Shown here: positions 1 through 39,359 of the stretch, piece after piece
Layout: the number at the start of each line of letters is the position of its first letter
Position numbering within the stretch: the first letter of the stretch is position 1
Source: a virus
Taxonomy: Duplodnaviria > Heunggongvirae > Uroviricota > Caudoviricetes
Reading direction: 5' to 3' (one strand)
DNA length: 39,359 bases
IMG/VR virus record: IMGVR_UViG_2563366943_000021
The notes under the pieces: model-generated
Told to the model about the DNA's origin: nothing
The model's database searches: none
The model's input: only the letters and a program-made list of their open reading frames with translations
Made by a program: the position numbers and the translations under genes

Positions 1-516
1 ATGAAATTTAAAAAATGTCTTCTGCCTGTGGCAATGTTAGCGTCATTCACTCTGGCAGGATGCCAGTCAAATGCTGATGATCATGCCGCCGATGTTTATC
101 AAACCGATCAACTGAATACCAAACAAGAAACTAAAACCGTTAATATTATTTCCATTCTTCCCGCAAAAGTTGCCGTAGACAACTCCCAAAATAAACGAAA
201 CGCACAAGCCTTCGGCGCGCTTATTGGTGCAGTCGCTGGCGGTGTAATCGGCCACAACGTGGGGTCTGGCAGCAATTCCGGAACGACGGCAGGTGCAGTT
301 GGCGGCGGAGCTGTTGGCGCGGCAGCGGGTTCTATGGTGAATGATAAAACCTTAGTGGAAGGTGTTTCTCTAACGTATAAGGAAGGCACCAAAGTGTATA
401 CCTCCACCCAGGTGGGTAAAGAGTGCCAGTTTACGACAGGTTTAGCCGTTGTTATTACCACGACGTATAACGAAACGCGTATTCAGCCAAATACCAAATG
501 TCCTGAAAAGAGCTAA
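1..516 (+). CDS. yfgH: Glycine-zipper outer-membrane lipoprotein, YfgH-like; probably host gene
   Basis: Lipobox LAGC after signal peptide; Gly/Ala-rich GAVAGGVIGH glycine-zipper motif; 171 aa; sits next to a YfgI-like gene and a guaA 3' remnant, matching my recollection of the E. coli yfgH-yfgI-guaA locus. Confidence 0.55.
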   Translation: MKFKKCLLPVAMLASFTLAGCQSNADDHAADVYQTDQLNTKQETKTVNIISILPAKVAVDNSQNKRNAQAFGALIGAVAGGVIGHNVGSGSNSGTTAGAVGGGAVGAAAGSMVNDKTLVEGVSLTYKEGTKVYTSTQVGKECQFTTGLAVVITTTYNETRIQPNTKCPEKS

Positions 517-531
517 TGATCAGGAGGAGTC

Positions 532-1071
532 ATGAAGAAAGTTTTTCTTTGCGCCATCTTAGCCTCCTTAAGCTATCCGGCTATCGCCTCATCATTGCAG
601 GATCAACTCTCTGCTGTCGCAGAAGCGGAACAGCAAGGTAAAAATGAAGAGCAAAGGCAGCATGACGAATGGGTCGCGGAGCGCAACAGGGAAATCCAGC
701 AAGAGAAGCAACGTCGCGCAAACGCCCAGGCCGCGGCTAATAAAAGAGCGGCAACGGCAGCAGCGAATAAGAAAGCTCGTCAGGATAAACTGGACGCCGA
801 AGCCACTGCGGACAAAAAACGCGATCAAAGTTATGAAGATGAGCTACGCAGCTTAGAGATTCAGAAACAAAAACTGGCGCTGGCGAAAGAAGAAGCCCGC
901 GTTAAGCGAGAAAACGAATTTATCGATCAGGAACTGAAGCACAAAGCTGCGCAAACCGATGTGGTGCAATCTGAAGCTGACGCAAACAGAAATATGACTG
1001 AAGGCGGTCGCGATCTGATGAAAAGCGTGGGCAAAGCAGAAGAGAACAAATCGGACAGCTGGTTTAATTAA
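532..1071 (+). CDS. yfgI: Secreted charged coiled-coil protein, YfgI-like; probably host gene
   Basis: Signal peptide MKKVFLCAILASLSYPAIA, then highly charged K/E/Q/A-rich sequence; 179 aa; RBS AGGAGG upstream; symbol rests on recalled synteny only. Confidence 0.5.
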   Translation: MKKVFLCAILASLSYPAIASSLQDQLSAVAEAEQQGKNEEQRQHDEWVAERNREIQQEKQRRANAQAAANKRAATAAANKKARQDKLDAEATADKKRDQSYEDELRSLEIQKQKLALAKEEARVKRENEFIDQELKHKAAQTDVVQSEADANRNMTEGGRDLMKSVGKAEENKSDSWFN

Positions 1072-1110
1072 TCGATGTAAGTAACTTCAAGCCTATAATT
1101 CTTGAAGATA

Positions 1111-1140
1111 AAAAACCCTCTGTAGTAACAGAGGGTTTTG
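1111..1140. terminator. Bidirectional rho-independent terminator between convergent host genes and prophage end
   Basis: Stem AACCCTCTG / CAGAGGGTT with 6-nt loop, A-run on the left and T-run on the right. Confidence 0.55.
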
Positions 1141-1165
1141 TTCATTCATAGTGCAGGGATCAAAA

Positions 1166-1182
1166 TCATTCCCACTCAATTA
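1166..1182 (-). other. Putative attL core: duplicated 3' end of a guaA-like gene (IEWE-stop) at the prophage-host junction
   Basis: Minus strand reads ATT GAG TGG GAA TGA (I E W E stop), the conserved GMP synthase C-terminus, but an in-frame TAA lies immediately upstream, so only the last codons are present. Confidence 0.45.
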
Positions 1183-1209
1183 TTTACGATAACCATAACC
1201 AATTGAGTG
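1174..1209. repeat. Perfect 9-bp inverted repeat CACTCAATT / AATTGAGTG with 18-bp spacer, overlapping the putative att core
   Basis: Direct reading; candidate integrase core-type binding sites. Confidence 0.4.
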
Positions 1210-1290
1210 ATAACATTTTTCCAAATCTCAATTTTTCCCGTACCGTTTTATATACCGTCACCGGAAATCAGTACCATGAAAAATGCCATG

Positions 1291-1773
1291 CTATCTGGTC
1301 AAAGTGTCGTACTGTTTTTCGCAGACTCTTCCGGCTTCGGCTGCCCGGTCAGCATACTCTGCCAGTTGTCTGTTTCTCTCGAGAGATTTGCTGAGCACGT
1401 CGGCAAGCAAAACTCCGGTGTCTGCGGCTGACGACCCAGCGCCGACAATGGCGTTATACTGCCTGAGCTGCTCACGGATGGCAAAGAGTTGTTGCTGCAA
1501 CCGGCCAGCGCTAGCGGCAGCATCAAGAGCATCATTGCGCGCCTGGTCGATCCTCTGCTGAGCTTCACGTTCATTGGTCACTTTCTCCTGTTCGTAGTAC
1601 TGACGAACTTTGTCTTCTTCGGCTTTGCGGTCTTCTTCCGCCTGCGCATACCCGGCATCGTACTGGCGACTGCCGTGTATATTCCAGGCAACAACTCCTG
1701 ATATGACCAGAACAGCAAGCACTGCCACGATAAGAAACTGTTTCCAGTATGCTTTTACGAATGCCCAGATCAT
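1291..1773 (-). CDS. Rz: Rz-like i-spanin
   Basis: N-terminal TM helix then charged coiled-coil periplasmic domain; directly downstream of endolysin with ATGA overlap; embedded Rz1-like ORF in another frame. Confidence 0.7.
1299..1535 (-). CDS. Rz1: Rz1-like o-spanin lipoprotein embedded within Rz
   Basis: Out-of-frame ORF wholly inside Rz; signal peptide with lipobox LAGC; Pro/Ser-rich; start chosen at internal Met ([13 protein letters not shown]), exact start uncertain. Confidence 0.5.
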   Translation of the reverse strand: MMLLMLPLALAGCSNNSLPSVSSSGSITPLSALGRQPQTPEFCLPTCSANLSRETDNWQSMLTGQPKPEESAKNSTTL

Positions 1774-2399
1774 ACCGCCAGCACCTTACTGGCAGTGATG
1801 TACCGCGCTCGCCGGTCGTCGATGCCGTTCCGGCCACCATTGATAATCAGAGTTACACGTGCAATATCGCCGGTATACTTCATGCATCCTTTGCTGGCGA
1901 AGAACCACGCCGCGCTACGAGCCGCATATTCGTCCTGCGCCAGCAGTTCAGGGCTCTCCAGCAGGTCAACCTTCAGACCGTTTCCGCAATCACGATAGTT
2001 ATTCAAACCGGTAATCTGGATAAGTCCGCGCCCTCGGTAATTCCAGCCATCACCAGGGGCATTGTTCCCCATGCGTTTGCTGTATACCAGATTTGCGATT
2101 GCGCGCTGGCGCTCAAGTGGCAATGGTGGTTCACCAGCACGGCGCCCCAGTGCATTAGCCTGCCCCTGAGTGAGACGCCCAGCCCGAACGAAGTTAGCCA
2201 GTCCGCTGACACTGTAGTTGAAATTCTCCTGCAACCTGGTGAAGCCCCCAGACTCATGCCCGGCTTGAGCAATAAACATTGCCTGATCTTCTGCTTTGCT
2301 GATACCAAACTCTTTCATCGCAGAAGTTATATGCGAGAACCAGCGTGCGGCCAGTGCCTCGCTGATACCAGCAGCTCGCTGGAATTGTTTAATCTCCAT
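1770..2399 (-). CDS. Endolysin, glycoside hydrolase family 19 (chitinase-like)
   Basis: Motifs [12 protein letters not shown] and [11 protein letters not shown] typical of GH19 phage endolysins; start moved to internal ATG (MEIKQFQ) at 2399; lies between holin genes and Rz. Confidence 0.85.
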
Positions 2400-2697
2400 G
2401 TTTAGACCTCGATACTTTAAAAATTTGAACGACGTTACCGCGCGTTTTAATAACCGCAGCCAGCATGACAGCGTTGATAATGACCTCAGATAAATCCACA
2501 GCCATTGGCGTACGTAACCAGATTGCATAGGCGACTCGAACAGGAATACTGGCCGCAGCAACAATCAGGAAATAAGCAAGCCATCCTCCCCACCTTCGAT
2601 GTTGAGAGCCGTTACGCCGGAATGTGACAACGCGAATTGCTATGCCAGTGCAAATAACTGCATTGGTGATAAGCAAAAAAAACTCATGCGTTACCAT
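2389..2697 (-). CDS. Small membrane protein of the lysis cassette (second holin or antiholin)
   Basis: 102 aa with predicted TM helices; RBS GGGAGA before ATG; between holin and endolysin. Confidence 0.5.
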
Positions 2698-3088
2698 CGT
2701 CTTTTCTCCCCGGAATTAACTCGCGTGGATTATCGGAACGGTGATAGAGCCATATACCAATACGCACAGCGACAATTGCTGACACGAATGCGCCTGCAGA
2801 GAAAACAATCCCTTTTTCAAAAGAGTCCTGCGTGATGGTAGGGATCAGGCTGGCTATGCCGATAAGAATTGATGCTGCTGGTTTGTAAAAGAGAAGGCCG
2901 CAAAGAAAGCTGAGCATCGACAGGAGCACCCGGCGACGGATGGGGTACTCTACTGCAGAGGTAACAAAAATTACCGCCCCAGCCAAAGCCCCTAAAGCAA
3001 CCTCCGGAGGGACACCTGCAATAACTGCAGCAAGAGAACCAAAACTAAGCAACTGATTTAATTGCTCACTTGTTACTTGAGCAGACAT
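2684..3088 (-). CDS. Holin
   Basis: 134 aa with several hydrophobic helices and charged C-terminus; first gene of lysis cassette; RBS AGGAG. Confidence 0.6.
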   Translation of the reverse strand: MSAQVTSEQLNQLLSFGSLAAVIAGVPPEVALGALAGAVIFVTSAVEYPIRRRVLLSMLSFLCGLLFYKPAASILIGIASLIPTITQDSFEKGIVFSAGAFVSAIVAVRIGIWLYHRSDNPRELIPGRKDDGNA

Positions 3089-3368
3089 ACTTTCTCCTGT
3101 TTACTATCTATAAGCCAGTCAATTATTGATGACTAAACCCGCATAGTAAACCATATATGAATCATTATTGTTCCATATCATATATCTCAATAAAAGTACT
3201 AATGATTTTACAGAACGAGCCAGCAGAGTGGGGGCAGTTGTACAGGAACCATAGACTTAATTTTGTATTTAATAATGCTATGGTGTAATAAACCTGAACA
3301 TGTATTTAAAATACGTACTGATTCATGATAGAATTCAAAGATAACTTTTCACCAACTCCGTTTTTGAT

Positions 3369-3396
3369 ACCCGCAATATTTTGCGGGCTTTTTTTT
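3369..3396 (+). terminator. Plus-strand rho-independent terminator overlapping the tailspike stop codon
   Basis: Stem CCCGCAA / TTGCGGG, loop TATT, followed by 8 T on the plus strand; on the minus strand the hairpin is followed by A-rich sequence. Confidence 0.4.
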
Positions 3397-6300
3397 AACG
3401 TTCTTCCAGAGACTGAACCCGCTCTTTTATCTTATCCATTTCTCTGCGCTGCCATGCTGCCTCGATATAGAATAAGAGATCAGGTCTGACCCCCCATCTA
3501 GATCCTGCTGGCGTTATTTCAACGCGCTCAATGATGTCTTCTATTACCATCACTGGATTATCATCCTCATCAACAATGATGCTCCCGTCATTATCAGTCA
3601 GCGGCATTTCCCTTTGGCCAGTAATGACGTCATCATATACTGCGGGATAATCGTCATAGCAAAGAAAGGCATAGCGGCATGTTGTGCTTTCTTCTTCCAT
3701 GAGTCCGTGAGAAATAAGAACATCACGAAGTTGCTGCGCGATTACACCATGATGTATCCTCGCCCCTTCTTCCCCCTTTATAGCGACAGCGTTCAGCCAT
3801 TTATAAGCGATATACCTGACGTCACCCCAGGCATCCAGCAATGCTTCGTCAGGAGAGACCGGCTCTGTCTTTAATGTTCCGTCACTGGTAACCACAGGAT
3901 TGGAGCCAAGATAAACTGTCGAGAACCTGTTTCCCGGACCACCAAGAGCATTTACATTATCAAGATAAGGTTTAACATCTCCGTTCTCAAAAAGATGTTC
4001 GAGTGCGTTATATACCGCGCGACGTGGAGTACTGCTTCCGGAACCATGCAACGTTATCATTGCACCATCTGCTGAAGACGTTGTTTCACCGCCGCTAACG
4101 ATTAATCTCTGAGCGGTAACATCATCAGACGGTACTTTCTTCGCAATAATGGCGTAATTACCCTCAAGTTTGACTTCCGCGCGAACTTGTCCTGATGTAC
4201 CTGCATGGACAGTCAGTGACTGGACGGCAACATCATCTGTGAAATCAACGGGTACAGGAACCGTCCTCACGCCTGACGTCGACATAAAAGTAGGAAGCGT
4301 TCTGTTAGGAGTGGCTCCGTAGACAAAATCCCTTGAAACAAATTCTTCCTGTTTAATTTTCACCCTGAAACAATACAAATCAGCCGGGTGACCATCGTGA
4401 ACATAAGGATATTTTCTGTTGTTATCCCCTATGCTCCATGGGTTTAGAAAGTCTTCCCCACCGAAAATGTAGTACAGCCAGTTGTCTTTGATACAAACTG
4501 AACCAACACCAACCGCAGAGTTAACTATTCCGCCCTGATAAATCTGATCAGTAACATTAACCCACTCTACATTATCCAGACTCCACTCATTGACGTTAAC
4601 TCTGGTCATAAATGTTCTTGGATAATTTCCTGCATAACGGTTATCAGGTTCTCCTCCTTCCCACTCACCAAATGCGCGCTCACTGCCAAAAATAATCAGC
4701 TCATCGCCAACTTTGGCAAAAGGAAGGTTTGAGTGATGAACATTATTTGGGAAGCGAAGAGAATTCCATGATGTACCTAAATCAGAGCTTCTGTGCAATG
4801 AACTACCGGGTTGAGTACTTAATGTCCCCCTGGTCGTCAGATACAGAATGCCATCATAATATTTTACACATGGCTCAGATGCATTCGCCTCATATTCTAC
4901 AGGTATGCGTCTGCGAACAAAGCTACCAGGAGAACCGAAAGCATCAGAGAAATAGAGTATCCCAAGCTCGCGTGGACCAATATCACCATTATGGTAGCCA
5001 ACAGCAAAACTGTTATCGCTAATCGTCGCAAAACTGTGAATCTCAGTAACAGGAGTGCTTCCGTCAACAAAAGAAGGAATAGTTCCAAGACTGGTTTTTC
5101 TCCATGGTGACGAGTGAAATGATGTGCCAAAACTCCAGTATCTACCCTCGTTATTCTGATCCACATCCTGGGTATTTTGCGTCGTAACTGTAAAGGTATT
5201 TTTATCAATAACAGTAGTCACCGTCATATTCCCGGTAACACCTGTAACACCAGAGTTTGAGAAGTTGACAAAATCACCAGCAAATAATCCGTGATCAGTA
5301 ATGCGAATATAAGCGACTTGCTGATTTGCTGCTTTCGTTATACCACCATAAACGCGAAGGCTGCGACTCATTGGGCGATCCCACAACTCTGCAACCTGCA
5401 GTTTATTTCCTCTCACGGTCCGCGTCTCAATTACAGCAAAAAGGCGATTTCTGACAACCCCCATACTCATGCAGTGATAGTTAACTGTGGGATAGTTTTC
5501 ATGTAAATCTGTAAGCCATTCCGGCGTTGTCCAGGTCTTCCCGTCATCTCCTGAGCGAACCCATGCAACATGGAGGTTATTTACACCATGGCGGTCTCCA
5601 GCCATAAAAGGCGCATAGATGACATTGTCATATACAAACGTTTTATCCTGCGTCCAGGCGTTGTACCACGGTGTATCTGTAATTTTAAATAACTCTCCCT
5701 GGATAAAATCTTCAGAAGCATAAAAAAGAGGCTGGCCCGGTATTCTCTCAAATAAAAAACGAGCATTTTTAAATCGACTGACATCCGGAAGAGTTGATAC
5801 TTTAAAAGTAAGCCCTAATCCGTCAATTTTATAACCTGGAGATGAGGCTTCAAGGCACGCGCTTATTGCAGTGGAATCGTCATTTATACCATCACCAACA
5901 GCTCCAAAATCTTTGGGGCTAATAGCATCACGCATTTTATCCTGGAACGTTCGGTACACAGCCCCAGAACCATACTGAATAAACCAACCAAAACCACCAA
6001 CAACTCCGGCGATTGCAGCATCGACATAATTACGCATTGAGCGATTATTTACAGCGTCCTGCTCAAATGATGGATCTGCAAGGTTAGAAATTTTGTTTTG
6101 CTTTGCATCGTAATATTTTGCAAGCAAAGATGGTTTCATCAATGCACGTCTGAACCACCCAAAACATTGCTGGATCAGCATCGTCAGGTAGTCAAAGGCA
6201 TCTTCATGCACTTCGGGGAAAAATTTTCCCTGATTGCGAAGGTCTGTGTCCTGCACTACATCAAGCACACGATCTATCGTAATTCGCCATCCAGTAGCAA

Positions 6301-6514
6301 GCGGAGACGGAAGAACCACAGAACCGCCACTATAAGTGCCCGCCCCAGTTACCGTATAACCGGTATCCAGGACCAATTCTGTTACGTTCCCGTTCAGGTC
6401 AGACACCTGAACAACCAGGTCTGATTTTCTGAAAATTCGAAAAGTATACGGAAACGATGTCGTAACGCCGTTACCGGTGTATTCGTTGTGGTCAACTTCG
6501 GTTGAGACCGTCAT
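3395..6514 (-). CDS. Tailspike: N-terminal particle-binding domain, Asp-box sialidase-like beta-propeller, C-terminal intramolecular chaperone domain
   Basis: 1039 aa; two Asp-boxes SGDDGKTW (5531-5554) and SSDLGTSW (4766-4789); C-terminal about 150 aa resembles the auto-cleaving chaperone domain of endosialidases; N-terminus resembles epsilon15-type tailspike anchors (recalled). Confidence 0.8.
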   Translation of the reverse strand: MTVSTEVDHNEYTGNGVTTSFPYTFRIFRKSDLVVQVSDLNGNVTELVLDTGYTVTGAGTYSGGSVVLPSPLATGWRITIDRVLDVVQDTDLRNQGKFFPEVHEDAFDYLTMLIQQCFGWFRRALMKPSLLAKYYDAKQNKISNLADPSFEQDAVNNRSMRNYVDAAIAGVVGGFGWFIQYGSGAVYRTFQDKMRDAISPKDFGAVGDGINDDSTAISACLEASSPGYKIDGLGLTFKVSTLPDVSRFKNARFLFERIPGQPLFYASEDFIQGELFKITDTPWYNAWTQDKTFVYDNVIYAPFMAGDRHGVNNLHVAWVRSGDDGKTWTTPEWLTDLHENYPTVNYHCMSMGVVRNRLFAVIETRTVRGNKLQVAELWDRPMSRSLRVYGGITKAANQQVAYIRITDHGLFAGDFVNFSNSGVTGVTGNMTVTTVIDKNTFTVTTQNTQDVDQNNEGRYWSFGTSFHSSPWRKTSLGTIPSFVDGSTPVTEIHSFATISDNSFAVGYHNGDIGPRELGILYFSDAFGSPGSFVRRRIPVEYEANASEPCVKYYDGILYLTTRGTLSTQPGSSLHRSSDLGTSWNSLRFPNNVHHSNLPFAKVGDELIIFGSERAFGEWEGGEPDNRYAGNYPRTFMTRVNVNEWSLDNVEWVNVTDQIYQGGIVNSAVGVGSVCIKDNWLYYIFGGEDFLNPWSIGDNNRKYPYVHDGHPADLYCFRVKIKQEEFVSRDFVYGATPNRTLPTFMSTSGVRTVPVPVDFTDDVAVQSLTVHAGTSGQVRAEVKLEGNYAIIAKKVPSDDVTAQRLIVSGGETTSSADGAMITLHGSGSSTPRRAVYNALEHLFENGDVKPYLDNVNALGGPGNRFSTVYLGSNPVVTSDGTLKTEPVSPDEALLDAWGDVRYIAYKWLNAVAIKGEEGARIHHGVIAQQLRDVLISHGLMEEESTTCRYAFLCYDDYPAVYDDVITGQREMPLTDNDGSIIVDEDDNPVMVIEDIIERVEITPAGSRWGVRPDLLFYIEAAWQRREMDKIKERVQSLEER

Positions 6515-6618
6515 GTTAAATCTCCAGATAGTCGCAGCACCCGTTGCGCCGCATATCTGGTTATTCTATTACCTGAAAAACCATATATGGATAAAAAGAC
6601 TATAAATACCAATAGATA

Positions 6619-6633
6619 TTACCTTTCGGGTAA
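6619..6633. promoter_or_regulatory. Operator site TTACC-TTTCG-GGTAA
   Basis: Perfect 5+5 inverted repeat with 5-bp spacer; intergenic, upstream of LexA box and small antirepressor-domain gene. Confidence 0.6.
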
Positions 6634-6670
6634 TTTGCAAAACGTGCTGGATAGCAAACAAATTATTTGT

Positions 6671-6690
6671 TACTGTATAAACATACAGTT
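6671..6690 (+). promoter_or_regulatory. LexA (SOS) box
   Basis: TACTGTATAAACATACAGTT matches CTGT-N8-ACAG with AT-rich spacer; 20 bp upstream of ORF start at 6710. Confidence 0.65.
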
Positions 6691-6709
6691 ATTGCATGGA
6701 GAAGATAAG

Positions 6710-6967
6710 ATGCAGCAGTATCACTATCCACTGGAAGACGGATTTACCGAAAGGATTCACACGCCGGGAGGCGTCAGGTCACTGGTGGAGGGATCGCACT
6801 TGATGAAATTACTCCGGGATCTCGATAAGGATGGATTTAATGTCGATGGCCCACTTGCCGAACTGACTGCACTGATTAACTACGTCACCAGCTCACAGAT
6901 GTCTATGCAGGATCTGCAAACACATCTCGACTATTGTGCCGAACAATTACGAAAACAAACCAGATAA
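6710..6967 (+). CDS. Small protein paralogous to the C-terminal domain of the antirepressor; candidate SOS-induced antirepressor
   Basis: 85 aa from ATG at 6710 with RBS GGAGAAG; aligns with C-terminus of the 7283-7993 product (HTPGGV/HSPSGV ... AELT); upstream part of the tracked ORF overlaps the operator and LexA box. Confidence 0.55.
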   Translation: MQQYHYPLEDGFTERIHTPGGVRSLVEGSHLMKLLRDLDKDGFNVDGPLAELTALINYVTSSQMSMQDLQTHLDYCAEQLRKQTR

Positions 6968-6970
6968 GGT

Positions 6971-6999
6971 TTGCAATTACCAAATGGAGTGCTTATATT
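6971..6999 (+). promoter_or_regulatory. Sigma70-like promoter (-35 TTGCAA, 17 bp, -10 TATATT) abutting operator
   Basis: Hexamers read directly; the TTACC half-site starts at the last base of the -10. Confidence 0.5.
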
Positions 7000-7013
7000 T
7001 ACCTTTGCGGTAA
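6999..7013. promoter_or_regulatory. Operator site TTACC-TTTGC-GGTAA
   Basis: Perfect inverted repeat; overlaps predicted transcription start of the ant leader. Confidence 0.6.
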
Positions 7014-7103
7014 ATTTACATCGCACTCCTCTTGTGCCATAGTAATCGGGCACTGGCAAAATCCAGTGCCGGGATTGGCGTCCCGAGTTACTAAGTGGCG
7101 CAT

Positions 7104-7127
7104 ACCACGCCAGACGTGGTTTTTTTA
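7104..7127 (+). terminator. Rho-independent terminator or attenuator in the ant leader
   Basis: Stem ACCACG / CGTGGT, loop CCAGA, followed by 7 T; about 100 nt downstream of the promoter and 155 nt upstream of ant. Confidence 0.45.
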
Positions 7128-7282
7128 TGCGTTAAGCACAGCTATATCCGAATTATGGTGGGCTGGGCAGGGGTCCGAAAGGACGCCGGTACCACTTAGG
7201 CCGGTACGCCAACCTTGTCCAGTTCACCACCAGTAATTGGCGTTGCGGTGGTGATTAAAATCACTAAGTGGAGATAACCACC

Positions 7283-7993
7283 ATGGCTAATGCTCAAACT
7301 GCCATCTTCAAATTTGAATCTGTAAACCCTATCCGTTCCATCATTATCGATGGCCAACCATGGTTTGTAGCCCAAGACGTTTGTAGTGCGCTGCGTATCC
7401 AAAACGTCACCCAAGCACTTGAAAAACTGGATGATGATGAAAGGTCTATGTTCAACATAGGGCATGAACATCGTGCAATTTTTGACAGCCGAGTAAAAGA
7501 GATCAACATCATCTCCGAGTCAGGCCTCTACACACTGATCCTCCGCTGCCGCGACGCAGTGACACCAGGCACTATCCCCTACCGCTTTCGTAAATGGGTT
7601 ACAGGTGAGGTTCTTCCTCAGATCCGCCGCACCGGAAGCTACATTAAAAACTCGCTCCCGCAGGAAGAACGCATAAAGATGGTTGCCGACCAGGTAGCCA
7701 ACGCCACGGCGTCAGCAGTAATGCAGGCGATGAAGATAGAGAACAAAACCTACAGCGCCCCACTGAAGCCCGGCTACCGCAGCCTGATTCACTCGCCGTC
7801 TGGTGTTCTCGGCCTGACGGAGAACTCACTGCTGATGAATTTGCTGAACCAGTTGCAGGAAGACGGGCACGATGTATCGGGCGCGGCGGCGGAGCTGACC
7901 ACCATGTTCTGCTACATCGTTGGTGTGAGCAAATGCCTGCGTGATATCCAGACGCACGCGGAGTACATCAACGACAAGGCAGGATTCTTCTGA
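7283..7993 (+). CDS. Antirepressor (Bro-N / AntA-like N-terminal domain)
   Basis: N-terminal IFKFE...DGQPWFVAQDVCSAL matches Bro-N/AntA signature; start set at ATG 7283 with RBS GGAG (tracked start is GTG 7268). Confidence 0.7.
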   Translation: MANAQTAIFKFESVNPIRSIIIDGQPWFVAQDVCSALRIQNVTQALEKLDDDERSMFNIGHEHRAIFDSRVKEINIISESGLYTLILRCRDAVTPGTIPYRFRKWVTGEVLPQIRRTGSYIKNSLPQEERIKMVADQVANATASAVMQAMKIENKTYSAPLKPGYRSLIHSPSGVLGLTENSLLMNLLNQLQEDGHDVSGAAAELTTMFCYIVGVSKCLRDIQTHAEYINDKAGFF

Positions 7994-8038
7994 CAGAACG
8001 GCGGCACAGGGATGTGCCTTTAAATAATTCTGTACAGA

Positions 8039-8067
8039 TTGCAGACTGGGGGTGAATAGCGTACTAT
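8039..8067 (+). promoter_or_regulatory. Sigma70-like promoter (-35 TTGCAG, 17 bp, -10 TACTAT) abutting operator
   Basis: Same geometry as promoter at 6971-6999. Confidence 0.5.
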
Positions 8068-8081
8068 TACCTTAAAGGTAA
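8067..8081. promoter_or_regulatory. Operator site TTACC-TTAAA-GGTAA
   Basis: Perfect inverted repeat immediately upstream of RBS AGGAGG. Confidence 0.6.
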
Positions 8082-8093
8082 AGGAGGCGCGAT

Positions 8094-8261
8094 ATGACAG
8101 CGTTGAAAAATCGTACTCAGCACAATGAACAAGCCAAGCAATGCTGGGATGTCATTGGAAAAGTTATGCTTGGCCGCGCAAGCAAAGAGCGCGACAAGGA
8201 TATGGTTTACCAGACAGGAACATCTTTCAGCGACTTCAAGGCGGCATTTCGCTCCAAATAG
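8094..8261 (+). CDS. Hypothetical small protein (55 aa), first gene of a two-gene cassette
   Basis: Absent from ORF track (below 60 aa); strong RBS AGGAGG 6 nt before ATG; GC-normal; operator-controlled promoter upstream. Confidence 0.45.
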   Translation: MTALKNRTQHNEQAKQCWDVIGKVMLGRASKERDKDMVYQTGTSFSDFKAAFRSK

Positions 8262-8281
8262 AAGCACATCAGGAGTTTTCC

Positions 8282-8722
8282 TTGAAGTTTAACATTAGAA
8301 TATCTAATAGTTTTCTACATGGGGAAAGCAACACCCCTTTCGCTGTAGACGGACCTTTCCTTACTGATGATGAAATAAAAATCATACAAAGTTTTTTAGA
8401 GGATGTTGCCAATGGAAGGGCGCTTGTTGGAAAAAACAAGCCCTCGTGGGTTGATGATAACCATGATAAAATTCCCGGCTCAGACAATTATGAGCAAGAG
8501 AATTATTGGCATTATCATTGTGGGCCAACATGGTATCCAAACACATTTAAGAATTATACCATTAACTTAAATTTCAACCCTGGCGGAAGGCATTCTAATG
8601 AATGCATTCATTATGCAAAAAATGATAATGAAATTGTCATTGTTGGATTTTCAAGAGAACACATACCTTTCCTTTCATCAGATGGAAACAACAATCCGCT
8701 TTTTAATGATGAAGAAGAATAG
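8282..8722 (+). CDS. Hypothetical AT-rich protein (about 146 aa), second gene of cassette
   Basis: AT-rich relative to neighbours; putative TTG start with RBS AGGAG 6 nt upstream, in frame with tracked ORF 8141-8722; no family recognised. Confidence 0.45.
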   Translation: MKFNIRISNSFLHGESNTPFAVDGPFLTDDEIKIIQSFLEDVANGRALVGKNKPSWVDDNHDKIPGSDNYEQENYWHYHCGPTWYPNTFKNYTINLNFNPGGRHSNECIHYAKNDNEIVIVGFSREHIPFLSSDGNNNPLFNDEEE

Positions 8723-8743
8723 CCCGCGCTGCGGGCTTTTTTG
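8721..8743 (+). terminator. Rho-independent terminator after the cassette
   Basis: Stem AGCCCGC / GCGGGCT, loop GCT, then 6 T. Confidence 0.6.
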
Positions 8744-8814
8744 TGGACGAAACAAAAGTCAGTGCTACACTCATTGACGCCACATTGAGGTGGCTTATAG
8801 ATGGAAATTTCACA

Positions 8815-8976
8815 ATGAAAAAAGCATTTGCTGCACTGTTCGTTTTGTTGTCTCTGGTAGCTTCAACTCAGGCCTTTGCCGGTCGTTGTCAGCACGACAG
8901 CGACACTGCTGCTGACGGCTCCCGCTGCGGTGGGTGTTCTGCGGATTCCCGCCCGGGTGGCGGTGGCATTCGTTAA
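8815..8976 (+). CDS. Putative small secreted Cys-containing peptide (53 aa precursor)
   Basis: Internal ATG of tracked ORF gives MKKAFAALFVLLSLVASTQAFA signal peptide then 31 residues with 4 Cys and Gly-rich tail; weak RBS. Confidence 0.3.
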   Translation: MKKAFAALFVLLSLVASTQAFAGRCQHDSDTAADGSRCGGCSADSRPGGGGIR

Positions 8977-8998
8977 AAACAAGGCCGCGAAAGCGGCC
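8973..8998 (-). terminator. Rho-independent terminator for the minus-strand lipoprotein gene
   Basis: Stem GGCCGC / GCGGCC, loop GAAA; T-run on minus strand; directly downstream of lipoprotein stop. Confidence 0.55.
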
Positions 8999-8999
8999 T

Positions 9000-9011
9000 G
9001 TGACATGTCAC
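9000..9011. repeat. 12-bp perfect palindrome GTGACATGTCAC (copy 1 of 3)
   Basis: Identical 12-mer also at 26720-26731 and 28984-28995; all at gene ends. Confidence 0.7.
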
Positions 9012-9388
9012 GCAACGCAATTATTACCGCGCCATGTAACATTTTTAATAATCTTATCAGCACCAAACTCAACGTAAACAGAGCAACTGAAATGGAGTGT
9101 ATAACCGCCATCAGTTGTTGCGTATGTGTTTGAATATATAGTATTACCAATTAGATTAGACGTAGTATTATACGTTGTGGTTTGTGGTACGTTATAACTA
9201 CCAGAGCTTGAGTAAACATACACTCTGTTTCCATCTGGAGATGTAAGCTCTCCCTGAGGATACCCCCACTGCTGAACCATTGCGTCTATACTCTGCCCGC
9301 GCCACGTAAGCATATTTCTTTCAAACTGTGCAGCTGACTGGCATCCAACGAGAAGCATAAATCCAAAAATCAAAAATACTTTTCTCAT
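9008..9388 (-). CDS. Lipoprotein (126 aa), prophage moron
   Basis: Start moved to internal ATG (MRKVFLIFGFMLLVGC) giving signal peptide plus lipobox LVGC; low GC; own terminator. Confidence 0.55.
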   Translation of the reverse strand: MRKVFLIFGFMLLVGCQSAAQFERNMLTWRGQSIDAMVQQWGYPQGELTSPDGNRVYVYSSSGSYNVPQTTTYNTTSNLIGNTIYSNTYATTDGGYTLHFSCSVYVEFGADKIIKNVTWRGNNCVA

Positions 9389-9607
9389 AATTACCCCTAT
9401 CATGGAAAAACAGCACCAATCCACAAATTAACTAGTTATTTTATTATTCTTCCGAACAATACAATTCCGAATACTACAAAGCCGAACCATGCCGCTGCAC
9501 GCAACAGAGATTCCAATTGAAACCCATTTTTATCAAAATGTATGAATAGCATAAAAACGCTGCACATATTAGTACAATAAAAGTTATTTGAACCATCATA
9601 TCTCCTT

Positions 9608-12082
9608 TTATTGCGGAGTGACATCCTGTGGTCGCCACCAGTATGTCTGGTTAAACTCTTTCTTCGAACGTTGCTCCATTTTACGCAAATAGCCTGGTGA
9701 AAAATACTCCTGCATCTGGTTAAAGATCATGTGATCGAGAGCCGCCTTCAAGTACCAGAGATTCGCACCAGGCATCAAACCTTTCCCCAGCTTCACCAGA
9801 TCACCACCAGTCTGCTCACTCTTCCCTTCCACAGCATTTAACGGTATGCCCTGAGCAATCTTCACTACGTCATCAACCAGACCAGCTACCGGGCCAAGCA
9901 TCGACGCCAGCGCGCCGCTTCCGTACCTAGTGTGATCTGACAATAAAAAGTCACCGTAAAGGCCAAGACCACCACCTTTCAGTAGAGCACCAAGCCAGAA
10001 TTTTGCGGCATCTTCTCCTGTCATCTCTCGAGGATTACGACCAGACGCAAGGTCGTTAAGTTGCTGCGACAAAGCGCCAAGAATGGTCGTACTGGCAATA
10101 AACGTCGCAATATATGCCGCACGCCCACCAGCAGACGGCATACCCATAGCGCGTGACCAGTGACGCATAACAACCGAGATAGGGAACGATTTAAACAGGA
10201 AAACACTTCTCGTTAATTCACCTTTCCATGTTCCACGCTGAATACCAGAACCGGTTATCAGTTGCTCACGTGCTCCCGGTGTAATAACAGCCATATCAAC
10301 TTCTTCAGTTACGGCACCGAGCAGTTTACGCATTGCCTCAAATTTCACGCGTTCAGGCTCACCAAGATGTTTAACTGCTGAATCAGGGATACGCATAATG
10401 CTTTCCGGTGTCAGCATCGTATTATTACCGTTCCCCCAGTCCTCCTGTTTCGCCAGCTTCCATACGCTCCAGTCTGTGTCAGTAATCCCTTTGCTTTTCA
10501 GGATACGAAAATCAGAGTCATCGAGGCTACGAAGGTCTGGTGTCCGTGACACTACTTCTCCCAGGCTTCCCATCATGGTTACGCCATAGGCGCGCTTGTG
10601 CGCATCTGACCATGCTGTAAGCCCACTGGCACGCATTACCGCCGTTGCCGCCCAACGAGACACTGACGGCCCCATATTATCCATCGCCCAGCGGTTAACG
10701 CTGCCAAGTAGAGATTCCATCGCCAGACCAGCGCGGCGCGCCCGCGCAAGTTCTGTACGGTTCGTTGGGTCCATAGCTTCAAGCTGGTTGCGGAATAACT
10801 GGTTCATTGGAAGGTTGGTAACCTTCGCAGACAGATACATGGTTCCAAGATCAGAGAACGATGACAGCAACGCGGATCCGAGTCTGCTGGCAACCAGCCA
10901 GTTGCGGATATTGTCAGACCATCGCGCGATGTGCGGATTCGCTACAGGCTGTGTCTTTCCGGAAATAAAGTTGTACAGATTCTCTGTGTTGTTCGCCAGC
11001 CGCTCGACTTTACCGGTTTTACTCGGGTTAGCTGTTGCCGTTTCTGCCTTCACCTGATCAAGAAGAGAGCGGAAAACATGATCGGGGTTTGGGCCATATG
11101 TTTCCACCAGTGCAATATCTTTACTGATACCTTCCAGGTGACCGACCATGATTTCCCATAGAGAGCGATCGCCATAAAGTTGCTGATATTGCAGATAGGA
11201 ATCTGCATCTTTGAAATGTATCTGTCGTGATGCATTACCACGGTTAGCACGTGCGCCGGAAATTCGCATTCCGGTATCAGTAAGCTTATTCAGCCCACCA
11301 GTAGCGATCGTGTTATAAGCCTCTCCAAGAAATGAAGACAACTCGGCATCGTTCATCAGTTGTCCATCGGCTCGGATATAATATTTGCGATCCAGCTTAC
11401 CTATAACATCGCTAACCCACTTATCCTTTGATACTGCCCCAACCTTTTCCATAGAATGATGTTGAGGGATCCCCCAGTTTTCGAGATAGCCAATGTCCCC
11501 ACCAGCATCATTAAACCGGCGGCGCAGCAGCTCTGTAACTTCTCTCCACGCCTTAGCACCGTTTCTTGCTTTAGCATTGCCAGTATTTTGCCCCCGCATT
11601 TCATATACCAGGTCACGTACGCCCGCTTCATCTTCAAACAGACCAAAAAAGCGAGGATCAACTGCTTCGAATGCCTCCTGCAATTGACTCAATGCATAAT
11701 CACGGGTGGCTTTTGTTCTGGATTCAACAGAGAGGAAATTAGATTTACCGTCTGCATTAAAAGCTATAGTACGGTTAAGAGCGCCAAGTTTCCCATCAGC
11801 CCCTTGATAGCTATTGATAAATTTATCCAATCTCTGACGCGCGGCTATAGTGAGAGCCACACGACGTTTCTTTAATGCCGCTTCTCGCTGTAATTCTTCA
11901 GATGCCAATTGTGCTGCTCGATATAGCCGCTCTGATTCGGAAAGTTGTCGCCACGACATAGGGTCATCACGAGCAATGGAGCGCATATTTCGATAAATGC
12001 GGTCTTCAATGTTCTGTATTTCTCGCGCCGTTAACATGCGCTGCGCCGCCTGCTGAACCGCTTGTATACATTCCTGTCTCAT
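9608..12082 (-). CDS. Internal virion / DNA-ejection protein (824 aa)
   Basis: Large protein in the podovirus structural block between tail tubular genes and tailspike; C-terminal hydrophobic segments; by position analogous to T7 internal core proteins. Confidence 0.6.
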   Translation of the reverse strand: MRQECIQAVQQAAQRMLTAREIQNIEDRIYRNMRSIARDDPMSWRQLSESERLYRAAQLASEELQREAALKKRRVALTIAARQRLDKFINSYQGADGKLGALNRTIAFNADGKSNFLSVESRTKATRDYALSQLQEAFEAVDPRFFGLFEDEAGVRDLVYEMRGQNTGNAKARNGAKAWREVTELLRRRFNDAGGDIGYLENWGIPQHHSMEKVGAVSKDKWVSDVIGKLDRKYYIRADGQLMNDAELSSFLGEAYNTIATGGLNKLTDTGMRISGARANRGNASRQIHFKDADSYLQYQQLYGDRSLWEIMVGHLEGISKDIALVETYGPNPDHVFRSLLDQVKAETATANPSKTGKVERLANNTENLYNFISGKTQPVANPHIARWSDNIRNWLVASRLGSALLSSFSDLGTMYLSAKVTNLPMNQLFRNQLEAMDPTNRTELARARRAGLAMESLLGSVNRWAMDNMGPSVSRWAATAVMRASGLTAWSDAHKRAYGVTMMGSLGEVVSRTPDLRSLDDSDFRILKSKGITDTDWSVWKLAKQEDWGNGNNTMLTPESIMRIPDSAVKHLGEPERVKFEAMRKLLGAVTEEVDMAVITPGAREQLITGSGIQRGTWKGELTRSVFLFKSFPISVVMRHWSRAMGMPSAGGRAAYIATFIASTTILGALSQQLNDLASGRNPREMTGEDAAKFWLGALLKGGGLGLYGDFLLSDHTRYGSGALASMLGPVAGLVDDVVKIAQGIPLNAVEGKSEQTGGDLVKLGKGLMPGANLWYLKAALDHMIFNQMQEYFSPGYLRKMEQRSKKEFNQTYWWRPQDVTPQ

Positions 12083-12087
12083 TTAAT

Positions 12088-13890
12088 TTAACCTCTCAAG
12101 AAACACGCCACAGCGACATCAAACAGGCTGGAATCCTGTATTGCCTGCTCACTTTCCCTGTTCGCTTCATCCAGTGCTTCACGCGCACTGCGCGATTGTG
12201 GATTACCATCATCATCCAGCACGGTGATTATCATGTCAGGTGATTCAAGCAGCGAGTCTTCAGCTATGCGCAAATCAATATCTCCTGCCTGATCTGACAT
12301 CATTTTTTGTTCTGCCTGTTGCAATATTTTATCAGGCTCAAAAGGAGCTACTTCGTCTGGCGTCCTGACCTCTGCTGTTTTATAGAATGAAACAGCCTGA
12401 GCATTAAGTTCACTTTCTGCCTGCTGTCTCCGAGCCAGTTCTGCTCGAGCTTCAAAAAACTGACCGCCAGGCTCATGCGGTGCCAACGCGTTACGAGAAA
12501 ATTCCAGGCGTTCTTGTGCCTGCCGGATTCGTTGGTCAATATCGCGAAGTCTGGCCTGTTTATCTGATCGAGCACGAGATAAAGCCTTACCGCTACCGGC
12601 TGGATCTTCTGCAAGAATTTGTGCGCGCTGTTCAGTGAGATTTTCAATAATTCGTTGGCTATTAGCGATTTCAGACTGGTAAACCTGTCTATCGCCACGC
12701 GGCAAAAGCTGCGCGGCCTGTTCTTCAAGCAACCGATTTTCTATAGCGCGCGCCGTTACTCCATCATCTACAGATGACAGAGCCTCATTAACTGCCTGAG
12801 ACAGCAGACTCTTGCGTCCAGGAATTTCACTGAAAGATGCAGACTCAACAATGCTGGCAACGTCTACAGGTCTCCCCTGGCTAACATCAGACATGGCTTT
12901 TCGCAGAGCCTGAATGTGCGAATTACGCGAAAGCACGTTGATCGGCACGCCGGGAGCAATATCAATTTCAGCATGATGAGCGGCATTCGCCGCCAGTGCA
13001 GCATCGATATCAACTGGTGAAAAATTTGGTGCGCTTGTAGACTCGCCGCGAGAGTTAATAAATCTGCCGACACCACCAAACGCCACCCCAAGAACAGCAT
13101 CAATAGCAATTGCCTGTCGATCCAACACATCATACTGGTTAGCCATTTCGCTATAGCCACCATCACGAAGCGTTTTTGCAGTAAGCCCACGCTGTGCCAT
13201 ACCGAACGCAATATTTGTACCTGCGGCATAGGCAATATCTGGCGTTGCACGTACTGCTGTTGCTGCGGCGCGTCGCACTGAACTTTCACCCGTCCGCGCA
13301 AGCTGAGCCGCCACACCTTCCGCCAGCGCACCACCAGCACGTAACCCGAGGCTCATAGGGATCAGTGTTCCGGCACCAGCAGTAATACCCTGCACTAATC
13401 CCGCTTCCTGCGCCGTCCTGAAATCAACACCCTGTGCTGTAAGCCGTTCAAACTCAGAAAAACCCTGTAGAGAAGTTACCGCCGCAGCACCTCCGACCGG
13501 ACCACCGAGCGTTGTACCGACAACAGCCTGCCCGCCCATATCGAACAACCCATAAAGGACCTGCCCGGCGGTTCCGGTTGTCGCGGCATCAGGCGTCAGC
13601 CGCTTAACCTGCTGCTCTGCTAGTTTTCTCTGCTCAGCAATGTATGAAACTGAAGTGTCATTGATCGAGGTGTTTTCGTTAACAAACTGAGCAATCGGGG
13701 ATACGATTTTATCCATCCCTGCCCATAGCAACTGATCTGGCTTTGCCACCAGCCCGGAGTACAAACCAGACAATGCCGCTCCTACAGCATTGTCGAAAAA
13801 ACCAACATCGCTGTTAAAGCCAGCTGGATTTGATGCTGCTTCGTCAAGCTGCTGATTCTGGTTTACTGGATTAAGGCCAAAGTAACTCAT
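12088..13890 (-). CDS. Internal virion protein (600 aa), Gly/Ala-rich
   Basis: Position in structural operon; composition typical of internal core proteins; no specific family recognised. Confidence 0.55.
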   Translation of the reverse strand: MSYFGLNPVNQNQQLDEAASNPAGFNSDVGFFDNAVGAALSGLYSGLVAKPDQLLWAGMDKIVSPIAQFVNENTSINDTSVSYIAEQRKLAEQQVKRLTPDAATTGTAGQVLYGLFDMGGQAVVGTTLGGPVGGAAAVTSLQGFSEFERLTAQGVDFRTAQEAGLVQGITAGAGTLIPMSLGLRAGGALAEGVAAQLARTGESSVRRAAATAVRATPDIAYAAGTNIAFGMAQRGLTAKTLRDGGYSEMANQYDVLDRQAIAIDAVLGVAFGGVGRFINSRGESTSAPNFSPVDIDAALAANAAHHAEIDIAPGVPINVLSRNSHIQALRKAMSDVSQGRPVDVASIVESASFSEIPGRKSLLSQAVNEALSSVDDGVTARAIENRLLEEQAAQLLPRGDRQVYQSEIANSQRIIENLTEQRAQILAEDPAGSGKALSRARSDKQARLRDIDQRIRQAQERLEFSRNALAPHEPGGQFFEARAELARRQQAESELNAQAVSFYKTAEVRTPDEVAPFEPDKILQQAEQKMMSDQAGDIDLRIAEDSLLESPDMIITVLDDDGNPQSRSAREALDEANRESEQAIQDSSLFDVAVACFLRG

Positions 13891-16400
13891 TGCGGAATAT
13901 CTCCGGAGAATCTCTGACGCTTCTGTGTCAGATTAAGAACAACGGGAGAACCATCATCTTTCAGCAGATAACCAGTACCAAGTTTCACCAAGTACTGACT
14001 ATCGCCGTAACTTTGCAAACCATACTGACCAGGCGGTGTTTTTATCCCGGAGCCGACAACTTGTTCATTCCAAGCCTGATTAACCTGCTTATCGAATTGC
14101 TCTGCAGACATTCCCCACGGCAAAAGGACATTCCCCATTCCGTTATAGTCATGCACGCCACCTGTAGCTACGTTAACAGCCTGTTTCCAGACATCATTGT
14201 CAATTTCGCCTGATACCACGCCTTTTTTCGCCATCACACCAGCGTAATAATCCTTTGCGATCTCGTATGCCATTGATGCGCCCTGAGCGTCACCAGCAAA
14301 TGCATCCTTCACCATGTCAGAAAACTCAAGGCGAAGATCAGCATCTTTAGGCATCGGAATACCTTTCGCATCATCAGTACCTTTACGAGCCGCCGCGCCA
14401 GCAAGAATTGTCTGCGCAGCGGTTTCAGGAGACACGGAAACATCCGGATTAAACCAGTTTTTTTCTGCCAAAATACCACCAGGCTTATCCATCAGTATCC
14501 CGGCAACGGCAGCAGATGGAGCGTTGGCACTGATCTGCTGTAGTGCTGACATATACACCTGCCCACCACCAGTGCTCTGCCTGATGGTATCGAGATATGC
14601 TGCCTGTTGGGAAACTGGAGCATCACGAAAGAAAACACCGATCTGATTGGCCTCGTCTTTGGAAAAGAACGTCAGTGGAGTGCCATATGACTTAGCAAGG
14701 TCACTGACCTGAGCGGCACGCAAGGCAACGCTCTGTCCAAAGTTATCCTTATTGCTCATGTCGATAGGCTTTGCCTGTCCGGAGGCAAGAGAGAACTGCA
14801 CAGGATCCGACTGCCGCTGCTTTATCACCTGATTTGCAGCCGAAACAACGTTGTCATAAAGAGTTGCGCGTGCCGCATACCCCTCCCCTGTATCACCAGT
14901 ATCCGGGCGTAATTGCTCAACATATGCTGTAATGCTGCTTGTCGGCATGTTGCGGAAAGAGCCTATATACTGTCCGGCGATCTGCGTATTCTTAAACTCG
15001 GTATATCGCAGGTTTCCTTCTCTGACTCCATAAGCTGCAATAAAATCATCCTCACCAGGTGGGTTAGGAAATTCAATGCCACGCATATACGCAGCCGTCG
15101 CATCGCGAACCCGGCTGTCGAGCATCGTTTTATATTCAGCCTGCTGTTGTCTGGCTAGTGCATCAGTCTGTCGCAACACGCTGGCCTGATCTGATTCACT
15201 TAAAGCATCGAACCAGGCTACACCGGTATAACGTTTATTTTTTGTCGGTAGCTGAGAAAGCCCCAGCGCAGCACTAACACCTGCAGTTAACTGCTGATCA
15301 CTGTATGGCTGGCTACCGTTTTCATGATGGATAATGGCTGCACAAAGCGCCTTCAGGGTATCAGGATTTGATGCATCGAGAGGCTCATCAGCAGAAACGC
15401 CAAGTTGTTCGCACACTGCTTTGATATACGACATAGTGTCATTTTTATCAGTAGGCGGTGCCCAGCGATTAATTATCTCGCTGACGGTATCAATACCCTG
15501 CCGCTGATACGACATCAGGTTCCGCCCTAATGCACGAATACCGTGTTCAGGGGTTTCGAATTTGGCAAAGCGACCATCATCACCAGTCTGCCCAACCCAC
15601 GGATTAGTTTTGCTGTATTCAAGATTGCCGGGGTTATTGTTGCGTATACCGCGGGTACGATCGGAAGAGCCACTATCTGCTACAGCACGGCGAGAACCAG
15701 CAGCAGTATCGCTTAACTCGCCGTTTTGCTGTCTTACCTGAAGATAGTTTGCTCCAATAGCATTTTGAGCAGTTGCTTTTGCTGTTGCTTCTTTAAACTC
15801 GATTTTCTTGGCCTGGATTTGCTCGTCACTCCAGCCATGTGCAATGCCGTAATCCTCAATTTGCTGGAAAGTTTGCTTATTAGCCAATACGTATGCGGCG
15901 TTGTCGCCATACAATGCTGCGGCATTTTTACCATTGTTCAGCAGCGTAGCCTGAAACTGGCCTTCTTCGTAGGCATTTATTTGCCCTATCTCGTGCCGCC
16001 CGGCCTGCGTAGTGAACTGAATGCGCTGCTGCTGCGCCTGCTGCATGAAAGCATTACGAGCCTGTTCATCCGGCAGCGACATAGCCAGTTGTTCGACCTG
16101 AGCATCAAACTGCTGCGTATACTCCTGACCTTTTCCAATAGCATTTTTCCCTTTCAGGTTAAGCAAACCTGTTTCAGGGTTATTCAGCAGATCGCTGCTT
16201 ATCTGGCTTAAGCTAAGAGAAGCATCCTGAGCCATAGCAACATTCGCACGCTGTTTTGCCTGCGCAATAATACCTGCATATTGCTCTGCAACATCGCCAA
16301 GTACATCACCGACATTTGGTGTCTGAAACGATGAGAATCCCTGCGTCGAAATCCCTCTGCTCTGAACCTGACGGCCCGATGTTGTTGGTACAACTGGCAT
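13887..16400 (-). CDS. Internal virion protein (837 aa)
   Basis: Position in structural operon, translationally coupled to neighbours. Confidence 0.55.
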   Translation of the reverse strand: MPVVPTTSGRQVQSRGISTQGFSSFQTPNVGDVLGDVAEQYAGIIAQAKQRANVAMAQDASLSLSQISSDLLNNPETGLLNLKGKNAIGKGQEYTQQFDAQVEQLAMSLPDEQARNAFMQQAQQQRIQFTTQAGRHEIGQINAYEEGQFQATLLNNGKNAAALYGDNAAYVLANKQTFQQIEDYGIAHGWSDEQIQAKKIEFKEATAKATAQNAIGANYLQVRQQNGELSDTAAGSRRAVADSGSSDRTRGIRNNNPGNLEYSKTNPWVGQTGDDGRFAKFETPEHGIRALGRNLMSYQRQGIDTVSEIINRWAPPTDKNDTMSYIKAVCEQLGVSADEPLDASNPDTLKALCAAIIHHENGSQPYSDQQLTAGVSAALGLSQLPTKNKRYTGVAWFDALSESDQASVLRQTDALARQQQAEYKTMLDSRVRDATAAYMRGIEFPNPPGEDDFIAAYGVREGNLRYTEFKNTQIAGQYIGSFRNMPTSSITAYVEQLRPDTGDTGEGYAARATLYDNVVSAANQVIKQRQSDPVQFSLASGQAKPIDMSNKDNFGQSVALRAAQVSDLAKSYGTPLTFFSKDEANQIGVFFRDAPVSQQAAYLDTIRQSTGGGQVYMSALQQISANAPSAAVAGILMDKPGGILAEKNWFNPDVSVSPETAAQTILAGAAARKGTDDAKGIPMPKDADLRLEFSDMVKDAFAGDAQGASMAYEIAKDYYAGVMAKKGVVSGEIDNDVWKQAVNVATGGVHDYNGMGNVLLPWGMSAEQFDKQVNQAWNEQVVGSGIKTPPGQYGLQSYGDSQYLVKLGTGYLLKDDGSPVVLNLTQKRQRFSGDIPQ

Positions 16401-16412
16401 CTTATTATCCCC

Positions 16413-16952
16413 TTATCGACCGGTTGGAGTGCCAACAGCAGCAGAAATCGGCGCAGCCTTCTGAGAGAACGGGCTCCACGTTCCGCCGCCCATCTGGTAT
16501 GCACCGTATGCTTTTAGTGGTGCCGTTAACAAAGTGCTGGTCATCGATGATTTAGCAGCCGACTGAGCAGCAGCCCCCTGTGCCTGAGCATTCATTCCCT
16601 GAACCTGATACCCATATGCCTCACGCTGAGCATTATTCACTGTCGTTAACGCATCAAGAGTGCCGAACTGAGCATTATCCGCAAAAACGTCAAGAGCTGT
16701 TCCGCTACTTAATTCCGCACCGGTAGCCCCCATAGTGGCCGCCGCAGTGCCTGAGCGTTGACGCATTTCACGACGACGCTGATCCGCTTCAATATTCCCA
16801 CGATTGATTGAATCCTGTGCCTGAGCTTCAGCAATTTCAGCATTCCGATCAGCTATGGCTGACTGGTATTTTGCCTGCTTGCTCTGGCTGTACATTGACG
16901 CGGCTGTGGATGCCACTGTGACGGCAACCAAAGCGATGGCTGGGTTACACAT
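16413..16952 (-). CDS. Internal virion protein (179 aa)
   Basis: Position downstream of tail tubular genes; Ala/Gln-rich. Confidence 0.5.
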   Translation of the reverse strand: MCNPAIALVAVTVASTAASMYSQSKQAKYQSAIADRNAEIAEAQAQDSINRGNIEADQRRREMRQRSGTAAATMGATGAELSSGTALDVFADNAQFGTLDALTTVNNAQREAYGYQVQGMNAQAQGAAAQSAAKSSMTSTLLTAPLKAYGAYQMGGGTWSPFSQKAAPISAAVGTPTGR

Positions 16953-17416
16953 TATTTTCTCTCCATGTGAAATCTGTGGAAATTAAGACCAAGAGCACCA
17001 TAAGGCGCGGCTTCTTCAAGCCTGAATCCAAGCCAGTGCAGCCATGCTTTGGCAACATGGTTTCGCTCGTCGACGTAGTTTTCCAGGCGCGGATAAACTG
17101 CCAGCATCTGCTGCAATACATGGCGGCAGTGGCGAAGAAATGTCTTCTGATATTTTTCAATACGGCTGGTTCCTACCAGCCAGGGCGTACCATTGCCACC
17201 GATCATTGACGCCGGAGATACGCCAAACATGGTTACCAGTTCTCCGTTCGCAAATCCTGACCAGGCCATAGTCGCAGTACGCAGACCAACACGCAGCGCA
17301 TCTTCGGTAGTCATCAGTGATACCGCATACAGTTCGTCAATATCAGCCTGACGAACATCCGGCAAAATCATCTGAAGATGCTCTTCGGTTGCGGGAATAA
17401 TTTGAACATCGATCAT
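16952..17416 (-). CDS. Virion-associated hypothetical protein (154 aa)
   Basis: Position; ATGA-type overlap with upstream gene. Confidence 0.5.
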   Translation of the reverse strand: MIDVQIIPATEEHLQMILPDVRQADIDELYAVSLMTTEDALRVGLRTATMAWSGFANGELVTMFGVSPASMIGGNGTPWLVGTSRIEKYQKTFLRHCRHVLQQMLAVYPRLENYVDERNHVAKAWLHWLGFRLEEAAPYGALGLNFHRFHMERK

Positions 17417-19887
17417 CAGAACCCACCAACAGTAAGGCGAGGAATAACGGCAAGAACAGACAGCGGCAACGGATCAAGCTGACGGATTTTTACACGTCCG
17501 TTTTTGCCCCAGTTACTGTCCAGTTTCACTTCTACTTTTCCGGTAGCATCATCAACAGGATCATCGTAGAACTCGAATTCACGCTGTGGATATTCGTACC
17601 ATTTACCGCCGGGCGTAGTCGCCCAGATGCCGCGACTGGCATTCACAACCAGAGTAACGGACGGGATCACCTGTTTTTTGTCCAGCAGCGTTTCCTGTCC
17701 GTTAATGTTGATATCCAGTGTTTCGAATTCAGCAGTTATTGGCAGGCCGATGTGCACTACAGCCCCCGGTGATTCCAGCGTGACGGCACCTCCGGAAACC
17801 ACTTTCTGTGGTTCCACGTTCGCATCAGAGAGAATGTTTACGGTCTGGCCTTCAAGATGAGACAGGCCTCCAAATGTCCGGCGCGCCATCTGCCAGTTCG
17901 TGGTGGCCACATTCCTGAGGGATGGCGGGACGTTCCTGTTAGGACGAACCACTACAGCGGTATTGCTGGTTACAGAAATAATGTCGCAACGTAATTCTTT
18001 TGACACTTCATCGCCAGTATCAGGATCAGTTCCGGTATAAGGGAATTGTAGTTGCGCACCGACATCACTACTGGTGAAGTACGCACCACCAGAAATACTG
18101 ATTGTATATTCCGCGCGGTAATCCCATTCACCAGAACCACCAGTGATGGTCATCGTTCTGTCAGACGTATTTCTTCCATCATAGCTAAGGCCAGAATCAA
18201 CAAAGAAAGCATCTTCATCGCTGGTAAATAAACGGCTGGACAGTCGCTCGATGTATCTCACTGTTTGCCCGTTAACGGTTCGGTTAACGACGAAATACAC
18301 CGCATCTTCATTTCCTTCGCTGATACTGCATGTGCTTTCATATTTTCCGGTACTGGATTGTGGTGCCCATGCAAAAACCTGCTGATCACGCAAATAGGTC
18401 ATCACCAGTAATTTACCGTCATCACGAATGCAGAAGGCGCTGGAGTAAGGGACAATAGAGAAGCACCAGTCAACAATACTGTGCTTCTGAAAAAGATGAT
18501 TGGCAAGGATGGTCAGGTCGTTCCCCTGATAGCCGTCAACATCGAATGAGTAGGCCAGATCACGGACAACACTGCCTTTCTCCTGGACGAACAGAGCAAT
18601 ATTCGCCACGGCAATTGGTGGGACATTGCTCGAGCCATTTGATCCCTGAGAGCTGAATGCAAATGATGATGGGGTAAGCACTTTGTTCTGGTCGCCAGTG
18701 ATGACGTACTCACCTCCGGAAGTCAGCGCCACCAGCGAACCAACATCAATCAGGTGACGGATCTCATTAACCTGACGCCCGGCATAGGTGTAGATAATTC
18801 TGTCGTCATCCTGCGTAGGATTGCTTTTGCCAAAATCCTTATAATCCCCGGTACGGCTGGCCCAGATAGTCTGAGGAAACGCAGTCGATGCGGCGAAGTA
18901 AAGACGTTGTTGATAATAAACAACAGTGCCAGGATAACCATTAACACTGTTCCAGGCATATTTAGCCCATTTATAGCTGGCATTATCCTCGCCAACTACC
19001 TGCGAAGGGATATAGGAAATCACCTCGGCAGTTGCAGTAGTTCCATTTGCAGCAGTGATACGGGCAATGCCAAAACCACTGTGCAGATATTCCCACTCAA
19101 TGCCAGTATCATCATCACCGGATCCGCCCCAGCCATCCCATGATGTGCCTTCTGTATGCGAAGGGCGCAAAGTACCTGTTTTGCCTGCTTTAACGGCGCG
19201 ATAGTAGTTACTGTCTGCTCGGCGAATATCGCCAATCGACGTACTCTTACTGGTTTCCCATACCGGCACAGAATCCACTGCAGGCTGTTCCAGATAGAAC
19301 AATTTGCCTACCTGCTCCGCGCCAAAAATAGAGGCGCTTGCCGTTAGCGTAATTGTCCCGGTGCTGGCGCTGGCATAAACCGTCACTGACTCGTCAATAT
19401 TGATATCTTCAAATGGCCCGTTCTTCGTTACCACATCAACCAGTTGCCAGTTGTCATGCGCATAGCGGCGCAACTCTTTCGGCGGGTATGCCGGATGAAC
19501 CAGCGTAAGCACGTCTGCGCTTTGCGTGAATTTAATTCGGAACAGATCGGCTTCAGTATATGGCGTGGAAATTTCATAAATAACATTGCTGCTGTTCAGC
19601 ACCAACGCACCATCTTTGATAACGCGCATGTACTGGTGTCCGAACTCCAGAGCATAAGTCTGAACCGTCGAGAACTGGAACGGGATCAGGCGGCATTTCC
19701 GATTTGGATATTTGGCGGCACCGACAAAACGCGTACCAGGTCGATTCTCAACGCCGCCATACTGCCGCACGATAAAGTTATCGCACTTGCGCAATGCCAC
19801 CTGGTACTTCGCCATGTCGATACGTCCGTACAACGACGGTCCAATCTCACCACCAGCAAAGCTGGGCTGGATCCAACTGATAGCCAT
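17416..19887 (-). CDS. Tail tubular protein B-like (nozzle), T7 gp12-like
   Basis: 823 aa; N-terminal ISWIQPSFAGGEIGPSL resembles start of T7-group tail tubular B (recalled); follows tubular A-like gene. Confidence 0.6.
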   Translation of the reverse strand: MAISWIQPSFAGGEIGPSLYGRIDMAKYQVALRKCDNFIVRQYGGVENRPGTRFVGAAKYPNRKCRLIPFQFSTVQTYALEFGHQYMRVIKDGALVLNSSNVIYEISTPYTEADLFRIKFTQSADVLTLVHPAYPPKELRRYAHDNWQLVDVVTKNGPFEDINIDESVTVYASASTGTITLTASASIFGAEQVGKLFYLEQPAVDSVPVWETSKSTSIGDIRRADSNYYRAVKAGKTGTLRPSHTEGTSWDGWGGSGDDDTGIEWEYLHSGFGIARITAANGTTATAEVISYIPSQVVGEDNASYKWAKYAWNSVNGYPGTVVYYQQRLYFAASTAFPQTIWASRTGDYKDFGKSNPTQDDDRIIYTYAGRQVNEIRHLIDVGSLVALTSGGEYVITGDQNKVLTPSSFAFSSQGSNGSSNVPPIAVANIALFVQEKGSVVRDLAYSFDVDGYQGNDLTILANHLFQKHSIVDWCFSIVPYSSAFCIRDDGKLLVMTYLRDQQVFAWAPQSSTGKYESTCSISEGNEDAVYFVVNRTVNGQTVRYIERLSSRLFTSDEDAFFVDSGLSYDGRNTSDRTMTITGGSGEWDYRAEYTISISGGAYFTSSDVGAQLQFPYTGTDPDTGDEVSKELRCDIISVTSNTAVVVRPNRNVPPSLRNVATTNWQMARRTFGGLSHLEGQTVNILSDANVEPQKVVSGGAVTLESPGAVVHIGLPITAEFETLDININGQETLLDKKQVIPSVTLVVNASRGIWATTPGGKWYEYPQREFEFYDDPVDDATGKVEVKLDSNWGKNGRVKIRQLDPLPLSVLAVIPRLTVGGF

Positions 19888-20495
19888 CAGGACAACCTCG
19901 CAATGGTAAACTCGTCAACCGGTGGCTGTGGTTCCTGTGATTCATTCTGGCTATGCGAGCCAGCACTAAGAATCACGCGATTGTACATATTGAGGGCAAA
20001 CGTACCGAGGTCTGCATTCCCAGTCAGCGCCATGTTAATAGCTGCCGCAAGACGCCAGGCCAGCGCCTCCATAAAAATGGCATCAAACATGTTCACATCT
20101 GTAACGCGAGAGACATACTTGAGCCATGCCTGAGGCTGGTCTGTGTAGATCAACTTTCCTGTTCCGTTGGTGTCTGCACCAACTTCGTACTGAACGCGCA
20201 TTGCTGCTGTTGGATTGCGTACACCAGGAAGCATAATTTCAGTAATGCGCAGACAATCTGACGGGTACTGGTACGCATATTCCCAGTCAGGCGGTGGATT
20301 GCTCGTATCTGCAAGCGCCACGCGTTTGGTAGCAAAGTTCCAGTCAAAATCAGAAAGCACAGCATCACGGCAGGCCTCAAAGTGCAGCGAACATTCCCCC
20401 GCTTCCTTGCTGGCTTCCGTCAGGCTGTTAATGCTGCGGCTGTTGCCAATATTGGACAGCGCACGATTACAGATCTCTACTACAGAGGACATCAC
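19887..20495 (-). CDS. Tail tubular protein A-like (adaptor), T7 gp11-like
   Basis: 202 aa; position between head genes and tubular B; weak recalled similarity. Confidence 0.5.
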   Translation of the reverse strand: MMSSVVEICNRALSNIGNSRSINSLTEASKEAGECSLHFEACRDAVLSDFDWNFATKRVALADTSNPPPDWEYAYQYPSDCLRITEIMLPGVRNPTAAMRVQYEVGADTNGTGKLIYTDQPQAWLKYVSRVTDVNMFDAIFMEALAWRLAAAINMALTGNADLGTFALNMYNRVILSAGSHSQNESQEPQPPVDEFTIARLS

Positions 20496-20821
20496 TCACC
20501 TCCGTTACCGTACAGAGTTTCCGCCGCTGATTTTTCTACATCCCCGGAAACAGGAGCGATCGCCATATCAGTGATCTGCAGATCGGCGCTGCGATTAACG
20601 CCATCGTCAGTTTCTCTGGCAGACAGGCCTCGAATAACAGCCTTTGCAGTTATCATCACTTCTGTTCCGACGCCCTGAGGTTGCGCCTTCAGCTTATTCA
20701 ATGAGTCGTTATTCAGCGTGATGCACAGCCCCCACGGGTATTCATCGCGAGTTCTGGTTTCTCCGCTCTCATCCTGGTAGCTGTCAGTGCCGGTTTTGAG
20801 GTTTACGAGTTCCATATACAC
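20492..20821 (-). CDS. Hypothetical structural protein (109 aa)
   Basis: RBS AGGAG; position in late operon. Confidence 0.5.
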   Translation of the reverse strand: MYMELVNLKTGTDSYQDESGETRTRDEYPWGLCITLNNDSLNKLKAQPQGVGTEVMITAKAVIRGLSARETDDGVNRSADLQITDMAIAPVSGDVEKSAAETLYGNGGE

Positions 20822-20822
20822 T

Positions 20823-20849
20823 CCTGCAATAAAGGGGCCGAAGCCCCTT
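20823..20849 (-). terminator. Intra-operon hairpin / partial terminator
   Basis: Stem AAGGGGC / GCCCCTT, loop CGAA, followed by TTTATT on the minus strand. Confidence 0.35.
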
Positions 20850-20865
20850 GTCTGATCCGCGAGGC

Positions 20866-21201
20866 TTACACGCCCAGTTCTTTACGCTTATCTGCGATCT
20901 TCTCGCGGAGCGTTTCTGCTTTGGCGTTATGGTGTGGCTTCTCGTTAAAGAGCAATTCGTACTCTTCACGGAGCTTATCCAGTTCACCATCATCTGACAC
21001 ATCGTTGATGATTTTGGTGCTGGTTGCTGCCATTGACACCTTTCCTGCAACTTTTGCTTTTGCCTGTCTGGCTGCATCGTTAACAGGTTCCAGTGCGCTA
21101 CCAGGCTCACCTTCGTATTCGATTTCTGCCCCCTCCGGCCACAGAGTGTTATGGATATGAGAGAGGCGCAGAACGCGGTATCTTGGTTTCTCACCTGACA
21201 T
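20866..21201 (-). CDS. Hypothetical structural protein (about 111 aa)
   Basis: Start set at ATG 21201 with RBS AAGGTGA (tracked start is GTG 21210). Confidence 0.5.
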   Translation of the reverse strand: MSGEKPRYRVLRLSHIHNTLWPEGAEIEYEGEPGSALEPVNDAARQAKAKVAGKVSMAATSTKIINDVSDDGELDKLREEYELLFNEKPHHNAKAETLREKIADKRKELGV

Positions 21202-21211
21202 CAATATCACC

Positions 21212-21649
21212 TTAACCAGTTACTTTTGAGCGGATCGGATACGGCGTATTGGCATCAACATCAAGATTGATACCCGCAGTGAATTTGCCAGCCGTTAGTG
21301 GGCCAGTTGCGACGGAGTAGTTAACACGCAGATATCGCTGAACACCGGCTGGCACCTTTGCAGAAACAACTCGCTTACCTGCTGTCAGGGTGGCCTTTGC
21401 CAGTGCGCCACTATCATAAATAGTGGACCATGAGCTGTTATTCTCACTCGTCTGCAACTGGATGTTTACAGTTGCCTCACCACTTGCCGTGGCGGCTTCG
21501 TTAACCAGCACCCAAAACTCAAGCGGATAACCCACGCCGATATCGCGACGGTTTCCATCAATTGGACCGAGATCGATTACGTCAGTAGAAGCCGCGGTAT
21601 TCGTAACCGCCTGAGCTTCGGAGAACATCAACAGTTTGTCGGTGATCAT
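21212..21649 (-). CDS. Putative capsid decoration / head accessory protein (145 aa)
   Basis: Immediately downstream of major capsid gene; beta-rich Thr/Ser/Ala composition; assignment by position only. Confidence 0.4.
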   Translation of the reverse strand: MITDKLLMFSEAQAVTNTAASTDVIDLGPIDGNRRDIGVGYPLEFWVLVNEAATASGEATVNIQLQTSENNSSWSTIYDSGALAKATLTAGKRVVSAKVPAGVQRYLRVNYSVATGPLTAGKFTAGINLDVDANTPYPIRSKVTG

Positions 21650-21664
21650 CTTCTTTCTCCATTA

Positions 21665-21684
21665 GTGGGCCTGTTGCGGCCCAC
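21665..21684 (-). other. Stable hairpin immediately downstream of major capsid gene
   Basis: Stem GTGGGCC / GGCCCAC with 6-nt loop; no U-run. Confidence 0.35.
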
Positions 21685-21700
21685 AGGTTAATAACAGGCG

Positions 21701-22687
21701 TTACACCACGCGGGCTTCTGTTTCCAGAAGTGCGTCAGTTTCGCGAATCGGCACACCACGAAGTTCTGTCCACCATTCGCCTTCTGTCTCTTTCACGCTG
21801 ATCGCCAGAGAACTCTTCTCCAGAGATTGCAGGTCAAGCACTTCGTTAATGGTTCTGTTCATGTAGAAAATAGGACGTCCCATCCCACGATTTGGGATTC
21901 GATGAAGGGCACGAATCATCAGTTTTGCGATATTCGCAGCAGTAGAAGGAGCGTCAAGATTGCTGACATCGATGTTTGCAATGCGAACAACATAGCGCCA
22001 GTCACGCAATGTCAGCCCGTTGTCCCACTTATAATGGGTACGATAACCTTCGTACTTGCCGCCATTAGCATCTTCCAGTGTCACCTGGCCTTTATCTTCC
22101 ATCTGGATGCCAGCCTTCTGCCCTTTCGGGAAGATGCCATGCACGGTGTTTTCGCCCCACACCACTAACCAGATTGAAGTGTTATCTGTACCCGTGCCAC
22201 CAGCATCAATGATGTTCTGAGCATTACCCGCAGACAGGCTGGAATAGCGGGAGGACAGTCCCATAAACTGCTGAGGGTTAACGCTGGAATCACCGTAAAA
22301 CAGCGTCTGCGCCATCGCCTGATTCATCGCTTCAATAAATGCTCGGTCTTCAGACAGGCGGAATTCGGCAGTATTACCGTTCAGATCAGCCAGAGACTTA
22401 TCGACTTCAGCATAGGTTTCCAGCATGCCAATGGAATCAGTGACCTGCACCGTTGTTGATTTGCTCGGTTGTACGCCATAGTTCAGCAAACGCCAGGTAG
22501 CTGAAGGTAAACCAGAACGAATGGTGGTTCGGTGTCCGGTAGGAAGGTTCCCTTCGACAAAAGGCATATCCTGAAGGATCGGGTTAGTTTGACCGAGAAG
22601 CTCGATAATCTTATCGACTTTCCCGTTTGGATCGACGCGCTTACCCCAGTCAGCCAGCGTTAGCGCAGTTAAGCCTTTAACAGCCAT
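21701..22687 (-). CDS. Major capsid protein
   Basis: About 328 aa; follows scaffold gene; start set at third codon ATG for better RBS spacing (GAGAGG); recalled similarity to epsilon15-type capsid proteins. Confidence 0.75.
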   Translation of the reverse strand: MAVKGLTALTLADWGKRVDPNGKVDKIIELLGQTNPILQDMPFVEGNLPTGHRTTIRSGLPSATWRLLNYGVQPSKSTTVQVTDSIGMLETYAEVDKSLADLNGNTAEFRLSEDRAFIEAMNQAMAQTLFYGDSSVNPQQFMGLSSRYSSLSAGNAQNIIDAGGTGTDNTSIWLVVWGENTVHGIFPKGQKAGIQMEDKGQVTLEDANGGKYEGYRTHYKWDNGLTLRDWRYVVRIANIDVSNLDAPSTAANIAKLMIRALHRIPNRGMGRPIFYMNRTINEVLDLQSLEKSSLAISVKETEGEWWTELRGVPIRETDALLETEARVV

Positions 22688-22701
22688 TGTCATTTCCTCT
22701 C

Positions 22702-23403
22702 TTATTTGCCATAGAGCACTTCGGCCGCACTACGCTGGCCTTCATTACCACCGGTGACCATGCCATCTTCAGACATCGCCTTTCCGATTTTCACGAACGT
22801 TTTGACCAGATCAGGGTGATTACCCAGCCCGGTGGTGTTCAGATATTCTTTGAGTTCAGGTGTCCCGAACTGGTCAAGCGCACGCTGTGCGGCGCTAAGG
22901 TTAGAAATCAACTTGTCGCCACCGATTTCTTTGTCGGCTTTTACATCCGCAGCCCACTGCTCGGTTGTTTTCTGCCAGGCTTCTGCCTGGCGCTGCTGAA
23001 CACCTGCCAGAATCTTCGGATAAGCATCAACCAGCTTTTGCGCTTGCTCGTTGGTCAGGTTTAGTTCTCGCGCCACCGGCTCGAATTCCTTCAACGCTTC
23101 TGTATCCAGCTCTACGCCTTCGGCAGCCTGAAACTCGTACTTTTCAGGCGCACCCTCTGGTTTATCGCCGTCCTTTTTTTCATCCTGCTTATCGTTTTCA
23201 GGCTTTTTGTCATCAGCAGGTTTATCGCCATCAGCAACAGGTTGTGGCTTATCACCTTCCTGTTGTGATGGATCACCAACTGGAGCAGGGTTATCACCTG
23301 CAGGCGCTGACGGTTCTGACGCAGCCGGAGCTGCTCCACCATCGACTGGTTGCTCATTGCAAAGACGGCGATACAGCAAACGCTCAAATAAATTCATGAT
23401 CAC
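22702..23403 (-). CDS. Scaffolding protein
   Basis: 233 aa, highly acidic and Lys/Ala/Pro-rich, low complexity; between portal and capsid. Confidence 0.65.
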   Translation of the reverse strand: MIMNLFERLLYRRLCNEQPVDGGAAPAASEPSAPAGDNPAPVGDPSQQEGDKPQPVADGDKPADDKKPENDKQDEKKDGDKPEGAPEKYEFQAAEGVELDTEALKEFEPVARELNLTNEQAQKLVDAYPKILAGVQQRQAEAWQKTTEQWAADVKADKEIGGDKLISNLSAAQRALDQFGTPELKEYLNTTGLGNHPDLVKTFVKIGKAMSEDGMVTGGNEGQRSAAEVLYGK

Positions 23404-23696
23404 TCCTGTTCACTGGCCTCTTTGGCCATCTTCAAATACTGTTCAGGGCAATGCGCCATAACGCGCTGAAACAGTTCCAGCGCCAGATTGCGTTGCCCCT
23501 CATTAAATGCCATTGCCATAGCATCCATCGGAGAGATAGCGGAAAACACCCGGCCTTTCTCCAGCACCGACCAGACAACGCGACGCCCCTGTTCACTGCT
23601 CATGACAAAGCGAATGTCATCAATTTCACGCTGTGCCATGTCACGTTGCTTACGGGCGTTTTCTTCTTTCAGTTGATCGTCTTCGTAATCTGTCAT
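23400..23696 (-). CDS. Hypothetical protein (98 aa) between portal and scaffold
   Basis: ATGA-type overlaps on both sides. Confidence 0.5.
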   Translation of the reverse strand: MTDYEDDQLKEENARKQRDMAQREIDDIRFVMSSEQGRRVVWSVLEKGRVFSAISPMDAMAMAFNEGQRNLALELFQRVMAHCPEQYLKMAKEASEQE

Positions 23697-25372
23697 TGTG
23701 ATTGCCCACCCTGACCACTAACTGCATTCGCCATAGCTGACAAAACACTCGGATCCGAAGTTTTAGCTTCGCTTAGCGTCTTGGCACCCTGTGCCGCCGC
23801 CATCCCCATCGCCATCATTTGTTGCTGCTGTTGTTGCTGTGCCCGTTGCTGGCGAGCCTGCTCAACCTGTTCCTGCGGAACAATGACGGTTGGAGACACT
23901 CCGGACATATCAGCGAATGCATCGATCGCCTGATCAACGTTGAGTTTGTCGAGAGCTTCTGGTTTCGCTTGCGCAAGTTGACCAATGAAGTTAACCGTGG
24001 ACGCCAGACTGGACAGGCCGATAGACTTCTGCGCCTGAGCCATGACGGAAATGTATTCGACCTTCAGGGGCATACCTTCCATCACGTCTGGCGGTGGCGG
24101 CAGCATGTTTTTACGCACCATCATCGAGAAAGCGCGGTCAATGAGAGGATTAAGACATTCGTCGTTCAGACGCTCCAGAACCGGCCCCAACATCAGAAGT
24201 TTTTCTTCTTTCATTTCGATCACCGCTTCAACAGGCATCGAGCGGGTATTGATGTTCTGCAACATCATGAACAGATCGACAAAGTAGGCGCTGTTAATGA
24301 TTTGACGGGTGTCCTGAATGTCTGCCACCAAATCTGCTGTACTGGGGTTAACCAGATAAGCAGGCCTGAAACCATCCTGACCAGTAATCTGATCGATATA
24401 CGTGATGTCGCCAGGAAGAAGGGAGGCACGCTGATTCTTGAGGGAAGTCGGAGCAACCATCGGCGGATTGGTGGCTTTATCAATCAACTGCGACTTGCGC
24501 TTCTGGAGAAGCTGCAATGCCTTAACAGGTCCAAGCGCCAGCATACCCGGGCATGATGATCCATAAACATCTTCGCCGTTAACTTCCCAGCGCGGAGCCA
24601 TAATTGGAAACTCATCGAATCCGGACTCACGCAACAACTTGTCGTTATCGCCACCAACCTCGTAATAAACCGATTTGAATGGCTTGTTCTTGCTATCCAG
24701 CTTCGATGTATCGCGGTCAATGTTCGGGTAAACCGAATGCATCACTTCAATCCACTTCTCGTAGGTGCCGCTTTCCCACATGCTTTTTACGGATTCGCTG
24801 ACGTTATTTAGCCCGAACTCCTGAACAAGCTGACGAACAGTCATAGAGAACTTGCGAAAACAGGTGTCCACACTGCCACGAGGTGAGTTAGCCAGGTAGT
24901 AACTGCCTATCGGGAATGGCATTGTGCGAATGATGTCCTCGTCATCCTCCAGCACCGCCATTGCACCAGTGCTGTATGTGCCGAGGCTTCCGTATAACTG
25001 CGGAAGAGACTGGTAGAGATTCGACTTATTGAACATATCGTTCATGCGGTTCTGCACCGCCTCAAGCCACAACTTAACAGGGCCATAATCCATCATTTCA
25101 GGATCTGGCGTAGCCAGGCGAAACCACGGACGCGCGGGGCTTGTGATGCCTGACATCATGCCGCTGGCGAGAGTGCGCGCCGCCATAGTCCCGGTCGAAT
25201 CAATAATGCGTGTATTGCGTCGATCGTTACGGTTGACCTCAGAAGTCAGAAAGCGGGAACCACGCGGGTTGATGTAATCACTCAACTCGCGCCAGTGCGG
25301 CTCGAACGACTGACGCTCGCTTTCAAGTTGTGCGAACTGTTTGTTCAATCGCTCTTTAGTTGTTTCCGCCAT
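23693..25372 (-). CDS. Portal (head-to-tail connector) protein, T7 gp8-like
   Basis: 559 aa; Gln-rich C-terminus QQQQQQMMAMGMAAAQGA resembles T7 connector C-terminus (recalled); RBS GGAG; follows terminase region. Confidence 0.8.
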   Translation of the reverse strand: MAETTKERLNKQFAQLESERQSFEPHWRELSDYINPRGSRFLTSEVNRNDRRNTRIIDSTGTMAARTLASGMMSGITSPARPWFRLATPDPEMMDYGPVKLWLEAVQNRMNDMFNKSNLYQSLPQLYGSLGTYSTGAMAVLEDDEDIIRTMPFPIGSYYLANSPRGSVDTCFRKFSMTVRQLVQEFGLNNVSESVKSMWESGTYEKWIEVMHSVYPNIDRDTSKLDSKNKPFKSVYYEVGGDNDKLLRESGFDEFPIMAPRWEVNGEDVYGSSCPGMLALGPVKALQLLQKRKSQLIDKATNPPMVAPTSLKNQRASLLPGDITYIDQITGQDGFRPAYLVNPSTADLVADIQDTRQIINSAYFVDLFMMLQNINTRSMPVEAVIEMKEEKLLMLGPVLERLNDECLNPLIDRAFSMMVRKNMLPPPPDVMEGMPLKVEYISVMAQAQKSIGLSSLASTVNFIGQLAQAKPEALDKLNVDQAIDAFADMSGVSPTVIVPQEQVEQARQQRAQQQQQQQMMAMGMAAAQGAKTLSEAKTSDPSVLSAMANAVSGQGGQSQ

Positions 25373-25386
25373 TTCAATGACTCCGG

Positions 25387-25593
25387 TTACTGACCAAGCA
25401 GCGTTTTACCGCTGGTATTAGCGGTTGATGTGTCGCCCTGAGAACCGGTAAGCAGCGTAGAACTACGACCAGCAGCAGCGCGACGGCGACGAGTTTCTTC
25501 GTCGCGGGCATCAACAACGGCGGCATCCTGCTCCTGTGGTGCTGCCTGAACTTCTGGTGTTGCAGGCACTGATGGTGAGCTACCCATGCACAT
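25387..25593 (-). CDS. Hypothetical protein (68 aa) upstream of portal
   Basis: RBS GGAG; translation-initiation region GGAGTCATTGATATG nearly identical to that of portal. Confidence 0.4.
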   Translation of the reverse strand: MCMGSSPSVPATPEVQAAPQEQDAAVVDARDEETRRRRAAAGRSSTLLTGSQGDTSTANTSGKTLLGQ

Positions 25594-25683
25594 ATCAATG
25601 ACTCCGTACGCAATTAAATTATTACCAATTTAACCACATATGATTTATTTATCGTAGGTAGTTGACATTTAACGCACAAATTA

Positions 25684-25698
25684 TTACCTTTCAGGTAA
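25684..25698. promoter_or_regulatory. Operator site TTACC-TTTCA-GGTAA, with TTGACA hexamer 17 bp upstream
   Basis: Perfect inverted repeat at the upstream edge of the plus-strand tRNA moron. Confidence 0.55.
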
Positions 25699-26020
25699 CC
25701 AAAGAGTTCATTCCGGTTACTAACCTGACTGGCTTGTCGTTAAATTGAACAGGTGGAGTGAGCTTTTATTTTGAGCAGTACGGCGTATGGCACATGCGCC
25801 GATAGCGGTCTGGATACGTTTAAGGGGCACCCTCCTTTGCTCGGGCAAACGAACCAGGTAGCCGGAATGTGCAAGTCGAGCGGTTTTATTCCGCGCACGG
25901 GGATTCACCATCCCGGCGATTCGGTGTGACGCCTCGGAAGAGACGAGGGTACAACGATGAGAGCATTTATGGAGCCGCGACAAAGTGTGGCGCCTTAACA
26001 GGCTAAGTGCTCTCAGCGTT

Positions 26021-26097
26021 GTGGCATTAGCTCAGCTGGACAGAGCAACCGCCTTCTAAGCGGTTGGTCGCAGGTTCGAATCCTGCATGCCACGCCA
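26021..26097 (+). tRNA. tRNA-Arg (anticodon UCU)
   Basis: Hand-folded cloverleaf: 7-bp acceptor stem GTGGCAT/ATGCCAC, D-arm GCTC..GAGC, anticodon stem ACCGC/GCGGT with loop CTTCTAA (anticodon TCT), T-arm GCAGGTTCGAATCCTGC, discriminator G, encoded CCA. Confidence 0.8.
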
Positions 26098-26140
26098 GAA
26101 TCACGCCTAAGGACCGTGATGCCAGAAGTTCCAGGTGCTT

Positions 26141-26183
26141 GGCGGTGATGGTTTCCCTTGAAGAACTATCACCGCCCTTTTTA
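26141..26183 (+). terminator. Rho-independent terminator downstream of tRNA
   Basis: Stem GGCGGTGAT / ATCACCGCC with 17-nt loop, followed by CTTTTTAC. Confidence 0.5.
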
Positions 26184-26260
26184 CAGCAGGACGCCATTGC
26201 GATGACTTCATGCTGTAAACCAGTACAGCCACGGAAGGCATAACTCATTGCTTCCAGTTC

Positions 26261-26284
26261 GCCCGGGTCGCCGGGCATTTTTTT
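26261..26284 (+). terminator. Second rho-independent terminator, 12 nt upstream of the 139-aa ORF
   Basis: Stem GCCCGG / CCGGGC followed by 7 T. Confidence 0.5.
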
Positions 26285-26295
26285 AAGGTGAGATC

Positions 26296-26715
26296 ATGAA
26301 AACAATTGATATGTTGGCTAAGTATCTAAATGAATGGCCATTAAAATATTCTCGTATCGTTCAGGCTGAAGACTGCGTTTTTTATGGCGTTTTTGCTGGT
26401 AATGAAATGCATTACGAAGTAATTCAGAGTGAGGGACTGGCCGGGTTAACTCTTAGCGAAGACCATGGTACTAGCGTTACGTTCCATGACTGGATAACAG
26501 CACAACGTTCTGAAATGGAAAAAGGCGATGTGTTTGATATTTCTCGCGCTGTTTACGCTAAAGCAAAAAGTGATAATGATTACATGAGCGAACACTTATA
26601 CAACATGAAGTTACAATGCCTGCATGCGGCGCTTATTCAGAATGGGCACTTCGATAAAACAAGTGCCATCAATATTGCGGAAGCCATCAACGCTGGATTT
26701 GATGCCATTAAGTAA
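26296..26715 (+). CDS. Hypothetical cytoplasmic protein (139 aa), moron antisense to the late operon
   Basis: RBS AAGGTGAG; no TM or signal peptide; no family recognised. Confidence 0.55.
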   Translation: MKTIDMLAKYLNEWPLKYSRIVQAEDCVFYGVFAGNEMHYEVIQSEGLAGLTLSEDHGTSVTFHDWITAQRSEMEKGDVFDISRAVYAKAKSDNDYMSEHLYNMKLQCLHAALIQNGHFDKTSAINIAEAINAGFDAIK

Positions 26716-26719
26716 CACC

Positions 26720-26731
26720 GTGACATGTCAC
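26720..26731. repeat. 12-bp perfect palindrome GTGACATGTCAC (copy 2 of 3)
   Basis: Directly after the 139-aa ORF stop and before a terminator. Confidence 0.7.
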
Positions 26732-26735
26732 AAAC

Positions 26736-26762
26736 AGCCAGCCGATGAGCTGGCTTTGTTTT
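26736..26762 (+). terminator. Rho-independent terminator closing the plus-strand moron
   Basis: Stem AGCCAGC / GCTGGCT, loop CGATGA, then TTGTTTT. Confidence 0.6.
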
Positions 26763-26805
26763 ATCCTCATCAGAGGATATCAACGACATTATCCCCACTA
26801 GCGGA

Positions 26806-28281
26806 TTAAGCATAGGGATCGTAATCTGTGATGGCCTTGCCTTGCTGGTTCTGCTGTCCTGGTATATTTATGCGTTTCGAGACCGGGAAAGCAAACGTCA
26901 GCAATAGCGCATCGCCTTTCCCCGGCGAACGCCCAAGTCGCTCTTTGATATCTTCCTTCGGTTCGATAACGATTTTACCGTCCACGCGAACTTTGTACTC
27001 TGCCGTCGACAGGTCGTCCGCTGTTTCCCGGTCATCCAGCATGCCGCCGAGCCTCAGCCATGTCTTGCATGAGTTGAACATCTCCCCACGCTTGTTGAGC
27101 ATCTGCGGGTCAGTAGACGCGCCACCGAATGGAACAAGTTGCCATGTGCGCCCCCAGCCGTCACCGATTGACTTCAGCCCGGTTCCATAACCGAAGTCGA
27201 TGAACACCGCGTCAGCCTGATACTGGTCTTCAAAGTCAGCGATACGCTTCGCCATAATCAGATCGTCGGTGGTCTTGTTACCAGTCCATAGCACCTTACT
27301 GTGCAGCCCCTGCCGCAGGTATATCACAGCGTCATCAACGCCGGAGTATGCCGGGTCAACGCCGATTATCACCGGAGCATGTGCCACCTGCGCAGCGGTT
27401 ACCACCCGTTTCATTGCCTCGTCAGTAAGACCGGTAGGGATAAACTGCAATTCAGATGCATCAGGGAATATGCCGCGCACACGTATTTTAACGAAGTCGC
27501 TGTCTTCCCCGTAGTCATCAACCCATTTCTGCAACTGCTGTTTGTTGGTGCCTTCCACCGTCCGGCTGTCAATCTGCGCAGTTTTCCAGCGGTGTTTATA
27601 TTTGCGGAAACATTCGCGGAAACGTCCGGTATTACGCGTCGGGTTTCCGAACGCCACCCAGATAATCTCAGTGTCTTCGTCCGTTAGCGCACCCTCGGCA
27701 ACTTCCCACACCAGATCCGCAATGTTCGACGCTTCATCGAATACCACGATGATGCGTTTACGCTCGTTGTGTAGTCCGGCGAATGCCTCAGTGTTGTGCT
27801 CAGACCAGGGGATTGCGTCAGCTCGCCACCGCTTGTCGTGCCCAGGGTCATTGCTGTACATCGCGGTAGCGGTACAGGTAAACCAGTCTTTCGTGATAGC
27901 AAGGTTTGACCACTTGATAATTTCCGGCCAGGTCTTCGTTCGTAGCTGGTTGTCGGTGTTGGCGGTCACCACGACCTTACAATCCTCGCAAGTGGACATG
28001 CCCCAGTTGATCAGCATTGAGATGAATGCGGATTTACCAATACCGTGACCAGAAGCACGTGCCAGCATAAGCGGCTGATATCGCGTCTCTGGATTCTGCA
28101 GGTGATCACGTATCTCTCGGAACGCATCGGCCTGCCACTGACGTGGACCGGTGGCATGTGCCAGTTCAGTACCCTCTTCCCCCCACGGGAACGCATAGAG
28201 GGCATAGCCAAGCGGATCGTGAGTGAACCCTGCAATATCCTCGATCAACTGCTCTTCAGGAGATAACGCTGCATCTGTCAC
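26806..28281 (-). CDS. Terminase large subunit
   Basis: 491 aa; Walker-A-like GHGIGKS near N-terminus and nuclease-like C-terminal half; adjacent to small subunit gene with 4-nt overlap. Confidence 0.85.
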   Translation of the reverse strand: MTDAALSPEEQLIEDIAGFTHDPLGYALYAFPWGEEGTELAHATGPRQWQADAFREIRDHLQNPETRYQPLMLARASGHGIGKSAFISMLINWGMSTCEDCKVVVTANTDNQLRTKTWPEIIKWSNLAITKDWFTCTATAMYSNDPGHDKRWRADAIPWSEHNTEAFAGLHNERKRIIVVFDEASNIADLVWEVAEGALTDEDTEIIWVAFGNPTRNTGRFRECFRKYKHRWKTAQIDSRTVEGTNKQQLQKWVDDYGEDSDFVKIRVRGIFPDASELQFIPTGLTDEAMKRVVTAAQVAHAPVIIGVDPAYSGVDDAVIYLRQGLHSKVLWTGNKTTDDLIMAKRIADFEDQYQADAVFIDFGYGTGLKSIGDGWGRTWQLVPFGGASTDPQMLNKRGEMFNSCKTWLRLGGMLDDRETADDLSTAEYKVRVDGKIVIEPKEDIKERLGRSPGKGDALLLTFAFPVSKRINIPGQQNQQGKAITDYDPYA

Positions 28282-28874
28282 TGATTGCCATCCTGACGTT
28301 CTTTCAGTCTCTTCCTGGCTGCTGCTATGCGATCAGCAATTGTCACATTCACATTAACATCCAGGCGCTCTTTGAACGCGTTGACGTCGACGTGCTTACC
28401 GATAAGCTCGAGGTTCTTCACCTTGTCAGGCCATTTAATTTTTTTGAGGATTGTCTCTATCGAATCCTCGTTCATGTTCATGATGGTCGATGACAGATCA
28501 AAGCCGCTAAGCGTAGTGCGCCAGATTTTCGGCCACTCGCGGATTGGCTTAAGGCTCCCATCGTCGTTGAGGATATCAATCACGTCCATCTGGTCGATCT
28601 CCACCAGGCGCATGAGAACGTAATCAGCACTGACGCGCATTCGTTTGTTGCGCTCCTCCATCAACTCGGCAATGCGTTTTTGAATGCGTTCATCGCGCAT
28701 CATGACACTGGCTTTAACTGCCGCTGTATTTGGGGAGAATCCTGCGTTAATCGCTGCATGAGTCTGGTTTTCAGGCGTTTTGATGTATGACTGGCAATAA
28801 GCCTCCTGCATTGCTGTTAGTGGCTTAAATTGCGTTGATTTGCGTTTATAGGTTTTAGGTTCAGCAGGCATCAT
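28278..28874 (-). CDS. Terminase small subunit
   Basis: HTH-like segment NQTHAAINAGFSPNTAAVKAS typical of small terminases; immediately upstream of large subunit; start set at internal ATG 28874 (tracked 28970 start has no RBS). Confidence 0.65.
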   Translation of the reverse strand: MMPAEPKTYKRKSTQFKPLTAMQEAYCQSYIKTPENQTHAAINAGFSPNTAAVKASVMMRDERIQKRIAELMEERNKRMRVSADYVLMRLVEIDQMDVIDILNDDGSLKPIREWPKIWRTTLSGFDLSSTIMNMNEDSIETILKKIKWPDKVKNLELIGKHVDVNAFKERLDVNVNVTIADRIAAARKRLKERQDGNQ

Positions 28875-28983
28875 AACCACCGTGGTAATAGTTACCGTTG
28901 TGGTAATAGTACCATGCAAAATAAAGCCGCCATAGTTGGCGGCAGTATTCAAAACCATCAAATTCATCATGCATAATCTACTC

Positions 28984-28995
28984 GTGACATGTCAC
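28984..28995. repeat. 12-bp perfect palindrome GTGACATGTCAC (copy 3 of 3)
   Basis: Overlaps stop codon of the 112-aa gene, upstream of terminase small subunit. Confidence 0.7.
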
Positions 28996-29330
28996 ACTAT
29001 TAATTTCGTTTCATGCCAGCCTTTAGTCACCCAGCATTGCGAGTCACCATTACACGGGCATGAATTAACGGGAACTCTCTCGCCGCACTTACCGCAAAGT
29101 TTTCTGCTGATCGATTTTATACGCCCGCGCACACGTGCATCATCCTGGCGGATCAGCAGCGCGATGTACTCGGCCATTTCATAGGGATCGCGACCAGGGC
29201 GCCGGGCGGCGCAGTTCCGCGCCAGCATTTCCTGCTCCTGCTTATCCAGCACCAGTTCAATTTTGCGCTCACCGGCGGCGGACTGCCGAGCGCGCTGCGC
29301 GGCTTTGCGTTCTGCGGGGGATTTAGCCAT
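28992..29330 (-). CDS. Hypothetical protein with C-terminal Cys cluster (putative zinc ribbon), 112 aa
   Basis: Basic N-terminus, CGKCG...CPCNGDSQC cluster; last early gene before terminase. Confidence 0.5.
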   Translation of the reverse strand: MAKSPAERKAAQRARQSAAGERKIELVLDKQEQEMLARNCAARRPGRDPYEMAEYIALLIRQDDARVRGRIKSISRKLCGKCGERVPVNSCPCNGDSQCWVTKGWHETKLIV

Positions 29331-29673
29331 TCTGATTTTCCTGCATCATGAGAAATACAATCATGGCGGCTCGGAGTGGATTATTCGCATGAAAGCAAAT
29401 GTTCTCGGTATTAAAAACAGCTGACCACTCACCGCGAGATTGGTGGCAGGTTAGACTGATTTTATTATCAACAATAATAGGCCATGCATCCGATGGATTA
29501 TTGCAGTAGTCAGGTAAAGGGTTTAATGGCTCAAAAGTTGTATCAGTATTTCCGTAATACCATTTGTTGGTGTTATTCCCTGATGTTTCCGGTTTACACG
29601 CCCAAAGGCCTTTAAAAATTATGTCTCCTACCATTCTGTTAATTTCAAAATCACTTAACTGTGAATAGTCCAT
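29323..29673 (-). CDS. Hypothetical protein (116 aa)
   Basis: Start set at internal ATG 29673 with RBS GGAGGTGA and TGATG overlap with upstream gene. Confidence 0.5.
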   Translation of the reverse strand: MDYSQLSDFEINRMVGDIIFKGLWACKPETSGNNTNKWYYGNTDTTFEPLNPLPDYCNNPSDAWPIIVDNKISLTCHQSRGEWSAVFNTENICFHANNPLRAAMIVFLMMQENQNG

Positions 29674-30578
29674 CACTTCACCTCCTGCAGCGGTTCGGGT
29701 AGCGGCATCCAGAACAAGGCGTTCCCTAACCACGATAAAGTGCCGTCGCTCAACTCCACGTATTCCCCTTGTACCTGTCCTGCCATATACTCGCCGTGCT
29801 TTGAATAAATTAAAATCCAATCATCTTGAGGGGGCATTCGCTCACTACAGCTTATCCAACCATCCGGAGTTACCGGAACTTGCGGAATGGCTGTCTGCTC
29901 TCGAACGTCATTAGGCGCTATAGGTTCTGCTGCCAACTGACTGGCATATTTGTTAATGGTAACGATAAGCTCTTGCTCAGCCTCATCCAGACAATCACCG
30001 ATACCTCGCCTGTCACCGTCAAAATCATCGAAATCGGCACGAATCTTGGCAACCTTCAAGATTGCGGACAACACCTCACTAGGAATTACCGGATAGTTGG
30101 TTGACGTTTCCGCGATTTCCCGAAAATTATTGGTTGACGAATTCTTGTTTTCCCGAAAGTTTCCGGACTGAAGCATGGCGGCGCGGCAGGCGTTCCAGCC
30201 TCTTACCTCTGCAATAGCGGCAACAGCATCAACCGCGTACATGCTAAGAGGATTAGGCATTGGTTTTTCTTCCGGTACTACTGGAACGGGTGGAGCGGCG
30301 AATAGATGTCCTCCAAAGTCAGGAAGCTCTCCAATGGCCTGTACGAACTTTTGTTTGCCTACGTCAATTCCTAATGGGTAGTGAGCTATAATTTTTGCCA
30401 CTGGCTCTGCCTCCAGTGATGCCAGCGCATTAGCACGCACCAATTGCACTTCCAGTTGCGTTGCCAAATCGCTGATCAGCTTTGCCACACTGCGCATATC
30501 AACGGCACCACATTCTGCTTTCAGTTCCGAAGCCATCTCATGCCCGGCGGCAACTAACCCTTTGATATTACTTTCCAT
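29673..30578 (-). CDS. Ead/Ea22-like protein with C-terminal DUF551-like domain
   Basis: C-terminal Trp-rich segment (DGWISCSERMPP...WILIY...W) resembles DUF551 of lambda Ea22-type proteins; RBS GAGGG. Confidence 0.5.
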   Translation of the reverse strand: MESNIKGLVAAGHEMASELKAECGAVDMRSVAKLISDLATQLEVQLVRANALASLEAEPVAKIIAHYPLGIDVGKQKFVQAIGELPDFGGHLFAAPPVPVVPEEKPMPNPLSMYAVDAVAAIAEVRGWNACRAAMLQSGNFRENKNSSTNNFREIAETSTNYPVIPSEVLSAILKVAKIRADFDDFDGDRRGIGDCLDEAEQELIVTINKYASQLAAEPIAPNDVREQTAIPQVPVTPDGWISCSERMPPQDDWILIYSKHGEYMAGQVQGEYVELSDGTLSWLGNALFWMPLPEPLQEVK

Positions 30579-30639
30579 CTTTACCCTCGCTTATCCACAT
30601 AACTTATTGATTACATTGATAACTAAAAAGATCGTCGAT

Positions 30640-30984
30640 TCAGAACTCTTCGATGTTCCAGCCGCCACCTGCTTTCTTTGGTTTAACCGTTACCCCGATG
30701 ATTCGGAACGGATACTGATCTGCGGCGACTTTGGTTTTCACCCTGGCGTCGTCGGTCCAGAAACCTTTCACTTCGTGCAGTTCCATCTCGCCGGTGGCGA
30801 GCATCACAGCGAAATCTGGCGTATAAAACGTGTTATCAGCTAACCGCAGCTTGATACCCTCGAACCGATACCAGGCGATTTCCCCTGCACGTTTACGCTG
30901 CTCAAGGTGCTGGCAATACGCAGATTCTGTTTTGTTCATCTGGCCTGTTTTGAGTCGACCAAGAGCCTGTATCTGTTTTCTCAT
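30640..30984 (-). CDS. Putative PD-(D/E)xK nuclease-fold protein (DUF1064-like), 114 aa
   Basis: Motif YTPDF ... ELHEVKG consistent with a D...E.K nuclease core; operator-controlled promoter directly upstream. Confidence 0.45.
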   Translation of the reverse strand: MRKQIQALGRLKTGQMNKTESAYCQHLEQRKRAGEIAWYRFEGIKLRLADNTFYTPDFAVMLATGEMELHEVKGFWTDDARVKTKVAADQYPFRIIGVTVKPKKAGGGWNIEEF

Positions 30985-30987
30985 GAT

Positions 30988-31002
30988 TTACCCCTGAGGT
31001 AA
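30988..31002. promoter_or_regulatory. Operator site TTACC-CCTGA-GGTAA
   Basis: Perfect inverted repeat immediately upstream of the 30984 start, overlapping its RBS. Confidence 0.6.
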
Positions 31003-31030
31003 TTAAAAACCACATAAGACACTAAATCAA
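31002..31030 (-). promoter_or_regulatory. Minus-strand promoter (-35 TTGATT, 17 bp, -10 TTTAAT) abutting operator
   Basis: Read on the reverse complement; same geometry as plus-strand promoters. Confidence 0.45.
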
Positions 31031-31049
31031 TAGATTTTAGAATATTTTA

Positions 31050-31064
31050 TTACCCAGTAGGTAA
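31050..31064. promoter_or_regulatory. Operator site TTACC-CAGTA-GGTAA
   Basis: Perfect inverted repeat, 62 bp from the operator at 30988. Confidence 0.55.
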
Positions 31065-31101
31065 TCATCGAGACGTAAAAAAATGCGCTATCGCGCTGGT
31101 A

Positions 31102-31884
31102 TTACTTGATAAATCCTGCCGCCTTTCCCCGCCTGTATTCCTCCATCAGCCACTGCGCCGGTGTTATTCCCCCAAGGGTGGCGGCGTTAGGCATGCACCC
31201 GAAACTTCGCCCTGGTGGATGGTAAACGTCTCTCCCTGTGTCCGGAGGTGTACTCATGGGTTCTGGCTTTGCCTGTATGCTGATCACCGGATCGGGTATC
31301 TGCTGTCCGGAAGCCACCTTTTTCGCCCAATCATCGAGCAGCCTGCGCGCGTGTTTCTCAACCTCAATCTCGCTAAGCTGGCGCTGATACATTGCACGGC
31401 GGGTATCACATACGACCCAGTACATAACCGGATGTCGCCACGGGAATCTTTCGGGACCACCAGGATATAAACTTTTTTCCTTGCTGTACCGGTGAAACTC
31501 CGCCATCACATCGTCAATGGTGACGCCAAGAACCATCTTGCTGTCTTTGCACCACTTGATGAATTGCCCAGGCGACGGCCAGAACGGAGATTCACTGGCG
31601 CGGGCGTGGCGCATACCAGCGTTAACCTGTTCCATTGTTGTGATCCCATTCTCCAGAAACGCAAGCATCCATTGTTTTCGAAATTCGTTTAGCTTTCCTT
31701 GCTCGCTGATAGCAGCGATGCTGCCTGGAAATGCAGCCTGTAACTGGACAAACATTTCGTTGAAAATTCTTGCAACCTGCTCCTTCTTTGCCCTTTCATC
31801 GTCAGCAGAAGCAACCGCCGTCGAGTGGTCATGCCCACCACGAAAGCGATCGTACTCATTAAGAAGTTCTGGAGTTGATTTCAT
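31102..31884 (-). CDS. Replication protein, lambda P-like helicase loader
   Basis: WMLAFLENGITTMEQVNAGMRHARASESPFWPSPGQFIKWC closely matches lambda P (recalled); start set at internal ATG 31884. Confidence 0.8.
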   Translation of the reverse strand: MKSTPELLNEYDRFRGGHDHSTAVASADDERAKKEQVARIFNEMFVQLQAAFPGSIAAISEQGKLNEFRKQWMLAFLENGITTMEQVNAGMRHARASESPFWPSPGQFIKWCKDSKMVLGVTIDDVMAEFHRYSKEKSLYPGGPERFPWRHPVMYWVVCDTRRAMYQRQLSEIEVEKHARRLLDDWAKKVASGQQIPDPVISIQAKPEPMSTPPDTGRDVYHPPGRSFGCMPNAATLGGITPAQWLMEEYRRGKAAGFIK

Positions 31885-32692
31885 CCCACACCTCATCTAT
31901 CCAGTCAGTGTTATGCCAGTCAAGGCTCTTTCTGACTTCACCTGATTTCTGTCTACAGAACTGGATGCGCCTTGCCAGCTTCTGCTCCCACTGTGCCTGA
32001 TGGTATGCCTTACCCTCAGCCATCCAGTAAATTCTGAACTCTGCAAGTTCCTGTGCCGTTGGCAGACTGTCCAGGTAGATTCCCTGCAATGAGCTTTTCC
32101 GAAGAAAGTCATCTGATGGCTGCCATTGTTCATGCATGACAAATTTACCTAATTGCCCTGGCCCACCAGGAGGAACAAAGTTATTCATCACGGCGTTGTT
32201 TGCGCCGGGGTCATGAGGAACAGAATCCCCGGTTTTTGTCCTGCTCTCCCTCTCTTGGTTAAATGACTGGTTATATGACTGGTTCTGGATCCCGTTTTTG
32301 GGATCATTCAACATCCCGTTTTTGGGATCATTCAACATCCCGTTTTTGGGTATATTCCCGTTTTCGGTAACATTACCGTTTTCGGGTTCATTGCCCCCCT
32401 CCCGGTTGCCTTTAATGTTCCCGTTTTTGGTTATATTAAGAGAGAAAACCCGCACTCTTTTTGTCGCTCCCTTTCTCTCTCCGGTATCTGAAATAAGCCC
32501 CATTTTCATGAGCGATATAAGCCCGGCCTGCACGGTTTTTTTATTCAGGCAAGTGTCTTTAACGAGGCGTTCTATGCTGGGGTAGCAGAGGTTATATTCA
32601 TCGGCTCTGTCAGCCATCGAGAGCAGTATGAGCTTTAATGATGAGCTACCTGGATCTGTCTCCCAGGCCCAATCTGTTGCATGTCTGCTCAT
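31859..32692 (-). CDS. Replication initiator, lambda O-like, with N-terminal wHTH and internal repeat region
   Basis: N-terminal wHTH-like segment; central NG-rich tandem repeats that coincide with DNA iterons; immediately upstream of P-like gene. Confidence 0.65.
   Translation of the reverse strand: MSRHATDWAWETDPGSSSLKLILLSMADRADEYNLCYPSIERLVKDTCLNKKTVQAGLISLMKMGLISDTGERKGATKRVRVFSLNITKNGNIKGNREGGNEPENGNVTENGNIPKNGMLNDPKNGMLNDPKNGIQNQSYNQSFNQERESRTKTGDSVPHDPGANNAVMNNFVPPGGPGQLGKFVMHEQWQPSDDFLRKSSLQGIYLDSLPTAQELAEFRIYWMAEGKAYHQAQWEQKLARRIQFCRQKSGEVRKSLDWHNTDWIDEVWDEINSRTS
32289..32432. repeat. Iteron array (putative origin of replication) inside the initiator gene
   Basis: CCCGTTTTTGGG three times at 24-bp period (32291, 32315, 32339) plus degenerate copies near 32357, 32376 and 32420. 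Confidence 0.6.
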
Positions 32693-32707
32693 GATTAATC
32701 TCCGCTA

Positions 32708-32908
32708 TCAGCTTGAGTGTTGTGGGGAGGAATTAATCATGATCTGCTTAATCTCTGCCCTGATGCGACGGTTTGATTCCATGGTGCACTCAACACAGTG
32801 TCCGTTGTAAACCCAGCGTTCACTGTCATGTCCATGCTTACATGGTTTTCCGGTGTAGTAGCGTTTAAGTCCGCGCTTTGCGGCATCAATACGTGTAATG
32901 ATTTCCAT
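32708..32908 (-). CDS. Small putative zinc-binding protein
   Basis: Cys/His cluster CKHGH...HCVEC; start uncertain (candidates 32908, 32944, 32971), 32908 chosen for RBS AGGG. Confidence 0.4.
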   Translation of the reverse strand: MEIITRIDAAKRGLKRYYTGKPCKHGHDSERWVYNGHCVECTMESNRRIRAEIKQIMINSSPQHSS

Positions 32909-32988
32909 GGTAAGCCCTGCTATTAGTATTGGGGTTACGGTCATTTTGTGCTGACACAAAAAAAAGATCAACCAGATTTGGTTTTTTA

Positions 32989-33003
32989 TTACCTTTGAGG
33001 TAC
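32989..33003. promoter_or_regulatory. Operator site TTACC-TTTGA-GGTAC (9 of 10 half-site bases)
   Basis: Between cro-like terminator and the next minus-strand gene. Confidence 0.5.
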
Positions 33004-33017
33004 GAATAGATATGAAA

Positions 33018-33036
33018 AGACCGCCGGGTGGCGGTC
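33018..33036 (-). terminator. Rho-independent terminator after cro-like gene
   Basis: Stem GACCGCC / GGCGGTC, loop GGGT; followed by TTTTCAT on the minus strand. Confidence 0.5.
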
Positions 33037-33058
33037 TACAGAGGGTTGTAGCTGGATA

Positions 33059-33289
33059 TCATGAGTAGAAGAAGTATGCCAGTTCTGCTTTTGAGCGCAG
33101 CCATTGTCTTGTTTTACAGGCTTTAAAAAGCCCATTCATCAATACCTTACCTGGCATTTTGCGCTTACCTGTTAAGTGAGTCTGGATATAGTGACTCGTC
33201 GTTCCGGCTTCCTGTGCGAAGGCTTCACGCTCATCCGGAGTAAGTGCAAGCCAGTGCTTTTTGAAATCGAAATGTCCGTTATCGCTCAT
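33059..33289 (-). CDS. Cro-like small HTH DNA-binding protein
   Basis: 76 aa; divergent from repressor gene across the triple-operator region; HTH-like segment AGTTSHYIQTHLTGKRKMP. Confidence 0.5.
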   Translation of the reverse strand: MSDNGHFDFKKHWLALTPDEREAFAQEAGTTSHYIQTHLTGKRKMPGKVLMNGLFKACKTRQWLRSKAELAYFFYS

Positions 33290-33321
33290 AGCTATTGCCT
33301 GATATTTATTTCAGATAATAA

Positions 33322-33350
33322 ATATTCACCCATAAGGTAACAAAAATCAA
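33322..33350 (-). promoter_or_regulatory. Putative cro-side promoter (-35 TTGATT, 17 bp, -10 GAATAT) overlapping operator O1
   Basis: Read on reverse complement. Confidence 0.4.
33326..33340. promoter_or_regulatory. Immunity operator O1 TCACC-CATAA-GGTAA (9 of 10)
   Basis: First of three sites in the divergent intergenic region. Confidence 0.55.
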
Positions 33351-33356
33351 GGATAG

Positions 33357-33371
33357 TTACCTATGAGGTGC
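33357..33371. promoter_or_regulatory. Immunity operator O2 TTACC-TATGA-GGTGC (8 of 10)
   Basis: Degenerate site, 31 bp from O1 and 17 bp from O3 centre to centre. Confidence 0.45.
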
Positions 33372-33373
33372 AT

Positions 33374-33388
33374 TTACCTGTTGGGTAA
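33374..33388. promoter_or_regulatory. Immunity operator O3 TTACC-TGTTG-GGTAA
   Basis: Perfect inverted repeat nearest the repressor gene. Confidence 0.6.
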
Positions 33389-33443
33389 TATTGCTTTAAA
33401 TTGAATCATCTACTGATTCATATATGAGGCGATTTTCCAGAAA

Positions 33444-34028
33444 ATGAAAAGTATCCAGGACGTCCGCAGGCAAAATCTCAACGACTTGATCGACCGTGAA
33501 TTCAATGGTGTTCAGACGCGGATGGCAGAAAAACTTGGAACTCAGGCAAATCTGGTAAACCGCTGGGCTCTTGGCAAGAAGGTTATCGGCGACCAGGTTG
33601 CACGAAAAATTGAAGCTGCCGCCAATAAACCCCGTAACTGGCTTGATATCGATCGCTCGCTTTCTCAGGAAGGTTTTCAGCCTGTCGGCCCAAGCGACAT
33701 TGGTCAGCTGGCGGCTCACAACCTGGAACGCTGGATGAGCGAAAGCCGCGACCTTTCAACGCAGGGAAAACTTCACCGCGCATCCGGCGTCGCCCAGGTG
33801 ACAATCAGTCGCCTGTTAAACAATGAGGTCAGCGTTTCCATTTCCACCCTGGAGAATGTTGCATCCGCATTCGGGCGTCACGGCTATGAATTACTGATTC
33901 ACCCGCACGACCCTGCGACCATCAACTATGACCGCTCGCGCTACGCATTGTTACCCGAAACCGAGAAAGCAAAGATCGAAAGTTACATTGAATTTGTCAT
34001 CAACCAGAACGAAAAAAACAAACAATAA
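33444..34028 (+). CDS. Prophage repressor candidate with two HTH domains and no S24 peptidase domain
   Basis: 194 aa; HTH-like segments (AEKLGTQANLVNRWALG and ASGVAQVTISRLLNNE); no Ser-Lys autocleavage motif; divergent from cro-like gene; own terminator. Confidence 0.6.
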   Translation: MKSIQDVRRQNLNDLIDREFNGVQTRMAEKLGTQANLVNRWALGKKVIGDQVARKIEAAANKPRNWLDIDRSLSQEGFQPVGPSDIGQLAAHNLERWMSESRDLSTQGKLHRASGVAQVTISRLLNNEVSVSISTLENVASAFGRHGYELLIHPHDPATINYDRSRYALLPETEKAKIESYIEFVINQNEKNKQ

Positions 34029-34050
34029 AATCATACTTTTCAGTAAGTAA

Positions 34051-34075
34051 GCCGCCTTCTGGCGGCTTTTTTATT
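34051..34075 (+). terminator. Rho-independent terminator after repressor gene
   Basis: Stem GCCGCC / GGCGGC, loop TTCT, then 6 T. Confidence 0.65.
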
Positions 34076-34085
34076 GCCTATACTA

Positions 34086-34100
34086 TTACCTAATGGGTAA
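34086..34100. promoter_or_regulatory. Operator site TTACC-TAATG-GGTAA
   Basis: Perfect inverted repeat preceded by TACTAT. Confidence 0.55.
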
Positions 34101-34119
34101 TTTTTTTAACTCATATCTA

Positions 34120-34148
34120 TTGACATCAAACCAAATACGCATAATTAT
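34120..34148 (+). promoter_or_regulatory. Early rightward promoter (-35 TTGACA, 17 bp, -10 AATTAT) abutting operator
   Basis: Consensus -35; operator begins at the last base of the -10. Confidence 0.55.
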
Positions 34149-34162
34149 TACCTCAACGGTAA
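34148..34162. promoter_or_regulatory. Operator site TTACC-TCAAC-GGTAA
   Basis: Perfect inverted repeat at the predicted transcription start of the recombination operon. Confidence 0.6.
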
Positions 34163-34181
34163 CAGACCGAGGTAACAAGTT

Positions 34182-34334
34182 ATGCAGTGGAAAATCATCA
34201 ACGGTTGGTACTGCGTTACTGCATGCGGATTCATGAGCTGGAAGTTCCGCACCTTACAGGAAGGCATTAAGTGGGCTTTCGTCAGCAAAGAAGCTCGCGA
34301 TGTAGCCAACGATAACGAGATATGGGAGGGCTGA
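34182..34334 (+). CDS. Hypothetical small protein (50 aa), first ORF of early rightward operon
   Basis: Below ORF-track threshold; RBS GAGG; Trp/Cys-rich; existence uncertain. Confidence 0.3.
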   Translation: MQWKIINGWYCVTACGFMSWKFRTLQEGIKWAFVSKEARDVANDNEIWEG

Positions 34335-34336
34335 TA

Positions 34337-34636
34337 ATGAACGTTAATCAGCAGAAAAATCTTCAAAAAATCATGCTGGCATTCGACAAGGACTACCGCC
34401 TGTCAGAACAGCTATATGACCGACAAGTTGAACTGATTGAGAGCATCCGACTTCATCAACTGTCCTCAACTTTCGACGTTGTAACAGGCAAAGGCGTTCG
34501 TCAGGAAGTGCTGGAGGCTGCTAAAGACAGCCCTGAGTTCGAAGAACTGATGGATGCCTACCGGCGCGAGGCAATGGCAATTATAGCGCGCTGGGATCTG
34601 GCGGATCAGCTTGATGGGCAGAGGGACGCGGCATGA
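34337..34636 (+). CDS. Hypothetical early protein (99 aa)
   Basis: Start set at internal ATG 34337 with strong RBS GGGAGGG. Confidence 0.5.
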   Translation: MNVNQQKNLQKIMLAFDKDYRLSEQLYDRQVELIESIRLHQLSSTFDVVTGKGVRQEVLEAAKDSPEFEELMDAYRREAMAIIARWDLADQLDGQRDAA

Positions 34637-35532
34637 TGCGGAACGCTGGAATCATGGATAGAACAAAATACATCGGAGGAAGCGATGTTGCAGGGATTCT
34701 TGGAATTAGCCCATGGCGCACCCCGCTTGAGGTTTATCTGGATAAGGTCCAGCCACGTGTCAAACCAGTAGACCCAAGCAAGCAGAAAGTTTTCACGCGT
34801 GGCCAGCGTATGGAGCCATACGTAATAGACCTGCTTTCTGAGGAAACAGGGATGGAAATCGTTCATCGCGGAAACCGCTATATCCACCGTGATTACGATT
34901 TTATTGCAGCTGAGATCGATGCAGAAGCAGCGTCAGGCGAGAACATTGAGATCAAAACAGTTAGTCCGTTCAAAGCCAAAGAATGGGGAGAAATCCAGAC
35001 AGATGCAATTCCTGTGCATTACACGGCCCAGGCCATGCACGGGTTGATGGTTACAAACAAACAGGTATGCGTTTTCGGTGTGCTTATCGGTGGCGACGAC
35101 TTCCGAATCTATCGGGTTGAGCGTGATGAAGAAACTATCCAGGCGATCTTAGAAAAAGAAATCGCTTTCTGGGACCGAGTGAAAAATCTTAACCCGCCGG
35201 AAGCTACCAGCGTAAGCGATGTATCGCTGATGTTTGAGAAAGATGCCGGGACAAGTATCGAGGCTGACGGAAAGGCACTCGCACTATTCAACGATCTACG
35301 AGACATGAAATCACGCAGAAAATCACTGGAAGAAGAAATAGCTATATCAGAAGAGAAGCTGAAGATGTACATGCAAGAGCACTCAGTCCTGACCCTGGAC
35401 GGAAAGCCGCTCTGCACATGGAAATCTCAGATCAGCAACAGATTCGACCAGAAGCTATTCCAGTCAGTACACCCTGAGTTATTCGAAAAATTCAAAACAA
35501 CAACGACACAACGCGTCTTCAGAATGAAGTAA
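34633..35532 (+). CDS. YqaJ-like viral recombinase exonuclease (PD-(D/E)xK)
   Basis: N-terminal YIGGSDVAGILGISPWRTPLEVY signature; paired with downstream RecT. Confidence 0.8.
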   Translation: MMRNAGIMDRTKYIGGSDVAGILGISPWRTPLEVYLDKVQPRVKPVDPSKQKVFTRGQRMEPYVIDLLSEETGMEIVHRGNRYIHRDYDFIAAEIDAEAASGENIEIKTVSPFKAKEWGEIQTDAIPVHYTAQAMHGLMVTNKQVCVFGVLIGGDDFRIYRVERDEETIQAILEKEIAFWDRVKNLNPPEATSVSDVSLMFEKDAGTSIEADGKALALFNDLRDMKSRRKSLEEEIAISEEKLKMYMQEHSVLTLDGKPLCTWKSQISNRFDQKLFQSVHPELFEKFKTTTTQRVFRMK

Positions 35533-35541
35533 GGAGAAAAA

Positions 35542-36564
35542 ATGTCTATCAATGCACTTAAGGCAGCGGCTACCGGTAACCAAGTTGCACATCATAATGA
35601 GAAACCAACAACTCTGGCCGGACTTCTGGCAGACCCAAAAATTAAAGCTCAGATGGCTTTGGCACTTCCAAAGCACATGACAGCAGACCGTCTGGCGCGC
35701 ATAGCAACCACAGAGATCAGAAAGGTTCCAAAACTTGCATCATGCGACCAAGCCAGCTTCCTGGGGGCAATTATGCAATGTGCCCAATTGGGTCTTGAAC
35801 CAGGCGGAGCTCTTGGACACGCTTACCTGATACCGTTCGACAAACGCCAGAAAGTAAATGGAAGATGGGAAACCGTATCTACAGAAGCACAGCTGATTAT
35901 CGGCTATCGCGGAATGATTGACCTTGCCCGCCGCTCTGGGCAGATCCTGAGTATCTCGGCTCGTACCGTACATACAAACGACAAATTCAGCTACTCATAC
36001 GGCCTGGAAGAAACGCTCGAGCATTTACCTTGCGAAACAGGTGACCGCGGAGAATTAACGCACGTTTACGCCGTTGCACGACTGAAAGATGGCGGAGTCC
36101 AATTTGAAGTTATGAGCCGGGCAGACGTTGAGAAAGTTCGTGCACTGAGCAAAGCCGGTAGCAGTGGCCCATGGGTTGATCACTTCGATGAGATGGCTAA
36201 AAAAACAGTAATTCGCCGACTGTTCAAATATCTTCCTGTTTCTATTGAAATGCAGAAGGCTGTTGTTATGGATGAGCGCGCTGAAGCTGGACTTAGCCAA
36301 GATAACGCAGCTGTTATCACTGGTGAATATTCCGTAGTTGACGATGAGCGTCAACACCTGTCGCCAATTTCAGATTCAGAACGAGAAGAAGCTCGAGAAT
36401 ATATCATCGCGATACTTAATAGCCTGGATCCATCTGCTGAAGATGCAAAAACGATGTTCAAGCGCGCTGAAAATGAAATTAACACCATGGCTGAAAAGCT
36501 CGGTGATGAATATCACCAAAAATTCATGATGACGCTTAACGATATGCGTCCAGAATTCGAGTAA
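35542..36564 (+). CDS. recT: RecT-family single-strand annealing protein
   Basis: 340 aa; conserved RecT core (GAIMQCAQLGLEPG ... IGYRGMIDLA); RBS AGGAG. Confidence 0.8.
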   Translation: MSINALKAAATGNQVAHHNEKPTTLAGLLADPKIKAQMALALPKHMTADRLARIATTEIRKVPKLASCDQASFLGAIMQCAQLGLEPGGALGHAYLIPFDKRQKVNGRWETVSTEAQLIIGYRGMIDLARRSGQILSISARTVHTNDKFSYSYGLEETLEHLPCETGDRGELTHVYAVARLKDGGVQFEVMSRADVEKVRALSKAGSSGPWVDHFDEMAKKTVIRRLFKYLPVSIEMQKAVVMDERAEAGLSQDNAAVITGEYSVVDDERQHLSPISDSEREEAREYIIAILNSLDPSAEDAKTMFKRAENEINTMAEKLGDEYHQKFMMTLNDMRPEFE

Positions 36565-36613
36565 CCACCACCGCGGCGCCACGTGCGCCGCACTGCAACC
36601 AAGAGAGGTATTC

Positions 36614-36862
36614 ATGAAAGGTGCATTAGGTAAGAAAGAACTCCTGGCGGTGGTGCCACTGTCATGGAGCACTATCGACCGTATGGAGCGCGCAGGGGAA
36701 TTTCCTAAACGCTGGTATATCACCGATAAACGCTGCGCATGGAACCGTGATGAAGTTGAGCGTTGGCTTGATGAACGTCAGGCAGCAAGCCCGGCAGAGT
36801 TCCAGGGTAAAAAGCCTCCTGTTCAGCAACGTGTATATCGTCCCGTGAGCAACGCTGCATGA
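36614..36862 (+). CDS. AlpA-family small HTH regulator / excisionase-like protein
   Basis: LLAVVPLSWSTIDRMERAGEFPKRWYITDKRCAWNRDEVERWLDER resembles AlpA/Xis MerR-type HTH; near integrase. Confidence 0.65.
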   Translation: MKGALGKKELLAVVPLSWSTIDRMERAGEFPKRWYITDKRCAWNRDEVERWLDERQAASPAEFQGKKPPVQQRVYRPVSNAA

Positions 36863-36971
36863 GTGCGCTGCTAAGGCACTGGAGCAAATGGTCAGGATGG
36901 TACTTATTCCTGGCCTCTGTTTCAGCATGGCTTTATCTGCTGGCATTAATTTTCAGAGAGGGTTGGATTAA

Positions 36972-37271
36972 GTGAGAAAGTTAAGCCGACTTGAAAAATA
37001 TCACATGAATAAGGTTTCAATGCGCAGTCCGTCAAAGATTGTCGCCGTTACTCCTGCGGCGATAGAGATCGAAAAACGCGCGATTGAAAGAGAGAAAAAA
37101 GGGCAATTCCGCATTGCCGCTCACCTTTGGCTTCAGTGTATGGATGTTGCTTCTGGTGATGTTGAACGTGCAAGGATCGCGGTTCGCAGGGACCAATGTA
37201 TCACAAAAGGTAACGGCCTTCGCCGTGGCGACTATAGCGGCATAGGATGTTGTGGGGTGGTTTATGACTAA
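36972..37271 (+). CDS. PerC-like putative transcriptional regulator (99 aa)
   Basis: Weak recalled similarity to PerC family; GTG start with RBS GAGGG. Confidence 0.35.
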   Translation: MRKLSRLEKYHMNKVSMRSPSKIVAVTPAAIEIEKRAIEREKKGQFRIAAHLWLQCMDVASGDVERARIAVRRDQCITKGNGLRRGDYSGIGCCGVVYD

Positions 37272-37914
37272 GAAATACACACTAATCTATGCAGATCCAC
37301 CCTGGGTATACCGGGACAAAGCCGCAGATGGTAATCGCGGTGCCGGTTTTAAATATCCGGTTATGAGTGTGCTGGATATCTGCCGCCTTCCTGTGTGGGA
37401 TTTGGCCGATGAAAACTGTCTGTTGGCCATGTGGTGGGTGCCAACACAACCACTCGAAGCACTAAAAGTTGTTGAAGCCTGGGGATTCCGTCTGATGACG
37501 ATGAAGGGCTTCACGTGGATAAAATGTGGTAGTCGACAACCAGATAAACTGGTTATGGGTATGGGACACATGACTCGCGCCAATAGTGAAGATTGCCTGT
37601 TTGCGGTAAAGGGAAAACTACCTACGCGCATTAATGCAGGGATCGTTCAGTCATTTACCGCACCGCGGCTTGAGCATTCAAGAAAGCCAGATATCGTTCG
37701 TGAAAAACTTGTGCAATTATTAGGCGATGTTTCTCGCATTGAACTGTTCGCCCGCCAGACGTCTCATGGCTTTGATGTTTGGGGTAATCAGTGCGAAGAC
37801 CCGGCAGTGCAACTACACCCTGGATACGCGTTGGATATTGGCGGATTAACAAATGCATTCAGCAATGCTCCGCTGTCACCAACAGACATCCAGGGGCGGG
37901 AGCGTGCTGCATGA
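37264..37914 (+). CDS. MT-A70 family DNA N6-adenine methyltransferase
   Basis: Catalytic DPPW motif (IYADPPWVYRD) and EHSRKPD motif; start set at ATG 37264. Confidence 0.8.
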   Translation: MTKKYTLIYADPPWVYRDKAADGNRGAGFKYPVMSVLDICRLPVWDLADENCLLAMWWVPTQPLEALKVVEAWGFRLMTMKGFTWIKCGSRQPDKLVMGMGHMTRANSEDCLFAVKGKLPTRINAGIVQSFTAPRLEHSRKPDIVREKLVQLLGDVSRIELFARQTSHGFDVWGNQCEDPAVQLHPGYALDIGGLTNAFSNAPLSPTDIQGRERAA

Positions 37915-38105
37915 ACAGGGCATCACCAGCAGATTTAAGAAAATGCCTTGAAACTGCAAACATGCTTGCACACAGCGGGATCAGGTTTGTTCCAATTCCC
38001 GCTGTCACTGATGCTGAATTTGCAACACTGTCAGCAATATTCGAAAACAAAATTGAATCACTGGCAGCAGAAGCAGAGATGGAAGAAAATCAGCAGAACT
38101 ATTAA
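37911..38105 (+). CDS. Hypothetical small protein (64 aa)
   Basis: ATGA overlap with methyltransferase stop; convergent with integrase. Confidence 0.4.
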   Translation: MNRASPADLRKCLETANMLAHSGIRFVPIPAVTDAEFATLSAIFENKIESLAAEAEMEENQQNY

Positions 38106-38108
38106 ACG

Positions 38109-39359
38109 TTATTCCCCCGCCATCCACTTCTCAAACTTCGACGGGGAGAACGGAATCAGATCCGTATGCTCCCCGTCAATCCATGAATCAATCATATCGG
38201 CCCACTGCTGCAACATGTAGGCGCGCTGTCTGGCGTATTCCGCTTTGTTATATACGGCGCGCACACCTTTCTGCTCATGTGCCAGAGCCTTTTCAATCCA
38301 GTCTGAAGGATAACCAGCCTCATGCAACAACGTACTGGCTGTACGGCGCATATCGTGTACGGTGAAGCCCTGAATATGCTCACCATCTTCATTTATTATT
38401 TTCACCGTTCTGTCGATCAGAGAGTTCAGCGCGGCATTAGATAATGGCTTCCGGAAATTGTAACGACCAGGAACCAGATATTCACTTCCACCAGCGCACA
38501 TCTGCAACCCAACCAATATATCCTGTGCCTGTTTAGGCAGGTAAATAACGTGCGCCCGGCTTCCCTTCATGCGGTCTGAAGGAATTGTCCATGTCCATTT
38601 TTTAAAATCTATTTCATCCCACGTTGCATTGGTGAATTCGCCTTTACGAACCATAGTGATAAGCACCAGCTTTAAAGCCATTTTCATAGTGCCCATAGCA
38701 CCAATGGCATCCAGCGTGCGGAAGAACAGGCCAATTTCTTCTGGTGTCAGTGTTCGCTCTCGTGGTTTAAATATGGCGATAGACGAAGGTTTAATGTCAG
38801 CCGCAGGATTAAACAAACCATGACCACGGTCATTGGCGTGACGGTATACGCTGCTGATGATCTCCCTGGCCTGTACTGCTGTTGCCCGACCACCGCGTTC
38901 GACAATCCGGTCACACAAATCACGAACCATCGATGTGGTAATTTCAGCCATCATTTTGTTACCAAGAACAGGAAGTATGTCACGGTCGATCACCGCCTGC
39001 TTCATTGCGCGGGTACTGTCAGCCAGGATGACGTGTTTCATATAACTGTCGGTATGTACCGCAAACGTCTCGGCACCACGAATCTTTTTGATACCGTCAC
39101 GTTTAGCCGCAGCCGGTGACTGGCCTGCTTTAAGCAGCTTCTTTGCAGCAATCAGTTCTTCTCGCGCTTCTGCCAGGCTGATACCGTCACGCCCATACTG
39201 CCCGATTACCAGTGTTTCGCGGCGACCGTTGATACGGTAGTCATAGCGAAACGAGACCGTGCCTGACGTAAGCACAGCTACATACAGCCCGTCACGATCG
39301 GAGACCTTGTACAGTTTGTCCTGCGGCTTGAGGTTTTTTAATTTTGTATCGGTAAGCAC
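38109..39359 (-). CDS. int: Tyrosine integrase, P4-type; N-terminus truncated by window edge
   Basis: N-terminal LTDTKLKNLKP arm-binding signature; C-terminal catalytic domain with R...HxxR...Y-type residues (HDMRRTASTLL ... VRAVY); ORF runs off the window at 39359. Confidence 0.9.
   Translation of the reverse strand: MLTDTKLKNLKPQDKLYKVSDRDGLYVAVLTSGTVSFRYDYRINGRRETLVIGQYGRDGISLAEAREELIAAKKLLKAGQSPAAAKRDGIKKIRGAETFAVHTDSYMKHVILADSTRAMKQAVIDRDILPVLGNKMMAEITTSMVRDLCDRIVERGGRATAVQAREIISSVYRHANDRGHGLFNPAADIKPSSIAIFKPRERTLTPEEIGLFFRTLDAIGAMGTMKMALKLVLITMVRKGEFTNATWDEIDFKKWTWTIPSDRMKGSRAHVIYLPKQAQDILVGLQMCAGGSEYLVPGRYNFRKPLSNAALNSLIDRTVKIINEDGEHIQGFTVHDMRRTASTLLHEAGYPSDWIEKALAHEQKGVRAVYNKAEYARQRAYMLQQWADMIDSWIDGEHTDLIPFSPSKFEKWMAGE

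Follow-up and report, generated by a model that had tools for sequence, protein, structure and literature searches.

The junction studied here, in a 39,359-nt stretch of DNA (the window), is an ordinary, already published attachment site of the epsilon15/phiV10 type, located in the last codons of guaA. By far the best explanation for it, which we hold to be nearly certain, is that a P4-type tyrosine integrase carried out recombination between a 17-bp core in attP and the same 17 bp at the guaA end. Since this core is identical to the published att core of phage ZX5, the finding is a correct rediscovery. Our analysis adds to it a putative, sequence-based model for the crossover and the binding sites, describes a host-like terminator in the arm of the phage, and demotes a 9-bp inverted repeat from crossover site to possible IHF site. 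Coordinates of the features are collected in Table 1.

The guaA junction and its 17-bp core

Window positions 900-1500 were used as a megablast query against 5,426 complete E. coli genomes. Matches were found in 5,412 of them, most covering only positions 900-1180, over yfgI and the guaA 3' end; the whole query was matched in 363 genomes (6.7%), which therefore carry the junction. When phage records were searched with window 1100-4000, all matches began at 1164. They came from 20 Uetakevirus and related records; vB_EcoP_ZX5 ranked first (99.5%), and phiV10, O157 typing phages, epsilon15 and further Uetakevirus came next. Taken together, the host and phage matches place the end of host identity at 1180 and the start of phage identity at 1164, with an overlap of 17 bp. 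An earlier note on this region had proposed a prophage-host junction at this place and had called for an alignment with unoccupied E. coli; that alignment indeed breaks at 1180 in most genomes and the attP of free phages aligns from 1164, so that the junction can be considered as established. Positions 1-1163 belong to the chromosome of E. coli and contain yfgH, yfgI and a bidirectional terminator; the sequence from 1181 onward is a Uetakevirus prophage. The identity of the two upstream genes, which the same note suggested to be yfgH and yfgI, is confirmed by the K-12 annotation and by Pfam.

We compared four sequences at the att site: the window junction, the integrase-side junction of E. coli CE10, the attP of ZX5 and the unoccupied site of K-12. 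The only sequence common to attB, attP and both junctions is AATCATTCCCACTCAAT. To the left of this core the window is identical to K-12, and to the right it follows ZX5 for 56 bp before the first mismatch. The other junction, in CE10, is identical to ZX5 on its left (288 bp exact) and to K-12 guaA on its right (213 bp exact). On the non-homologous sides, exact identity extends over just 0-1 bp. Such clean breakpoints on both sides of the core are the textbook signature of site-specific integration. The 17-mer occurs only once in the 39,359 nt of the window (chance expectation about 5e-6).

The core contains the last four guaA codons and the stop (IEWE*, minus strand) plus 2 nt. It had been predicted to be duplicated from the guaA 3' end, and its presence in attB, attP and both junctions bears this out. 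The minus strand of 1166-1201 translates as WLWLS*IIEWE*, with an in-frame TAA at 1184-1186 preceding the IEWE* remnant, in agreement with the original reading of IEWE-stop at 1166-1180 with an in-frame stop just upstream.

Window 1164-1180 is the exact reverse complement of attgagtgggaatgatt, reported as the attP/attB core of ZX5 at the guaA 3' end (PMC9782041). The attB, attL and attR sites of this phage have been confirmed by PCR and Sanger sequencing; its lysogens undergo spontaneous induction, with excision shown via attL, attR and attB PCR (PMC9782041). In a passage of the same paper, which cites Kropinski 2007 and Perry 2009, the same core is said to be proved for phiV10 and epsilon15 (PMC9782041). 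The present comparison fixes one boundary of the prophage at 1164-1180. The other is predicted to lie some 190 bp outside the window, which gives a core-to-core length of about 38.4 kb. The comparison indicates that guaA would be left undisrupted by the phage insertion, and is otherwise of little importance beyond annotation.

Table 1. Features of the window at the host junction and at the integrase end (strand: +, - or. for none).
Feature	Position	Strand	Evidence
yfgH, host outer-membrane lipoprotein, glycine-zipper	1..516	+	K-12 colinear annotation; Pfam glycine zipper 2TM 4.8e-08
yfgI, host gene, DUF5384 family	532..1071	+	K-12 annotation; Pfam DUF5384 4.1e-62
Host bidirectional intrinsic terminator of yfgI and guaA, 12-bp stem AAAACCCTCTGT, 4-nt loop	1112..1139	.	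perfect inverted repeat
att core AATCATTCCCACTCAAT	1164..1180	.	four-way comparison with exact breakpoints
Putative core-type integrase half-sites ATCATT (1165-1170) and AATTAT (1178-1183, reverse complement ATAATT)	1165..1183	.	predicted
Duplicated guaA end, four codons and stop (IEWE*); gene not intact	1166..1180	-	translation
Putative overlap (strand-exchange) region CCCACTC, GAGTGGG in guaA sense, 7 bp	1171..1177	.	predicted
Perfect 9-bp inverted repeat, CACTCAATT (1173-1181) and AATTGAGTG (1201-1209), 19-nt spacer	1173..1209	.	
Candidate P'-arm arm-type integrase sites TACCGTTTTATATACCGTCACCGG, including ATACCGTCAC at 1252-1261	1241..1264	+	conservation; epsilon15 annotation
First prophage gene, Rz-like spanin (DUF2514), last of the lysis cassette	1291..1773	-	Pfam 1.7e-43; phage annotations
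AlpA-family small DNA-binding protein, 82 aa, candidate excisionase/directionality factor	36614..36862	+	Pfam Phage_AlpA 3.1e-05
P4-type tyrosine integrase, 416 aa; start codon at the last base of the window	38109..39359	-	Pfam
Three ATACCGTCAC copies within the int coding sequence	38838-38847; 39091-39100; 39181-39190	-; +; +	exact match

The prophage and its integrase end

The integrase possesses a domain for arm-DNA binding at its N terminus (Arm-DNA-bind_3, PF13356, 4e-20), a central core-binding domain (Phage_int_M, PF22022, 5.4e-12) and a C-terminal catalytic domain (Phage_integrase, PF00589, 5.9e-19), all above the curated cutoffs, and can be assigned to the P4 type. As candidate locations of the catalytic residues (R, K, HxxR, H/W, Y), the stretches HDMRR, LAHE and AVYNKAEY are visible and conserved in the integrase pairwise alignment. 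The AlpA-family small protein (Table 1) matches Phage_AlpA with 24.2 bits, for a cutoff of 21, and in ZX5 the homologue bears the annotation AlpA family phage regulatory protein; it could play a role in excision.

Since the start codon of int closes the window, the second core falls beyond it and is seen just in close relatives. The closest complete genome, CE10 (NC_017646.1), carries the second core and an intact guaA 190 bp beyond int. A protein identical to the integrase is recorded in thousands of assemblies. We read eight long contigs with the identical integrase, and in all eight a 525-aa guaA is found 192 bp away, with the core at the guaA terminus, 190 bp from int. The intact guaA that had been expected beyond the integrase is thus present in every relative examined, together with the second core 190 bp past int. 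By analogy, the sequence past 39359 is predicted to consist of a P arm of about 190 bp that contains ATACCGTCACC, TGACGGTAT and a stem-loop, AACCCTCTGTAAAAACAGAGGGTT, and then of AATCATTCCCACTCAAT and the intact guaA. None of the complete E. coli genomes searched covers the window in full. In CE10, indels are present and an IS3-family element interrupts yfgI (CE10 locus 1-1071), whereas yfgI is intact in the window, which must therefore come from a different strain. The closest relatives were found in K1 strains: CE10 is O7:K1 and the host of ZX5 is O87:H52:K1.

Two further genes of the prophage can be mentioned. The tailspike (1039 aa, window 3395-6514, minus strand) corresponds to a protein for which CE10 has the annotation endosialidase catalytic beta-propeller protein. 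A tRNA-Arg gene (anticodon TCT, window 26021-26097, plus strand) is located inside the prophage, with the portal region on one side of it and the terminase region on the other.

The element is probably a K1-capsule-specific temperate podovirus (Uetakevirus), and this likely K1-specific type would be present at guaA in some 6.7% of the complete genomes of E. coli. Islands of the GIsul2 type also use guaA, so that a decayed prophage remnant or a non-phage guaA island, instead of a functional phage, could be envisaged. We regard this as very improbable: the phage lysis cassette is present from 1181 onward, the tailspike is complete, the virion, terminase, replication, repressor, recombination and int modules are complete as well and colinear with those of the infectious phage ZX5, and no disrupted genes were noticed in the window. 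A GIsul2-type island as the owner of the junction was rejected on account of the same lysis-cassette flank.

Putative crossover region and the 9-bp inverted repeat

The sequence ATCATT-CCCACTC-AATTAT (1165-1183) appears to be a better candidate for the crossover than the 9-bp inverted repeat. It forms an imperfect ATCATT dyad around a 7-bp spacer, the geometry expected of core-type sites. In guaA sense, the corresponding sites read ACCATT-GAGTGGG-AATGAT in attB, ATAATT-GAGTGGG-AATGAT in the phage attP and ATCATC-GAGTGGG-AATGAT in an island of E. coli D72.

Three independent constraints on the position of the crossover were combined: the core of GIsul2, the repeat of the D72 island and a Klebsiella lysogen. 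The guaA terminus used by the phage is also the target of GIsul2 islands, whose core is GAGTGGGA (PMC9376610). The D72 genome (NZ_CP035312.1) harbours an 18.5-kb GIsul2-like island at the guaA site, with the direct repeat GAGTGGGAATGATTT (repeat 6262-6277 and segment 26760-28269 in the extracted D72 loci). The native Klebsiella guaA ends with TTATTCCC... and a TAA stop (TTATTCCCACTCAAT), and the int-side junction of a K. pneumoniae ATCC 13883 lysogen reads ATCATTCCC..., from which it follows that the exchange took place 3' of the Klebsiella polymorphism on the plus strand. The same junction indicates that the guaA stop was changed from TAA to TGA and that the usable identity was only 13 bp. 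CCCACTC falls inside the identity common to the phage core, GAGTGGGAATGATTT, GAGTGGGA and the Klebsiella constraint. Together, the three constraints would place strand exchange within about ATTCCCACTC.

We aligned the attP sites of eight Uetakevirus whose hosts are Escherichia, Salmonella, Enterobacter and Klebsiella. A 23-bp block, ATCATTCCCACTCAATTATTTAC, is invariant in all eight sites, over the four host genera, and reaches 7 bp past the host identity, which lends support to the crossover model. It is followed by a partly conserved C.TAA...ATTGA.T, a variable spacer and an invariant TACCGTTTTATATACCGTCAC.

A perfect 9-bp inverted repeat had been described as flanking the junction and as a pair of candidate integrase sites. 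The repeat is real and perfect, and its second arm was correctly placed at 1201-1209, but its first arm is at 1173-1181 and not at 1174-1182. The description of its surroundings did not stand: host identity ends within the first arm (1180/1181) and the second lies wholly in phage DNA, so the repeat does not flank the junction. It can be extended to 14-nt arms at 86% complementarity. Perfect 9-bp inverted repeats with a loop of 3-30 nt were present in 150 of 5,000 dinucleotide shuffles of 1111-1290 (3%), which makes the repeat mildly unusual, and nine such repeats exist in the whole window (background 0.23 per kb). Its second arm is perfect in three of the eight attP sites, matches at 8/9 positions in four others and at 6/9 positions in epsilon15.

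What the repeat does, if anything, can be read in several ways. Its arms could be sites for IHF or another bending protein next to the core, as H' is in lambda, with the first arm overlapping the C' half-site; we favour this reading tentatively, at somewhat less than even chances. Each arm differs from the IHF consensus WATCAANNNNTTR at a single position, and 1174-1212 contains a cluster of three one-mismatch hits, at 1174-1186 (+), 1196-1208 (-) and 1200-1212 (-). In the epsilon15 record both equivalent arms lie under predicted IHF sites and the integrase sites correspond to a different motif, ATACCGTCAC. The positions C.TAA...ATTGA.T are invariant in the eight attP sites, and the succession of core, IHF-like site and arm-type repeats resembles the order found in the lambda P' arm. 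Against this, the consensus is weak, the IHF annotation of epsilon15 is itself a prediction, and no enrichment in IHF-consensus hits was observed window-wide, where 36 hits compare with 40 expected from shuffles.

Almost as likely, the repeat does nothing by itself: guaA coding would dictate its first arm, and the second would be similar by coincidence or as a remnant of host DNA that was captured. Its significance is marginal, comparable repeats are found elsewhere in the window and the second arm differs among relatives. Moreover, the core-like TGAATAG(A/G)AATGA, present twice, and the host-like terminator in the phage arms suggest captured host DNA. However, ATTGA.T is partly conserved over four host genera while the adjacent columns vary.

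By comparison, a function of the two arms as the core-type integrase-binding pair, with strand exchange between them, is scarcely credible. One arm does lie within the core, the repeat is mildly non-random, and the region, as single-stranded DNA, folds better than shuffles (z about -4.7 to -5.0). But tyrosine recombinases require identity where strands are exchanged, and the centre of the repeat (about 1191) is in phage-only DNA, beyond the end of the 17 bp common to attP and attB at 1180. The spacer of 19 nt far exceeds the 6-8 bp overlap regions of this class of recombinases. Finally, attB reads ...CACTCAATggtagctggcgg..., without AATTGAGTG, and the second arm varies among attP sites. The proposal that the arms are a pair of integrase crossover sites is thus not retained.

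We also rejected the reading of the repeat as a hairpin in RNA or DNA, such as a lysis-operon terminator: it lacks a T-run, its AT-rich fold is weak (-6 to -9 kcal/mol), and genuine terminators are located nearby, at 1112-1139 in the lysogen and in the P-arm stem-loop in the free phage.

Attachment arms, terminators and related systems

On the P' side, the 21-bp TACCGTTTTATATACCGTCAC (window 1241-1261) is invariant in all eight attP sites. It ends with ATACCGTCAC, a motif to which the GenBank record of epsilon15 assigns an integrase protein_bind feature; arm-type binding of the integrase at this motif can be proposed for the window. The window contains four exact copies of ATACCGTCAC, all at the att/int end. 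Of the three copies in int, the two on the plus strand correspond to protein_bind features within the epsilon15 int gene, and these copies may be extended arm sites or autoregulatory sites.

The host terminator (Table 1), also found in the K-12 attB, has T-runs on both strands and faces the phage lysis operon in the lysogen. Its DNA fold is -12.6 and -12.0 kcal/mol on the two strands (z about -6.5 for both). A terminator in the phage P arm (ZX5 attP sequence 2430-2456) is identical to host 1111-1137 at 25 of 27 positions, a similarity reached in 0 of 2,000 shuffles. A scan of one genome per species showed that the same stem-loop directly follows the stop codon of guaA in many genera of Enterobacterales (Klebsiella, Citrobacter, Serratia, Buttiauxella and Escherichia). 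Its loop is AAAA in the phage and most genera, and AGTA in Escherichia. As the phage arm carries a copy of the guaA terminator, integration swaps the guaA end and terminator for phage-borne equivalents. The presence of such a near-native terminator in the phage suggests that the host flank of guaA was captured ancestrally.

Two conserved direct repeats, TGAATAGAAATGA and TGAATAGGAATGA, which resemble the reverse complement of the core, TGAGTGGGAATGA, were observed in the P arm (ZX5 attP 2405-2417 and 2468-2480). Besides the core and the terminator identical at 25/27 positions, attP contains sequences that partially repeat the guaA terminus in inverted orientation, three in all: the P arm has two copies of TGAATAG(A/G)AATGA, and the P' arm has AATTGAGTG. 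One could imagine that the Uetakevirus attP is largely a captured and rearranged guaA 3' flank, whose core-like copies act as extra integrase or decoy sites setting directionality, instead of being arm or IHF sites of the classical kind. This is a speculative and improbable scenario; we know of no prior description of it.

The following course of integration can be proposed. The integrase recombined the attP core with the same 17 bp at the guaA end, with strand exchange presumably occurring within CCCACTC (1171-1177), between ATCATT-like core-type half-sites. Bending by IHF at the IHF-like sites that form the 9-bp inverted repeat might assist the reaction. Since the phage core brings the last four codons and the stop, guaA would remain intact at the int-side junction, just outside the window, where the P arm would provide it with a substitute terminator. 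At the window-side junction, a 5-codon remnant is left beside the original host terminator, which would now end the phage lysis operon. The AlpA-family protein may help excision.

Among known phages, ZX5 (MW722083) is the closest system. Its 17-bp core is identical, its P' arm and lysis end align without gaps at 98.8% over window 1164-7258, and its integrase and endosialidase tailspike are of the same type as those of the window; it shares with CE10 an identical attP-to-int region (288 bp). In total, 85% of the prophage part aligns with ZX5 at 94.5-99.2%, with all modules present, and about 15% has no ZX5 counterpart, the genome being a mosaic. At window 34637-36560, a YqaJ exonuclease and a 340-aa RecT are found instead of the RecE-like protein and shorter RecT of ZX5; the other gaps are at 7259-7496, 8020-8709, 16289-16947, 26294-26712, 29713-30420 and 31929-32965. 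The Uetakevirus epsilon15 and phiV10 exhibit the same core, the same int-attP-lysis order, the ATACCGTCAC motif and the P-arm terminator, with attP regions 83% and 97% identical, respectively. They differ from the window in their tailspikes and host serotypes, and in epsilon15 the 9-bp repeat has a degenerate second arm.

The D72 island encodes an integrase 54% identical to that of the phage and, like the prophage, has a small helix-turn-helix gene by int (annotated only as a transcriptional regulator). Judging from this identity and the common guaA site, phages and islands share a clade of guaA-targeting integrases. In contrast to the prophage, the GIsul2 family consists of non-phage mobilisable islands with repA, trbJ/L, toxin-antitoxin and defence cargo (in D72: int, repA, traJ, trbJ/L, HigA, PIN and DUF262), and in D72 the repeat is shifted (GAGTGGGAATGATTT) and the arms are different. 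The comparison with GIsul2 narrows the probable strand-exchange region for the whole clade, which could aid the engineering of these integrases or the tracking of sul2 island mobility.

Finally, the predicted layout is reminiscent of lambda attP (C-O-C', H', P'1-P'3), with a core, an IHF-like site and tandem arm-type sites distal to the crossover, all of them predicted from sequence in our case; both integrases have a separate arm-binding domain. Unlike in lambda, the integrase belongs to the P4-type subfamily, the target lies within a protein-coding gene and int is located on the opposite arm.

Follow-up and report, generated by a model that had tools for sequence, protein, structure and literature searches.

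Phage endosialidases serve as capsule-stripping reagents and diagnostic tools and are the basis of phage therapy against K1 Escherichia coli, which causes neonatal meningitis and many extra-intestinal infections. EndoNF, the gp17 protein of the lytic Autographiviridae phage K1F (PDB 1V0E, 3GVL and 3GW6), carries a T7 gp17-type N-terminal adaptor, followed by an endosialidase N-terminal extension and further domains through to a chaperone. In epsilon15, the spike gp20, which we take to cut Salmonella O-antigen, is encoded upstream of the holin and lysis cassette, and serotype-conversion genes lie directly downstream of the tailspike gene. E. coli RS218 harbours the P22-like K1 prophage CUS-3, whose tailspike SiaK1 (ABQ88383.1) has an N-terminal head-binding domain of the P22 type; the SiaK1 record lists endo-alpha-sialidase activity and cites IDA evidence for it (PMID 16689790). 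Finally, ORF7 (QTH80017.1) of vB_EcoP_ZX5 (MW722083), which has a Uetakevirus backbone, has already been described as a central endosialidase flanked by a tail-fibre domain at the N-terminus and an intramolecular chaperone at the C-terminus (PMC9782041).

We analysed a stretch of viral DNA of 39,359 nucleotides (the window), which is an epsilon15-like prophage adjoining yfgH/yfgI. The phages phiV10, phiv142-3 and HEMP4 share 95-98% identity with its backbone, and its gene order follows that of epsilon15, namely tailspike, membrane protein, holin, endolysin, Rz-like protein and integrase. The tailspike gene is a real ORF of 1039 amino acids with an ATG start at 3395..6514 on the minus strand, exactly as the first-pass annotation had described it; the features within the gene, given below in window coordinates, lie on the same strand. 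The product matches PHROG 1171 (tail spike protein) over its full length (E 0), and we consider it almost certain from the sequence comparisons below that it is a phage tailspike that digests the E. coli K1 capsule of polysialic acid, namely an endosialidase joined to an anchor of the epsilon15 type and to a C-terminal chaperone domain.

The closest relative is vB_EcoP_ZX5 ORF7, which has the same length, architecture and Uetakevirus backbone and is 99.7% identical over the whole gene and 99.6% identical in protein, with four amino acid differences (D89E, V539A, I991M and V1033I). The remaining vB_EcoP_ZX5 genome is collinear with the window at high identity only in part. Identical copies of the tailspike in RefSeq already carry an endosialidase label. 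Since the same protein has thus been both published and annotated, the tailspike is an ordinary one; its chimeric build, enzyme family, structure and chaperone are already known, and this copy adds no new biology.

A prophage copy such as this may be silent, or its prophage may be defective. An IS3 element splits the tailspike gene in 23CRST038 and in MS20654, and in the IAI39 copy of the prophage a neighbouring virion gene is split by IS3 elements. However, the window ORF is intact, as are all of its epsilon15-type structural, lysis and integrase ORFs, and vB_EcoP_ZX5, whose spike protein has 99.6% identity to this one, forms plaques and was isolated as a temperate phage (PMC9782041). We therefore regard it as very unlikely that the gene is a relic that no longer serves infection.

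The N-terminus was previously noted to be an epsilon15-type anchor, which holds. Residues 1-165 (6020..6514) form a particle-binding anchor of the Uetakevirus/epsilon15 gp20 type, with 71% identity to residues 1-161 of epsilon15 gp20 (NP_848228.1; E 2e-66), which is encoded at the same genomic position; past residue 165, no significant similarity to gp20 was found. The N-terminus of Dpo31 (PDB 28lx) also matches the anchor (E 3e-35). By contrast, the corresponding parts of SiaK1 and endoNF differ from it, with less than 20% identity for the CUS-3 head-binding domain and 20% for the endoNF adaptor over aa 1-195.

At the nucleotide level, positions 1-582 of the gene are 98.3% identical to the tail fibre gene of phiv142-3, which has a Uetakevirus anchor. 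A sliding identity profile revealed that this match stops near nt 580 and that a match to CUS-3 begins near nt 699. The intervening module junction (aa 195-233, gene nt 583-699; 5816..5932), which contains the motif DFGAVGDGINDD, has 43% identity to CUS-3 and is near-identical to neither parent type. Downstream of it, a block like CUS-3 siaK1 (gene nt 699-3091, approximately aa 234-1030; 3425..5815) is 99.4% identical in nucleotides and, over aa 233-1030, 98.6% identical in protein, so that propeller, barrel, stalk and chaperone are all shared with SiaK1, whereas the last nine residues of the two proteins differ. Judged by these alignments, the tailspike gene is a mosaic of a Uetakevirus anchor and a CUS-3-type catalytic and chaperone block.

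The proposal that the protein is an endosialidase was upheld by Pfam, in which four endosialidase domains and the S74 domain all scored far above the curated cut-offs. An N-terminal extension occupies aa 205-271 (5702..5902; PF12218, End_N_terminal, E 5.9e-32) and is followed by a six-bladed beta-propeller catalytic domain at aa 272-721 (4352..5701; PF12217, End_beta_propel, E 1.7e-232), which spans the full profile (1-367). A beta-barrel is inserted in the propeller at aa 383-465 (5120..5368; PF12195, End_beta_barrel, E 3.2e-46), and the stalk, or tail-spike domain, covers aa 722-876 (3887..4351; PF12219, End_tail_spike, E 8.4e-78). The sequences of the endoNF (GH58) crystal structures 1V0E and 3GVL matched aa 205-876 at E = 0, and the phi92 endosialidase 4HIZ matched at E 9.4e-271. 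The domain order is that of endoNF, and identity to it falls from 69% in the propeller to 56% in the stalk and 51% in the chaperone. Throughout the catalytic part, identity to the solved endoNF structures is 62-69%, so that the fold can be considered already settled.

Both Asp-boxes on which the first-pass annotation had relied are present inside the propeller and fit the pattern S-x-D-x-G-x-[TS]-W: SGDDGKTW at aa 321-328 (5531-5554) and SSDLGTSW at aa 576-583 (4766-4789). Their endoNF counterparts in the alignment are SGDDGQTW and SRDIGQTW. A composition-preserving shuffle of the protein yielded 0.0015 matches on average against the two observed, indicating that the boxes are not due to chance. 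With respect to the catalytic and substrate-binding residues listed for endoNF (PMC12632334), H350, R549, E581, R596 and R647 are conserved as H309, R515, E547, R562 and R613. The second-shell residues Q330, D331, H527, S528, K585 and N699 (endoNF numbering) are conserved as well. In the stalk, R837, S848 and Q853 of endoNF presumably contact polysialic acid and make up a second polysialic-acid site; the first two match R803 and S814 of the tailspike, whereas Q853 is replaced by M819. The tailspike further differs from endoNF by a seven-residue insertion, FVDGSTP, at aa 481-487.

The loss of a presumed stalk contact and the insertion could be taken to mean that the spike is an adhesin and not a depolymerase, binding polysialic acid with little or no catalytic activity. 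This appears extremely improbable, as all five catalytic and six second-shell residues are conserved, and CUS-3 SiaK1, whose record cites activity by direct assay, has both the same methionine and the same insertion. An active depolymerase is thus the reading we retain, with enzyme activity predicted from residue conservation and near-identity to characterised proteins.

The C-terminal domain, which had been likened to the auto-cleaving chaperone of K1F-type endosialidases, proved to be of this kind. The intramolecular chaperone, or peptidase S74 domain, extends over aa 877-1039 (3398..3886); Peptidase_S74 (PF13884) covers aa 877-937 (E 1.7e-10), and the endoNF chaperone construct (PDB 3GW6) matches aa 757-1038 (E 2e-93). 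S911 and K916 of endoNF, which we take to be the residues of its Ser-Lys dyad, align to S877 and K882 in the context NPVVT-S-DGTLK. Autocleavage by the S877/K882 dyad would be expected after S877, in line with the described Ser-Lys autocleavage dyad (PMC3742443).

In the model that we propose, the tailspike belongs to a temperate epsilon15-like (Uetakevirus) podovirus, integrated beside yfgH/yfgI in an E. coli chromosome, and likely forms a homotrimer by analogy with endoNF. The first approximately 165-195 residues would attach the spike to the tail, and aa 205-876, as a GH58 endo-alpha-2,8-sialidase made up of the N-terminal extension, the propeller with its inserted barrel and the stalk, would bind and cut the K1 capsule, which would serve as the receptor for the window prophage, thereby allowing the virion to reach the outer membrane. 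The chaperone at aa 877-1039 would aid folding of the trimeric stalk and then cut itself off after Ser877 through the Ser877/Lys882 dyad, its release leaving a mature spike of 877 residues. In this model, the gene itself arose by module exchange, in which a Uetakevirus anchor was fused to the catalytic and chaperone block also carried by the P22-like K1 prophage CUS-3, with a conserved DFGAxGDG motif as the joining point.

The distribution of the gene across hosts bears on its specificity. Among 5426 complete E. coli genomes, neuS is present in 329 and the catalytic segment of the tailspike is matched in 186. A concatenated query of the catalytic segment and neuS matched 330 genomes, and from this union count it follows that 185 of the 186 segment-positive genomes also carry neuS. 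A rougher check placed 10 of the best 25 tailspike genomes among the first 60 listed neuS genomes (hypergeometric P = 3.6e-14). Nucleotide identity of the endosialidase-chaperone cassette reaches 99% or more in 185 of the 186 genomes, and the cassette occurs in approximately 56% of the neuS-positive complete genomes, at up to four places per genome; it thus tracks neuS-positive genomes tightly. IAI39 carries an essentially identical copy of the tailspike (100.0% in the BLAST table) and a complete K1 locus, kpsEDUCS-neuSECABD-kpsTM, at 3.584-3.599 Mb; capsule genes were also looked for at 3.30-3.35 Mb of this genome, and none were seen. Since the closest match to the flanks of the window is at 99.8%, we infer the K1 status of the window's own host only from such relatives. 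The practical value of this copy is small; the tailspike labels the host of the prophage as almost certainly K1.

Together with the protein identity to CUS-3 SiaK1, the neuS-positive carriers and the full kps/neu locus of IAI39 support the earlier suggestion that the spike is specific for a polysialic-acid capsule of the K1 type. Another sialic-acid polymer as the target, such as the K92 capsule with its alternating alpha-2,8/alpha-2,9 linkages, might be suggested by the strong phi92 match and by 14 genomes whose neuS shares no more than 80-90% identity with that of IAI39 and could encode another type of polysialyltransferase, but it is highly implausible given that endoNF of K1F scores higher than phi92 (1046 versus 904 bits), that the near-identical CUS-3 block occurs in strains recorded as serovar K1, and that the carriers include strains named O7:K1 as well as IAI39 with its alpha-2,8-polysialyltransferase locus.

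We further compared the surroundings of the gene with those of its relatives. CUS-3 has neuO, a phase-variable polysialic-acid O-acetyltransferase gene, downstream of its spike gene, whereas a search for neuO across the window gave no tblastn match better than E 2.9, and no AAGACTC heptanucleotide repeats were found there. Because both are absent from the window, the prophage seems not to share the capsule modification of CUS-3. When serotype-conversion genes of the epsilon15/phiV10 style were sought in the slot between the tailspike and holin genes, only a non-coding gap of 306 nt was found in the ORF list (3089..3394).

The cassette is found on two unrelated temperate podovirus backbones, the P22-like CUS-3 and the epsilon15-like one. 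The epsilon15-like version has neither neuO nor another serotype-conversion gene in the slot, a place occupied by such a gene in related phages. It is possible, albeit unlikely, that the cassette circulates between both backbones and that this version therefore relates to the capsule of its own host differently from CUS-3; for example, it might leave the capsule without a modification capable of limiting superinfection or self-adsorption. The tailspike-holin gap itself contains a GC-rich hairpin at 3370-3387.

The tailspike gene is an ATG-initiated open reading frame of 1039 codons on the minus strand (window 3395-6514), and its product carries both Asp-boxes quoted in the first-pass annotation, SGDDGKTW at aa 321-328 and SSDLGTSW at aa 576-583, each fitting S-x-D-x-G-x-[TS]-W. 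Since shuffled versions of the protein contained a mean of 0.0015 such matches, the two observed are not attributable to chance. A Pfam scan identified five domains in phage-endosialidase order, each far over its curated cut-off: End_N_terminal (aa 205-271, E 5.9e-32), End_beta_propel (aa 272-721, E 1.7e-232), End_beta_barrel inserted within the propeller (aa 383-465, E 3.2e-46), End_tail_spike (aa 722-876, E 8.4e-78) and Peptidase_S74, "chaperone of endosialidase" (aa 877-937, E 1.7e-10). Among PDB sequences, structures of endoNF, the gp17 spike of phage K1F (1V0E, 3GVL and mutants), matched aa 205-876 at E = 0, the phi92 endosialidase (4HIZ) matched at 9.4e-271, and the endoNF stalk-plus-chaperone construct 3GW6 matched aa 757-1038 at 2e-93. 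These matches support the endosialidase identity that had been proposed and confirm the K1F-type C-terminal chaperone domain.

The protein is already known, being a published, database-annotated member of a well-studied family. ORF7 of Escherichia phage vB_EcoP_ZX5 is 99.7% identical over the whole gene, with four amino-acid differences. Its published description gives it a tail-fibre domain at the N-terminus, an endosialidase-like domain in the centre and an endosialidase intramolecular chaperone at the C-terminus, and K1 polysialic acid was discussed in connection with it (PMC9782041). In RefSeq, E. coli copies that are essentially identical carry an endosialidase label, and the full-length chimeric gene is present in 72 complete genomes.

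The window opens with chromosomal yfgH (1-516), which encodes a glycine-zipper lipoprotein, and yfgI (532-1071), a DUF5384 gene. Between this flank and the tailspike lie, in order, an Rz-like gene (DUF2514), a gene for a GH19 endolysin and a pair of holin-type genes; beyond the tailspike are an antirepressor region, virion and packaging genes, genes for replication and regulation, and an integrase (38109-39359). On the basis of this flank, a gene order equal to that of epsilon15, and a backbone sharing 95-98% identity with phiV10, phiv142-3 and HEMP4, which belong wholly or mostly to Uetakevirus, we regard the window as an epsilon15-like prophage together with host DNA on one side. Approximately the first 1.1 kb (the 1-1164 region) is host chromosome; phage matches start at about 1164, and therefore one prophage-host junction lies inside the window. 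For some genomes, it is possible that the tailspike is a relic in a dead prophage, given that an IS3 element splits its gene in 23CRST038 and in MS20654 and that IS3 elements split a neighbouring virion gene in E. coli IAI39. In the window, however, every expected open reading frame is intact, and the phage ZX5 is viable. The IAI39 copy (2.733-2.777 Mb) is probably defective despite a tailspike at 100.0% match to that of the window, because IS3-family insertions split a large virion gene and yfgI, adjoining the prophage end, is interrupted by a group II intron reverse transcriptase.

Sliding nucleotide comparison and BLAST tables indicate that the tailspike gene is a mosaic. The epsilon15-type anchor noted earlier was borne out by gp20, the tailspike of Salmonella phage epsilon15, which is 71% identical over aa 1-165 (E 2e-66); no significant similarity to gp20 was found beyond aa 165. 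Gene nt 1-582 are closest (98%) to the tail-fibre gene of Uetakevirus phiv142-3, which is fully divergent thereafter, whereas nt 699-3091 are 99.4% identical to siaK1, the endosialidase tailspike gene of the P22-like K1 prophage CUS-3; the last 29 nt are unlike CUS-3, with low identity. Correspondingly, SiaK1 shares 98.6% protein identity over aa 233-1030 but <20% in the first 195 residues. The intervening nt 583-698 are near-identical to neither type (43% protein identity to CUS-3) and hold the DFGAVGDGINDD motif, a conserved stretch found also in other spikes in protein alignments. This anchor/endosialidase junction (window 5816-5932, minus strand; aa 195-233) falls in a DFGAxGDGxxDD motif that the spikes of phiv142-3, CUS-3 and K1F also contain. 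None of the three closely matches the surrounding 39 residues, which suggests either that a third donor was involved or that the exchange is older. GC content is 0.42-0.45 over the tailspike versus ~0.50 in the rest of the window, which fits an imported module.

The first-pass annotation had also implied a K1-type capsule receptor and suggested looking for kps/neu genes in the host. We made this search in relatives; the best match to the window's flank was 99.8%. IAI39, with the tailspike at a reported 100.0% identity, carries a complete group 2 capsule locus in which the alpha-2,8-polysialyltransferase gene neuS, neuC, neuB and other neu genes are flanked by kps export genes. Using IAI39 neuS as the probe, we detected neuS in 329 of 5426 complete genomes, while a probe from the catalytic part of the tailspike matched 186 (181 at >=80% coverage) and both probes joined end to end matched 330. 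Inclusion-exclusion places both sequences in 185 of the 186; the lone exception may be the genome with just a 120-nt partial match. The association between the endosialidase cassette and the K1 capsule locus is essentially complete, and about 56% of neuS-positive genomes contain the cassette. Both the observation and the interpretation of the earlier annotation are correct, and those of its suggested checks that were run pass. Specificity for another polymer, such as K92, is unlikely, as the tailspike matches K1F better than phi92 and strains named O7:K1 are among the carriers. The catalytic segment shows >=99% nucleotide identity in 185 of 186 genomes, occurs at up to four sites per genome (e.g. 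ExPEC XM, GPEC403-625) and is annotated under two product names, one being "phage tailspike protein". We would guess that the two names distinguish P22-type from epsilon15-type versions, which would mean that several prophages sharing one capsule depolymerase coexist within single K1 strains.

A deep-mutational scan of the K1F spike identified H350, R549, E581, R596 and R647 as key catalytic and substrate residues (PMC12632334); these align to tailspike H309, R515, E547, R562 and R613, and second-shell residues Q330, D331, H527, S528, K585 and N699 (endoNF numbering) are likewise kept. A spike that only binds, or is enzymatically dead, is contradicted by the full conservation of the catalytic residues and also by the near-identity of the tailspike to the enzyme of CUS-3, in whose record the endo-alpha-sialidase activity of siaK1 is backed by direct-assay evidence (PMID 16689790). 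Aligned pairwise to K1F gp17, the propeller is 69% identical, the stalk 56% and the chaperone domain 51%. Tailspike S877 and K882 (context NPVVT-S-DGTLK) align to endoNF S911 and K916, which we take to be its Ser-Lys dyad. Self-cutting of the endosialidase chaperone domain uses such a dyad (PMC3742443). Cleavage after S877 would yield a mature spike of 877 residues and free 162 residues.

The anchor, capsule-cutting and chaperone steps are established for endoNF-type spikes. By homology, the anchor would fix the spike to the phage tail, the propeller and stalk would bind the alpha-2,8 polysialic-acid capsule as receptor and cut it, giving the virion access to the cell surface, and the C-terminal domain would assist folding of the trimeric stalk before removing itself. 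The tailspike has M819, as does CUS-3, in place of endoNF Q853, presumably a stalk polysialic-acid contact, and a seven-residue insertion relative to endoNF (aa 481-487) is also present in CUS-3.

CUS-3 carries neuO and AAGACTC repeats, whereas neither was found across the window. Where epsilon15 has serotype-conversion (O-antigen conversion) genes, the window has a 306-nt non-coding gap between the tailspike and holin genes (3089-3394), which includes a hairpin at 3370-3387. Two plus-strand Rfam matches that exceed the gathering score, an isrK Hfq-binding RNA (7050-7126, 67 bits) and a C4 antisense RNA (7151-7234, 66 bits), lie directly upstream of a Bro-N antirepressor gene (7268-7993), an arrangement that resembles the c4-ant immunity region of P1/P7 but in an epsilon15-like prophage. 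Within the prophage, a tRNA-Arg gene (anticodon TCT; 26021-26097, plus strand) separates the portal region from the terminase region.

Follow-up and report, generated by a model that had tools for sequence, protein, structure and literature searches.

An immI-like region, probably for induction control and with two cargo hot spots, beside the tailspike gene of an epsilon15-like E. coli K1 prophage

Overview

The 3.09-kb segment at 6515-9607 of the DNA analysed here (the window, a stretch of 39,359 nucleotides from an E. coli K1-specific epsilon15/phiV10-like (Uetakevirus) prophage with an endosialidase tailspike) is very probably an immI-like induction-control region combined with two cargo hot spots. 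Its backbone is the ancestral immI-like induction-control module of Uetakevirus phages and, as read from the sequence, is composed of an SPC32H-type Ant under LexA control, a second antirepressor under C4/IsrK control and repressor operators. Prophage induction control with swappable cargo is a type of region that was already known. Homologies, sites and their conservation, RNA families and their covariation, protein folds and cargo variability were obtained directly.

Organisation of the segment

The segment is flanked by the following genes.

3395-6514, - strand: endosialidase tailspike gene, ATG at 6514
9608-12082, - strand: 824-aa internal-virion gene

A preliminary description of the window had placed a 3.1-kb segment of uneven GC content between the internal virion genes and the tailspike, and both its extent and its unevenness (GC from 0.35 to 0.57) were confirmed. 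The same description regarded the segment as an accessory island inserted into the late operon. The proposed comparison across related prophages did find differing content, in keeping with accessory cargo: among the 565 matching E. coli genomes, just 15 share at least 80% of the segment, and individual loci at this position also vary in gene content among related phages. However, the insertion did not stand. All relatives examined, epsilon15 included, have an antirepressor gene that separates the tailspike from the last internal-virion gene, and all have ant plus its operator as well as an envelope-protein gene followed by a terminator; the backbone (ant, operators, LexA box, terminator, envelope gene) is kept even in the minimal loci of epsilon15 and PAS61. 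Because the backbone occurs in every relative, minimal loci included, the segment as a whole was not regarded as an insertion that interrupts the late operon. The assignment of most of the segment to the opposite strand was correct for the antirepressors, the cassette and the peptide (+ strand) but not for the lipoprotein, which is encoded on the late-operon strand.

Repressor operators, SOS box and ant

Both antirepressor-type genes of the preliminary description were recovered on the + strand (6710-6967 and 7283-7993). The first is accompanied by the following elements.

6619-6633: repressor operator TTACCTTTCGGGTAA, in the interval separating ant from the divergently oriented tailspike gene
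6673-6688: LexA (SOS) box CTGTATAAACATACAG, 22 nt ahead of the start codon of ant
6710-6967, + strand: ant, 85-aa antirepressor, orthologue of SPC32H Ant and epsilon15 gp19
33444-34028: Rep, SPC32H-type repressor, matching 5D50_A (E = 4e-42)

The ant product matches phrog_450 and is near-identical (about 90% over 83 residues, E = 4e-47) to chain E of PDB entry 5D50, the crystallised Ant of Salmonella phage SPC32H, whose Rep-Ant antirepression system is represented by 5D50 and 5D4Z; identity among the E. coli relatives is 98-100%. Rep comprises HTH domains only and is devoid of a self-cleaving peptidase domain. The window contains 13 copies of the palindrome TTACC-N5-GGTAA, where 0.63 would be expected; they accumulate between rep and the cro-like gene and ahead of transcription units, and equivalent sites are labelled repressor binding sites in the epsilon15 record. 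Three of these operators are in the segment (6619-6633, 6999-7013 and 8067-8081), and the one at 6619-6633 is retained in most relatives. The E. coli and Salmonella relatives examined have a CTGT-N8-ACAG box with an AT-rich spacer at the equivalent position, and the epsilon15 box is identical.

We infer that in the lysogen Rep would occupy the operators across the prophage, including the three in the segment, while the SOS box upstream of ant would be bound by host LexA. On DNA damage LexA would be removed and the 85-aa Ant produced, and Ant would bind Rep and lift it off the DNA, opening all Rep-controlled promoters. Structural work on SPC32H has reportedly shown Ant taking Rep off DNA. Two observations speak against this model of induction control: the exact CTGT-N8-ACAG box was not found in the Klebsiella relatives, and the ant operator is positioned upstream of the -35 region, whereas the operators of the other promoters overlap the -10.

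RNA leader and second antirepressor

The second antirepressor gene is preceded by a leader containing two RNAs.

6971-7043, + strand: promoter region of the isrK/C4/Bro-N unit
6971-6999, + strand: promoter-like TTGCAA-17-TATATT in this region
6999-7013: operator TTACCTTTGCGGTAA in this promoter region, position kept in relatives
7015-7043, + strand: promoter-like TTTACA-17-TGCATAGT, predicted transcription start at about 7050
7050-7126, + strand: IsrK-type sRNA (Rfam RF01394, 67.2 bits; gathering score 50)
7075-7081 and 7091-7098, + strand: IsrK decoy boxes a1 and b1, assigned by complementarity
7104-7126, + strand: IsrK terminator
7151-7234, + strand: C4 antisense RNA (Rfam RF01695, 66 bits; gathering score 45)
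7192-7199 and 7206-7212, + strand: C4 recognition boxes b' and a'
7237-7243 and 7264-7271, + strand: target boxes a2 and b2 (span 7237-7271)
7283-7993, + strand: second antirepressor, 236 aa, Bro-N domain plus C-terminal Ant-like domain

The a'/b' boxes are exactly complementary to both a1/b1 and a2/b2, and b2 overlaps the Bro-N gene's Shine-Dalgarno sequence. Across seven phages the three pairs of boxes covary: four a'/b' combinations occur, matched by compensatory changes in the two targets. Scores for isrK and C4 exceed the Rfam gathering thresholds in the window and in 6 of 7 relatives, the only relative from which both are absent being a phage without the Bro-N gene; a further family, RF03163 (c4-a1b1), was matched at 7037-7089 with 44.3 bits, slightly under its gathering score of 46.7. 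The 236-aa product matches Pfam Bro-N (1e-19), phrog_130 and other anti-repressor PHROGs, and its residues 155-231 match 5D50 chain E (1.2e-13). Overexpression of the ZX5 orthologue (81% identity) lowered lysogeny about 1000-fold, in favour of lysis (PMC9782041).

One Rep-controlled promoter would drive a second antirepressor in which Bro-N is fused to an Ant-like domain. The C4 RNA, arising from the leader of the Bro-N gene itself, would pair through a'/b' with a2/b2 over the ribosome-binding site, and the upstream IsrK sRNA would offer identical decoy boxes a1/b1; phage-specific, co-varying boxes would confer specificity of the P1/P7 type. Against the induction-control model, the small leader ORF through which translation is coupled in P1 (icd) and in Gifsy-1 (orf45) is broken here by a stop codon inside b', and therefore the RNA mechanism may differ in detail from that of P1 and Gifsy-1. 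The LexA box, the three repressor operators and the isrK and C4 RNAs were absent from the preliminary description.

Tailspike promoter

How the tailspike is transcribed had been left unexplained, and this puzzle is largely resolved on paper because the gene has a conserved promoter-like element of its own.

6567-6590, - strand: promoter-like motif (C)CATATATGGTT-N5-GGTAATA(GAAT), roughly 50 nt ahead of the tailspike start codon (ATG 6514)

In the window the 23-nt motif is matched just twice (0.14 expected), once before the tailspike and once before the portal operon, and the pattern is likewise present in epsilon15. Its 12-nt core is matched four times in the window, each time on the - strand and ahead of a transcription unit; tailspike, portal and lysis units share a promoter-like motif. 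When E. coli and Salmonella relatives are aligned, the motif is conserved while its flanks diverge. The element is a candidate for the tailspike gene's own promoter, and transcription would start from this region, adjoining the ant operator.

Cargo slot A

The two-gene cassette of the preliminary description was found again, behind the third operator of the segment.

8040-8081, + strand: promoter-like TTGCAG-17-TACTAT, overlapped by an operator, in front of slot A
8067-8081: operator TTACCTTAAAGGTAA, third of the segment
8094-8261, + strand: gene for the 55-aa cassette partner, a putative antitoxin (phrog_8607)
8282-8722, + strand: 146-aa toxin-like gene, RelE/ParE-superfamily fold
8721-8745: terminator after the 146-aa gene

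The start of the 146-aa gene was assigned to TTG 8282, behind AGGAG, and not to ATG 8141; homologues are about 147 aa long. The protein has about 50 extra N-terminal residues relative to RelE/ParE toxins. Where E. coli and Salmonella relatives possess slot A, an operator precedes it irrespective of the cargo, which may be a gene for a Pfam YafO_toxin protein, a DUF2335 membrane protein or a 210-aa protein without assigned function; hhalign of the 146-aa protein against the slot A YafO protein was negative. A third Rep-controlled promoter would drive a swappable slot, holding here a TA-like two-gene module with a RelE-fold protein whose toxicity is presumed. Because the Rep-type operator overlaps its promoter, the cassette should be silent in the lysogen, and the position of the operator argues against lysogenic expression.

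It was also considered that the cassette is no TA pair at all, and instead a host shut-off nuclease coupled to induction, or an anti-defence or anti-competitor device, that would act once Rep is removed. The overlap of operator and promoter is in line with such a function, as are the unrelated cargoes borne on the same promoter-operator platform in relatives, the lack of a PADLOC match for the cassette and the lack of a recognisable DNA-binding domain for autoregulation in the 55-aa partner. However, the pair travels together as autonomous TA modules do, being found in the nin region of lambdoid prophages and in a non-phage chromosomal locus of Erwinia, where a 58-aa homologue of the partner (40% identity, E = 2e-12) precedes a homologue of the 146-aa protein, and a RelE-fold protein preceded by its small partner gene is the classical type II layout. 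This function was judged unlikely. The absence of any sequence match between the 146-aa protein and a named toxin family, together with the partner's lack of a DNA-binding domain, also counts against induction control with a TA-like cassette as set out above.

Secreted peptide, lipoprotein and end of the late operon

The remainder of the segment encodes envelope-targeted proteins.

8815-8976, + strand: secreted or membrane-anchored peptide, 53 aa (phrog_14503)
8982-8999, - strand: intrinsic terminator (hairpin and T-run) after the lipoprotein gene
9008-9388, - strand: lipoprotein, 126 aa, outer-membrane-type, the cargo of slot B
9436-9624, - strand: two overlapping small hydrophobic ORFs, in the place of epsilon15 gp18 and phiV10 gp21

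The peptide, named 'transmembrane anchored protein' by NCBI, has a signal peptide (MKK, hydrophobic core, AFA|G) with predicted cleavage after AFA and a mature part of about 31 aa that is nearly invariant across genera. Compared with Klebsiella copies, 30 of 44 differences are at codon position 3, with 22 synonymous and 11 non-synonymous codons. The secreted ORF of the preliminary description was thereby upheld, but its four cysteines were corrected to three, against two in relatives, with an R41C change at a nearly invariant Arg. The lipoprotein has the lipobox LLVG-C (Cys16, Gln at +2) and a BamE/OsmE/BLIP-like fold, with no sequence similarity to any annotated family. Going by these sequence features, peptide and lipoprotein are genuine envelope-targeted proteins.

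The lipoprotein was likewise upheld, but not a terminator of its own. Since the gene is on the late strand and in the Salmonella relatives starts 10 nt after the 824-aa gene, its terminator is that of the virion operon; the hairpin has no T-run on the + strand, and a terminator is annotated at the corresponding position of epsilon15 and of phiV10. The product of slot B is an envelope protein in every case, whether 2-TM peptide, multi-TM protein, secreted protein or lipoprotein, and on the late strand the internal-virion operon would end in a swappable envelope-protein gene and a terminator. The lipoprotein gene is positioned as the last gene of this operon and not as an autonomous moron. The small ORFs at 9436-9624 (either 62 aa starting at ATG 9624 or about 41 aa spanning 9474-9599 and preceded by AAGGAG) are without annotation in RefSeq relatives.

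Superinfection exclusion or receptor masking by the peptide or lipoprotein, as first suggested, is possible. In its full form, with the whole segment an acquired moron island interrupting the late operon and both proteins expressed in the lysogen, this was considered very unlikely. The variable cargo and uneven GC would fit, the two proteins are real, envelope-targeted and under purifying selection, P22 has sieA at the matching position, with the ejection-protein genes on one side and immI on the other, and a weak promoter-like site on the late strand (9624-9595) could allow lysogenic expression. However, no relative lacks the backbone, not even at the minimal loci, the lipoprotein has a BamE/BLIP-like fold without relation to annotated families, its gene comes last in the late operon, and ZX5, with an identical lipoprotein, had no lysogen phenotype in the assays done, among which exclusion was not included (PMC9782041). 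Somewhat more tenable, though still doubtful, is that slot B proteins have late lytic functions and are not lysogenic-conversion factors: acting at the envelope, they would shield progeny or the infected cell, or they would aid DNA ejection or lysis. T5 Llp, which blocks its receptor, is a model for such protection. This would suit a gene on the internal-virion strand at the operon end before the terminator, its overlap with the preceding gene in a distant relative and its 10-nt spacing in Salmonella, the absence of a predicted terminator on the late strand from 9608 to 9388, and a BLIP/BamE-like fold, typical of periplasmic binders or inhibitors of other proteins; the unconserved slot content, however, would be unusual for an essential virion or lysis function.

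Comparison with known systems

The Rep-Ant system of SPC32H, also an epsilon15-like phage, shares with the window a near-identical 85-aa Ant, a homologous Rep without an autocleavage domain, a LexA box before ant and the adjacency of ant to the tailspike. The window phage differs in its E. coli K1 host and endosialidase tailspike and, as known here from sequence, adds cargo slots and an RNA-gated second antirepressor with the same Rep-binding-type domain. The order of promoter, a1/b1 (IsrK, with leaky terminator), C4 a'/b', a2/b2 over the RBS and antirepressor is that of P1/P7 immI (c4-icd-ant) and of isrK-orf45-anrP in Gifsy-1, the comparison system for IsrK/C4 control (PMC4825925). As between P1 and P7, box sequences vary between phages and co-vary with their targets. 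Unlike in P1 and Gifsy-1, the leader ORF (icd/orf45 analogue) is not intact, and unlike in P1/P7 and Gifsy-1, the promoter bears an operator of the main repressor and the antirepressor joins Bro-N to an SPC32H-Ant-like domain.

The cassette resembles type II TA modules of the RelE/ParE kind (RelBE, YefM-YoeB, DinJ-YafQ, YafNO) in its fold, the small gene immediately upstream and its mobility between contexts, and differs from them in the lack of a sequence match to a named family, the N-terminal extension and a promoter that bears a phage-repressor operator and no evident antitoxin operator. The loci of epsilon15 (gp18-gp19) and phiV10 (gp21-gp24) have an orthologous backbone (small membrane protein and terminator, ant, operator, tailspike), and phiV10 has isrK, C4 and the Bro-N gene as well; neither possesses the RelE-fold cassette, the peptide or the lipoprotein. 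Between genes 16 and 9, P22 carries sieA and then immI (mnt, arc, ant and sar RNA). By this established map it shares with the window the sequence of ejection/internal-virion genes, envelope gene, antirepressor module with antisense RNA and tailspike, but the proteins are non-homologous, Mnt and Arc are absent from the window and the lipoprotein is unrelated to SieA. In TL-2011b a P22-type arc/ant/sar block occupies the equivalent locus.

Prophage identity and standing of the segment

The segment (6515-9607) lies in a prophage whose late genes are on the - strand. It is bounded on one side by the following gene and on the other by an 824-aa internal-virion gene:
3395-6514, - strand, 1039-aa ORF, tailspike carrying all Pfam endosialidase domains

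The 824-aa and 600-aa ORFs upstream are orthologous to the virion proteins gp20/gp19 of phiV10 and gp17/gp16 of epsilon15, and the DNA around the segment has matches in the Uetakevirus phages HEMP4, phiv142-3, ZX5, TL-2011b and phiV10, with the epsilon15-like Salmonella phages more distant. Assignment to the P22-like (CUS-3) prophages, with a classical immI region, was ruled out, as the matches go to Uetakevirus (phiV10, ZX5, phiv142-3, epsilon15). The prophage also contains a tRNA-Arg gene (anticodon tct) at 26021-26097 (+), in the orientation opposite to that of the late genes.

The segment and its ORFs, as delineated in the preliminary description, were confirmed together with the uneven GC content (0.35-0.57 inside the segment), and some gene details were corrected: the 126-aa lipoprotein gene, previously grouped with the mostly opposite-strand genes, is on the late strand, and the secreted peptide contains three cysteines rather than four. 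The reading of the segment as an accessory island held only for its cargo, which varies among relatives; the backbone had been misread, and is a regulatory region of a known kind combining SPC32H-type antirepression with P1-type RNA control. The lipoprotein and the peptide may have an envelope or exclusion role. In a set of 5426 complete E. coli genomes, part of the segment was detected in approximately 565, of which only 15 shared 80% or more of it. All seven proteins submitted to PADLOC were without a match to a defence system.

Antirepressor, repressor and operators

The first antirepressor, Ant, and the repressor of the window, Rep, are encoded with a candidate regulatory site as follows:
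6673-6688, LexA box CTGTATAAACATACAG, candidate site by sequence match, 22 nt before the ant ATG
6710-6967, + strand, ant, 85 aa
33444-34028, Rep gene, 194 aa

Ant aligned with the SPC32H antirepressor (5D50_E) over 83 near-identical residues (E = 4e-47) and Rep with 5D50_A over residues 1-190 (E = 4e-42), so that the window holds homologues of both partners of the SPC32H antirepressor-repressor complex, for which the structure has been solved (5D50). Only helix-turn-helix families were identified in Rep using Pfam, with no LexA-like autocleavage (S24) domain, indicating that Rep is not inactivatable by RecA-stimulated self-cleavage. The SOS box at the ant promoter places this gene under predicted LexA control, and a LexA-type box occupies the equivalent position in each of the first seven phage relatives compared, as well as in epsilon15, three prophages of E. 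coli chromosomes and two of Salmonella. In reviews, LexA-controlled antirepressors are presented as the usual induction route of Salmonella prophages, with SPC32H cited (PMC7380047). No exact CTGT-N8-ACAG box was found before the ant orthologue in the three Klebsiella Uetakevirus loci (L015-L017), although operators are present there; SOS control in this lineage may be degenerate or take another form. A 126-aa ORF at 6587-6967 was rejected as the first antirepressor gene in favour of the ATG at 6710, by comparison with 5D50_E and all annotated relatives.

With one mismatch allowed, the window contains 13 copies of the palindrome TTACC-N5-GGTAA, where 0.63 are expected. They cluster in the region separating the divergently oriented repressor and cro-like genes and also ahead of early and late transcription units. 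The same sites (ATTACC-N5-GGTAAT) are annotated as repressor binding sites in the epsilon15 RefSeq record, one of them between gp19 (ant) and the tailspike gene. Three candidate operators fall within the segment:
6619-6633, between ant and the tailspike gene
6999-7013, in the promoter region driving the second antirepressor unit
8067-8081, overlapping the -10 element of a putative TTGCAG-17-TACTAT promoter before the two-gene cassette

All three positions are preserved in E. coli and Salmonella relatives, regardless of which gene follows the third. The remaining ten copies (25684, 28874/28892, 30988/31050, 32989, 33326/33374 and 34086/34148) are often paired at a spacing of 18-62 bp, and some precede the terminase and portal operons, which suggests that Rep also controls late units directly.

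In some relatives a third insertion point, holding one or two late-strand genes, was observed between ant and the isrK promoter (L009, 1591-2319; L006, 2092-3007), with an extra operator copy alongside in L009, the sole case checked.

RNA control of the second antirepressor

The second antirepressor is encoded behind a leader of 270 nt which contains two structured RNAs:
7050-7126, isrK RNA (RF01394), 67.2 bits (gathering score 50), terminator at its end
7151-7234, C4 antisense RNA (RF01695), 66 bits (gathering score 45)
7192-7199, C4 loop box b', CCACTTAG
7206-7212, C4 box a', ACGCCAA
7283-7993, second antirepressor gene, start ATG 7283, 236 aa, Bro-N domain

The C-terminal 77 residues of the Bro-N protein are homologous to Ant (E = 1.2e-13), and its orthologue in the K1 phage ZX5, with 81% identity, lowered the lysogen count approximately 1000-fold when overexpressed (PMC9782041). 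The score for the c4-a1b1 family (RF03163) was slightly under its gathering score (44.3 against 46.7 bits).

Pairing of C4 with its targets was assessed by searching for exact complements, the output of RNAduplex being dominated by long artificial duplexes. Boxes a' and b' are exactly complementary (7 and 8 nt, respectively) to a1/b1 within IsrK and equally to a2/b2 in the leader, with b2 lying over the Bro-N Shine-Dalgarno sequence and overlapping its GGAG. Across seven phages, b' has three variants and a' two, which occur in four combinations; both sets of targets co-vary with a'/b' except for one mismatch in one b1. Six of the seven relatives carry both isrK and C4; the exception, PAS61, itself lacks the Bro-N gene. 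The leader thus displays the C4 structure, the upstream IsrK/a1b1 element, the complementary boxes and the downstream antirepressor gene of the C4/immI type; the arrangement of RNAs and antirepressor is that of P1/P7 immI and, for the IsrK part, resembles the isrK-orf45-anrP locus of Gifsy-1 (PMC4825925). In ZX5 the leader contains an annotated 37-aa ORF ending 5 nt before the antirepressor gene. The corresponding frame of the window is interrupted by a TAG inside b', leaving at most a 20-aa ORF with a TTG start (7215-7277), so that translational coupling of the icd/orf45 type may not apply here.

Cargo slots

Slot A follows the Bro-N gene on the + strand and in the window, HEMP4 and phiv142-3 is occupied by a two-gene cassette:
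8094-8261, + strand, 55-aa gene
8282-8722, + strand, 146-aa gene, start TTG 8282 behind AGGAG
8721-8745, cassette terminator

A gap of 20 nt separates the two genes; an alternative start at ATG 8141 (193 aa) was rejected because it would create a 120-nt overlap with the 55-aa gene and because its homologues have a length of approximately 147 aa. The 146-aa protein adopts a predicted RelE/ParE fold and its family has the conserved motifs GKNK.SW, WHYHCG and HY, but no match was obtained in Pfam, NCBIfam or PADLOC, and it was not placed by sequence in any named family (YafO PF13957, RelE, HigB and others). Identification as a YafO toxin was rejected: the 'YafO family toxin' of TL-2011b (RefSeq name) is a different gene in the same slot, Pfam YafO_toxin matches the slot proteins of TL-2011b and SURV0398 and not the family of the window, and alignment of the 146-aa protein with the YafO-family protein of the slot using hhalign gave a probability of 0.1%. 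The small upstream partner is co-inherited with the toxin-like gene, as is characteristic of type II toxin-antitoxin pairs. A homologous 58-aa gene precedes the 146-aa homologue at an ordinary non-phage chromosomal locus in Erwinia, and a related pair occurs in Klebsiella lambdoid prophages, within the nin region, with a weak match to the small partner in a prophage of this type, which argues that the pair behaves as a mobile two-gene module.

Alternative cargo in slot A
Pfam YafO_toxin gene: TL-2011b; weak in SURV0398
DUF2335 membrane protein: SY033, Salmonella, Klebsiella BUCT711
210-aa protein, function not assigned: CE10

Slot B, on the late strand after the 824-aa gene, is occupied in the window by the lipoprotein gene:
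9008-9388, - strand, lipoprotein, 126 aa
8999-8982, terminator
9436-9624, - strand, two overlapping small hydrophobic ORFs (62 aa and approximately 41 aa, in different frames), between the virion and lipoprotein genes

Neither small ORF is annotated in the RefSeq relatives, and the copies available for comparison are identical. In Salmonella prophages, the distance from the 824-aa gene to the start of the lipoprotein gene is 10 nt; in a distant relative the lipoprotein gene overlaps the preceding one. The terminator at 8999-8982 thus closes the virion operon, as in the annotation of epsilon15 and phiV10. The lipobox is MRKVFLIFGFMLLVG-C, with its Cys invariant in 18 homologues alongside two further invariant Cys. 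The residue at +2 guides the sorting of lipoproteins, and the Gln at this position suggests sorting to the outer membrane. No sequence or fold relationship was found with the phage exclusion lipoproteins T5 Llp and Cor, with which the protein has in common a lipobox-type signal peptide.

Other envelope proteins in slot B of relatives
46-aa two-helix protein: phiV10, PAS61
64-aa gp18: epsilon15
98-aa multi-pass membrane protein: HEMP4, phiv142-3
283-aa secreted protein: EC.W1-9

TL-2011b additionally carries a P22-type block with an Arc-like repressor, Ant and sar RNA (RF00262, 44.8 bits) at 6562-7746 of its locus (L002), indicating that one phage can stack three antirepressor systems.

Secreted peptide

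The peptide gene sits after the cassette terminator:
8815-8976, + strand, secreted peptide, 53 aa

Copies from Escherichia, Shigella, Klebsiella, Cronobacter, Salmonella, Pectobacterium and Dickeya were compared. The mature part, C.HD.DTAADGSRC.G.S.DSRPGG, is almost invariant and the signal peptide is variable; differences from the Klebsiella copies are mostly at third codon positions. Codon 41 (8935-8937) encodes Cys in the window, the sole difference from the common E. coli allele, and a nearly invariant Arg in homologues from several genera. The peptide is named 'transmembrane anchored protein' at NCBI and is classed as a moron in PHROGs.

Possible induction cascade and probable induction switch

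It is conceivable, although we consider it improbable, that the operator-gated promoters form one two-input cascade ending in a toxin slot and that the peptide and the variable envelope protein constitute an undescribed envelope or exclusion system. SOS would enter such a cascade via LexA and Ant, and RNA specificity would be provided by C4/IsrK acting on the second antirepressor, which would share the Rep-binding domain. Interchangeable cargo in the toxin slot (RelE-fold, YafO, DUF2335) would be fired only upon derepression of the prophage and might shut off the host or combat co-resident phages. The secreted peptide, of 30 nearly invariant residues, would form the envelope or exclusion system of epsilon15-like phages together with the variable envelope protein ending the virion operon.

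Apart from this improbable reading, what appeared to be a junk island is probably the induction switch of a prophage type found in approximately 10% of complete E. coli genomes, with hosts including K1 meningitis strains such as CE10. The sequence by itself leads to the hypothesis that induction is SOS-dependent and proceeds through an antirepressor, and the phage-specific boxes of the RNA-gated antirepressor should, by hypothesis, set cross-induction and heteroimmunity among co-resident prophages. New cargo enters at two slots, one repressor-gated and one ending the virion operon, and possible new biology is confined to the peptide, lipoprotein and RelE-fold families.

Tailspike transcription

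Promoters are reported from a consensus scan and conserved motifs only; inspection by eye yielded no confident promoter for ant, the peptide or the lipoprotein. The 12-nt core TCATATRTGGTT occurs in four copies against 0.35 expected, preceding the lysis, tailspike and portal units and one early transcription unit:
3149-3160, - strand, core motif
6579-6590, - strand, core motif
25632-25643, - strand, core motif
31008-31019, - strand, core motif

An extended motif, CATATATGGTT-N5-GGTAATA(GAAT), lies approximately 50 nt before the tailspike start and is otherwise present in the window only before the portal operon, the form common to both being CATATnTGGTT-N5-GGTAATA. In epsilon15 the motif precedes the portal, tailspike and, more weakly, lysis genes; its positions in L011 are 2988-3010, 19940-19962 and 24751-24773. 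The tailspike motif is conserved between the E. coli and Salmonella lineages, whose flanks differ. The motif may act as a promoter element or an activator site in phages of this genus; its position and conservation suggest that the tailspike gene has its own promoter, so that read-through across the segment would not be needed. The tailspike 5' leader also contains a GC-rich hairpin-like stretch, GCGGCGCAACGGGTGCTGC, at 6520-6555 (-); its counterpart in the Salmonella lineage is a GC-rich palindrome of another sequence.

What the first reader, a model, noticed from the sequence alone, without database searches (positions are those of the whole stretch)
6619..34162. Prophage-wide operator regulon: TTACC-N5-GGTAA at 12 intergenic sites with fixed promoter geometry
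A 15-bp inverted repeat occurs at 6619, 6999, 8067, 25684, 30988, 31050, 32989, 33326, 33357, 33374, 34086 and 34148. Nine copies are perfect 5+5 half-sites; chance expectation in 39 kb is about 0.04. All are intergenic. At five sites (6999, 8067, 30988, 34148, and O1 for cro) a -35 hexamer TTGNNN, a 17-bp spacer and a -10 hexamer are positioned so that the operator starts at the last base of the -10. The sites govern the immunity switch, the recombination operon, a nuclease gene, the tRNA moron and the antirepressor/cassette island. That is far more sites than the two operator clusters of lambda and is reminiscent of the many dispersed repressor sites of mycobacteriophage L5.
Basis: seen in the sequence. 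Interest (0 to 1): 0.75.

Follow-up and report, generated by a model that had tools for sequence, protein, structure and literature searches.

The report
Known repressor operator set of phiV10/epsilon15-like prophage
The repeated TTACC-N5-GGTAA palindrome is real and is the operator of this E. coli prophage's repressor, found at almost every promoter, but the same sites are already annotated as repressor-binding sites in the related Salmonella phage epsilon15, so it is an ordinary member of a described system.

Summary
TTACC-N5-GGTAA occurs 10 times perfectly (0.02 expected). There are three 1-mismatch copies and one 2-mismatch copy, making 14 sites. All are intergenic.

The window is host yfgH-yfgI plus a phiV10-like Uetakevirus prophage. 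GenBank AY150271.2 (epsilon15) already annotates seven dispersed ATTACC-N5-GGTAAT sites as repressor-binding. The sites sit at orthologous positions in seven genomes from four host genera. Half-sites are invariant and N5 is free.

The 194-aa repressor is a homologue of SPC32H Rep (PDB 5D50) and has no S24 domain. Its sequence is identical to the ZX5 repressor, which was shown to block the lytic cycle. A small Ant (88% identical to SPC32H Ant) sits behind a LexA box.

Operators overlap the -10/+1, or the spacer at the cro promoter. Two promoters are bracketed by operator pairs exactly 62 bp apart, which fits tetramer binding.

The L5 analogy is superficial; the circuit logic of P1 C1/immI is closer. 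Verdict: real, correctly interpreted, already known. Interest is low.

The parts
6619..6633 (.). Operator (perfect) in the divergent tailspike/ant intergenic region. It ends 1 bp before the putative ant -35 (TTGCAA, 6635-6640) and lies 30 bp upstream of the tailspike late box.
   Evidence: orthologous to the annotated epsilon15 repressor site 19895-19911
6673..6688 (+). LexA box CTGTATAAACATACAG between the putative ant promoter and the ant start codon.
   Evidence: conserved in all 7 genomes
6710..6967 (+). ant: small antirepressor (85 aa), 88% identical to SPC32H Ant.
6971..7013 (+). Promoter TTGCAA-17-TATATT (6971-6999) with operator 6999-7013 starting on the last base of the -10. It drives the isrK/C4 RNA and Bro-N cassette.
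7037..7234 (+). c4-a1b1 targets, isrK-like sRNA and C4 antisense RNA (a P1 immI-like cassette) downstream of the 6999 operator.
7268..7993 (+). Bro-N protein whose C-terminal ~80 aa are 42% identical to the small Ant; a second Ant-domain protein.
8039..8081 (+). Promoter TTGCAG-17-TACTAT (8039-8067) with operator 8067-8081, followed by an SD and a 55-aa gene at 8094. The unit is shared only with phiv142-3 among the genomes compared.
25662..25698 (+). Promoter TTGACA-17-TACCTT whose -10 is the left operator half-site; operator at 25684-25698. It reads toward tRNA-Arg(UCU) at 26021-26097. On the other strand the operator lies 41 bp upstream of the gp3/portal late box.
   Evidence: orthologous to epsilon15 site 2931-2947
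28874..28906 (-). Operator pair upstream of terS: 28892-28906 perfect and 28874-28888 with 1 mismatch, 18 bp apart. It is preceded by an extended -10-like TGGTACTAT (28914-28906) and a terminator (28943-28926). The terS ATG is at 28871.
   Evidence: orthologous to epsilon15 site 12-27
30988..31064 (-). Nuclease-gene module. The distal operator is at 31050-31064. The promoter is -35 TTGATT (31030-31025), a 17-bp spacer and -10 TTTAAT (31007-31002). The proximal operator at 30988-31002 contains the SD and ends 3 nt before the DUF1064 ATG (30984). The two operators are 62 bp apart.
   Evidence: orthologous to the epsilon15 site 35906-35922 plus the unannotated 35969
32989..33003 (-). Operator with 1 mismatch (GTACC half-site, conserved as such) directly after the cro terminator (33037-33018) and upstream of the replication genes.
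33059..33289 (-). cro-like 76-aa HTH protein.
   Evidence: phrog_35 transcriptional repressor, E 5.6e-13
33322..33423 (.). Immunity switch. The cro-proximal operator is at 33326-33340 (conserved TCACC variant), inside the spacer of P_R (-35 33350-33345, -10 33327-33322, minus strand). The weak middle site is at 33357-33371. The rep-proximal perfect operator at 33374-33388 ends 6 bp before the putative P_RM (TTTAAA 33395-33400, 17-bp spacer, TCATAT 33418-33423).
33444..34028 (+). rep: 194-aa repressor with two HTH domains plus a C-terminal domain and no S24 peptidase. It is a homologue of SPC32H Rep (PDB 5D50/5D4Z).
34049..34162 (+). Early-left module. The rep terminator is at 34049-34068. The distal operator is at 34086-34100. 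The promoter is P_L, TTGACA (34120-34125), 17-bp spacer, AATTAT (34143-34148). The proximal operator is at 34148-34162. The operators are 62 bp apart. The module drives the gp37-like, gp36-like, exo and recT genes.
   Evidence: orthologous to epsilon15 sites 32479/32554/32616

Best explanation
The 15-bp palindrome (extended consensus ATTACC-N5-GGTAAT) is the operator of the prophage's lysogeny repressor Rep (33444-34028). Rep is a non-cleavable, two-HTH protein homologous to SPC32H and epsilon15 Rep.

In the lysogen, Rep occupies operators that overlap the -10/+1 region or the spacer of the sigma-70 promoters of nearly every transcription unit. These units are:
- P_R (cro and the replication genes)
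- P_L (exo/recT)
- the DUF1064 nuclease gene
- terS
- the tRNA-Arg unit
- the C4-RNA/Bro-N cassette
- a small accessory gene at 8094

At P_L and at the nuclease promoter, a second operator exactly 62 bp (about 6 helical turns) upstream lets one Rep tetramer hold both sites and enclose the promoter. The rep-proximal operator, just upstream of the weak P_RM -35, probably autoregulates rep. The Cro-like protein probably uses a subset of the same sites.

Induction does not go through Rep cleavage. LexA inactivation de-represses the small Ant (6710-6967), which strips Rep from DNA. The Rep-controlled Bro-N/Ant-like gene could then reinforce the switch.

Shown here: the motif, its enrichment, its promoter overlap, its positional conservation and the protein homologies. 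Inferred: actual binding, looping, autoregulation and feedback.
For: - Enrichment: 10 perfect sites against 0.02 expected, and 13 against 0.63 at up to 1 mismatch. The PWM shows a clean gap.
- Location: all 14 sites lie in the 7.9% of the window that is intergenic.
- Prior annotation: the same motif is annotated as 'protein_bind, repressor, lysogeny' at seven dispersed sites in epsilon15 record AY150271.2.
- Positional conservation: orthologous sites and spacings (62, 17/18, 48, 337, 380, 712 bp) recur in epsilon15, phiV10, phiv142-3, SPC32H, Tyrion and BUCT711, while N5 varies.
- Footprint-like alignments: half-sites and the -35/-10 hexamers are invariant even where the downstream gene is swapped (DUF1064 versus RuvC).
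- Wider distribution: 542 perfect sites with 137 different N5 occur in 120 viral loci.
- Rep homology: Rep matches PDB 5D50 at E 4e-42 and has no S24 domain.
- Recognition helix: the N-terminal helix NL(V/I)(N/S)RW is nearly invariant across Rep proteins of 40-100% identity.
- Rep versus Cro: in one lineage the Cro-like helix changes (SHYIQTHL to AGYIAAHY) while the Rep helix and the DNA motif stay the same.
- Function: the ZX5 repressor, 100% identical to the window's Rep by tblastn, blocked the lytic cycle and cut holin transcripts by 99.97% when overexpressed (PMC9782041).
- Oligomeric state: SPC32H Rep binds palindromic sites as a tetramer and is disassembled by Ant (as summarised in PMC9638917).
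- Induction components: Ant is 88% identical to SPC32H Ant and a LexA box precedes it.
Against: - No binding or transcript data exist for this prophage. TSSs are inferred from hexamers only.
- The primary papers that may define the operators experimentally could not be read. These are Kropinski 2007, Kim & Ryu 2013 and Kim 2016.
- The operators at 6619 and 25684 do not overlap the late-gene boxes they neighbour, so direct repression of the tailspike and portal operons is not established.
- The Cro-like HTH is also highly conserved in most lineages, so sequence alone cannot fully separate the contributions of Rep and Cro.
- A 62-bp loop is tight, and looping is inferred only from conserved phasing.
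Confidence: 0.85

Rival explanations
1. The palindrome is primarily the binding site of the 76-aa Cro-like protein, or of another early regulator such as the AlpA- or PerC-like proteins, and Rep recognises something else.
For: The Cro-like protein has an HTH that is invariant in most genomes and matches a 'transcriptional repressor' PHROG. In lambda-type switches Cro and CI share operators, so some Cro binding is expected.
Against: In four viral loci the Cro-like helix differs at several positions, while the motif and the Rep helix are retained. The epsilon15 curators assigned the sites to the repressor. Overexpression of the identical Rep shuts down late transcription. The sites extend to units such as terS and P_L that must be silent in a lysogen, where Cro is absent.
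Confidence: 0.06
2. The sites act mainly as transcription roadblocks (L5-type 'stoperators') or terminator enhancers rather than as promoter operators.
For: Four sites (34086, 31050, 32989, 28892) lie directly downstream of rho-independent terminators. rep is co-oriented with the early-left operon, so blocking read-through would be useful.
Against: The sites are perfect palindromes and so have no orientation. None lies inside a transcribed gene. The promoter-proximal partners overlap conserved -10 hexamers or the spacer. L5 stoperators are asymmetric 13-mers that are orientation-dependent (established knowledge of L5 gp71).
Confidence: 0.06
3. The repeats are conserved module-boundary or recombination sequences, or copies of a mobile promoter cassette, with no dedicated binding protein.
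For: The promoter/operator module upstream of DUF1064 is retained where the downstream gene is replaced by RuvC. This is the pattern expected at mosaic junctions.
Against: Only the two 5-bp half-sites are invariant, while flanks and N5 diverge freely (137 N5 variants). That pattern fits protein recognition, not recombinational homology. The half-site spacing of 10 bp fits an HTH dimer.
Confidence: 0.02

Closest known systems
Repressor-binding sites annotated in Salmonella phage epsilon15 (GenBank AY150271.2; Kropinski et al. 2007, Virology 369:234)
   Same: The consensus is the same (ATTACC-N5-GGTAAT). The sites are dispersed the same way and lie at orthologous positions: upstream of terS and of gp3/portal, between ant and tailspike, in the P_L cluster and upstream of the nuclease gene. 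The repressor is homologous, at 42% identity.
   Different: The epsilon15 record annotates only 7 of its 15 motif copies and omits the rep-cro intergenic sites. Epsilon15 has three P_L sites (spaced 76 and 62 bp) against two here. The window adds sites at the C4/Bro-N cassette (6999) and at 8067. It lacks the lysis-cassette site, and the int site falls outside the window.
SPC32H Rep-Ant-LexA antirepression switch (Kim & Ryu 2013 J Virol; Kim et al. 2016 PNAS; PDB 5D50, 5D4Z)
   Same: Rep is homologous over its full length (E 4e-42) and lacks an S24 domain. Ant is 88% identical and sits in the same position behind a LexA box. The same operator motif occurs at the same positions in the SPC32H genome.
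   Different: Rep is only 42% identical. Which operators were tested experimentally in SPC32H could not be checked, because the papers are not held. This prophage carries an additional Bro-N/Ant-domain gene with C4 RNA.
Phage P1 C1 repressor regulon with the immI (c4-icd-ant) operon
   Same: One repressor controls many dispersed operators across the genome. One of these fronts a C4 antisense RNA and antirepressor cassette, which matches the 6999 operator followed by c4 targets, C4 RNA and the Bro-N/Ant-like gene. This rests on established knowledge of P1.
   Different: P1 operators are asymmetric 17-mers. C1 is unrelated in sequence to Rep. P1 is a plasmid prophage.
Mycobacteriophage L5 gp71 operator/stoperator system
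   Same: A single repressor has many sites spread over the genome.
   Different: L5 sites are asymmetric 13-mers. Most lie within transcribed regions in one orientation and block elongation. Here the sites are palindromic, intergenic and overlap promoters.
Lambda CI/Cro with OL and OR
   Same: There are divergent rep and cro promoters with three graded operators, including a conserved weaker variant next to cro. Operator clusters lie on both sides of the repressor gene, 712 bp apart. Cooperative or looped binding is likely.
   Different: Rep has no RecA-stimulated S24 autocleavage domain. There are 14 sites at eight separate positions in the window rather than six sites in two clusters. Induction is by an antirepressor.

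Membership tests
Uetakevirus (epsilon15/phiV10/SPC32H) Rep-operator regulon | Repressor homologous to epsilon15 gp38 / SPC32H Rep | tested here: met
   PDB 5D50 matches at E 4e-42 over residues 1-190. tblastn gives 42% identity to epsilon15/SPC32H rep and 100% to phiV10/ZX5 rep. The alignment has 70% mean column identity with an invariant N-terminal helix.
Uetakevirus (epsilon15/phiV10/SPC32H) Rep-operator regulon | Operator consensus ATTACC-N5-GGTAAT, as annotated in AY150271.2 | tested here: met
   The seven annotated epsilon15 protein_bind sites all read TTACC-N5-GGTAA. The window has 10 perfect and 4 near copies.
Uetakevirus (epsilon15/phiV10/SPC32H) Rep-operator regulon | Sites at orthologous intergenic positions with conserved spacings | tested here: met
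   The terS pair (18 bp), gp3, ant/tailspike, P_L pair (62), rep-cro cluster and nuclease pair (62) are found in all or most of seven genomes.
Uetakevirus (epsilon15/phiV10/SPC32H) Rep-operator regulon | Small LexA-controlled antirepressor instead of repressor autocleavage | tested here: met
   Ant is 88% identical to SPC32H Ant. A LexA box lies at 6673-6688. Rep has no Peptidase_S24 domain. LexA control itself is inferred.
Uetakevirus (epsilon15/phiV10/SPC32H) Rep-operator regulon | Physical binding of Rep to the sites | not testable with these tools
   This needs EMSA, footprinting or ChIP. The primary papers are not held.
L5-type stoperator system | Asymmetric sites, orientation-dependent, mostly inside transcription units | tested here: not met
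   The sites are palindromic, all are intergenic, and they overlap promoter hexamers.
Lambda-type CI repressor switch | Repressor with a C-terminal S24 (LexA-like) autocleavage domain | tested here: not met
   Pfam finds only HTH families in Rep. The C-terminal domain matches the SPC32H Rep tetramerisation/Ant-binding domain 5D4Z.
P1 C1/immI regulon | C4 antisense RNA with a1/b1 targets upstream of an antirepressor, under a repressor-controlled promoter | tested here: met
   Rfam gives C4 at 66 bits (GA 45), isrK at 67 bits and c4-a1b1 at 44.3 bits (GA 46.7), all downstream of the 6999 operator/promoter. A Bro-N/Ant-domain gene follows.
P1 C1/immI regulon | C1-type repressor and asymmetric 17-bp operator ATTGCTCTAATAAATTT | tested here: not met
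   Rep is an XRE-type two-HTH protein and the operator is a 15-bp palindrome. The P1 operator sequence is quoted from established knowledge.

The most novel reading that the evidence does not exclude
Three details may go beyond the known annotation and may be undescribed.

(a) Rep tetramers may cage promoters in phase-locked 62-bp micro-loops. One operator sits on the -10/+1 and one sits just behind the preceding terminator. This arrangement is conserved at two loci in every genome examined.

(b) The operator code may be frozen genus-wide. Rep proteins diverged to about 40% identity in phages of Escherichia, Salmonella, Enterobacter and Klebsiella keep one recognition helix and one half-site. 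The likely reason is that 14 or more dispersed sites would have to change together, which implies a single immunity specificity for the whole genus.

(c) A second Ant-domain protein behind a Rep operator and C4 RNA may form a positive-feedback latch on induction.
Probability: 0.3. Interest if true: 0.4.

Novelty: already known. Interest (0 to 1): 0.2.

Why it matters
The result gives a complete operator map for a very common E. coli prophage. The identical Rep is found in at least 80 viral contigs, and the phage family is used as O157 reporter phage. The map is useful for annotation, for engineering non-lysogenic derivatives and for predicting homoimmunity across Uetakeviruses. It does not reveal a new kind of regulation. 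The motif and its assignment to the repressor are already in the public record for epsilon15, and the Rep/Ant/LexA switch has been characterised in SPC32H. The testable extras are the 62-bp phasing and the genus-wide constancy of operator specificity.

Tried and rejected
- Tried to read Kropinski 2007 (DOI and PMC2698709), Kim & Ryu 2013 (PMC3807360) and Kim 2016 (PMC4983836). None is held. Whether the sites were footprinted therefore rests on secondary descriptions and on my recollection.
- A full-text search for the motif strings found nothing.
- The search for distant Rep relatives with a different recognition helix, intended as a covariation test, returned only copies 100% identical to the window's Rep. 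The motif-selected loci gave a partial substitute.
- Looked for the lysis-cassette operator seen in phiV10, epsilon15, SPC32H and Tyrion. It is absent from this window.
- The int-proximal site lies beyond the window's end.
- Rejected the pattern-scan promoter TTGTTA-17-TATTAT for P_R in favour of the invariant TTGATT -35.
- Rejected reading 28874/28892 as intragenic. The 230-aa terS ORF is an upstream extension of the conserved 198-aa protein.
- Rejected chance as an explanation.

Full report
**Observation**

TTACCNNNNNGGTAA occurs 10 times without mismatch in the 39,359-bp window. The positions are 6619, 6999, 8067, 25684, 28892, 30988, 31050, 33374, 34086 and 34148. Dinucleotide-preserving shuffles give 0.02. 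Allowing one mismatch adds 28874, 32989 and 33326, for 13 sites against 0.63 expected.

A symmetrised position weight matrix picks out exactly these 14 sites (scores 14.4-24.0), and no other window position scores above 8.

The pair at 28874/28892 was missed. With gene starts fixed by homology (terS ATG at 28871, ant ATG at 6710), all 14 sites fall in the 7.9% of the window that is non-coding.

**What the window is**

Positions 1-1071 are the E. coli chromosomal genes yfgH and yfgI. The rest is a prophage 96-98% identical to Escherichia phages phiV10, phiv142-3, PAS61 and HEMP4, in the genus Uetakevirus whose type phage is Salmonella phage epsilon15. These phages integrate at the 3' end of guaA (PMC9782041). 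The window stops exactly at the integrase start codon.

**Prior knowledge**

The epsilon15 GenBank record AY150271.2 carries seven 'protein_bind' features labelled repressor/lysogeny. Their sequences all read (A)TTACC-N5-GGTAAT. They lie upstream of terS and of gp3/portal, between gp19 and the tailspike, three between gp37 and the repressor gene, and one upstream of the RuvC-like gene. So the motif, its assignment to the repressor and its dispersal over the genome are already on record for the type phage of this genus.

The window's 194-aa protein matches the crystallised repressor of the epsilon15-like phage SPC32H (PDB 5D50, E 4e-42; 5D4Z for the C-terminal domain). It is 42% identical to the epsilon15 and SPC32H repressors and 100% identical to those of phiV10 and vB_EcoP_ZX5. 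For ZX5, overexpression of this same protein abolished free phage and reduced holin transcripts by 99.97% (PMC9782041). That paper did not define operators.

According to PMC9638917 and PMC9986798, SPC32H Rep binds palindromic DNA as a tetramer, and a tetrameric antirepressor Ant disassembles it. From memory (Kim & Ryu 2013, not readable here), ant is LexA-controlled and Rep is not cleaved.

**Comparative evidence**

I scanned six further genomes: epsilon15, phiV10, phiv142-3, SPC32H, Enterobacter phage Tyrion and Klebsiella phage BUCT711. Their repressors are 43-100% identical to the window's. Each genome has 8-11 perfect copies at the same relative positions:
- a pair 18 bp apart in front of terS
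- one site in front of gp3/portal
- a pair about 380 bp apart around ant
- a pair 62 bp apart after the rep terminator
- a cluster between rep and cro
- a 1-mismatch GTACC site after the cro terminator
- a pair 62 bp apart (63 in one case) before the DUF1064/RuvC gene

Most genomes also have conserved 1-mismatch sites before the lysis cassette and before int.

Alignments of these regions look like phylogenetic footprints. The half-sites and the promoter hexamers are invariant, while N5 and the flanks drift. The promoter/operator module persists even where the downstream gene is exchanged, DUF1064 for RuvC.

Most come from contigs of about 40 kb, and many carry two pairs roughly 3.1 kb apart, as in the window. 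Those loci contain 542 perfect sites with 137 different N5 sequences.

**Anatomy in the window**

It holds at four promoters:
- 6971-6999: TTGCAA/TATATT
- 8039-8067: TTGCAG/TACTAT
- 34120-34148: TTGACA/AATTAT, which is P_L for the exo/recT operon
- 31030-31002 on the minus strand: TTGATT/TTTAAT, for the DUF1064 gene

Other sites are arranged differently:
- At 25684 the conserved TTGACA (25662-25667) is followed after 17 bp by TACCTT, so the -10 is the operator half-site itself. This promoter points at tRNA-Arg(UCU), 26021-26097.
- At terS an extended -10-like TGGTACTAT abuts the 28892 operator.
- The geometry does not hold for cro. The invariant -35 TTGATT (33350-33345) and -10 GAATAT (33327-33322) place the 33326 operator in the spacer.
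- The rep-proximal operator 33374-33388 ends 6 bp before a weak putative P_RM (TTTAAA-17-TCATAT, 33395-33423). That position is compatible with autoregulation.

At P_L and at the nuclease promoter, the second operator lies exactly 62 bp upstream, immediately after the preceding terminator. The pair therefore brackets the whole promoter.

**Who binds**

Rep's N-terminal HTH has a nearly invariant putative recognition helix, NL(V/I)(N/S)RW. It is kept across Rep proteins ranging from 40 to 100% identity in 83 motif-bearing loci.

The Cro-like protein (phrog_35) is also well conserved. In four loci, however, its helix changes from SHYIQTHL to AGYIAAHY, while the Rep helix (NLVSRW) and the DNA motif are retained. 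This modestly favours Rep as the determinant of the TTACC specificity. Cro probably shares some sites, as in lambda.

**Induction circuit**

The ant gene (6710-6967) is 88% identical to SPC32H ant. It is preceded by a perfect LexA box at 6673-6688. Rep has no S24 domain.

Downstream of ant, the Rep-operated promoter at 6999 drives c4-a1b1 targets, an isrK-like RNA and a C4 antisense RNA. A Bro-N protein follows, and its C-terminus is 42% identical to Ant. This resembles the P1 immI operon behind a C1 operator. It suggests, by inference only, a reinforcing loop once Rep is removed.

**Comparison and verdict**

The system is a member of the epsilon15/SPC32H Rep-operator-Ant family; all testable defining features are met. 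It is not an L5-type stoperator system, because the sites are palindromic, intergenic and overlap promoters. It is not a lambda-type CI, because there is no S24 domain. In circuit logic it most resembles P1 C1/immI, but the proteins and the operator differ.

However, it is already known at the level of the phage genus. The parts I could not find documented are the full 14-site catalogue, the strict 62-bp pairing and the genus-wide constancy of specificity. These are modest refinements.

**Limits**

No binding or transcript data were available. Promoters are inferred from hexamers and conservation. The three primary papers could not be read.

Noticed in passing
window 7037-7234 (+): Three Rfam matches lie between the 6999 operator/promoter and the Bro-N gene, forming a P1 immI-like cassette: c4-a1b1 targets (44.3 bits, just below GA), isrK Hfq-binding sRNA (67 bits) and C4 antisense RNA (66 bits).
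   Followed up: partly
window 7268-7993 (+) versus 6710-6967 (+): The Bro-N protein's C-terminal ~80 residues are 42% identical to the small Ant antirepressor (same PHROG 450). The prophage therefore encodes two Ant-domain proteins, one behind a LexA box and one behind a Rep operator.
   Followed up: partly
window 3149-3159, 6567-6589, 25620-25642 (all minus strand); 28906-28914: A shared box CATAT(A/G)TGGTT precedes the lysis cassette, the tailspike and gp3/portal. In the last two it extends to CATATNTGGTT-N5-GGTAATA, which is invariant in seven genomes and contains an operator-like half-site. terS has a related CATGGTACTAT. It is probably a late-promoter element. The 112-aa regulator (28992-29330, phrog_536) encoded just upstream of terS is a candidate activator.
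   Followed up: partly
window 32256-32392: Tandem repeats lie inside the replication-initiator gene: 24 bp x 2.6 at 100% identity, then 18 bp x 3 and 12 bp x 2.4. They are probably origin iterons.
   Followed up: no
window 1-1071: The left end of the window is host chromosome (yfgH, yfgI), not prophage. The window ends at the integrase start codon, so attL and the conserved int-proximal operator (TTACCTTAAAGGTAT, about 57 bp upstream of int in phiV10) lie outside it.
   Followed up: partly
window 30985-31002 and 28872-28888 (minus strand): The promoter-proximal operators end 3 nt and 2 nt before the ATGs of DUF1064 and terS. Their downstream half-site (GGGGTAA / GGTGGTTA) therefore doubles as the Shine-Dalgarno sequence.
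   Followed up: no
window 26213-26228 and 26262-26288: A second CTGT-N8-ACAG match (possibly a chance LexA-like box) and a terminator lie between the tRNA-Arg gene and the 139-aa gene at 26296-26715 (phrog_4846).
   Followed up: no
L079, L060, L085, L110 (viral contigs): This is a divergent Uetakevirus-like lineage, with Rep 47% and Cro-like 58% identical to the window's. Its Cro-like recognition helix is altered, but it keeps TTACC-N5-GGTAA sites and the 62-bp pairs.
   Followed up: partly

Follow-up and report, generated by a model that had tools for sequence, protein, structure and literature searches.

The closest described relative of the switch considered here belongs to the Salmonella phage SPC32H. 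Its repressor, Rep, is reportedly left uncleaved during the SOS response and is said to be inactivated by Ant, a small antirepressor under LexA repression. The same work, by Kim and Ryu in 2013, reportedly traced the constitutive Ant production of SPC32N, a constitutively lytic variant of SPC32H, to the exchange of one base in its LexA site. In one published account, LexA self-cleavage in SPC32H leads to antirepressor synthesis and so to inhibition of the repressor (PMC7380047), and another describes an Ant tetramer that binds two Rep dimers and breaks up the DNA-binding Rep tetramer (PMC9638917).

The window, by which we mean the whole stretch of 39,359 nucleotides analysed here, very probably comes from an epsilon15-like temperate phage (genus Uetakevirus) with a lytic switch of the SPC32H Rep/Ant type. 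Positions 6400-8100 match the epsilon15-like podoviruses HEMP4, vB_EcoP_ZX5, TL-2011b and phiV10 of this genus at 91-97% identity, and prophages matching the region occur in 538 of 5,426 complete E. coli genomes, 227 of which cover at least 80% of it. As the tailspike gene (3395-6514, minus strand) bears a full set of endosialidase domains, the host is probably K1 E. coli. The gene that we call ant is flanked by the tailspike gene, from which it diverges, and by the end of the late operon, as in SPC32H, and this order of a minus-strand tailspike gene and a plus-strand ant is common to the window, SPC32H, epsilon15 and phiV10.

SPC32H, a member of the same genus, thus shares with the window the tailspike/ant order, as well as the position of the LexA box and an Ant that is 88% identical (tblastn to the ant gene of KC911856). 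Its Rep is homologous to that of the window over the full length and has the same two-domain layout, in which an N-terminal domain binds DNA and a C-terminal one serves oligomerisation and Ant binding, and its operators follow an identical motif with a near-identical three-site layout between rep and cro. The two phages differ in that the Rep proteins are just 42% identical and in what follows ant, as SPC32H is devoid of the isrK/C4/Bro-N cassette and the window has there a further Ant domain as part of a fusion. The host differs as well, probably E. coli (K1 endosialidase tailspike) for the window and Salmonella for SPC32H.

Rep and the small antirepressor Ant

The rep gene (33444-34028, plus strand) encodes an SPC32H-type repressor of 194 aa. 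In Pfam it matches HTH_3 at residues 106-147 (E 1e-9), with a weak second HTH-like match at residues 21-61, and gives no match to an S24 peptidase at E<=0.1. The preliminary description had proposed a repressor with two HTH domains and no S24 autocleavage domain, and had named an HMM search for S24 as the check that could overturn it; the proposal is borne out on both points, the HTH match at residues 106-147 being the stronger. Nor was S24-like sequence detected anywhere in the window by tblastn with LexA, lambda CI and UmuD, the best match having an E value of 2.6. Against solved structures Rep aligns over its full length, residues 1-190, with chain A of PDB 5D50, which is SPC32H Rep (E 4e-42), and its C-terminal half, residues 89-190, matches 5D4Z (E 4e-20). 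The repressors of phiV10, ZX5 and phiv142-3 have exactly its sequence (100% identity), and overexpression of Rep in the ZX5 study blocked lysis and abolished free phage (PMC9782041). Divergent from rep is a cro-like gene (33059-33289, minus strand) that matches phrog_35, a transcriptional repressor family (E 6e-13).

The ant gene (6710-6967, plus strand) encodes a small antirepressor of 85 aa. By phmmer its product aligns over residues 2-84 with chain E of PDB 5D50, 'Anti-repressor protein' (E 4e-47), and this chain, SPC32H Ant, is the single solved structure that it matches. The SPC32H orthologue is annotated as ant, has 86 aa and occupies the corresponding place, divergent from the tailspike gene. 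As Rep is 42% identical to its SPC32H counterpart and Ant 88%, we take the binding of Ant to the window's Rep as an assumption, and the low identity of Rep means that the Rep-Ant interface may differ here from that of SPC32H.

The annotation of ant is poor. The protein matches no family in Pfam or NCBIfam, its match in PHROGs, phrog_450, is labelled 'unknown function', and among the records listed for the 538 matching E. coli genomes the gene is labelled only 'hypothetical protein'. Gene callers frequently extend the open reading frame to 126 aa, over its own LexA box. We rejected this longer frame, which begins at 6587, as the true gene, as it overlaps both the operator and the LexA box and lacks the GGAG that precedes the ATG at 6710; the SPC32H Ant that was crystallised and annotated, at 86 aa, also disfavours it.

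Paralogy between the 85-aa protein and the C-terminal domain of the Bro-N protein encoded at 7283-7993 had been noticed from the sequence, and BLASTP agrees, with 42% identity over 74 aa to residues 155-228 of that protein (E 9e-16). The domain is not restricted to this pair. An exhaustive profile search collected 62 clusters at 50% identity, most of them stand-alone proteins of ~85-95 aa, and in those of the larger members that were checked the domain is C-terminal and the N-terminal part is an AntA, Bro-N, Rha or ORF6N domain; a word-indexed search with Ant returned just the close stand-alone relatives of 85-86 aa, and the fused forms came up in the exhaustive search only. Since it is found alone or behind varied N-terminal domains, the Ant domain behaves, judged by this distribution, as a portable module, and one that presumably serves Rep binding.

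The LexA box and the operators

The sequence TACTGTATAAACATACAGTT at 6671-6690 has three mismatches to the LexA (SOS) box consensus. It is the sole site within three mismatches of TACTGTATATATATACAGTA in the 39 kb, and none of 100 shuffled controls contained any such site. Its end lies 19 nt from the ATG at 6710, itself preceded by GGAG 8 nt upstream, so the near-consensus box reported upstream of the 85-aa reading frame is present and unique in the window. The shorter pattern CTGT-N8-ACAG occurs three times in the window against 0.53 expected; the two further copies, at 21671 and 26213, were rejected as LexA boxes as they have GC-rich spacers and more than three mismatches from the 20-mer consensus.

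When the window, phiV10, SPC32H and SPC32N are aligned between tailspike gene and ant, all four have the box in identical columns. Over the aligned stretch SPC32N departs from SPC32H at one base only, a C to A change in the CAG half-site of the box, which matches the reported account of a box mutation that makes Ant constitutive. Both the box and the half-sites of the neighbouring operator keep their position in nine Uetakeviruses whose Ant proteins are 58-100% identical to that of the window; in the Klebsiella relatives the left half-site reads ATGT and not CTGT. By this comparison with relatives the LexA box is very probably functional. The opposing reading, that the palindrome arose by chance or that RecA-stimulated cleavage inactivates Rep, draws its support from the general lambda paradigm and nothing more. 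It would have to accommodate the shuffled controls, the position conserved in nine phages and the one-base difference between SPC32H and SPC32N that falls inside the box, as well as a Rep that has no S24 domain and whose SPC32H homologue is, by published account, a target of inactivation by Ant, and we consider it highly improbable.

The promoter of ant is less well defined. Two tentative candidates on the plus strand were read by hand, one with a -35 hexamer TGGATA at 6648-6653 and a -10 hexamer TACTGT at 6671-6676, the other with TAGCAA at 6652-6657 and TATAAA at 6676-6681. As a consensus promoter scan at a threshold of 9/12 found no sigma-70-like site 5' of ant, we infer these hexamers from reading 6648-6681 by eye. 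The -10 of either candidate falls within the LexA box, and the motif CTGGA-A at the candidate promoter is conserved in all nine relatives; the box would thus overlap the ant promoter.

Based on these comparisons we propose, with high confidence, a switch of the SPC32H type, in which LexA holds ant off, the SOS response releases it and Ant strips a non-cleavable Rep from its operators. In the lysogen Rep, which has no peptidase domain, would sit on operators of the form TTACC-N5-GGTAA, and host LexA would occupy the box overlapping the ant promoter. DNA damage would activate RecA and bring about the self-cleavage of LexA, the loss of LexA would permit ant transcription, and the 85-aa Ant would bind Rep and remove it from DNA, turning the lytic genes on. 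Direct support comes from the homology of both proteins to the Rep-Ant crystal complex, from the absence of S24 and from a box and operators that are present, in place and conserved. LexA binding, the binding of Ant to Rep and SOS-dependent induction are carried over from the work on SPC32H. The idea already put forward for this locus, in which a small LexA-repressed antirepressor inactivates a repressor that does not cleave itself, thus gains support from homology to SPC32H Rep and Ant (PDB 5D50) and from the conserved box.

The TTACC-N5-GGTAA motif occurs 13 times in the window with at most one mismatch, against 0.63 expected, and all 13 sites are intergenic when read by eye against the lists of open reading frames. 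Three operators lie in the rep/cro intergenic region, at 33326-33340, 33357-33371 and 33374-33388; the first and the third are among the 13, and the copy at 33357, which has two mismatches, was read by eye. Their centres are 31 and 17 bp apart, compared with 30 and 17 bp in SPC32H, where three copies of the motif lie between rep and cro, three lie 3' of rep and one lies upstream of ant. In the GenBank record of epsilon15 the site upstream of gp19, the ant orthologue, is annotated 'protein_bind: repressor', together with six others. By its position the motif is the immunity operator. An operator of the P22 Mnt/Arc type was considered for it, and the three-site rep/cro array of both the window and SPC32H argues against this.

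One of these operators, TTACCTTTCGGGTAA at 6619-6633, stands in the divergent intergenic region between tailspike gene and ant, and its half-sites are invariant in the nine Uetakeviruses. The SPC32H copies and the annotation of the epsilon15 record indicate that this operator is real and has been noted before. Which gene it serves is a separate matter. The operator forms the leading part of a composite element, ATTACC-N5-GGTAAT followed after a gap by CATATRTGGTT-N5-GGTAATA, and in the window as well as in epsilon15 this element stands with equal geometry upstream of both the tailspike gene and the gp3 homologue, with which the structural genes begin. In the window the operator-to-start distances of the two elements are 105 and 91 bp, and the element at 6619 faces the tailspike gene. 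This recurrence points to a control of late or tailspike transcription.

Action of the 6619 operator on ant and action on the tailspike and late genes are, in our estimate, about evenly balanced. According to the latter reading, to which we give slightly less than an even chance, the operator would serve tailspike and late control, Rep bound there would silence or block late transcription and ant would answer to LexA only. The recurring composite element agrees with this, and so do the IHF sites that adjoin both operators, the one between ant and tailspike gene and the one at gp3, in the epsilon15 record. The edge of the operator lies at least 14 bp upstream of the likeliest ant -35 and its centre ~57 bp upstream of the likely start, and complete repression of ant by Rep would be self-defeating for SOS induction. 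On the other side, TTGCAA at 6635-6640 directly adjoins the operator in the way that TTTACA at 7015-7020 adjoins the operator at 6999-7013, a geometry like that of the isrK promoter that would make a Rep-sensitive ant promoter possible. The dual control of ant by LexA and by the phage repressor, which had been suggested for the locus, stands as regards the LexA box and the existence of the operator; control of ant by Rep is a possibility only, given an operator that sits 5' of the probable core promoter and a composite element that faces the tailspike gene.

The isrK/C4 leader and the Bro-N antirepressor

Ahead of the Bro-N gene runs a leader at 7037-7271 with isrK and C4 antisense-RNA elements, which had been overlooked in the preliminary description. 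A second immunity operator, TTACCTTTGCGGTAA at 6999-7013, adjoins the -35 of the promoter of this isrK/C4/Bro-N cassette, a promoter-like site TTTACA-17-(TG)CATAGT at 7015-7043 (plus strand) whose predicted start near 7050 coincides with the start of the Rfam isrK match. All the leader features lie on the plus strand. The isrK-like sRNA, holding the C4 target set a1-b1, spans 7050-7126 (RF01394, 67.2 bits against a gathering score of 50), with an intrinsic terminator at 7104-7127; a match to c4-a1b1 (RF03163) at 7037-7089 scores 44.3 bits against a gathering score of 46.7. The C4-type antisense RNA follows at 7151-7234 (RF01695, 66 bits, gathering score 45). One of its loops, 7192-7199, is complementary to 7091-7098 in the isrK element and to 7264-7271, and another, 7202-7212, is complementary to 7075-7085 in the isrK element and to 7237-7248. 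The downstream members of these pairs form the target set a2 (7237-7248) and b2 (7264-7271), the latter overlapping the Shine-Dalgarno sequence of the Bro-N gene. The leader folds markedly better than shuffled controls, with a z score of -5.6. Reading frames in it are just short, one of 14 aa and one of 34 aa at 7095-7199, and in the ZX5 annotation the C4 region is covered by an 'ash family protein' of 37 aa.

The cassette is also found in phiV10, ZX5, Tyrion, Kp4865-1 and ST11-OXA245phi3.2, and among the genomes compared it is missing from SPC32H, epsilon15, BUCT554 and BUCT711, in which ant and the LexA box are kept. Across five aligned cassettes of four specificity types the b'/b1/b2 and a'/a1/a2 elements carry compensatory changes. 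The b' loop reads CCACUUAG and the b target CUAAGUGG in the window, CCUUUUAG and CUAAAAGG in phiV10 and ZX5, and CCUUUGUAG and CUACAAAGG in Tyrion, where the a elements covary too; in ST11-OXA245phi3.2 the loop CCGUUUAG is paired with targets CUAAACGG (b1) and CUAAGCGG (b2).

The Bro-N antirepressor gene (7283-7993, plus strand) encodes an N-terminal Bro-N domain (PF02498, E 1e-19) and a C-terminal domain like SPC32H Ant (residues ~153-234), the protein matching phrog_130, anti-repressor, and its C-terminal domain phrog_450. Within three mismatches of the consensus the window scan found no LexA box at this gene. As it is preceded by an operator for Rep, by the terminator of an isrK-like element and by a C4 RNA whose b2 target lies over the ribosome-binding site, the gene is most likely controlled in the manner of P1 immI and Gifsy-1 isrK-anrP and not directly by LexA. 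The fusion would then most likely be a second antirepressor, gated by Rep at the promoter and by C4 RNA at the ribosome-binding site, and it may act as a feedback amplifier or as an anti-immunity function.

It is conceivable that this fusion is itself the main inducer and that the small Ant is accessory, for instance a modulator that co-assembles with it through the common domain. The Bro-N protein is the only one of the two to have been tested in a close relative: overexpression of ZX5 ORF4 lowered lysogens about 1000-fold, from 10^9 to 10^6, and reduced repressor transcripts, in a study that mentions neither the small Ant nor LexA (PMC9782041). The C-terminal 160 residues of ORF4 recur without change in the window's Bro-N protein, at residues 77-236. 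The domain that Ant and the Bro-N protein have in common, 42% identical between them, could allow co-assembly, and SPC32H Ant is described as tetrameric in a published account (PMC9638917). Yet SPC32H, epsilon15, BUCT554 and BUCT711 retain ant with its LexA box and have no cassette at all, and the Bro-N gene, besides lacking a LexA box, would be translationally masked by C4. In SPC32H the small Ant reportedly suffices (PMC9638917). We therefore regard a leading role of the fusion as improbable and retain the small Ant as the inducer.

More tentatively, and as a possibility that we think less likely than not, the E. coli epsilon15-like phages may have a two-layer immunity of the P1/P7 kind built on the SPC32H switch, with a C4-gated second antirepressor that amplifies induction and confers heteroimmunity. 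The first layer would be the SOS-triggered small Ant. The second would be an antirepressor operated by Rep and gated by C4 RNA that carries the Rep-binding domain of Ant, with no terminator between the two layers. In the window phage there is indeed no terminator between ant and the cassette, and SOS-driven readthrough from ant would supply the a1/b1 decoy (isrK) RNA, the cassette promoter would become free once Rep is lost and the second antirepressor would serve as a positive-feedback amplifier. The cassette would also create heteroimmunity between prophages that are otherwise homoimmune: Rep is identical in the window and in phiV10 and ZX5, and their C4 specificities differ (CUAAGUGG as against CUAAAAGG).

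Relation to known immunity systems

A LexA-controlled Ant switch is already known, within the same genus and with crystal structures. The discovery value of the locus is accordingly small, the SPC32H mechanism having been settled genetically and structurally and the window phage having clear orthologues. Its practical use is in annotation, given an Ant that has no Pfam or NCBIfam model, is of 'unknown function' in PHROG and is often over-extended as a reading frame. What is perhaps under-appreciated is the tandem in which an Ant under LexA control is followed by a C4-gated fusion bearing the Ant domain, together with the variation of C4 specificity among phages with identical Rep; the C4-gated antirepressor that shares the Ant domain is a modest lead on immunity differences among prophages with identical repressors.

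Self-cleaving repressors of the lambda CI/LexA type have a C-terminal S24 peptidase, which Rep lacks. The same contrast separates the window from P22, whose C2 is cleavable in the SOS response and whose ant mutant is still inducible (PMC7380047), whereas Rep has no cleavage domain. P22 immI (ant, arc, mnt, sar) otherwise resembles the window, being from a podovirus in which an antirepressor gene is the neighbour of the tailspike gene and stands apart from the main immunity region; in P22, however, ant is under the Mnt and Arc proteins, and in the window the corresponding controls would be LexA and C4 RNA.

The locus had been likened to the Gifsy and 186 Tum paradigm, and the functional logic agrees, as GfoA, GfhA and GftA of Gifsy-1, -2 and -3, 186 Tum and N15 AntC likewise combine a repressor that does not cleave itself with a small antirepressor repressed by LexA (PMC3121763). 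Kinship in sequence does not follow: in Pfam, NCBIfam and PHROG the matches of Ant are the Ant family itself and antirepressor C-terminal domains, these searches showed no relation to Tum, GfoA or GftA, and its true family is that of SPC32H Ant. DinI is a further point of contrast. In Gifsy a dinI homologue precedes the antirepressor gene, and in 186 Tum one half is DinI-like (PMC3121763); the list of open reading frames shows no dinI-like gene next to the window's ant, nor is Ant such a fusion.

For the Bro-N leader the nearest counterparts are P1/P7 immI (c4 - icd - ant) and Gifsy-1 isrK-orf45-anrP, which share its isrK/C4 RNAs and the antirepressor gene 3' of them (PMC4825925). As in P1 immI and Gifsy-1, there are two target sets, a1/b1 and a2/b2, and b2 lies over the ribosome-binding site. 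In P1 immI, Ant is controlled by C1, C4 RNA and Icd, C1 acting at the ant promoter (PMC8201110), and the repressor operator at the promoter of the Bro-N cassette corresponds to this action of C1. No clear coupled upstream reading frame of the icd/orf45 kind was recognised in the window's leader. Unlike in P1 and Gifsy-1, the antirepressor has a C-terminal domain of the SPC32H Ant type, and the whole cassette is placed directly 3' of an ant gene under LexA control.

Antisense-RNA specificity and mosaicism at the Bro-N antirepressor

Between ant, which encodes the 85-aa small antirepressor, and the gene for the second, Bro-N antirepressor (7283-7993, + strand) resides an isrK and C4 antisense-RNA cassette of the P1-immI/Gifsy-1 type (7037-7271), whose downstream target b2 covers the Bro-N ribosome-binding site. 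Comparing five phages, we find that the C4 loops covary with their targets. The C4 specificity of the window is CUAAGUGG, as compared to CUAAAAGG in phiV10 and ZX5, and yet the repressor, Rep, is identical in all of them, suggesting from sequence comparison that these phages could display P1/P7-like heteroimmunity. The Bro-N antirepressor itself is a mosaic in which residues 77-236 match ZX5 ORF4 (L012, 1684-2379) exactly, whereas the first ~76 residues share only about 40% identity with it, indicating intragenic recombination at the Bro-N domain.

Gene callers often place the start of ant at the ATG at 6587, yielding a 126-aa product (6587-6967) whose reading frame takes in the operator as well as the LexA box. 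A single cluster of this over-extended type holds 833 member sequences.

Tailspike and accessory genes

The tailspike gene (3395-6514, - strand) encodes a complete K1 endosialidase on an epsilon15-type phage, comprising an N-terminal extension, beta-propeller, beta-barrel, stalk and S74 chaperone. Near-identical prophages are harboured by O1:K1, O7:K1 and avian pathogenic strains.

Within 8039-8722, a promoter-like TTGCAG-17-TACTAT overlaps the third operator (8067-8081) at its -10/+1 region, and a strong AAGGAGG adjoins this operator ahead of ORF 8094-8261 (phrog_8607). The latter overlaps with ORF 8141-8722 (phrog_5954); neither ORF has a known function, and the two probably constitute an accessory gene pair repressed by Rep. 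A bidirectional terminator lies at 8721-8737. The interval separating the antirepressor cassette from the late genes holds two small ORFs, 8743-8976 (+) and 9008-9424 (-; phrog_3716), each with a signal-peptide or lipoprotein-like N-terminus; both are putative moron-like cargo.

Operators around the genome

The TTACC-N5-GGTAA operator occurs 13 times, at 6619, 6999, 8067, 25684, 28874, 28892, 30988, 31050, 32989, 33326, 33374, 34086 and 34148, in every case intergenic as judged by reading the ORF lists by eye. The SPC32H genome carries 18 such sites, and seven are annotated as repressor sites in the epsilon15 record.

Common to the regions upstream of the tailspike (6563-6633) and the gp3 homologue (25620-25698) is a composite element, the operator followed by CATATRTGGTT-N5-GGTAATA, which epsilon15 carries in both places as well (L011, 19895-19990 and 2931-3020). 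This element may serve as a late-gene promoter under the control of Rep or as a Rep-controlled block. Scattered over the genome and often paired at a spacing of 18-62 bp, the operators are reminiscent of the 'stoperators' that some mycobacteriophages carry at many sites.

Follow-up and report, generated by a model that had tools for sequence, protein, structure and literature searches.

In phages P1 and P7, an antirepressor operon is controlled from the immI region by the antisense RNA C4. The C4 RNA of P1, studied by Citron & Schuster (1990, 1992), is reportedly a processed, trans-acting antisense RNA of 77 nt that represses ant, and Biere et al. (1992) are said to have found that the block of icd translation leads to Rho-dependent polarity on ant. 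The P1 record contains the tandem P2c4/P1c4 promoters and the Oc4 operator, and places b2 at the Shine-Dalgarno sequence of icd, with the ATG 10 nt later; the role of the a1/b1 sites is given in that annotation only as 'putative'. A second system of this kind is isrK-orf45(STnc1160)-anrP in Gifsy-1 of Salmonella (RF01394; PMC4825925). There, the short IsrK RNA binds Hfq and activates anrP translation 139-fold in trans, and a processed RNA of ~80 nt, STnc1160, derives from the isrK read-through transcript (PMC4825925). The authors of that work interpreted the system as a structural mRNA switch and not as a titration of the C4-like RNA, and when they co-expressed STnc1160, the outcome gave no support to its being a simple repressor (PMC4825925).

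We analyzed the region 5′ of the antirepressor gene ant in a stretch of phage DNA of 39,359 nt, hereafter referred to as the window. Rfam searches detected two RNAs in tandem on the + strand, both at gathering score: isrK at 7050-7126 and C4 at 7151-7234. The isrK match (RF01394, 67.2 bits, gathering score 50) covered model positions 1-77 of 77, including the two 5′ hairpins and the Rho-independent terminator, and the C4 match (RF01695, 66.0 bits, gathering score 45, E = 8e-11) covered model positions 1-87 of 87; C4 of P1 itself scores 68.8 bits with RF01695. A third family, RF03163 (c4-a1b1), gave 44.3 bits, just below its gathering score of 46.7, and the same three matches were obtained with the P1 immI region (68.8, 51, and 35 bits). 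A SNORD18 match at 7426-7489 (18 bits, E = 1.9) was discarded as noise. A sequence-only reading of this DNA had proposed that a terminated small RNA is involved, and these matches bear it out; its view of an RNA-level control of the antirepressor also holds, and its interpretation as a whole is partly supported. The region is not an uncharacterised attenuator but the classic P1 C4 antisense system joined to an IsrK-type small RNA (Table 1), that is, a known RNA switch found again in another phage. We give a probability of about 0.85 to the reading that the leader module 5′ of ant is an immI-type antirepressor control of the family of P1/P7 C4 and Gifsy-1 IsrK, and that its carrier is an epsilon15/phiV10-like (Uetakevirus) phage of E. 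coli.

Table 1. Features of the ant leader and the ant gene (positions in the window).
Feature	Positions	Strand	Evidence
Candidate upstream sigma-70-like promoter, TTGCAA-17-TATATT	6971-6999	+	promoter scan
Operator-type palindrome TTACCTTTGCGGTAA (TTACC-N5-GGTAA), between both promoters; putative binding site	6999-7013	.	motif count
Candidate downstream promoter, TTTACA-17-CATAGT with upstream TG	7015-7043	+	promoter scan; conserved position
IsrK-like 5′ RNA: hairpin 1 (7049-7070), hairpin 2 (7071-7085), single-stranded linker, terminator; bears a1 and b1	7050-7126	+	Rfam, fold, compensatory changes
Site a1, TTGGCGT, loop of hairpin 2, complementary to a′	7075-7081	+	duplex -11.9 kcal/mol; covaries with a′ and a2
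Site b1, CTAAGTGG, linker before terminator, complementary to b′	7091-7098	+	duplex -12.6 kcal/mol; covaries with b′ and b2
Intrinsic terminator, ACCACG-CCAGA-CGTGGT then T7; stem 7104-7120, T7 run to 7127; presumed use as terminator	7104-7127	+	terminator scan, independent of isrK model
C4 antisense RNA, predicted mature form of ~75 nt	7157-7231	+	Rfam (match 7151-7234), fold; ends by alignment to P1 c4
Site b′, CCACTTAG, wholly inside 9-nt loop (7191-7199) of C4 hairpin 2	7192-7199	+	sequence and fold
Site a′, ACGCCAA, exactly the 7-nt unpaired C4 junction	7206-7212	+	sequence and fold
Target a2, TTGGCGT, 5 nt past predicted C4 3′ end	7237-7243	+	repeat and duplex energy
Target hairpin (predicted): stem formed by GGUGGUGA (7247-7254) and the ACCACC immediately 5′ of AUG; b2 and Shine-Dalgarno apical	7247-7283	+	fold prediction only
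Target b2, CTAAGTGG, overlaps ant Shine-Dalgarno GGAG (7270-7273)	7264-7271	+	repeat and duplex energy
ant, regulated gene, 236-aa antirepressor with Bro-N domain; ATG 7283	7283-7993	+	Pfam Bro-N, E = 9.6e-20

Transcription of the leader was assigned by the sequence-only reading to the promoter at 6971-6999. This promoter-like site is present, its -10 element abuts the operator, and by position it corresponds to P2c4 (P51a) of P1, which is repressor-controlled. The promoter with the conserved position is, however, the one at 7015-7043, which had been overlooked: a TTGnnn-17-TAnnnT promoter ending 6 nt before hairpin 1 occurs in P1, where it is annotated as P1c4, and in about 28 other loci. Judged from its position, the 7015-7043 promoter is homologous to P1c4 (P51b). 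It ends 6 nt before its predicted transcription start at ~7050, where position 1 of the isrK model falls, so that the RNA would start at hairpin 1 as in isrK, and the leader measured from it would be about 233 nt and not the 280 nt proposed earlier. The operator motif was found at 13 sites in the 39,359-nt window vs 0.63 expected. Two of them (33326 and 33374) are located just upstream, and two others (34086 and 34148) just downstream, of an HTH_3 repressor candidate (33444-34028), and the phage repressor would bind the copy at 6999-7013.

In the IsrK-like RNA, compensatory changes are present in both hairpins. Hairpin 1, with arms GGCACTGG/CCAGTGCC at 7049-7056/7063-7070 on the + strand, and the terminator with its stem and T7 run are found where they had been described. 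The terminator would end the short IsrK-like RNA, and read-through transcripts would carry C4 and ant. The T-run at this position is kept in 36 of 39 homologous loci and also in P1, and 5 nt separate b1 from the terminator stem downstream of it. Both observations would suit a control of termination as in phage P4, in which C4 bound to nascent a1/b1 promotes or prevents termination at 7104-7127 and the share of read-through sets ant expression. P4 immunity (CI RNA, seqA, seqB, seqC) also resembles the present locus in that a processed leader RNA pairs with repeated sites up- and downstream of itself, and the IsrK paper, which names the P4 CI RNA as a structural homologue and cites it with seqA/seqC, raises this possibility (PMC4825925). 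P4 CI leads to premature transcription termination of replication genes and not to occlusion of an antirepressor ribosome-binding site (RBS), and the Rfam search of the leader gave no match to a P4-specific family. Against termination control as the main mechanism, the overlap of b2 with the Shine-Dalgarno sequence is seen at practically all loci and points to translation as the step chiefly regulated, and STnc1160 of Gifsy-1, when made constitutively, did not act as a termination factor (S14 Fig, PMC4825925). We consider P4-like termination control an unlikely explanation of the locus; it could be present as an added autoregulatory layer.

The C4 RNA is predicted to fold into a closing stem of 17 bp that surrounds two hairpins and a single-stranded junction of 7 nt, and the MFE structure of this domain is identical to its centroid structure (-43.6 kcal/mol, z = -5.0). 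Its probable ends were placed by alignment with the annotated P1 c4 RNA (48343-48419). RNAalifold on 33 sequences recovered the same fold, a long stem enclosing two hairpins and the junction, with covariation, and 25 of the 37 consensus pairs (IsrK hairpins plus C4 fold) showed compensatory changes. In this fold, a′ and b′ are exposed. Their complements a2 and b2 follow C4 on the + strand, b2 being placed on the RBS, and a further copy of these targets (a1 and b1) precedes c4 in the same transcript. The b triple corresponds to the repeated 8-mer of the sequence-only reading, in which the middle copy (7192-7199) and the copy overlapping GGAG (7264-7271 and 7270-7273, respectively) were placed correctly, while the first copy lies at 7091-7098 and not, 2 nt off, at 7089-7096. 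It is also correct that the middle copy is complementary to both flanks and that one of the pairings covers the ant RBS. The second triple, TTGGCGT at 7075-7081 and 7237-7243 with ACGCCAA at 7206-7212, had escaped attention. On both strands of the window the 8-mer motif occurs only three times (0.73 expected), and all the copies are within 181 nt; a chance repeat was rejected on the basis of this count and of the covariation of the copies.

Local duplex energies amounted to -12.6 kcal/mol for the b sites and to -10.3 to -11.9 kcal/mol for the a sites, and those of cross pairings to -2.6 to -3.0 kcal/mol, except for a′-b1 (-8.5 kcal/mol). Simple MFE cofolding of C4 with the targets produced no intermolecular pairs and no net gain (ddG 0). 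Kissing contacts between loops of stably folded stems are outside what this method can model, so we regarded its outcome as uninformative and relied on the local duplex energies. Whole-molecule duplex folding, which yielded long unrealistic duplexes that unfolded C4, was set aside. Folding predicts the target hairpin for each of the five Uetakevirus specificity types, with differing stem sequences.

The sequence-only reading saw in the same complementarities two mutually exclusive structures; as a switch purely in cis, with no separate antisense RNA, 7192-7199 would pair either with 7091-7098 or with 7264-7271 and thereby open or close the ant RBS. A choice between pairing partners is also part of the Gifsy-1 IsrK model, which has experimental support: the full-length isrK-orf45 RNA has two alternative structures, A and B, as seen in native gels and with compensatory mutations (PMC4825925). 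With the whole leader folded, however, both the MFE and the centroid structure keep C4 as a closed autonomous domain of high stability (see the z value above) in which b′ is unpaired, and neither of the cis pairings is formed; folding of the leader, to which the sequence-only reading had pointed as a check, retrieved the stable C4 domain and none of the mutually exclusive structures. The middle 8-mer forms the apical loop of a separate RNA, homologous to P1 C4 and about 75 nt long, that folds stably on its own, and an attenuator or conformational switch in a passive leader is not the best name for the locus. C4 of P1 reportedly acts in trans after processing (Citron & Schuster 1992). The short RNA of Gifsy-1 acts in trans as well (PMC4825925). 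We regard a switch operating purely in cis as improbable, and note that cis and trans action are not mutually exclusive.

Further evidence on the pairing comes from related loci. Eighty Uetakevirus loci fell into five a/b types, and in each type a1/a′/a2 or b1/b′/b2 change together; these five combinations are found among leaders that are otherwise about 80-99% identical. Among the 80 Uetakevirus and 50 bacterial loci the 8-mer sequence is not conserved, yet complementarity is retained and the triples change in concert. The sequence-only reading would have counted a lack of conservation of the 8-mers against its proposal. That criterion is misleading, as the sequences do differ between homologues and all three copies change together, so the pairing is supported. 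In the 50 bacterial loci, the C4 loop and its cognate b2 share at least 7 Watson-Crick bp in 44 cases, compared to 2.3% of the non-cognate combinations, and the loop and its cognate b1 do so in 37 (non-cognate, 1.6%); the b element occurs in 30 different sequences and the a element in 7. The longest cognate and non-cognate runs were compared register-free, because the b1/b2 alignment columns were gappy and out of register. The pattern used for the genome scan also matched unrelated phyla by chance, and loci devoid of a′/a2 were left out of the members. Tandem isrK and C4 matches at gathering score were obtained in all 15 loci tested, and b2 of the homologues always ends in or beside the Shine-Dalgarno sequence, with the ATG 3-13 nt downstream. 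We also observed that b1 is often weakened with respect to b2 by G-U pairs, a feature that could set the induction threshold.

The Ant protein is 81% identical to ORF4 of phage vB_EcoP_ZX5, whose overexpression decreased the prophage titre about 1000-fold (PMC9782041). As in known C4 systems, the Bro-N Ant together with the operator motif near the HTH_3 candidate suggests an antirepressor operon under the control of a phage repressor. Coding of a small protein between the terminator and ant (orf45, 'Ash' or an Icd-like leader peptide), coupled to ant and with the repeats being incidental, has precedents: orf45 of Gifsy-1 is translated and coupled to anrP (PMC4825925), and in the ZX5 record this segment is annotated as a CDS for an 'ash family protein' of 37 aa. 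Nevertheless, none of the + strand frames through C4 stays open as far as ant. A TAG within b′ (7197-7199) ends the ORF at 7095-7199, and the ORF at 6934-7236 has its stop at 7234-7236, so that, unlike the read-through orf45 coupled to the antirepressor gene in the isrK system, no ORF spans C4 and reaches ant. Neither Pfam nor NCBIfam gave a match for the ZX5 peptide or its equivalent in the window, and the substitutions track RNA pairing and not codons. On account of the closed frames and the lack of family matches a protein-coding leader was rejected, and we hold this explanation to be highly improbable.

The RNA-based reading agrees with P1/P7 immI in the order of the elements (operator, tandem promoters, a1, b1, terminator-like hairpin, C4, a2, b2 at the Shine-Dalgarno sequence, ATG), in the length of the a sites (7 nt) and b sites (8 nt), in the location of b′ in a hairpin loop and of a′ in the junction, and in the antirepressor encoded by the regulated operon. 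It differs in the sequences of a (TTGACAG in P1, TTGGCGT here) and b (GTTAGTGA in P1, CTAAGTGG here), in the operator, which covers the -35 of the upstream promoter in P1 and lies here between the promoters, in the product, Ant1/Ant2 in P1 and a single Bro-N Ant here, and in the type of phage, a plasmid prophage in P1 and an integrating podovirus here. The icd gene is present in P1, and other C4-family loci carry Icd-like ORFs of 63-65 aa at the icd position, whereas this phage lacks icd and has b2 on the Shine-Dalgarno sequence of ant itself; the start codon 11 nt past b2 is that of ant, the Bro-N gene of 236 aa, and not of a P1-type icd. Therefore, the P1 route cannot apply as such.

Gifsy-1 resembles the locus in the 5′ RNA, which matches the full isrK model with its Rho-independent terminator, in the read-through transcript, which contains a C4-like processed RNA followed by the antirepressor gene, and in the complementarity of the short RNA to the downstream RNA. 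It differs in the presence of orf45, which is absent here. Given that the frames across C4 are closed, ant cannot be activated via translational coupling, and since the ant module lacks a coupling ORF (icd, orf45), the downstream step must differ from those of P1 and Gifsy-1. A further parallel is P22 immI (sar, arc, mnt, ant), where a small antisense RNA covers the ant RBS and a podovirus immI lies beside the tailspike gene. The P22 sar RNA is transcribed from the opposite strand as a genuine cis-antisense RNA and shows no relationship to C4 in sequence or structure. The Rfam search gave no P22 sar-type match, and we know of no arc or mnt homologue in this phage.

By analogy with these systems, we propose that transcription would start at ~7050 from the 7015-7043 promoter, and maybe also from the 6971-6999 promoter once the repressor leaves the operator at 6999-7013. 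The first product would be an IsrK-like RNA that ends at the terminator (7104-7127) and presents a1 in the loop of a hairpin and b1 in an unpaired linker. Read-through transcripts would continue into C4 (about 7157-7231), a2, b2 together with the Shine-Dalgarno sequence, and the ant gene. C4 would fold independently, displaying b′ in its loop and a′ in its junction, and would be excised by RNase P by analogy with P1. Pairing of b′/a′ with b2/a2 on the ant mRNA, both in cis and in trans, would cover the RBS and block Ant synthesis, which would leave the prophage repressor active. The a1/b1 sites on the short RNA may serve as decoys competing for C4, and an excess of the short RNA would free ant translation, like short IsrK does for anrP. 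The sequence data establish the family membership, the layout of the module, the exposed complementary elements and their joint evolution, from which the transcript ends, processing, action in trans and direction of regulation are inferred.

Collectively, these results place the system in the epsilon15/phiV10-like phages of E. coli, whose published annotations at this locus give only 'terminator', a hypothetical peptide or 'ash family protein'. The functional study of the vB_EcoP_ZX5 antirepressor does not mention RNA control either (PMC9782041). For specialists no new question is opened. The locus is a natural variant in which C4 would be aimed directly at the antirepressor RBS, and it could help to tell RBS occlusion from the ORF coupling of P1 and Gifsy-1. 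The concerted change at three sites in the five specificity types predicts which of the related prophages are hetero-immune at the RNA level. More tentatively, and with somewhat less than even confidence, we suggest that the C4/IsrK module of Uetakeviruses acts directly on the ant RBS, that its a and b elements reassort independently and may thereby form a combinatorial RNA 'immunity code' for cross-induction among co-resident or superinfecting relatives, and that the terminated a1/b1 RNA would be its built-in anti-antisense decoy.

The whole window was scanned against Rfam at gathering thresholds, and three matches were obtained. One of them was a tRNA, and the remaining two adjoin each other on the + strand of the leader of the antirepressor gene ant: isrK (RF01394) at 7050-7126, with 67.2 bits (gathering score 50), and C4 antisense RNA (RF01695) at 7151-7234, with 66.0 bits (gathering score 45). 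In a permissive scan only, c4-a1b1 (RF03163) was found at 7037-7089 with 44.3 bits vs a gathering score of 46.7. The same scan of the P1 immI region gave 68.8 bits for C4, 51 bits for c4-a1b1 and 35 bits for isrK, the last match also covering a hairpin and U-run that resemble a terminator. Since the window and P1 immI give matching Rfam families, their leaders are homologous piece by piece. Moreover, isrK followed by C4, both at gathering score, was present in 15 of 15 loci scanned with Rfam. The family to which the leader element belongs has long been known and is picked up by routine Rfam annotation, and we consider repression of ant by a C4/IsrK-type RNA module the best overall explanation (probability about 0.85). 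Bacterial prophage loci with isrK-C4 also have other phage- or island-associated Rfam RNAs nearby, namely EFASI, STnc100 (two copies) and int-alpA (locus L082, 7600-7730; L156, 690-902 and 1257-1455; L115, 2143-2210; L153, 3830-3898). The window carries a tRNA-Arg gene, anticodon TCT, at 26021-26097 (+).

The promoter-like site, the hairpin (7049-7070) and the terminator proposed in the sequence-only reading are all present, as are CCACTTAG at 7192-7199 and the CTAAGTGG copy overlapping GGAG 7270-7273 ahead of the ant ATG; the upstream CTAAGTGG copy exists as well, but lies two bases rightward of where it had been placed. These three 8-mers are b1, b′ and b2, where a′ and b′ denote the C4 recognition elements, a1/b1 their upstream target copies and a2/b2 the downstream ones. 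Both strands of the 39 kb contain just three copies, vs 0.73 expected, all inside 181 nt. That reading had thus listed the b triple but overlooked a1, a′ and a2, while its general intuition of RNA control of ant, with ribosome-binding site occlusion and a terminated small RNA, was sound.

Features of the leader, its flanks and the operator-type palindromes of the window
Feature	Position	Strand	Sequence or remark
Upstream promoter	6971-6999	+	TTGCAA-17-TATATT
Operator (candidate)	6999-7013		TTACCTTTGCGGTAA; between the two leader promoters
Downstream promoter	7015-7043	+	TTTACA-17-CATAGT
a1	7075-7081	+	TTGGCGT
b1	7091-7098	+	CTAAGTGG
Terminator	7104-7127	+	stem, then T7 run
C4	about 7157-7231	+	ends placed via alignment to P1 c4
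a2	7237-7243	+	TTGGCGT
b2	7264-7271	+	CTAAGTGG
ant ATG	7283	+	11 nt past b2
ant	7283-7993	+	236-aa Bro-N antirepressor; one flank of leader
Tail-fibre gene	3395-6514	minus	other flank of leader
TTACC-N5-GGTAA starts	6619, 6999, 8067, 25684, 28874, 28892, 30988, 31050, 32989, 33326, 33374, 34086, 34148

The comparison with P1 rests on its richly annotated record, in which the C1-controlled operator Oc4 and promoters P2c4 and P1c4 are followed, in order, by a1 (7 nt), b1 (8 nt), the 77-nt c4 RNA, a2 (7 nt), b2 (8 nt, at the icd Shine-Dalgarno) and the icd ATG 10 nt past b2. The window repeats the same element series. In P1, b2 lies on the Shine-Dalgarno of icd, through which repression passes to ant, whereas in the window the ATG 11 nt past b2 opens ant directly. 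In Gifsy-1, orf45 is translated, overlaps the C4-like RNA (STnc1160) and has its translation coupled to that of anrP (PMC4825925). Both known systems therefore have a coupling ORF (icd or orf45) and the window has none, as none of its + strand frames across C4 reaches ant, the ends falling at 7197-7199 (TAG inside b′) and 7234-7236; this is the only notable variation of the module. Among bacterial loci, the first gene past b2 encodes 63-65 aa Icd-like proteins, a family of ~153 aa or larger products of 223-319 aa, one or more of them with the same Bro-N-type N-terminal motif, and therefore the direct arrangement is one of several existing variants rather than unique.

A coding explanation for the leader was excluded in the window. 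The GenBank record of phage vB_EcoP_ZX5 (L202, 1265-1378) places a 37-aa 'ash family protein' CDS exactly over C4 and the a2/b2 sites, and in that of phiV10 the segment immediately upstream, with the terminator and the first part of C4, carries a misc_feature, 'similar to hypothetical protein SF0880'. The window's counterpart of the ZX5 frame (7156-7236) closes early, and neither peptide had a Pfam or NCBIfam match. In both cases an RNA gene has probably been annotated as a protein by mistake.

We also compared the leaders of 79 IMG/VR loci with close Ant relatives and of phiV10, which fall into five recognition types. Element a is TTGGCGT in the window type (b, CTAAGTGG), in that of the Uetakevirus locus L074 (b, CTACAAAGG; b1 is CTACAGAGG, with one G-U pair) and in the phiV10/ZX5 type (b, CTAAAAGG); it is TTTGCAC in type L045 (b, CTAAAAGG) and TTGGTCT in type L078 (b, CTAAGTGG). 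Every one of the five types has the exact complementary change in a′ or b′. Variation of the 8-mers among homologues had been proposed as evidence against regulation; their sequence is indeed not conserved, yet all three copies move together, which implies the opposite.

A search with an isrK-core pattern, covering a single genome for each bacterial species, returned 80 loci, and pairing statistics were obtained for the 50 in which a1, a′ and a2 are spaced as expected. An uninterrupted run of 7 or more Watson-Crick pairs linked the C4 hairpin-2 loop to the b2 region of the same locus in 44/50 loci (non-cognate locus pairs, 2.3%) and to the b1 region of the same locus in 37/50 (1.6%), and most remaining loci reach 7-11 bp once G-U pairs are allowed. 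The 39 exact-triple loci hold 30 distinct b and 7 distinct a sequences. RNAalifold analysis of 33 diverse leaders recovered both IsrK hairpins and the C4 fold, with compensatory changes in 25 of 37 pairs. Pairing of b1 with b′ often needs G-U wobbles (L074-type loci; L092, L096, L103, L108, L139, L141) where b2 keeps 8-9 Watson-Crick pairs, which suggests that, of the two sites, the upstream decoy b1 consistently pairs less strongly.

The predicted C4 fold (-43.6 kcal/mol, z = -5.0, MFE = centroid) leaves unpaired a 9-nt hairpin loop (7191-7199) containing b′ and a 7-nt junction (7206-7212) that is exactly a′. Local duplex energies were -12.6 kcal/mol for b′ with b1 or b2 and -10.3 to -11.9 kcal/mol for a′ with a2 or a1, vs about -3 kcal/mol for mismatched combinations, except a′-b1 (-8.5). 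A purely cis conformational switch of the leader is not favoured: in the fold of the entire leader, C4 stays closed and b′ is left without a partner, and there is precedent for action in trans. The cis and trans modes can nevertheless coexist. A predicted hairpin (7247-7283) holds b2 and the Shine-Dalgarno apically in all five Uetakevirus types, which would fit loop-loop recognition by C4. GGTGGTGA (7247-7254) has two complementary partners: TCACCACC (7224-7231; within 7221-7232), which forms the 3′ side of the closing stem of C4, and its near-duplicate AACCACCA, immediately ahead of the ant AUG (7272-7283). In unprocessed read-through RNA, this alternative pairing could couple the accessibility of the start codon to the folding of C4.

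The window contains 13 copies of the palindrome TTACC-N5-GGTAA, where 0.63 would be expected. Two of them (33326, 33374) lie shortly before, and two (34086, 34148) shortly after, the gene for a 194-aa HTH_3 protein (33444-34028), probably the prophage repressor, and the set looks like the phage's operators, spread over many sites like the C1 operators of P1. Hairpin 1 is preceded, at a distance of 6 nt, by a sigma-70 promoter in about 28 homologous loci; P1 has the same geometry, the element being its annotated P1c4 promoter, and from the window counterpart transcription is predicted to start at ~7050, where the isrK model begins. By position, the upstream promoter corresponds to P2c4 of P1, which is under repressor control. 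The leader operator sits inside a longer inverted repeat, GGAGTGC...GCACTCC (6981-6992/7023-7034), and phiV10 (L001, about 2988-3028) has a perfect 18-bp-arm palindrome, GGAGTGCTTATATTTACC-N5-GGTAAATATAAGCACTCC, at the equivalent operator, which suggests a putative extended or higher-affinity operator. Another copy (8067-8081) lies directly 3′ of ant, ahead of ORFs 8094-8261 and 8141-8722 (+), which, including a 193-aa protein, had no Pfam match and may form a further repressor-controlled moron/accessory unit.

The window represents a temperate phage or prophage of E. coli that belongs to the epsilon15/phiV10-like group (Uetakevirus). Over 6500-8100 its identity to phage HEMP4 is 96.7%, and phiV10, TL-2011b, vB_EcoP_ZX5 and the O157 typing phages match about 80% of this region at 92-95% identity. 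Ant is 81% identical to ORF4 of ZX5, overexpression of which lowered prophage titre ~1000-fold (PMC9782041). An 85-aa ORF (6710-6967, +), homologous to epsilon15 gp19 and phiV10 p24 and preceded by its own operator-type site (6619-6633), shares 42% identity (E = 9e-16) with Ant residues 155-228. It had no significant Pfam/NCBIfam match (DUF724 and UpsF, the sole matches, were far under curated cut-offs), in effect duplicates the C-terminal domain of Ant as an ORF of its own, and could be a second, minimal antirepressor or an Ant modulator.

The sequence evidence establishes the family of the module, its layout, and both the exposure and the co-evolution of its complementary elements; the course of events given next, from transcript ends and processing to action in trans and the direction of regulation, is inferred. 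In the C4/IsrK-type module, transcription would start at ~7050, and the upstream promoter may add starts on derepression. Part of the transcripts would stop at 7127, giving an IsrK-like RNA on which a1 and b1 are exposed; P4-like control, in which C4 acts on a1/b1 to modulate this termination, is possible as an extra layer. Read-through would yield C4, expected to fold autonomously and, by analogy with P1, to be excised. In Gifsy-1, the short IsrK raises anrP translation 139-fold (PMC4825925). Pairing of C4 b′ and a′ with b2 and a2 would cover the Shine-Dalgarno and block Ant synthesis both in cis and in trans, and the short IsrK-like RNA would compete for C4 and favour Ant production.

What the first reader, a model, noticed from the sequence alone, without database searches (positions are those of the whole stretch)
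8039..8743. Compact operator-controlled two-gene cassette with AT-rich second gene: candidate toxin-antitoxin, abortive-infection or anti-defence module
A promoter with operator at +1 drives a 55-aa ORF with a near-ideal RBS (AGGAGG), missed by the ORF track, followed 20 nt later by an AT-rich 146-aa ORF (RBS AGGAG, probable TTG start) and a strong terminator. The abrupt fall in GC at about 8270 suggests horizontal acquisition of the second gene. The unit sits in the accessory island between virion and tailspike genes, next to antirepressor genes. Neither protein matches a family I recognise.
Basis: partly seen in the sequence, partly recalled or inferred. Interest (0 to 1): 0.65.

Follow-up and report, generated by a model that had tools for sequence, protein, structure and literature searches.

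The report
Phage cassette encoding RelE-fold toxin pair
This small two-gene unit in an E. coli prophage most likely encodes a previously unnamed toxin-antitoxin-like pair, whose larger protein has the fold of RelE-type RNA-cutting toxins. It sits in a swappable slot of the phage genome, and its 'operator' is a site repeated across the phage.

Summary
The window is an epsilon15/phiV10-like E. coli phage (genus Uetakevirus), 99% identical to phiv142-3 over this locus.

- **ORF-A (55 aa):** it is the minimal form of a partner domain encoded directly upstream of ORF-B homologues in 96 related loci (98 sequences held) from Enterobacterales, Pasteurellaceae and Neisseriaceae prophages.
- **The slot:** the promoter, palindrome and terminator belong to the phage backbone. 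Related prophages carry other cargo between them, including two YafO-family toxin pairs.
- **The palindrome:** TTACC-N5-GGTAA occurs 13 times in the window (0.6 expected) and flanks the repressor gene. It is probably the phage repressor's operator, not an antitoxin operator.
- **Published 'orf10':** this phiv142-3 serum-resistance gene is an out-of-frame miscall inside ORF-B.

Verdict: a real, new family-level variant of a type II toxin-antitoxin-like module. Toxicity is untested. Interest is moderate.

The parts
8039..8067 (+). Promoter-like site: -35 TTGCAG (8039-8044), 17-nt spacer, -10 TACTAT (8062-8067). It belongs to the phage backbone slot, not to the cargo.
   Evidence: Read directly from the sequence. 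It scores 7/12 against consensus and was not called by the scan. It is conserved at 95% identity or more in 240 of 5426 complete E. coli genomes; 77 hold at least 80% of the cassette, and the five lower-ranked hits listed match only the first 34-44 nt. It precedes five different cargos. The region is transcribed in a lysogen according to PMC7724020.
8067..8081 (.). Operator palindrome TTACCTT-A-AAGGTAA, one copy of the phage-wide motif TTACC-N5-GGTAA. It overlaps the end of the -10 hexamer and the predicted transcription start.
   Evidence: Perfect 7+1+7 inverted repeat. The motif occurs 13 times in the window against 0.63 expected. It has the same register relative to the -10 hexamer at 6999 and 34148. 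It is retained when the cargo differs.
8082..8087 (+). Shine-Dalgarno AGGAGG for ORF-A, 6 nt before the ATG. This marks the start of the exchangeable cargo.
   Evidence: Sequence. Similarity to sister prophages with other cargo ends at about 8081.
8094..8261 (+). ORF-A, 55 aa: predicted partner and putative antitoxin. It is the minimal form of a conserved partner domain and is predicted to be mostly helical.
   Evidence: Full-length match to PHROG 8607. Homologues found. A gene abuts ORF-B homologues in 96 loci (98 sequences held). Profile-profile links join the partner groups: 96% (E 3.5e-9), 88.6%, 57% and 49.6% (E 1.7e-4). The AF2 model has helices 2-36 and 45-53 at pLDDT 72. No DNA-binding domain was found.
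8271..8275 (+). Shine-Dalgarno AGGAG for ORF-B, 6 nt before the TTG.
   Evidence: Sequence.
8282..8722 (+). ORF-B, 146 aa, TTG start: predicted RelE/ParE-fold toxin and probable endoribonuclease. Conserved motifs are GKNKPSW, YWHYHCG, IHY and S..H.PF. H77, H79 and H127 are invariant.
8721..8743 (+). Intrinsic terminator: stem AGCCCGC/GCGGGCT followed by T6. It overlaps the ORF-B stop codon and is the right boundary of the slot.
   Evidence: Terminator scan. dG -14.6 kcal/mol, z -3.0. Conserved downstream of all five cargo types.
33444..34028 (+). 194-aa HTH repressor gene, the candidate trans-acting factor for the operator at 8067-8081. This link is inferred, not shown.
   Evidence: Matches PHROG transcriptional regulator and repressor families. 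It corresponds by position in the immunity region and by length (585 nt) to the 'putative repressor' Orf43 of phiv142-3. It is flanked by operator copies at 33326/33374 and 34086/34148.

Best explanation
The unit is an exchangeable two-gene cargo cassette (about 8082-8720). It sits in a fixed promoter-operator-terminator slot of an epsilon15/phiV10-like (Uetakevirus) prophage.

**The proteins.** The cassette encodes a type II toxin-antitoxin-like pair from a family that has no name yet.
- ORF-B is a RelE/ParE-superfamily-fold protein. It most probably cuts RNA, likely ribosome-bound mRNA as RelE, YafQ and YafO do, using the invariant histidines H77, H79 and H127.
- ORF-A is the small protein made just upstream. 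It most probably binds and neutralises ORF-B.
- Translation signals favour an excess of ORF-A: AGGAGG plus ATG for ORF-A, against AGGAG plus a conserved TTG and AT-rich codons for ORF-B.

**Regulation.** Transcription is not autoregulated by the pair. It starts at a backbone promoter whose start site is covered by one copy of the phage-wide operator TTACC-N5-GGTAA. That operator is probably bound by the phage's CI-type repressor. The pair would then be kept low in a stable lysogen and switched on with the early genes at derepression or infection.

**Status of each step.**
- Shown: the anatomy, the fold, the conservation of the pair, the cassette boundaries and the operator multiplicity.
- Inferred: RNase activity, toxicity, neutralisation by ORF-A, the identity of the operator-binding protein and the biological role. 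Candidate roles are translation shut-off, prophage retention and exclusion of other phages.

For: **Catalytic candidates.** H77, H79 and H127 are invariant, and G50, N52, K53, Y78, Y111 and F130 are at least 90% conserved, across 95 relatives.
- H77 and H79 lie on a beta-strand, and H127 lies three residues after the last strand.
- YafQ uses His50 or His63 as general base and His87 as general acid (PMC4652777).
- YafO has invariant H60, H62, H85 and H109.

**Pairing.** A gene abuts ORF-B homologues in 96 related loci (98 sequences held), with spacing from -23 to +31 nt. The partner domain is homologous across lineages by profile-profile comparison.

**Slot logic.** Sister prophages carry small-ORF plus YafO-family toxin pairs between the same promoter and terminator.

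**Weak toxin start.** The TTG start is conserved.

**Operator.** There are 13 copies against 0.63 expected. They flank the repressor gene and sit on the -10 hexamers of other promoters.

**Experimental data from PMC7724020.**
- The 'orf10' region rises 2^4.12-fold in serum, alongside the early genes orf41 (2^4.56) and orf40 (2^3.68), which also lie behind an operator copy.
- The published deletion removes ORF-B residues 44-97 and is viable with normal growth in LB, as expected for loss of a toxin.
Against: - No toxicity, RNase activity or ORF-A/ORF-B binding has been measured.
- No sequence-level link to any characterised toxin family was found. Pfam, NCBIfam and PADLOC give nothing. The comparison with YafO is not significant: hhalign probability below 2%, HMM scores about 0 to 10 bits.
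- Foldseek E-values are all above 0.1.
- ORF-A has no recognisable DNA-binding domain and only a modest-confidence model. The classical autoregulation feature of type II systems is therefore missing.
- In Pasteurellaceae the partner is 160-210 aa with a signal-peptide-like N-terminus. That fits poorly with a cytoplasmic antitoxin.
- In the published transcript table orf10 is strongly induced but orf9 (ORF-A) is not listed, which is odd for one operon.
- I could not superpose the model on YafQ, so the placement of the histidines in an active site is inferred from secondary structure only.
Confidence: 0.6

Rival explanations
1. The pair is a lytic-cycle accessory function, not an addiction or defence module. 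ORF-B would be an early phage RNase that reshapes or shuts off host translation after derepression. ORF-A would be a timing or dosage modulator or a chaperone rather than a labile antitoxin.
For: The promoter start site is covered by the phage-wide operator, which also sits at the early promoters around the repressor gene. Induction in serum parallels that of the early genes orf40 and orf41. ORF-A lacks a DNA-binding domain. In Haemophilus prophages the pair sits inside the tail-gene region.
Against: The unit is optional: it is replaced by unrelated cargo in sister prophages and is present in only 77 of 5426 complete E. coli genomes. That is typical of non-essential accessory genes. The sister cargos are YafO-type toxin-antitoxin pairs. 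The published deletion showed phenotypes in lysogens grown without deliberate induction.
Confidence: 0.2
2. The pair is a prophage-encoded defence system of the toxin-antitoxin (abortive infection or superinfection exclusion) type. It would protect the lysogen against other phages, with ORF-B released when an invader disturbs ORF-A.
For: The pair has toxin-antitoxin architecture and a RelE fold. It occupies a variable accessory slot with alternative toxin-like cargos, as defence hotspots do. It occurs in unrelated prophage types and hosts, which suggests a self-contained mobile function.
Against: Neither protein, nor the alternative cargos, matches any PADLOC model. There are no phage-challenge data. 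Repressor-type operator control predicts low expression in the lysogen, which is not what a standing defence would need.
Confidence: 0.15
3. The locus encodes the 52-aa 'Orf10' virulence regulator described for phiv142-3, which is reported to raise K1 capsule gene expression and serum resistance. On this view it is not a toxin gene.
For: PMC7724020 reports that the orf10 deletion lowers serum survival to about 60%, lowers kps transcripts about 2-fold, and reduces blood and heart loads in chickens. It also reports complementation.
Against: Orf10 (window 8412-8570) lies out of frame inside ORF-B. Its frame is interrupted by stop codons in homologues at 75% identity and below, while the ORF-B frame stays open. 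The knockout arms map to 8352-8411 and 8571-8630, so the mutant is really an ORF-B disruption. The phenotypes are modest, and the primers for the complementing clone are not given. The phenotypes could just as well be indirect effects of losing an RNase.
Confidence: 0.05

Closest known systems
YafN-YafO type II toxin-antitoxin system (YafO, Pfam PF13957, a ribosome-dependent mRNA interferase of the RelE superfamily)
   Same: The gene order is the same, with the small gene first and the toxin second at close spacing. Both toxins are longer than classical RelE (132 and 146 aa). The motif logic matches: an H-x-H strand (AHIH against WHYH), an aromatic strand (LVY against IHY), a histidine after the last strand, and G-R-D..Y..DD against G-K-N-K..W..DD. 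YafO-family pairs occupy the very same slot in sister prophages. YafO is RelE-related and translation-dependent according to PMC2814082.
   Different: There is no significant sequence relationship. None of 95 family members hits PF13957. hhalign gives probabilities of 0.6-1.8%, and HMM scores are about 0 to 10 bits. ORF-A shows no similarity to the partner of the slot's YafO-like toxin. YafN of E. coli was not compared.
RelE, YafQ, YoeB and HigB ribosome-dependent mRNA endonuclease toxins (RelE/ParE superfamily)
   Different: ORF-B is about 55 residues larger. It has an extra N-terminal segment and a long conserved loop (residues 80-107). Sequence identity is 8-19%. There is no Pfam hit. The partner is unrelated to RelB, DinJ, YefM or HigA and has no detectable DNA-binding domain.
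Phage 'morons': accessory genes flanked by their own promoter and terminator, often of deviating base composition, in late-gene regions of temperate phages (concept from established knowledge, Hendrix and colleagues)
   Same: The unit has its own promoter and an intrinsic terminator. Its GC content is low. It lies between virion genes. Its presence is variable, with alternative cargos.
   Different: Here the promoter, operator and terminator are constant backbone features, and only the coding cargo is exchanged. The promoter carries the phage's own operator, so expression is probably tied to derepression rather than being constitutive in the lysogen.

Membership tests
RelE/ParE toxin superfamily (structural) | Compact alpha/beta fold: N-terminal helices packed on a 4-stranded antiparallel sheet | tested here: met
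RelE/ParE toxin superfamily (structural) | Conserved basic or histidine catalytic residues on the sheet face and C-terminal segment (RNase members) | tested here: inconclusive
   H77, H79 and H127 are invariant, and K53 and Y111 are at least 90% conserved, in 95 sequences. The strands are at 75-79, 108-113 and 117-124. No residue-level superposition on YafQ or RelE could be made.
RelE/ParE toxin superfamily (structural) | Growth inhibition through mRNA cleavage (or gyrase poisoning in the case of ParE) | not testable with these tools
   This needs expression and RNA-cleavage assays. The only indirect datum is that disruption of ORF-B is viable (PMC7724020).
YafO toxin family (Pfam PF13957) | Match to the family HMM at or above the gathering score | tested here: not met
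   ORF-B has no hit at E up to 1, and none of 95 relatives hits at E up to 0.01. As positive controls, slot neighbours TL-2011b gp44 scores 26.3 bits and the L100 protein 19.7 bits.
YafO toxin family (Pfam PF13957) | Profile-profile or HMM similarity to bona fide YafO sequences | tested here: not met
   hhalign probabilities are 1.8% and 0.6%. hmmsearch scores are at most 10 bits in both directions. The 55-column alignment is collinear and pairs GKNKPSW with GRDA..Y and WHYH with AHIH, which is suggestive only.
Type II toxin-antitoxin system | Two small adjacent co-directional genes in one operon, conserved as a pair | tested here: met
   The spacer is 20 nt here. A partner gene abuts in 96 loci (98 sequences held), with gaps from -23 to +31 nt. 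Partner homology is shown. The single promoter and terminator are shown.
Type II toxin-antitoxin system | Antitoxin carries a DNA-binding domain and autoregulates through an operator in its own promoter | tested here: not met
   ORF-A has no Pfam or NCBIfam domain and a two-helix model. The palindrome stays when the cargo changes and is one of 13 phage-wide copies.
Type II toxin-antitoxin system | Antitoxin binds and neutralises the toxin, and is labile | not testable with these tools
   The available structure tool cannot model complexes, and no experimental data exist.
Known anti-phage defence systems (PADLOC-DB v2) | Match of any component to a defence-system protein model | tested here: not met
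   No hit at E up to 1 for ORF-A or ORF-B. No hit for the alternative cargos.
Phage moron / cargo slot | Own promoter and terminator, deviating composition, variable presence among related phages | tested here: met
   Five different cargos sit between identical boundaries.

The most novel reading that the evidence does not exclude
The pair is a repressor-gated toxin module of a new kind. On this reading the phage's own CI-type repressor, not the antitoxin, sets expression, so a RelE-fold RNase is released specifically at prophage derepression or on infection. Its role would be to reprogramme host translation or to exclude competitors. The conserved approximately 45-aa partner domain would be a new antitoxin fold that can be fused to exported or membrane-associated N-terminal domains, as in Pasteurellaceae. 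That would imply a neutralisation or sensing mechanism not seen in classical type II systems. The same module would then also underlie the serum-resistance and colonisation phenotypes published for 'orf10' in avian pathogenic E. coli.
Probability: 0.15. Interest if true: 0.7.

Novelty: new variant of a known kind. Interest (0 to 1): 0.45.

Why it matters
- **A structure-based function for unannotated families.** PHROG 5954 and PHROG 8607 are annotated everywhere as hypothetical. PHROG 5954 spans 119 sequence clusters at 50% identity, and the pair is found in prophages of E. coli, Klebsiella, Serratia, Haemophilus, Actinobacillus and Neisseriaceae.
- **A defined cargo slot.** It identifies a precisely bounded, swappable slot in Uetakevirus prophages. 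The slot collects toxin-type genes and can be mined for more.
- **A reinterpretation of published data.** The published virulence phenotype of 'orf10' in phiv142-3 is reassigned to disruption of a RelE-fold toxin gene, which changes how those chicken-infection data should be read.
- **A testable regulatory link.** It suggests that a phage-wide repressor operator controls an accessory toxin module.

Tried and rejected
**Searches that found nothing**
- Pfam, NCBIfam and PADLOC gave no hit for either protein.
- Pfam on 95 diverse ORF-B relatives gave nothing relevant.
- The PDB sequence profile search gave only chance hits.
- Foldseek against BFVD viral models was uninformative.
- The AlphaFold-database library (afdb50) was not available, so YafO models could not be compared by fold.

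**Tests of a YafO relationship**
- BLASTP of ORF-B against the slot's YafO-like toxin gave E 1.5.
- hhalign and HMM tests against a YafO alignment were not significant. I therefore do not file ORF-B as a YafO family member.

**Readings rejected**
- The 193-aa ORF from ATG 8141 is broken by stop codons in close relatives.
- The annotated Orf10 frame is not conserved.
- The palindrome as an RNA hairpin is not supported: z is only -1.3.
- The palindrome as an antitoxin operator is rejected because it persists with other cargos and is phage-wide.

**Limits and uninformative results**
- A plain HMM search for the partner domain reached only 33 enterobacterial loci. The link to Pasteurellaceae and Neisseriaceae partners rests on profile-profile comparison. 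The Aeromonas-type partner is not supported as homologous.
- Looking up two frameshifted ORF-A variants gave only short, low-coverage metagenome contigs.
- The vB_EcoP_ZX5 paper has no section on operators (outline only).
Full report
**Identity of the window.**
The 1.1 kb around the finding is 99.0% identical to Escherichia phage phiv142-3 (MN187550, genus Uetakevirus, epsilon15/phiV10-like) and 97% identical to phage HEMP4. The cassette lies in an accessory island bounded by:
- the tailspike gene (3395-6514, minus strand);
- an 824-aa virion protein gene (9608-12082, minus strand).

The island also holds:
- a stand-alone antirepressor C-terminal-domain gene;
- a Bro-N antirepressor gene (7268-7993);
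- a 53-aa signal-peptide protein gene (8815-8976);
- a lipoprotein-like gene (9008-9424, minus strand).

**Checking the observation.**
- Promoter-like site: -35 TTGCAG (8039-8044), 17-nt spacer, -10 TACTAT (8062-8067).
- Perfect palindrome TTACCTT-A-AAGGTAA (8067-8081).
- ORF-A: AGGAGG (8082-8087), ATG at 8094, stop at 8261, 55 aa.
- A 20-nt spacer, then AGGAG (8271-8275).
- ORF-B: TTG at 8282, stop at 8722, 146 aa.
- GC-rich hairpin followed by T6 (8721-8743), dG -14.6 kcal/mol, z -3.0.

The promoter is weak by consensus (7/12), and the scan did not call it.

Both ORFs are genuine genes.
- They match PHROG 8607 and PHROG 5954 end to end.
- They have homologues.
- PGAP annotates exactly these two CDS in E. 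coli chromosomes.
- The competing 193-aa ORF from ATG 8141 is interrupted by stop codons in near-identical relatives while ORF-A stays intact.

The GC drop is real: 48.7% for the window, 47.0% for ORF-A and 35.6% for ORF-B (GC3 30.6%).

**What ORF-B is.**
No Pfam, NCBIfam or PADLOC model matches it. An exhaustive profile search finds 119 clusters (at 50% identity) of relatives. None of 95 that I scanned matches any relevant Pfam family.

An AlphaFold2 model built from 27 homologues is confident, with pLDDT 92.2 and pTM 0.87.
- Foldseek gives the same families, with E-values of 0.2-1.

In the 95-sequence alignment H77, H79 and H127 are invariant. G50, N52, K53, Y78, Y111 and F130 are at least 90% conserved.
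- H77 and H79 lie on strand 75-79.
- H110 and Y111 lie on strand 108-113.
- H127 follows the last strand (117-124) by three residues.
- YafQ uses His50 or His63 and His87 for catalysis (PMC4652777), and its His87 also lies just beyond the last strand. That placement is from my own reading of the YafQ sequence, not from a superposition.

I therefore read ORF-B as a RelE-fold endoribonuclease toxin. The catalytic assignment is an inference.

**Relation to YafO.**
YafO is a RelE-related, translation-dependent mRNA interferase (PMC2814082). It has invariant H60, H62, H85, Y88 and H109.

The motif order in ORF-B is parallel: G-K-N-K..W..DD, then W-H-Y-H, then I-H-Y, then a histidine after the last strand. 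hhalign aligns 55 columns collinearly in exactly that register.

The statistics are poor, however:
- hhalign probabilities are 0.6-1.8%;
- HMM scores are about 0-10 bits;
- there is no PF13957 hit.

ORF-B works like a RelE or YafO-type toxin by fold. It is not demonstrably a YafO family member.

**The partner.**
In 96 of them a co-directional gene ends within -23 to +31 nt of the ORF-B homologue.

Partner length ranges from 55 to 211 aa, but the C-terminal 45 aa or so are related. ORF-A is essentially that domain alone. Profile-profile comparisons link the groups:

| Groups compared | Probability | E-value |
|---|---|---|
| Enterobacterial short form vs 99-121-aa form | 96% | 3.5e-9 |
| Pasteurellaceae vs Neisseriaceae | 88.6% | 2.6e-6 |
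| 99-121-aa form vs Neisseriaceae | 57% | 1e-4 |
| Enterobacterial vs Pasteurellaceae | 49.6% | 1.7e-4 |

The Aeromonas-type partner is not supported as homologous. A plain HMM search reaches only the 33 enterobacterial loci.

The ORF-A model has a long helix (2-36) and a short helix (45-53) at pLDDT 72. No DNA-binding domain is detectable.

The translation signals favour ORF-A over ORF-B. ORF-A has AGGAGG and ATG. ORF-B has a TTG start that is conserved down to 57% identity (GTG in one locus, ATG in Haemophilus).

**The cassette is cargo in a fixed slot.**
Alignment with sister prophages shows identity up to about position 8081, that is through the palindrome, and again from the terminator stem at about 8721. 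Five different cargos lie between these boundaries:
- this pair;
- a 59-aa ORF plus a 181-aa YafO-family toxin in TL-2011b (PF13957, 26.3 bits);
- a 108-aa ORF plus a 170-aa YafO-like protein (19.7 bits);
- two versions of a 210-aa protein of unknown function (PHROG 1349).

Among 5426 complete E. coli genomes, 240 have a match. Of these, 77 hold at least 80% of the cassette, and the five lower-ranked hits listed match only the first 34-44 nt (promoter plus palindrome). The two genes therefore move together, and the low GC of ORF-B is a family trait.

The pair also occurs in an unrelated prophage type. In Haemophilus influenzae it lies between the tape-measure gene and baseplate genes of a myovirus prophage.

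**The operator.**
TTACC-N5-GGTAA occurs 13 times in the window (10 exact copies, 3 with one mismatch) against 0.63 expected. The copies cluster as follows:
- on both sides of the 194-aa HTH repressor gene (33326/33374 and 34086/34148);
- next to the cro-like gene;
- ahead of the early genes (32989, 31050/30988);
- at the three plus-strand units of the accessory island (6619, 6999, 8067).

The motif starts at the last base of the -10 hexamer in three places:
- the cassette promoter;
- 6999 (TTGCAA-17-TATATT);
- 34148 (TTGACA-17-AATTAT).

The 'operator at +1' is therefore real, but it is part of a phage-wide regulon. It is most probably bound by the CI-type repressor, which is an inference. It is not an antitoxin operator.

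**Published data that bear on the locus.**
PMC7724020 reports on phiv142-3 'orf10'.
- It is 2^4.12-fold up in chicken serum. That is second only to orf41 (2^4.56) and ahead of orf40 (2^3.68).
- Its deletion grows normally in LB but shows about 60% of wild-type serum survival, about 2-fold lower kps transcripts and lower blood and heart loads.

Orf10 (window 8412-8570) is an out-of-frame ORF nested in ORF-B.
- Its frame carries stop codons in homologues at 75% identity and below, while the ORF-B frame stays open.
- The knockout arms map to 8352-8411 and 8571-8630. The mutant therefore lacks ORF-B residues 44-97, including GKNKPSW and WHYHCG.

The paper thus shows that the locus is transcribed, that it is co-induced with operator-proximal early genes, and that loss of ORF-B is tolerated. 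All three fit a repressor-gated toxin. Two points remain open: orf9 (ORF-A) is not in the list of induced genes, and the composition of the complementing clone is not given.

**Conclusion.**
The best explanation, at confidence about 0.6, is a type II toxin-antitoxin-like pair of a family that has not been named.
- The toxin is a RelE-fold, histidine-dependent RNase.
- The antitoxin candidate is a small helical partner.
- The pair is carried as exchangeable cargo in a backbone slot whose promoter is gated by the phage repressor's operator.

The rival explanations differ mainly in biological role:
- an early lytic accessory RNase (0.2);
- a toxin-antitoxin-type defence or exclusion system (0.15);
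- the literal 'Orf10 regulator' reading (0.05).

There is no evidence for an anti-defence role. The main caveats are:
- the absence of any toxicity or binding data;
- the lack of a sequence link to characterised toxins;
- the missing DNA-binding domain in ORF-A;
- the signal-peptide-like N-termini of the long Pasteurellaceae partners.

I rate the novelty as a new variant of a known kind, with moderate interest (0.45).

Noticed in passing
window 6619, 6999, 8067, 25684, 28874, 28892, 30988, 31050, 32989, 33326, 33374, 34086, 34148: The palindromic motif TTACC-N5-GGTAA occurs 13 times (10 exact copies) against 0.63 expected. The copies cluster around the 194-aa HTH repressor gene and at promoters of early and accessory genes. 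It is probably the operator set of the phage repressor and defines a regulon that includes both antirepressor-type genes.
   Followed up: partly
window 8412-8570 (inside ORF-B): The published virulence-associated 'orf10' of phiv142-3 (QGF19616.1, PMC7724020) is an out-of-frame ORF nested in ORF-B, and its frame is not conserved in homologues. The published knockout (arms at 8352-8411 and 8571-8630) is in effect an ORF-B disruption.
   Followed up: yes
L002 4100-4950; L100 2545-3411; L101 2545-3235; L102 2535-3320: In sister E. coli prophages the same promoter-palindrome-terminator slot holds other cargo. The alternatives are two different small-ORF plus YafO-family toxin pairs (PHROG 1651) and two versions of a 210-aa protein of unknown function (PHROG 1349). 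L102 carries a second TTACC-N5-GGTAA copy just before its cargo gene.
   Followed up: partly
L004-L016, L062-L098 (for example L015 5438-5995): In Pasteurellaceae and Neisseriaceae the partner gene is 160-211 aa. Its conserved N-terminus looks like a signal peptide (for example ...VVLSAQA|KS). That fits poorly with a cytoplasmic antitoxin and remains unexplained.
   Followed up: no
PMC7724020 Table S1 (window 8094-8261 against 8282-8722): Orf10 (within ORF-B) is listed as 17-fold induced in serum, but orf9 (ORF-A), which should share the transcript, is not among the induced genes. Possible causes are differential mRNA stability, low read counts for a 168-nt gene, or an internal start.
   Followed up: no
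window 6587-6967 and 7268-7993: The small ORF ending at 6967 matches the same PHROG (450) as the C-terminal third of the Bro-N antirepressor. It therefore looks like a stand-alone copy of the antirepressor C-terminal domain, with its own operator copy at 6619.
   Followed up: no
window 8815-8976 (+) and 9008-9424 (-): Two further small accessory genes follow the cassette. One encodes a 53-aa protein with a signal peptide and a Cys/Gly-rich tail (PHROG 14503, 'membrane associated protein'). The other encodes a 138-aa protein with a lipoprotein-type signal (LLVGC).
   Followed up: no
window 3395-6514 (-): The tailspike here is 1039 aa, whereas the otherwise near-identical phiv142-3 has a 709-aa tail fibre gene at the same place. 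The receptor-binding module has been swapped.
   Followed up: no
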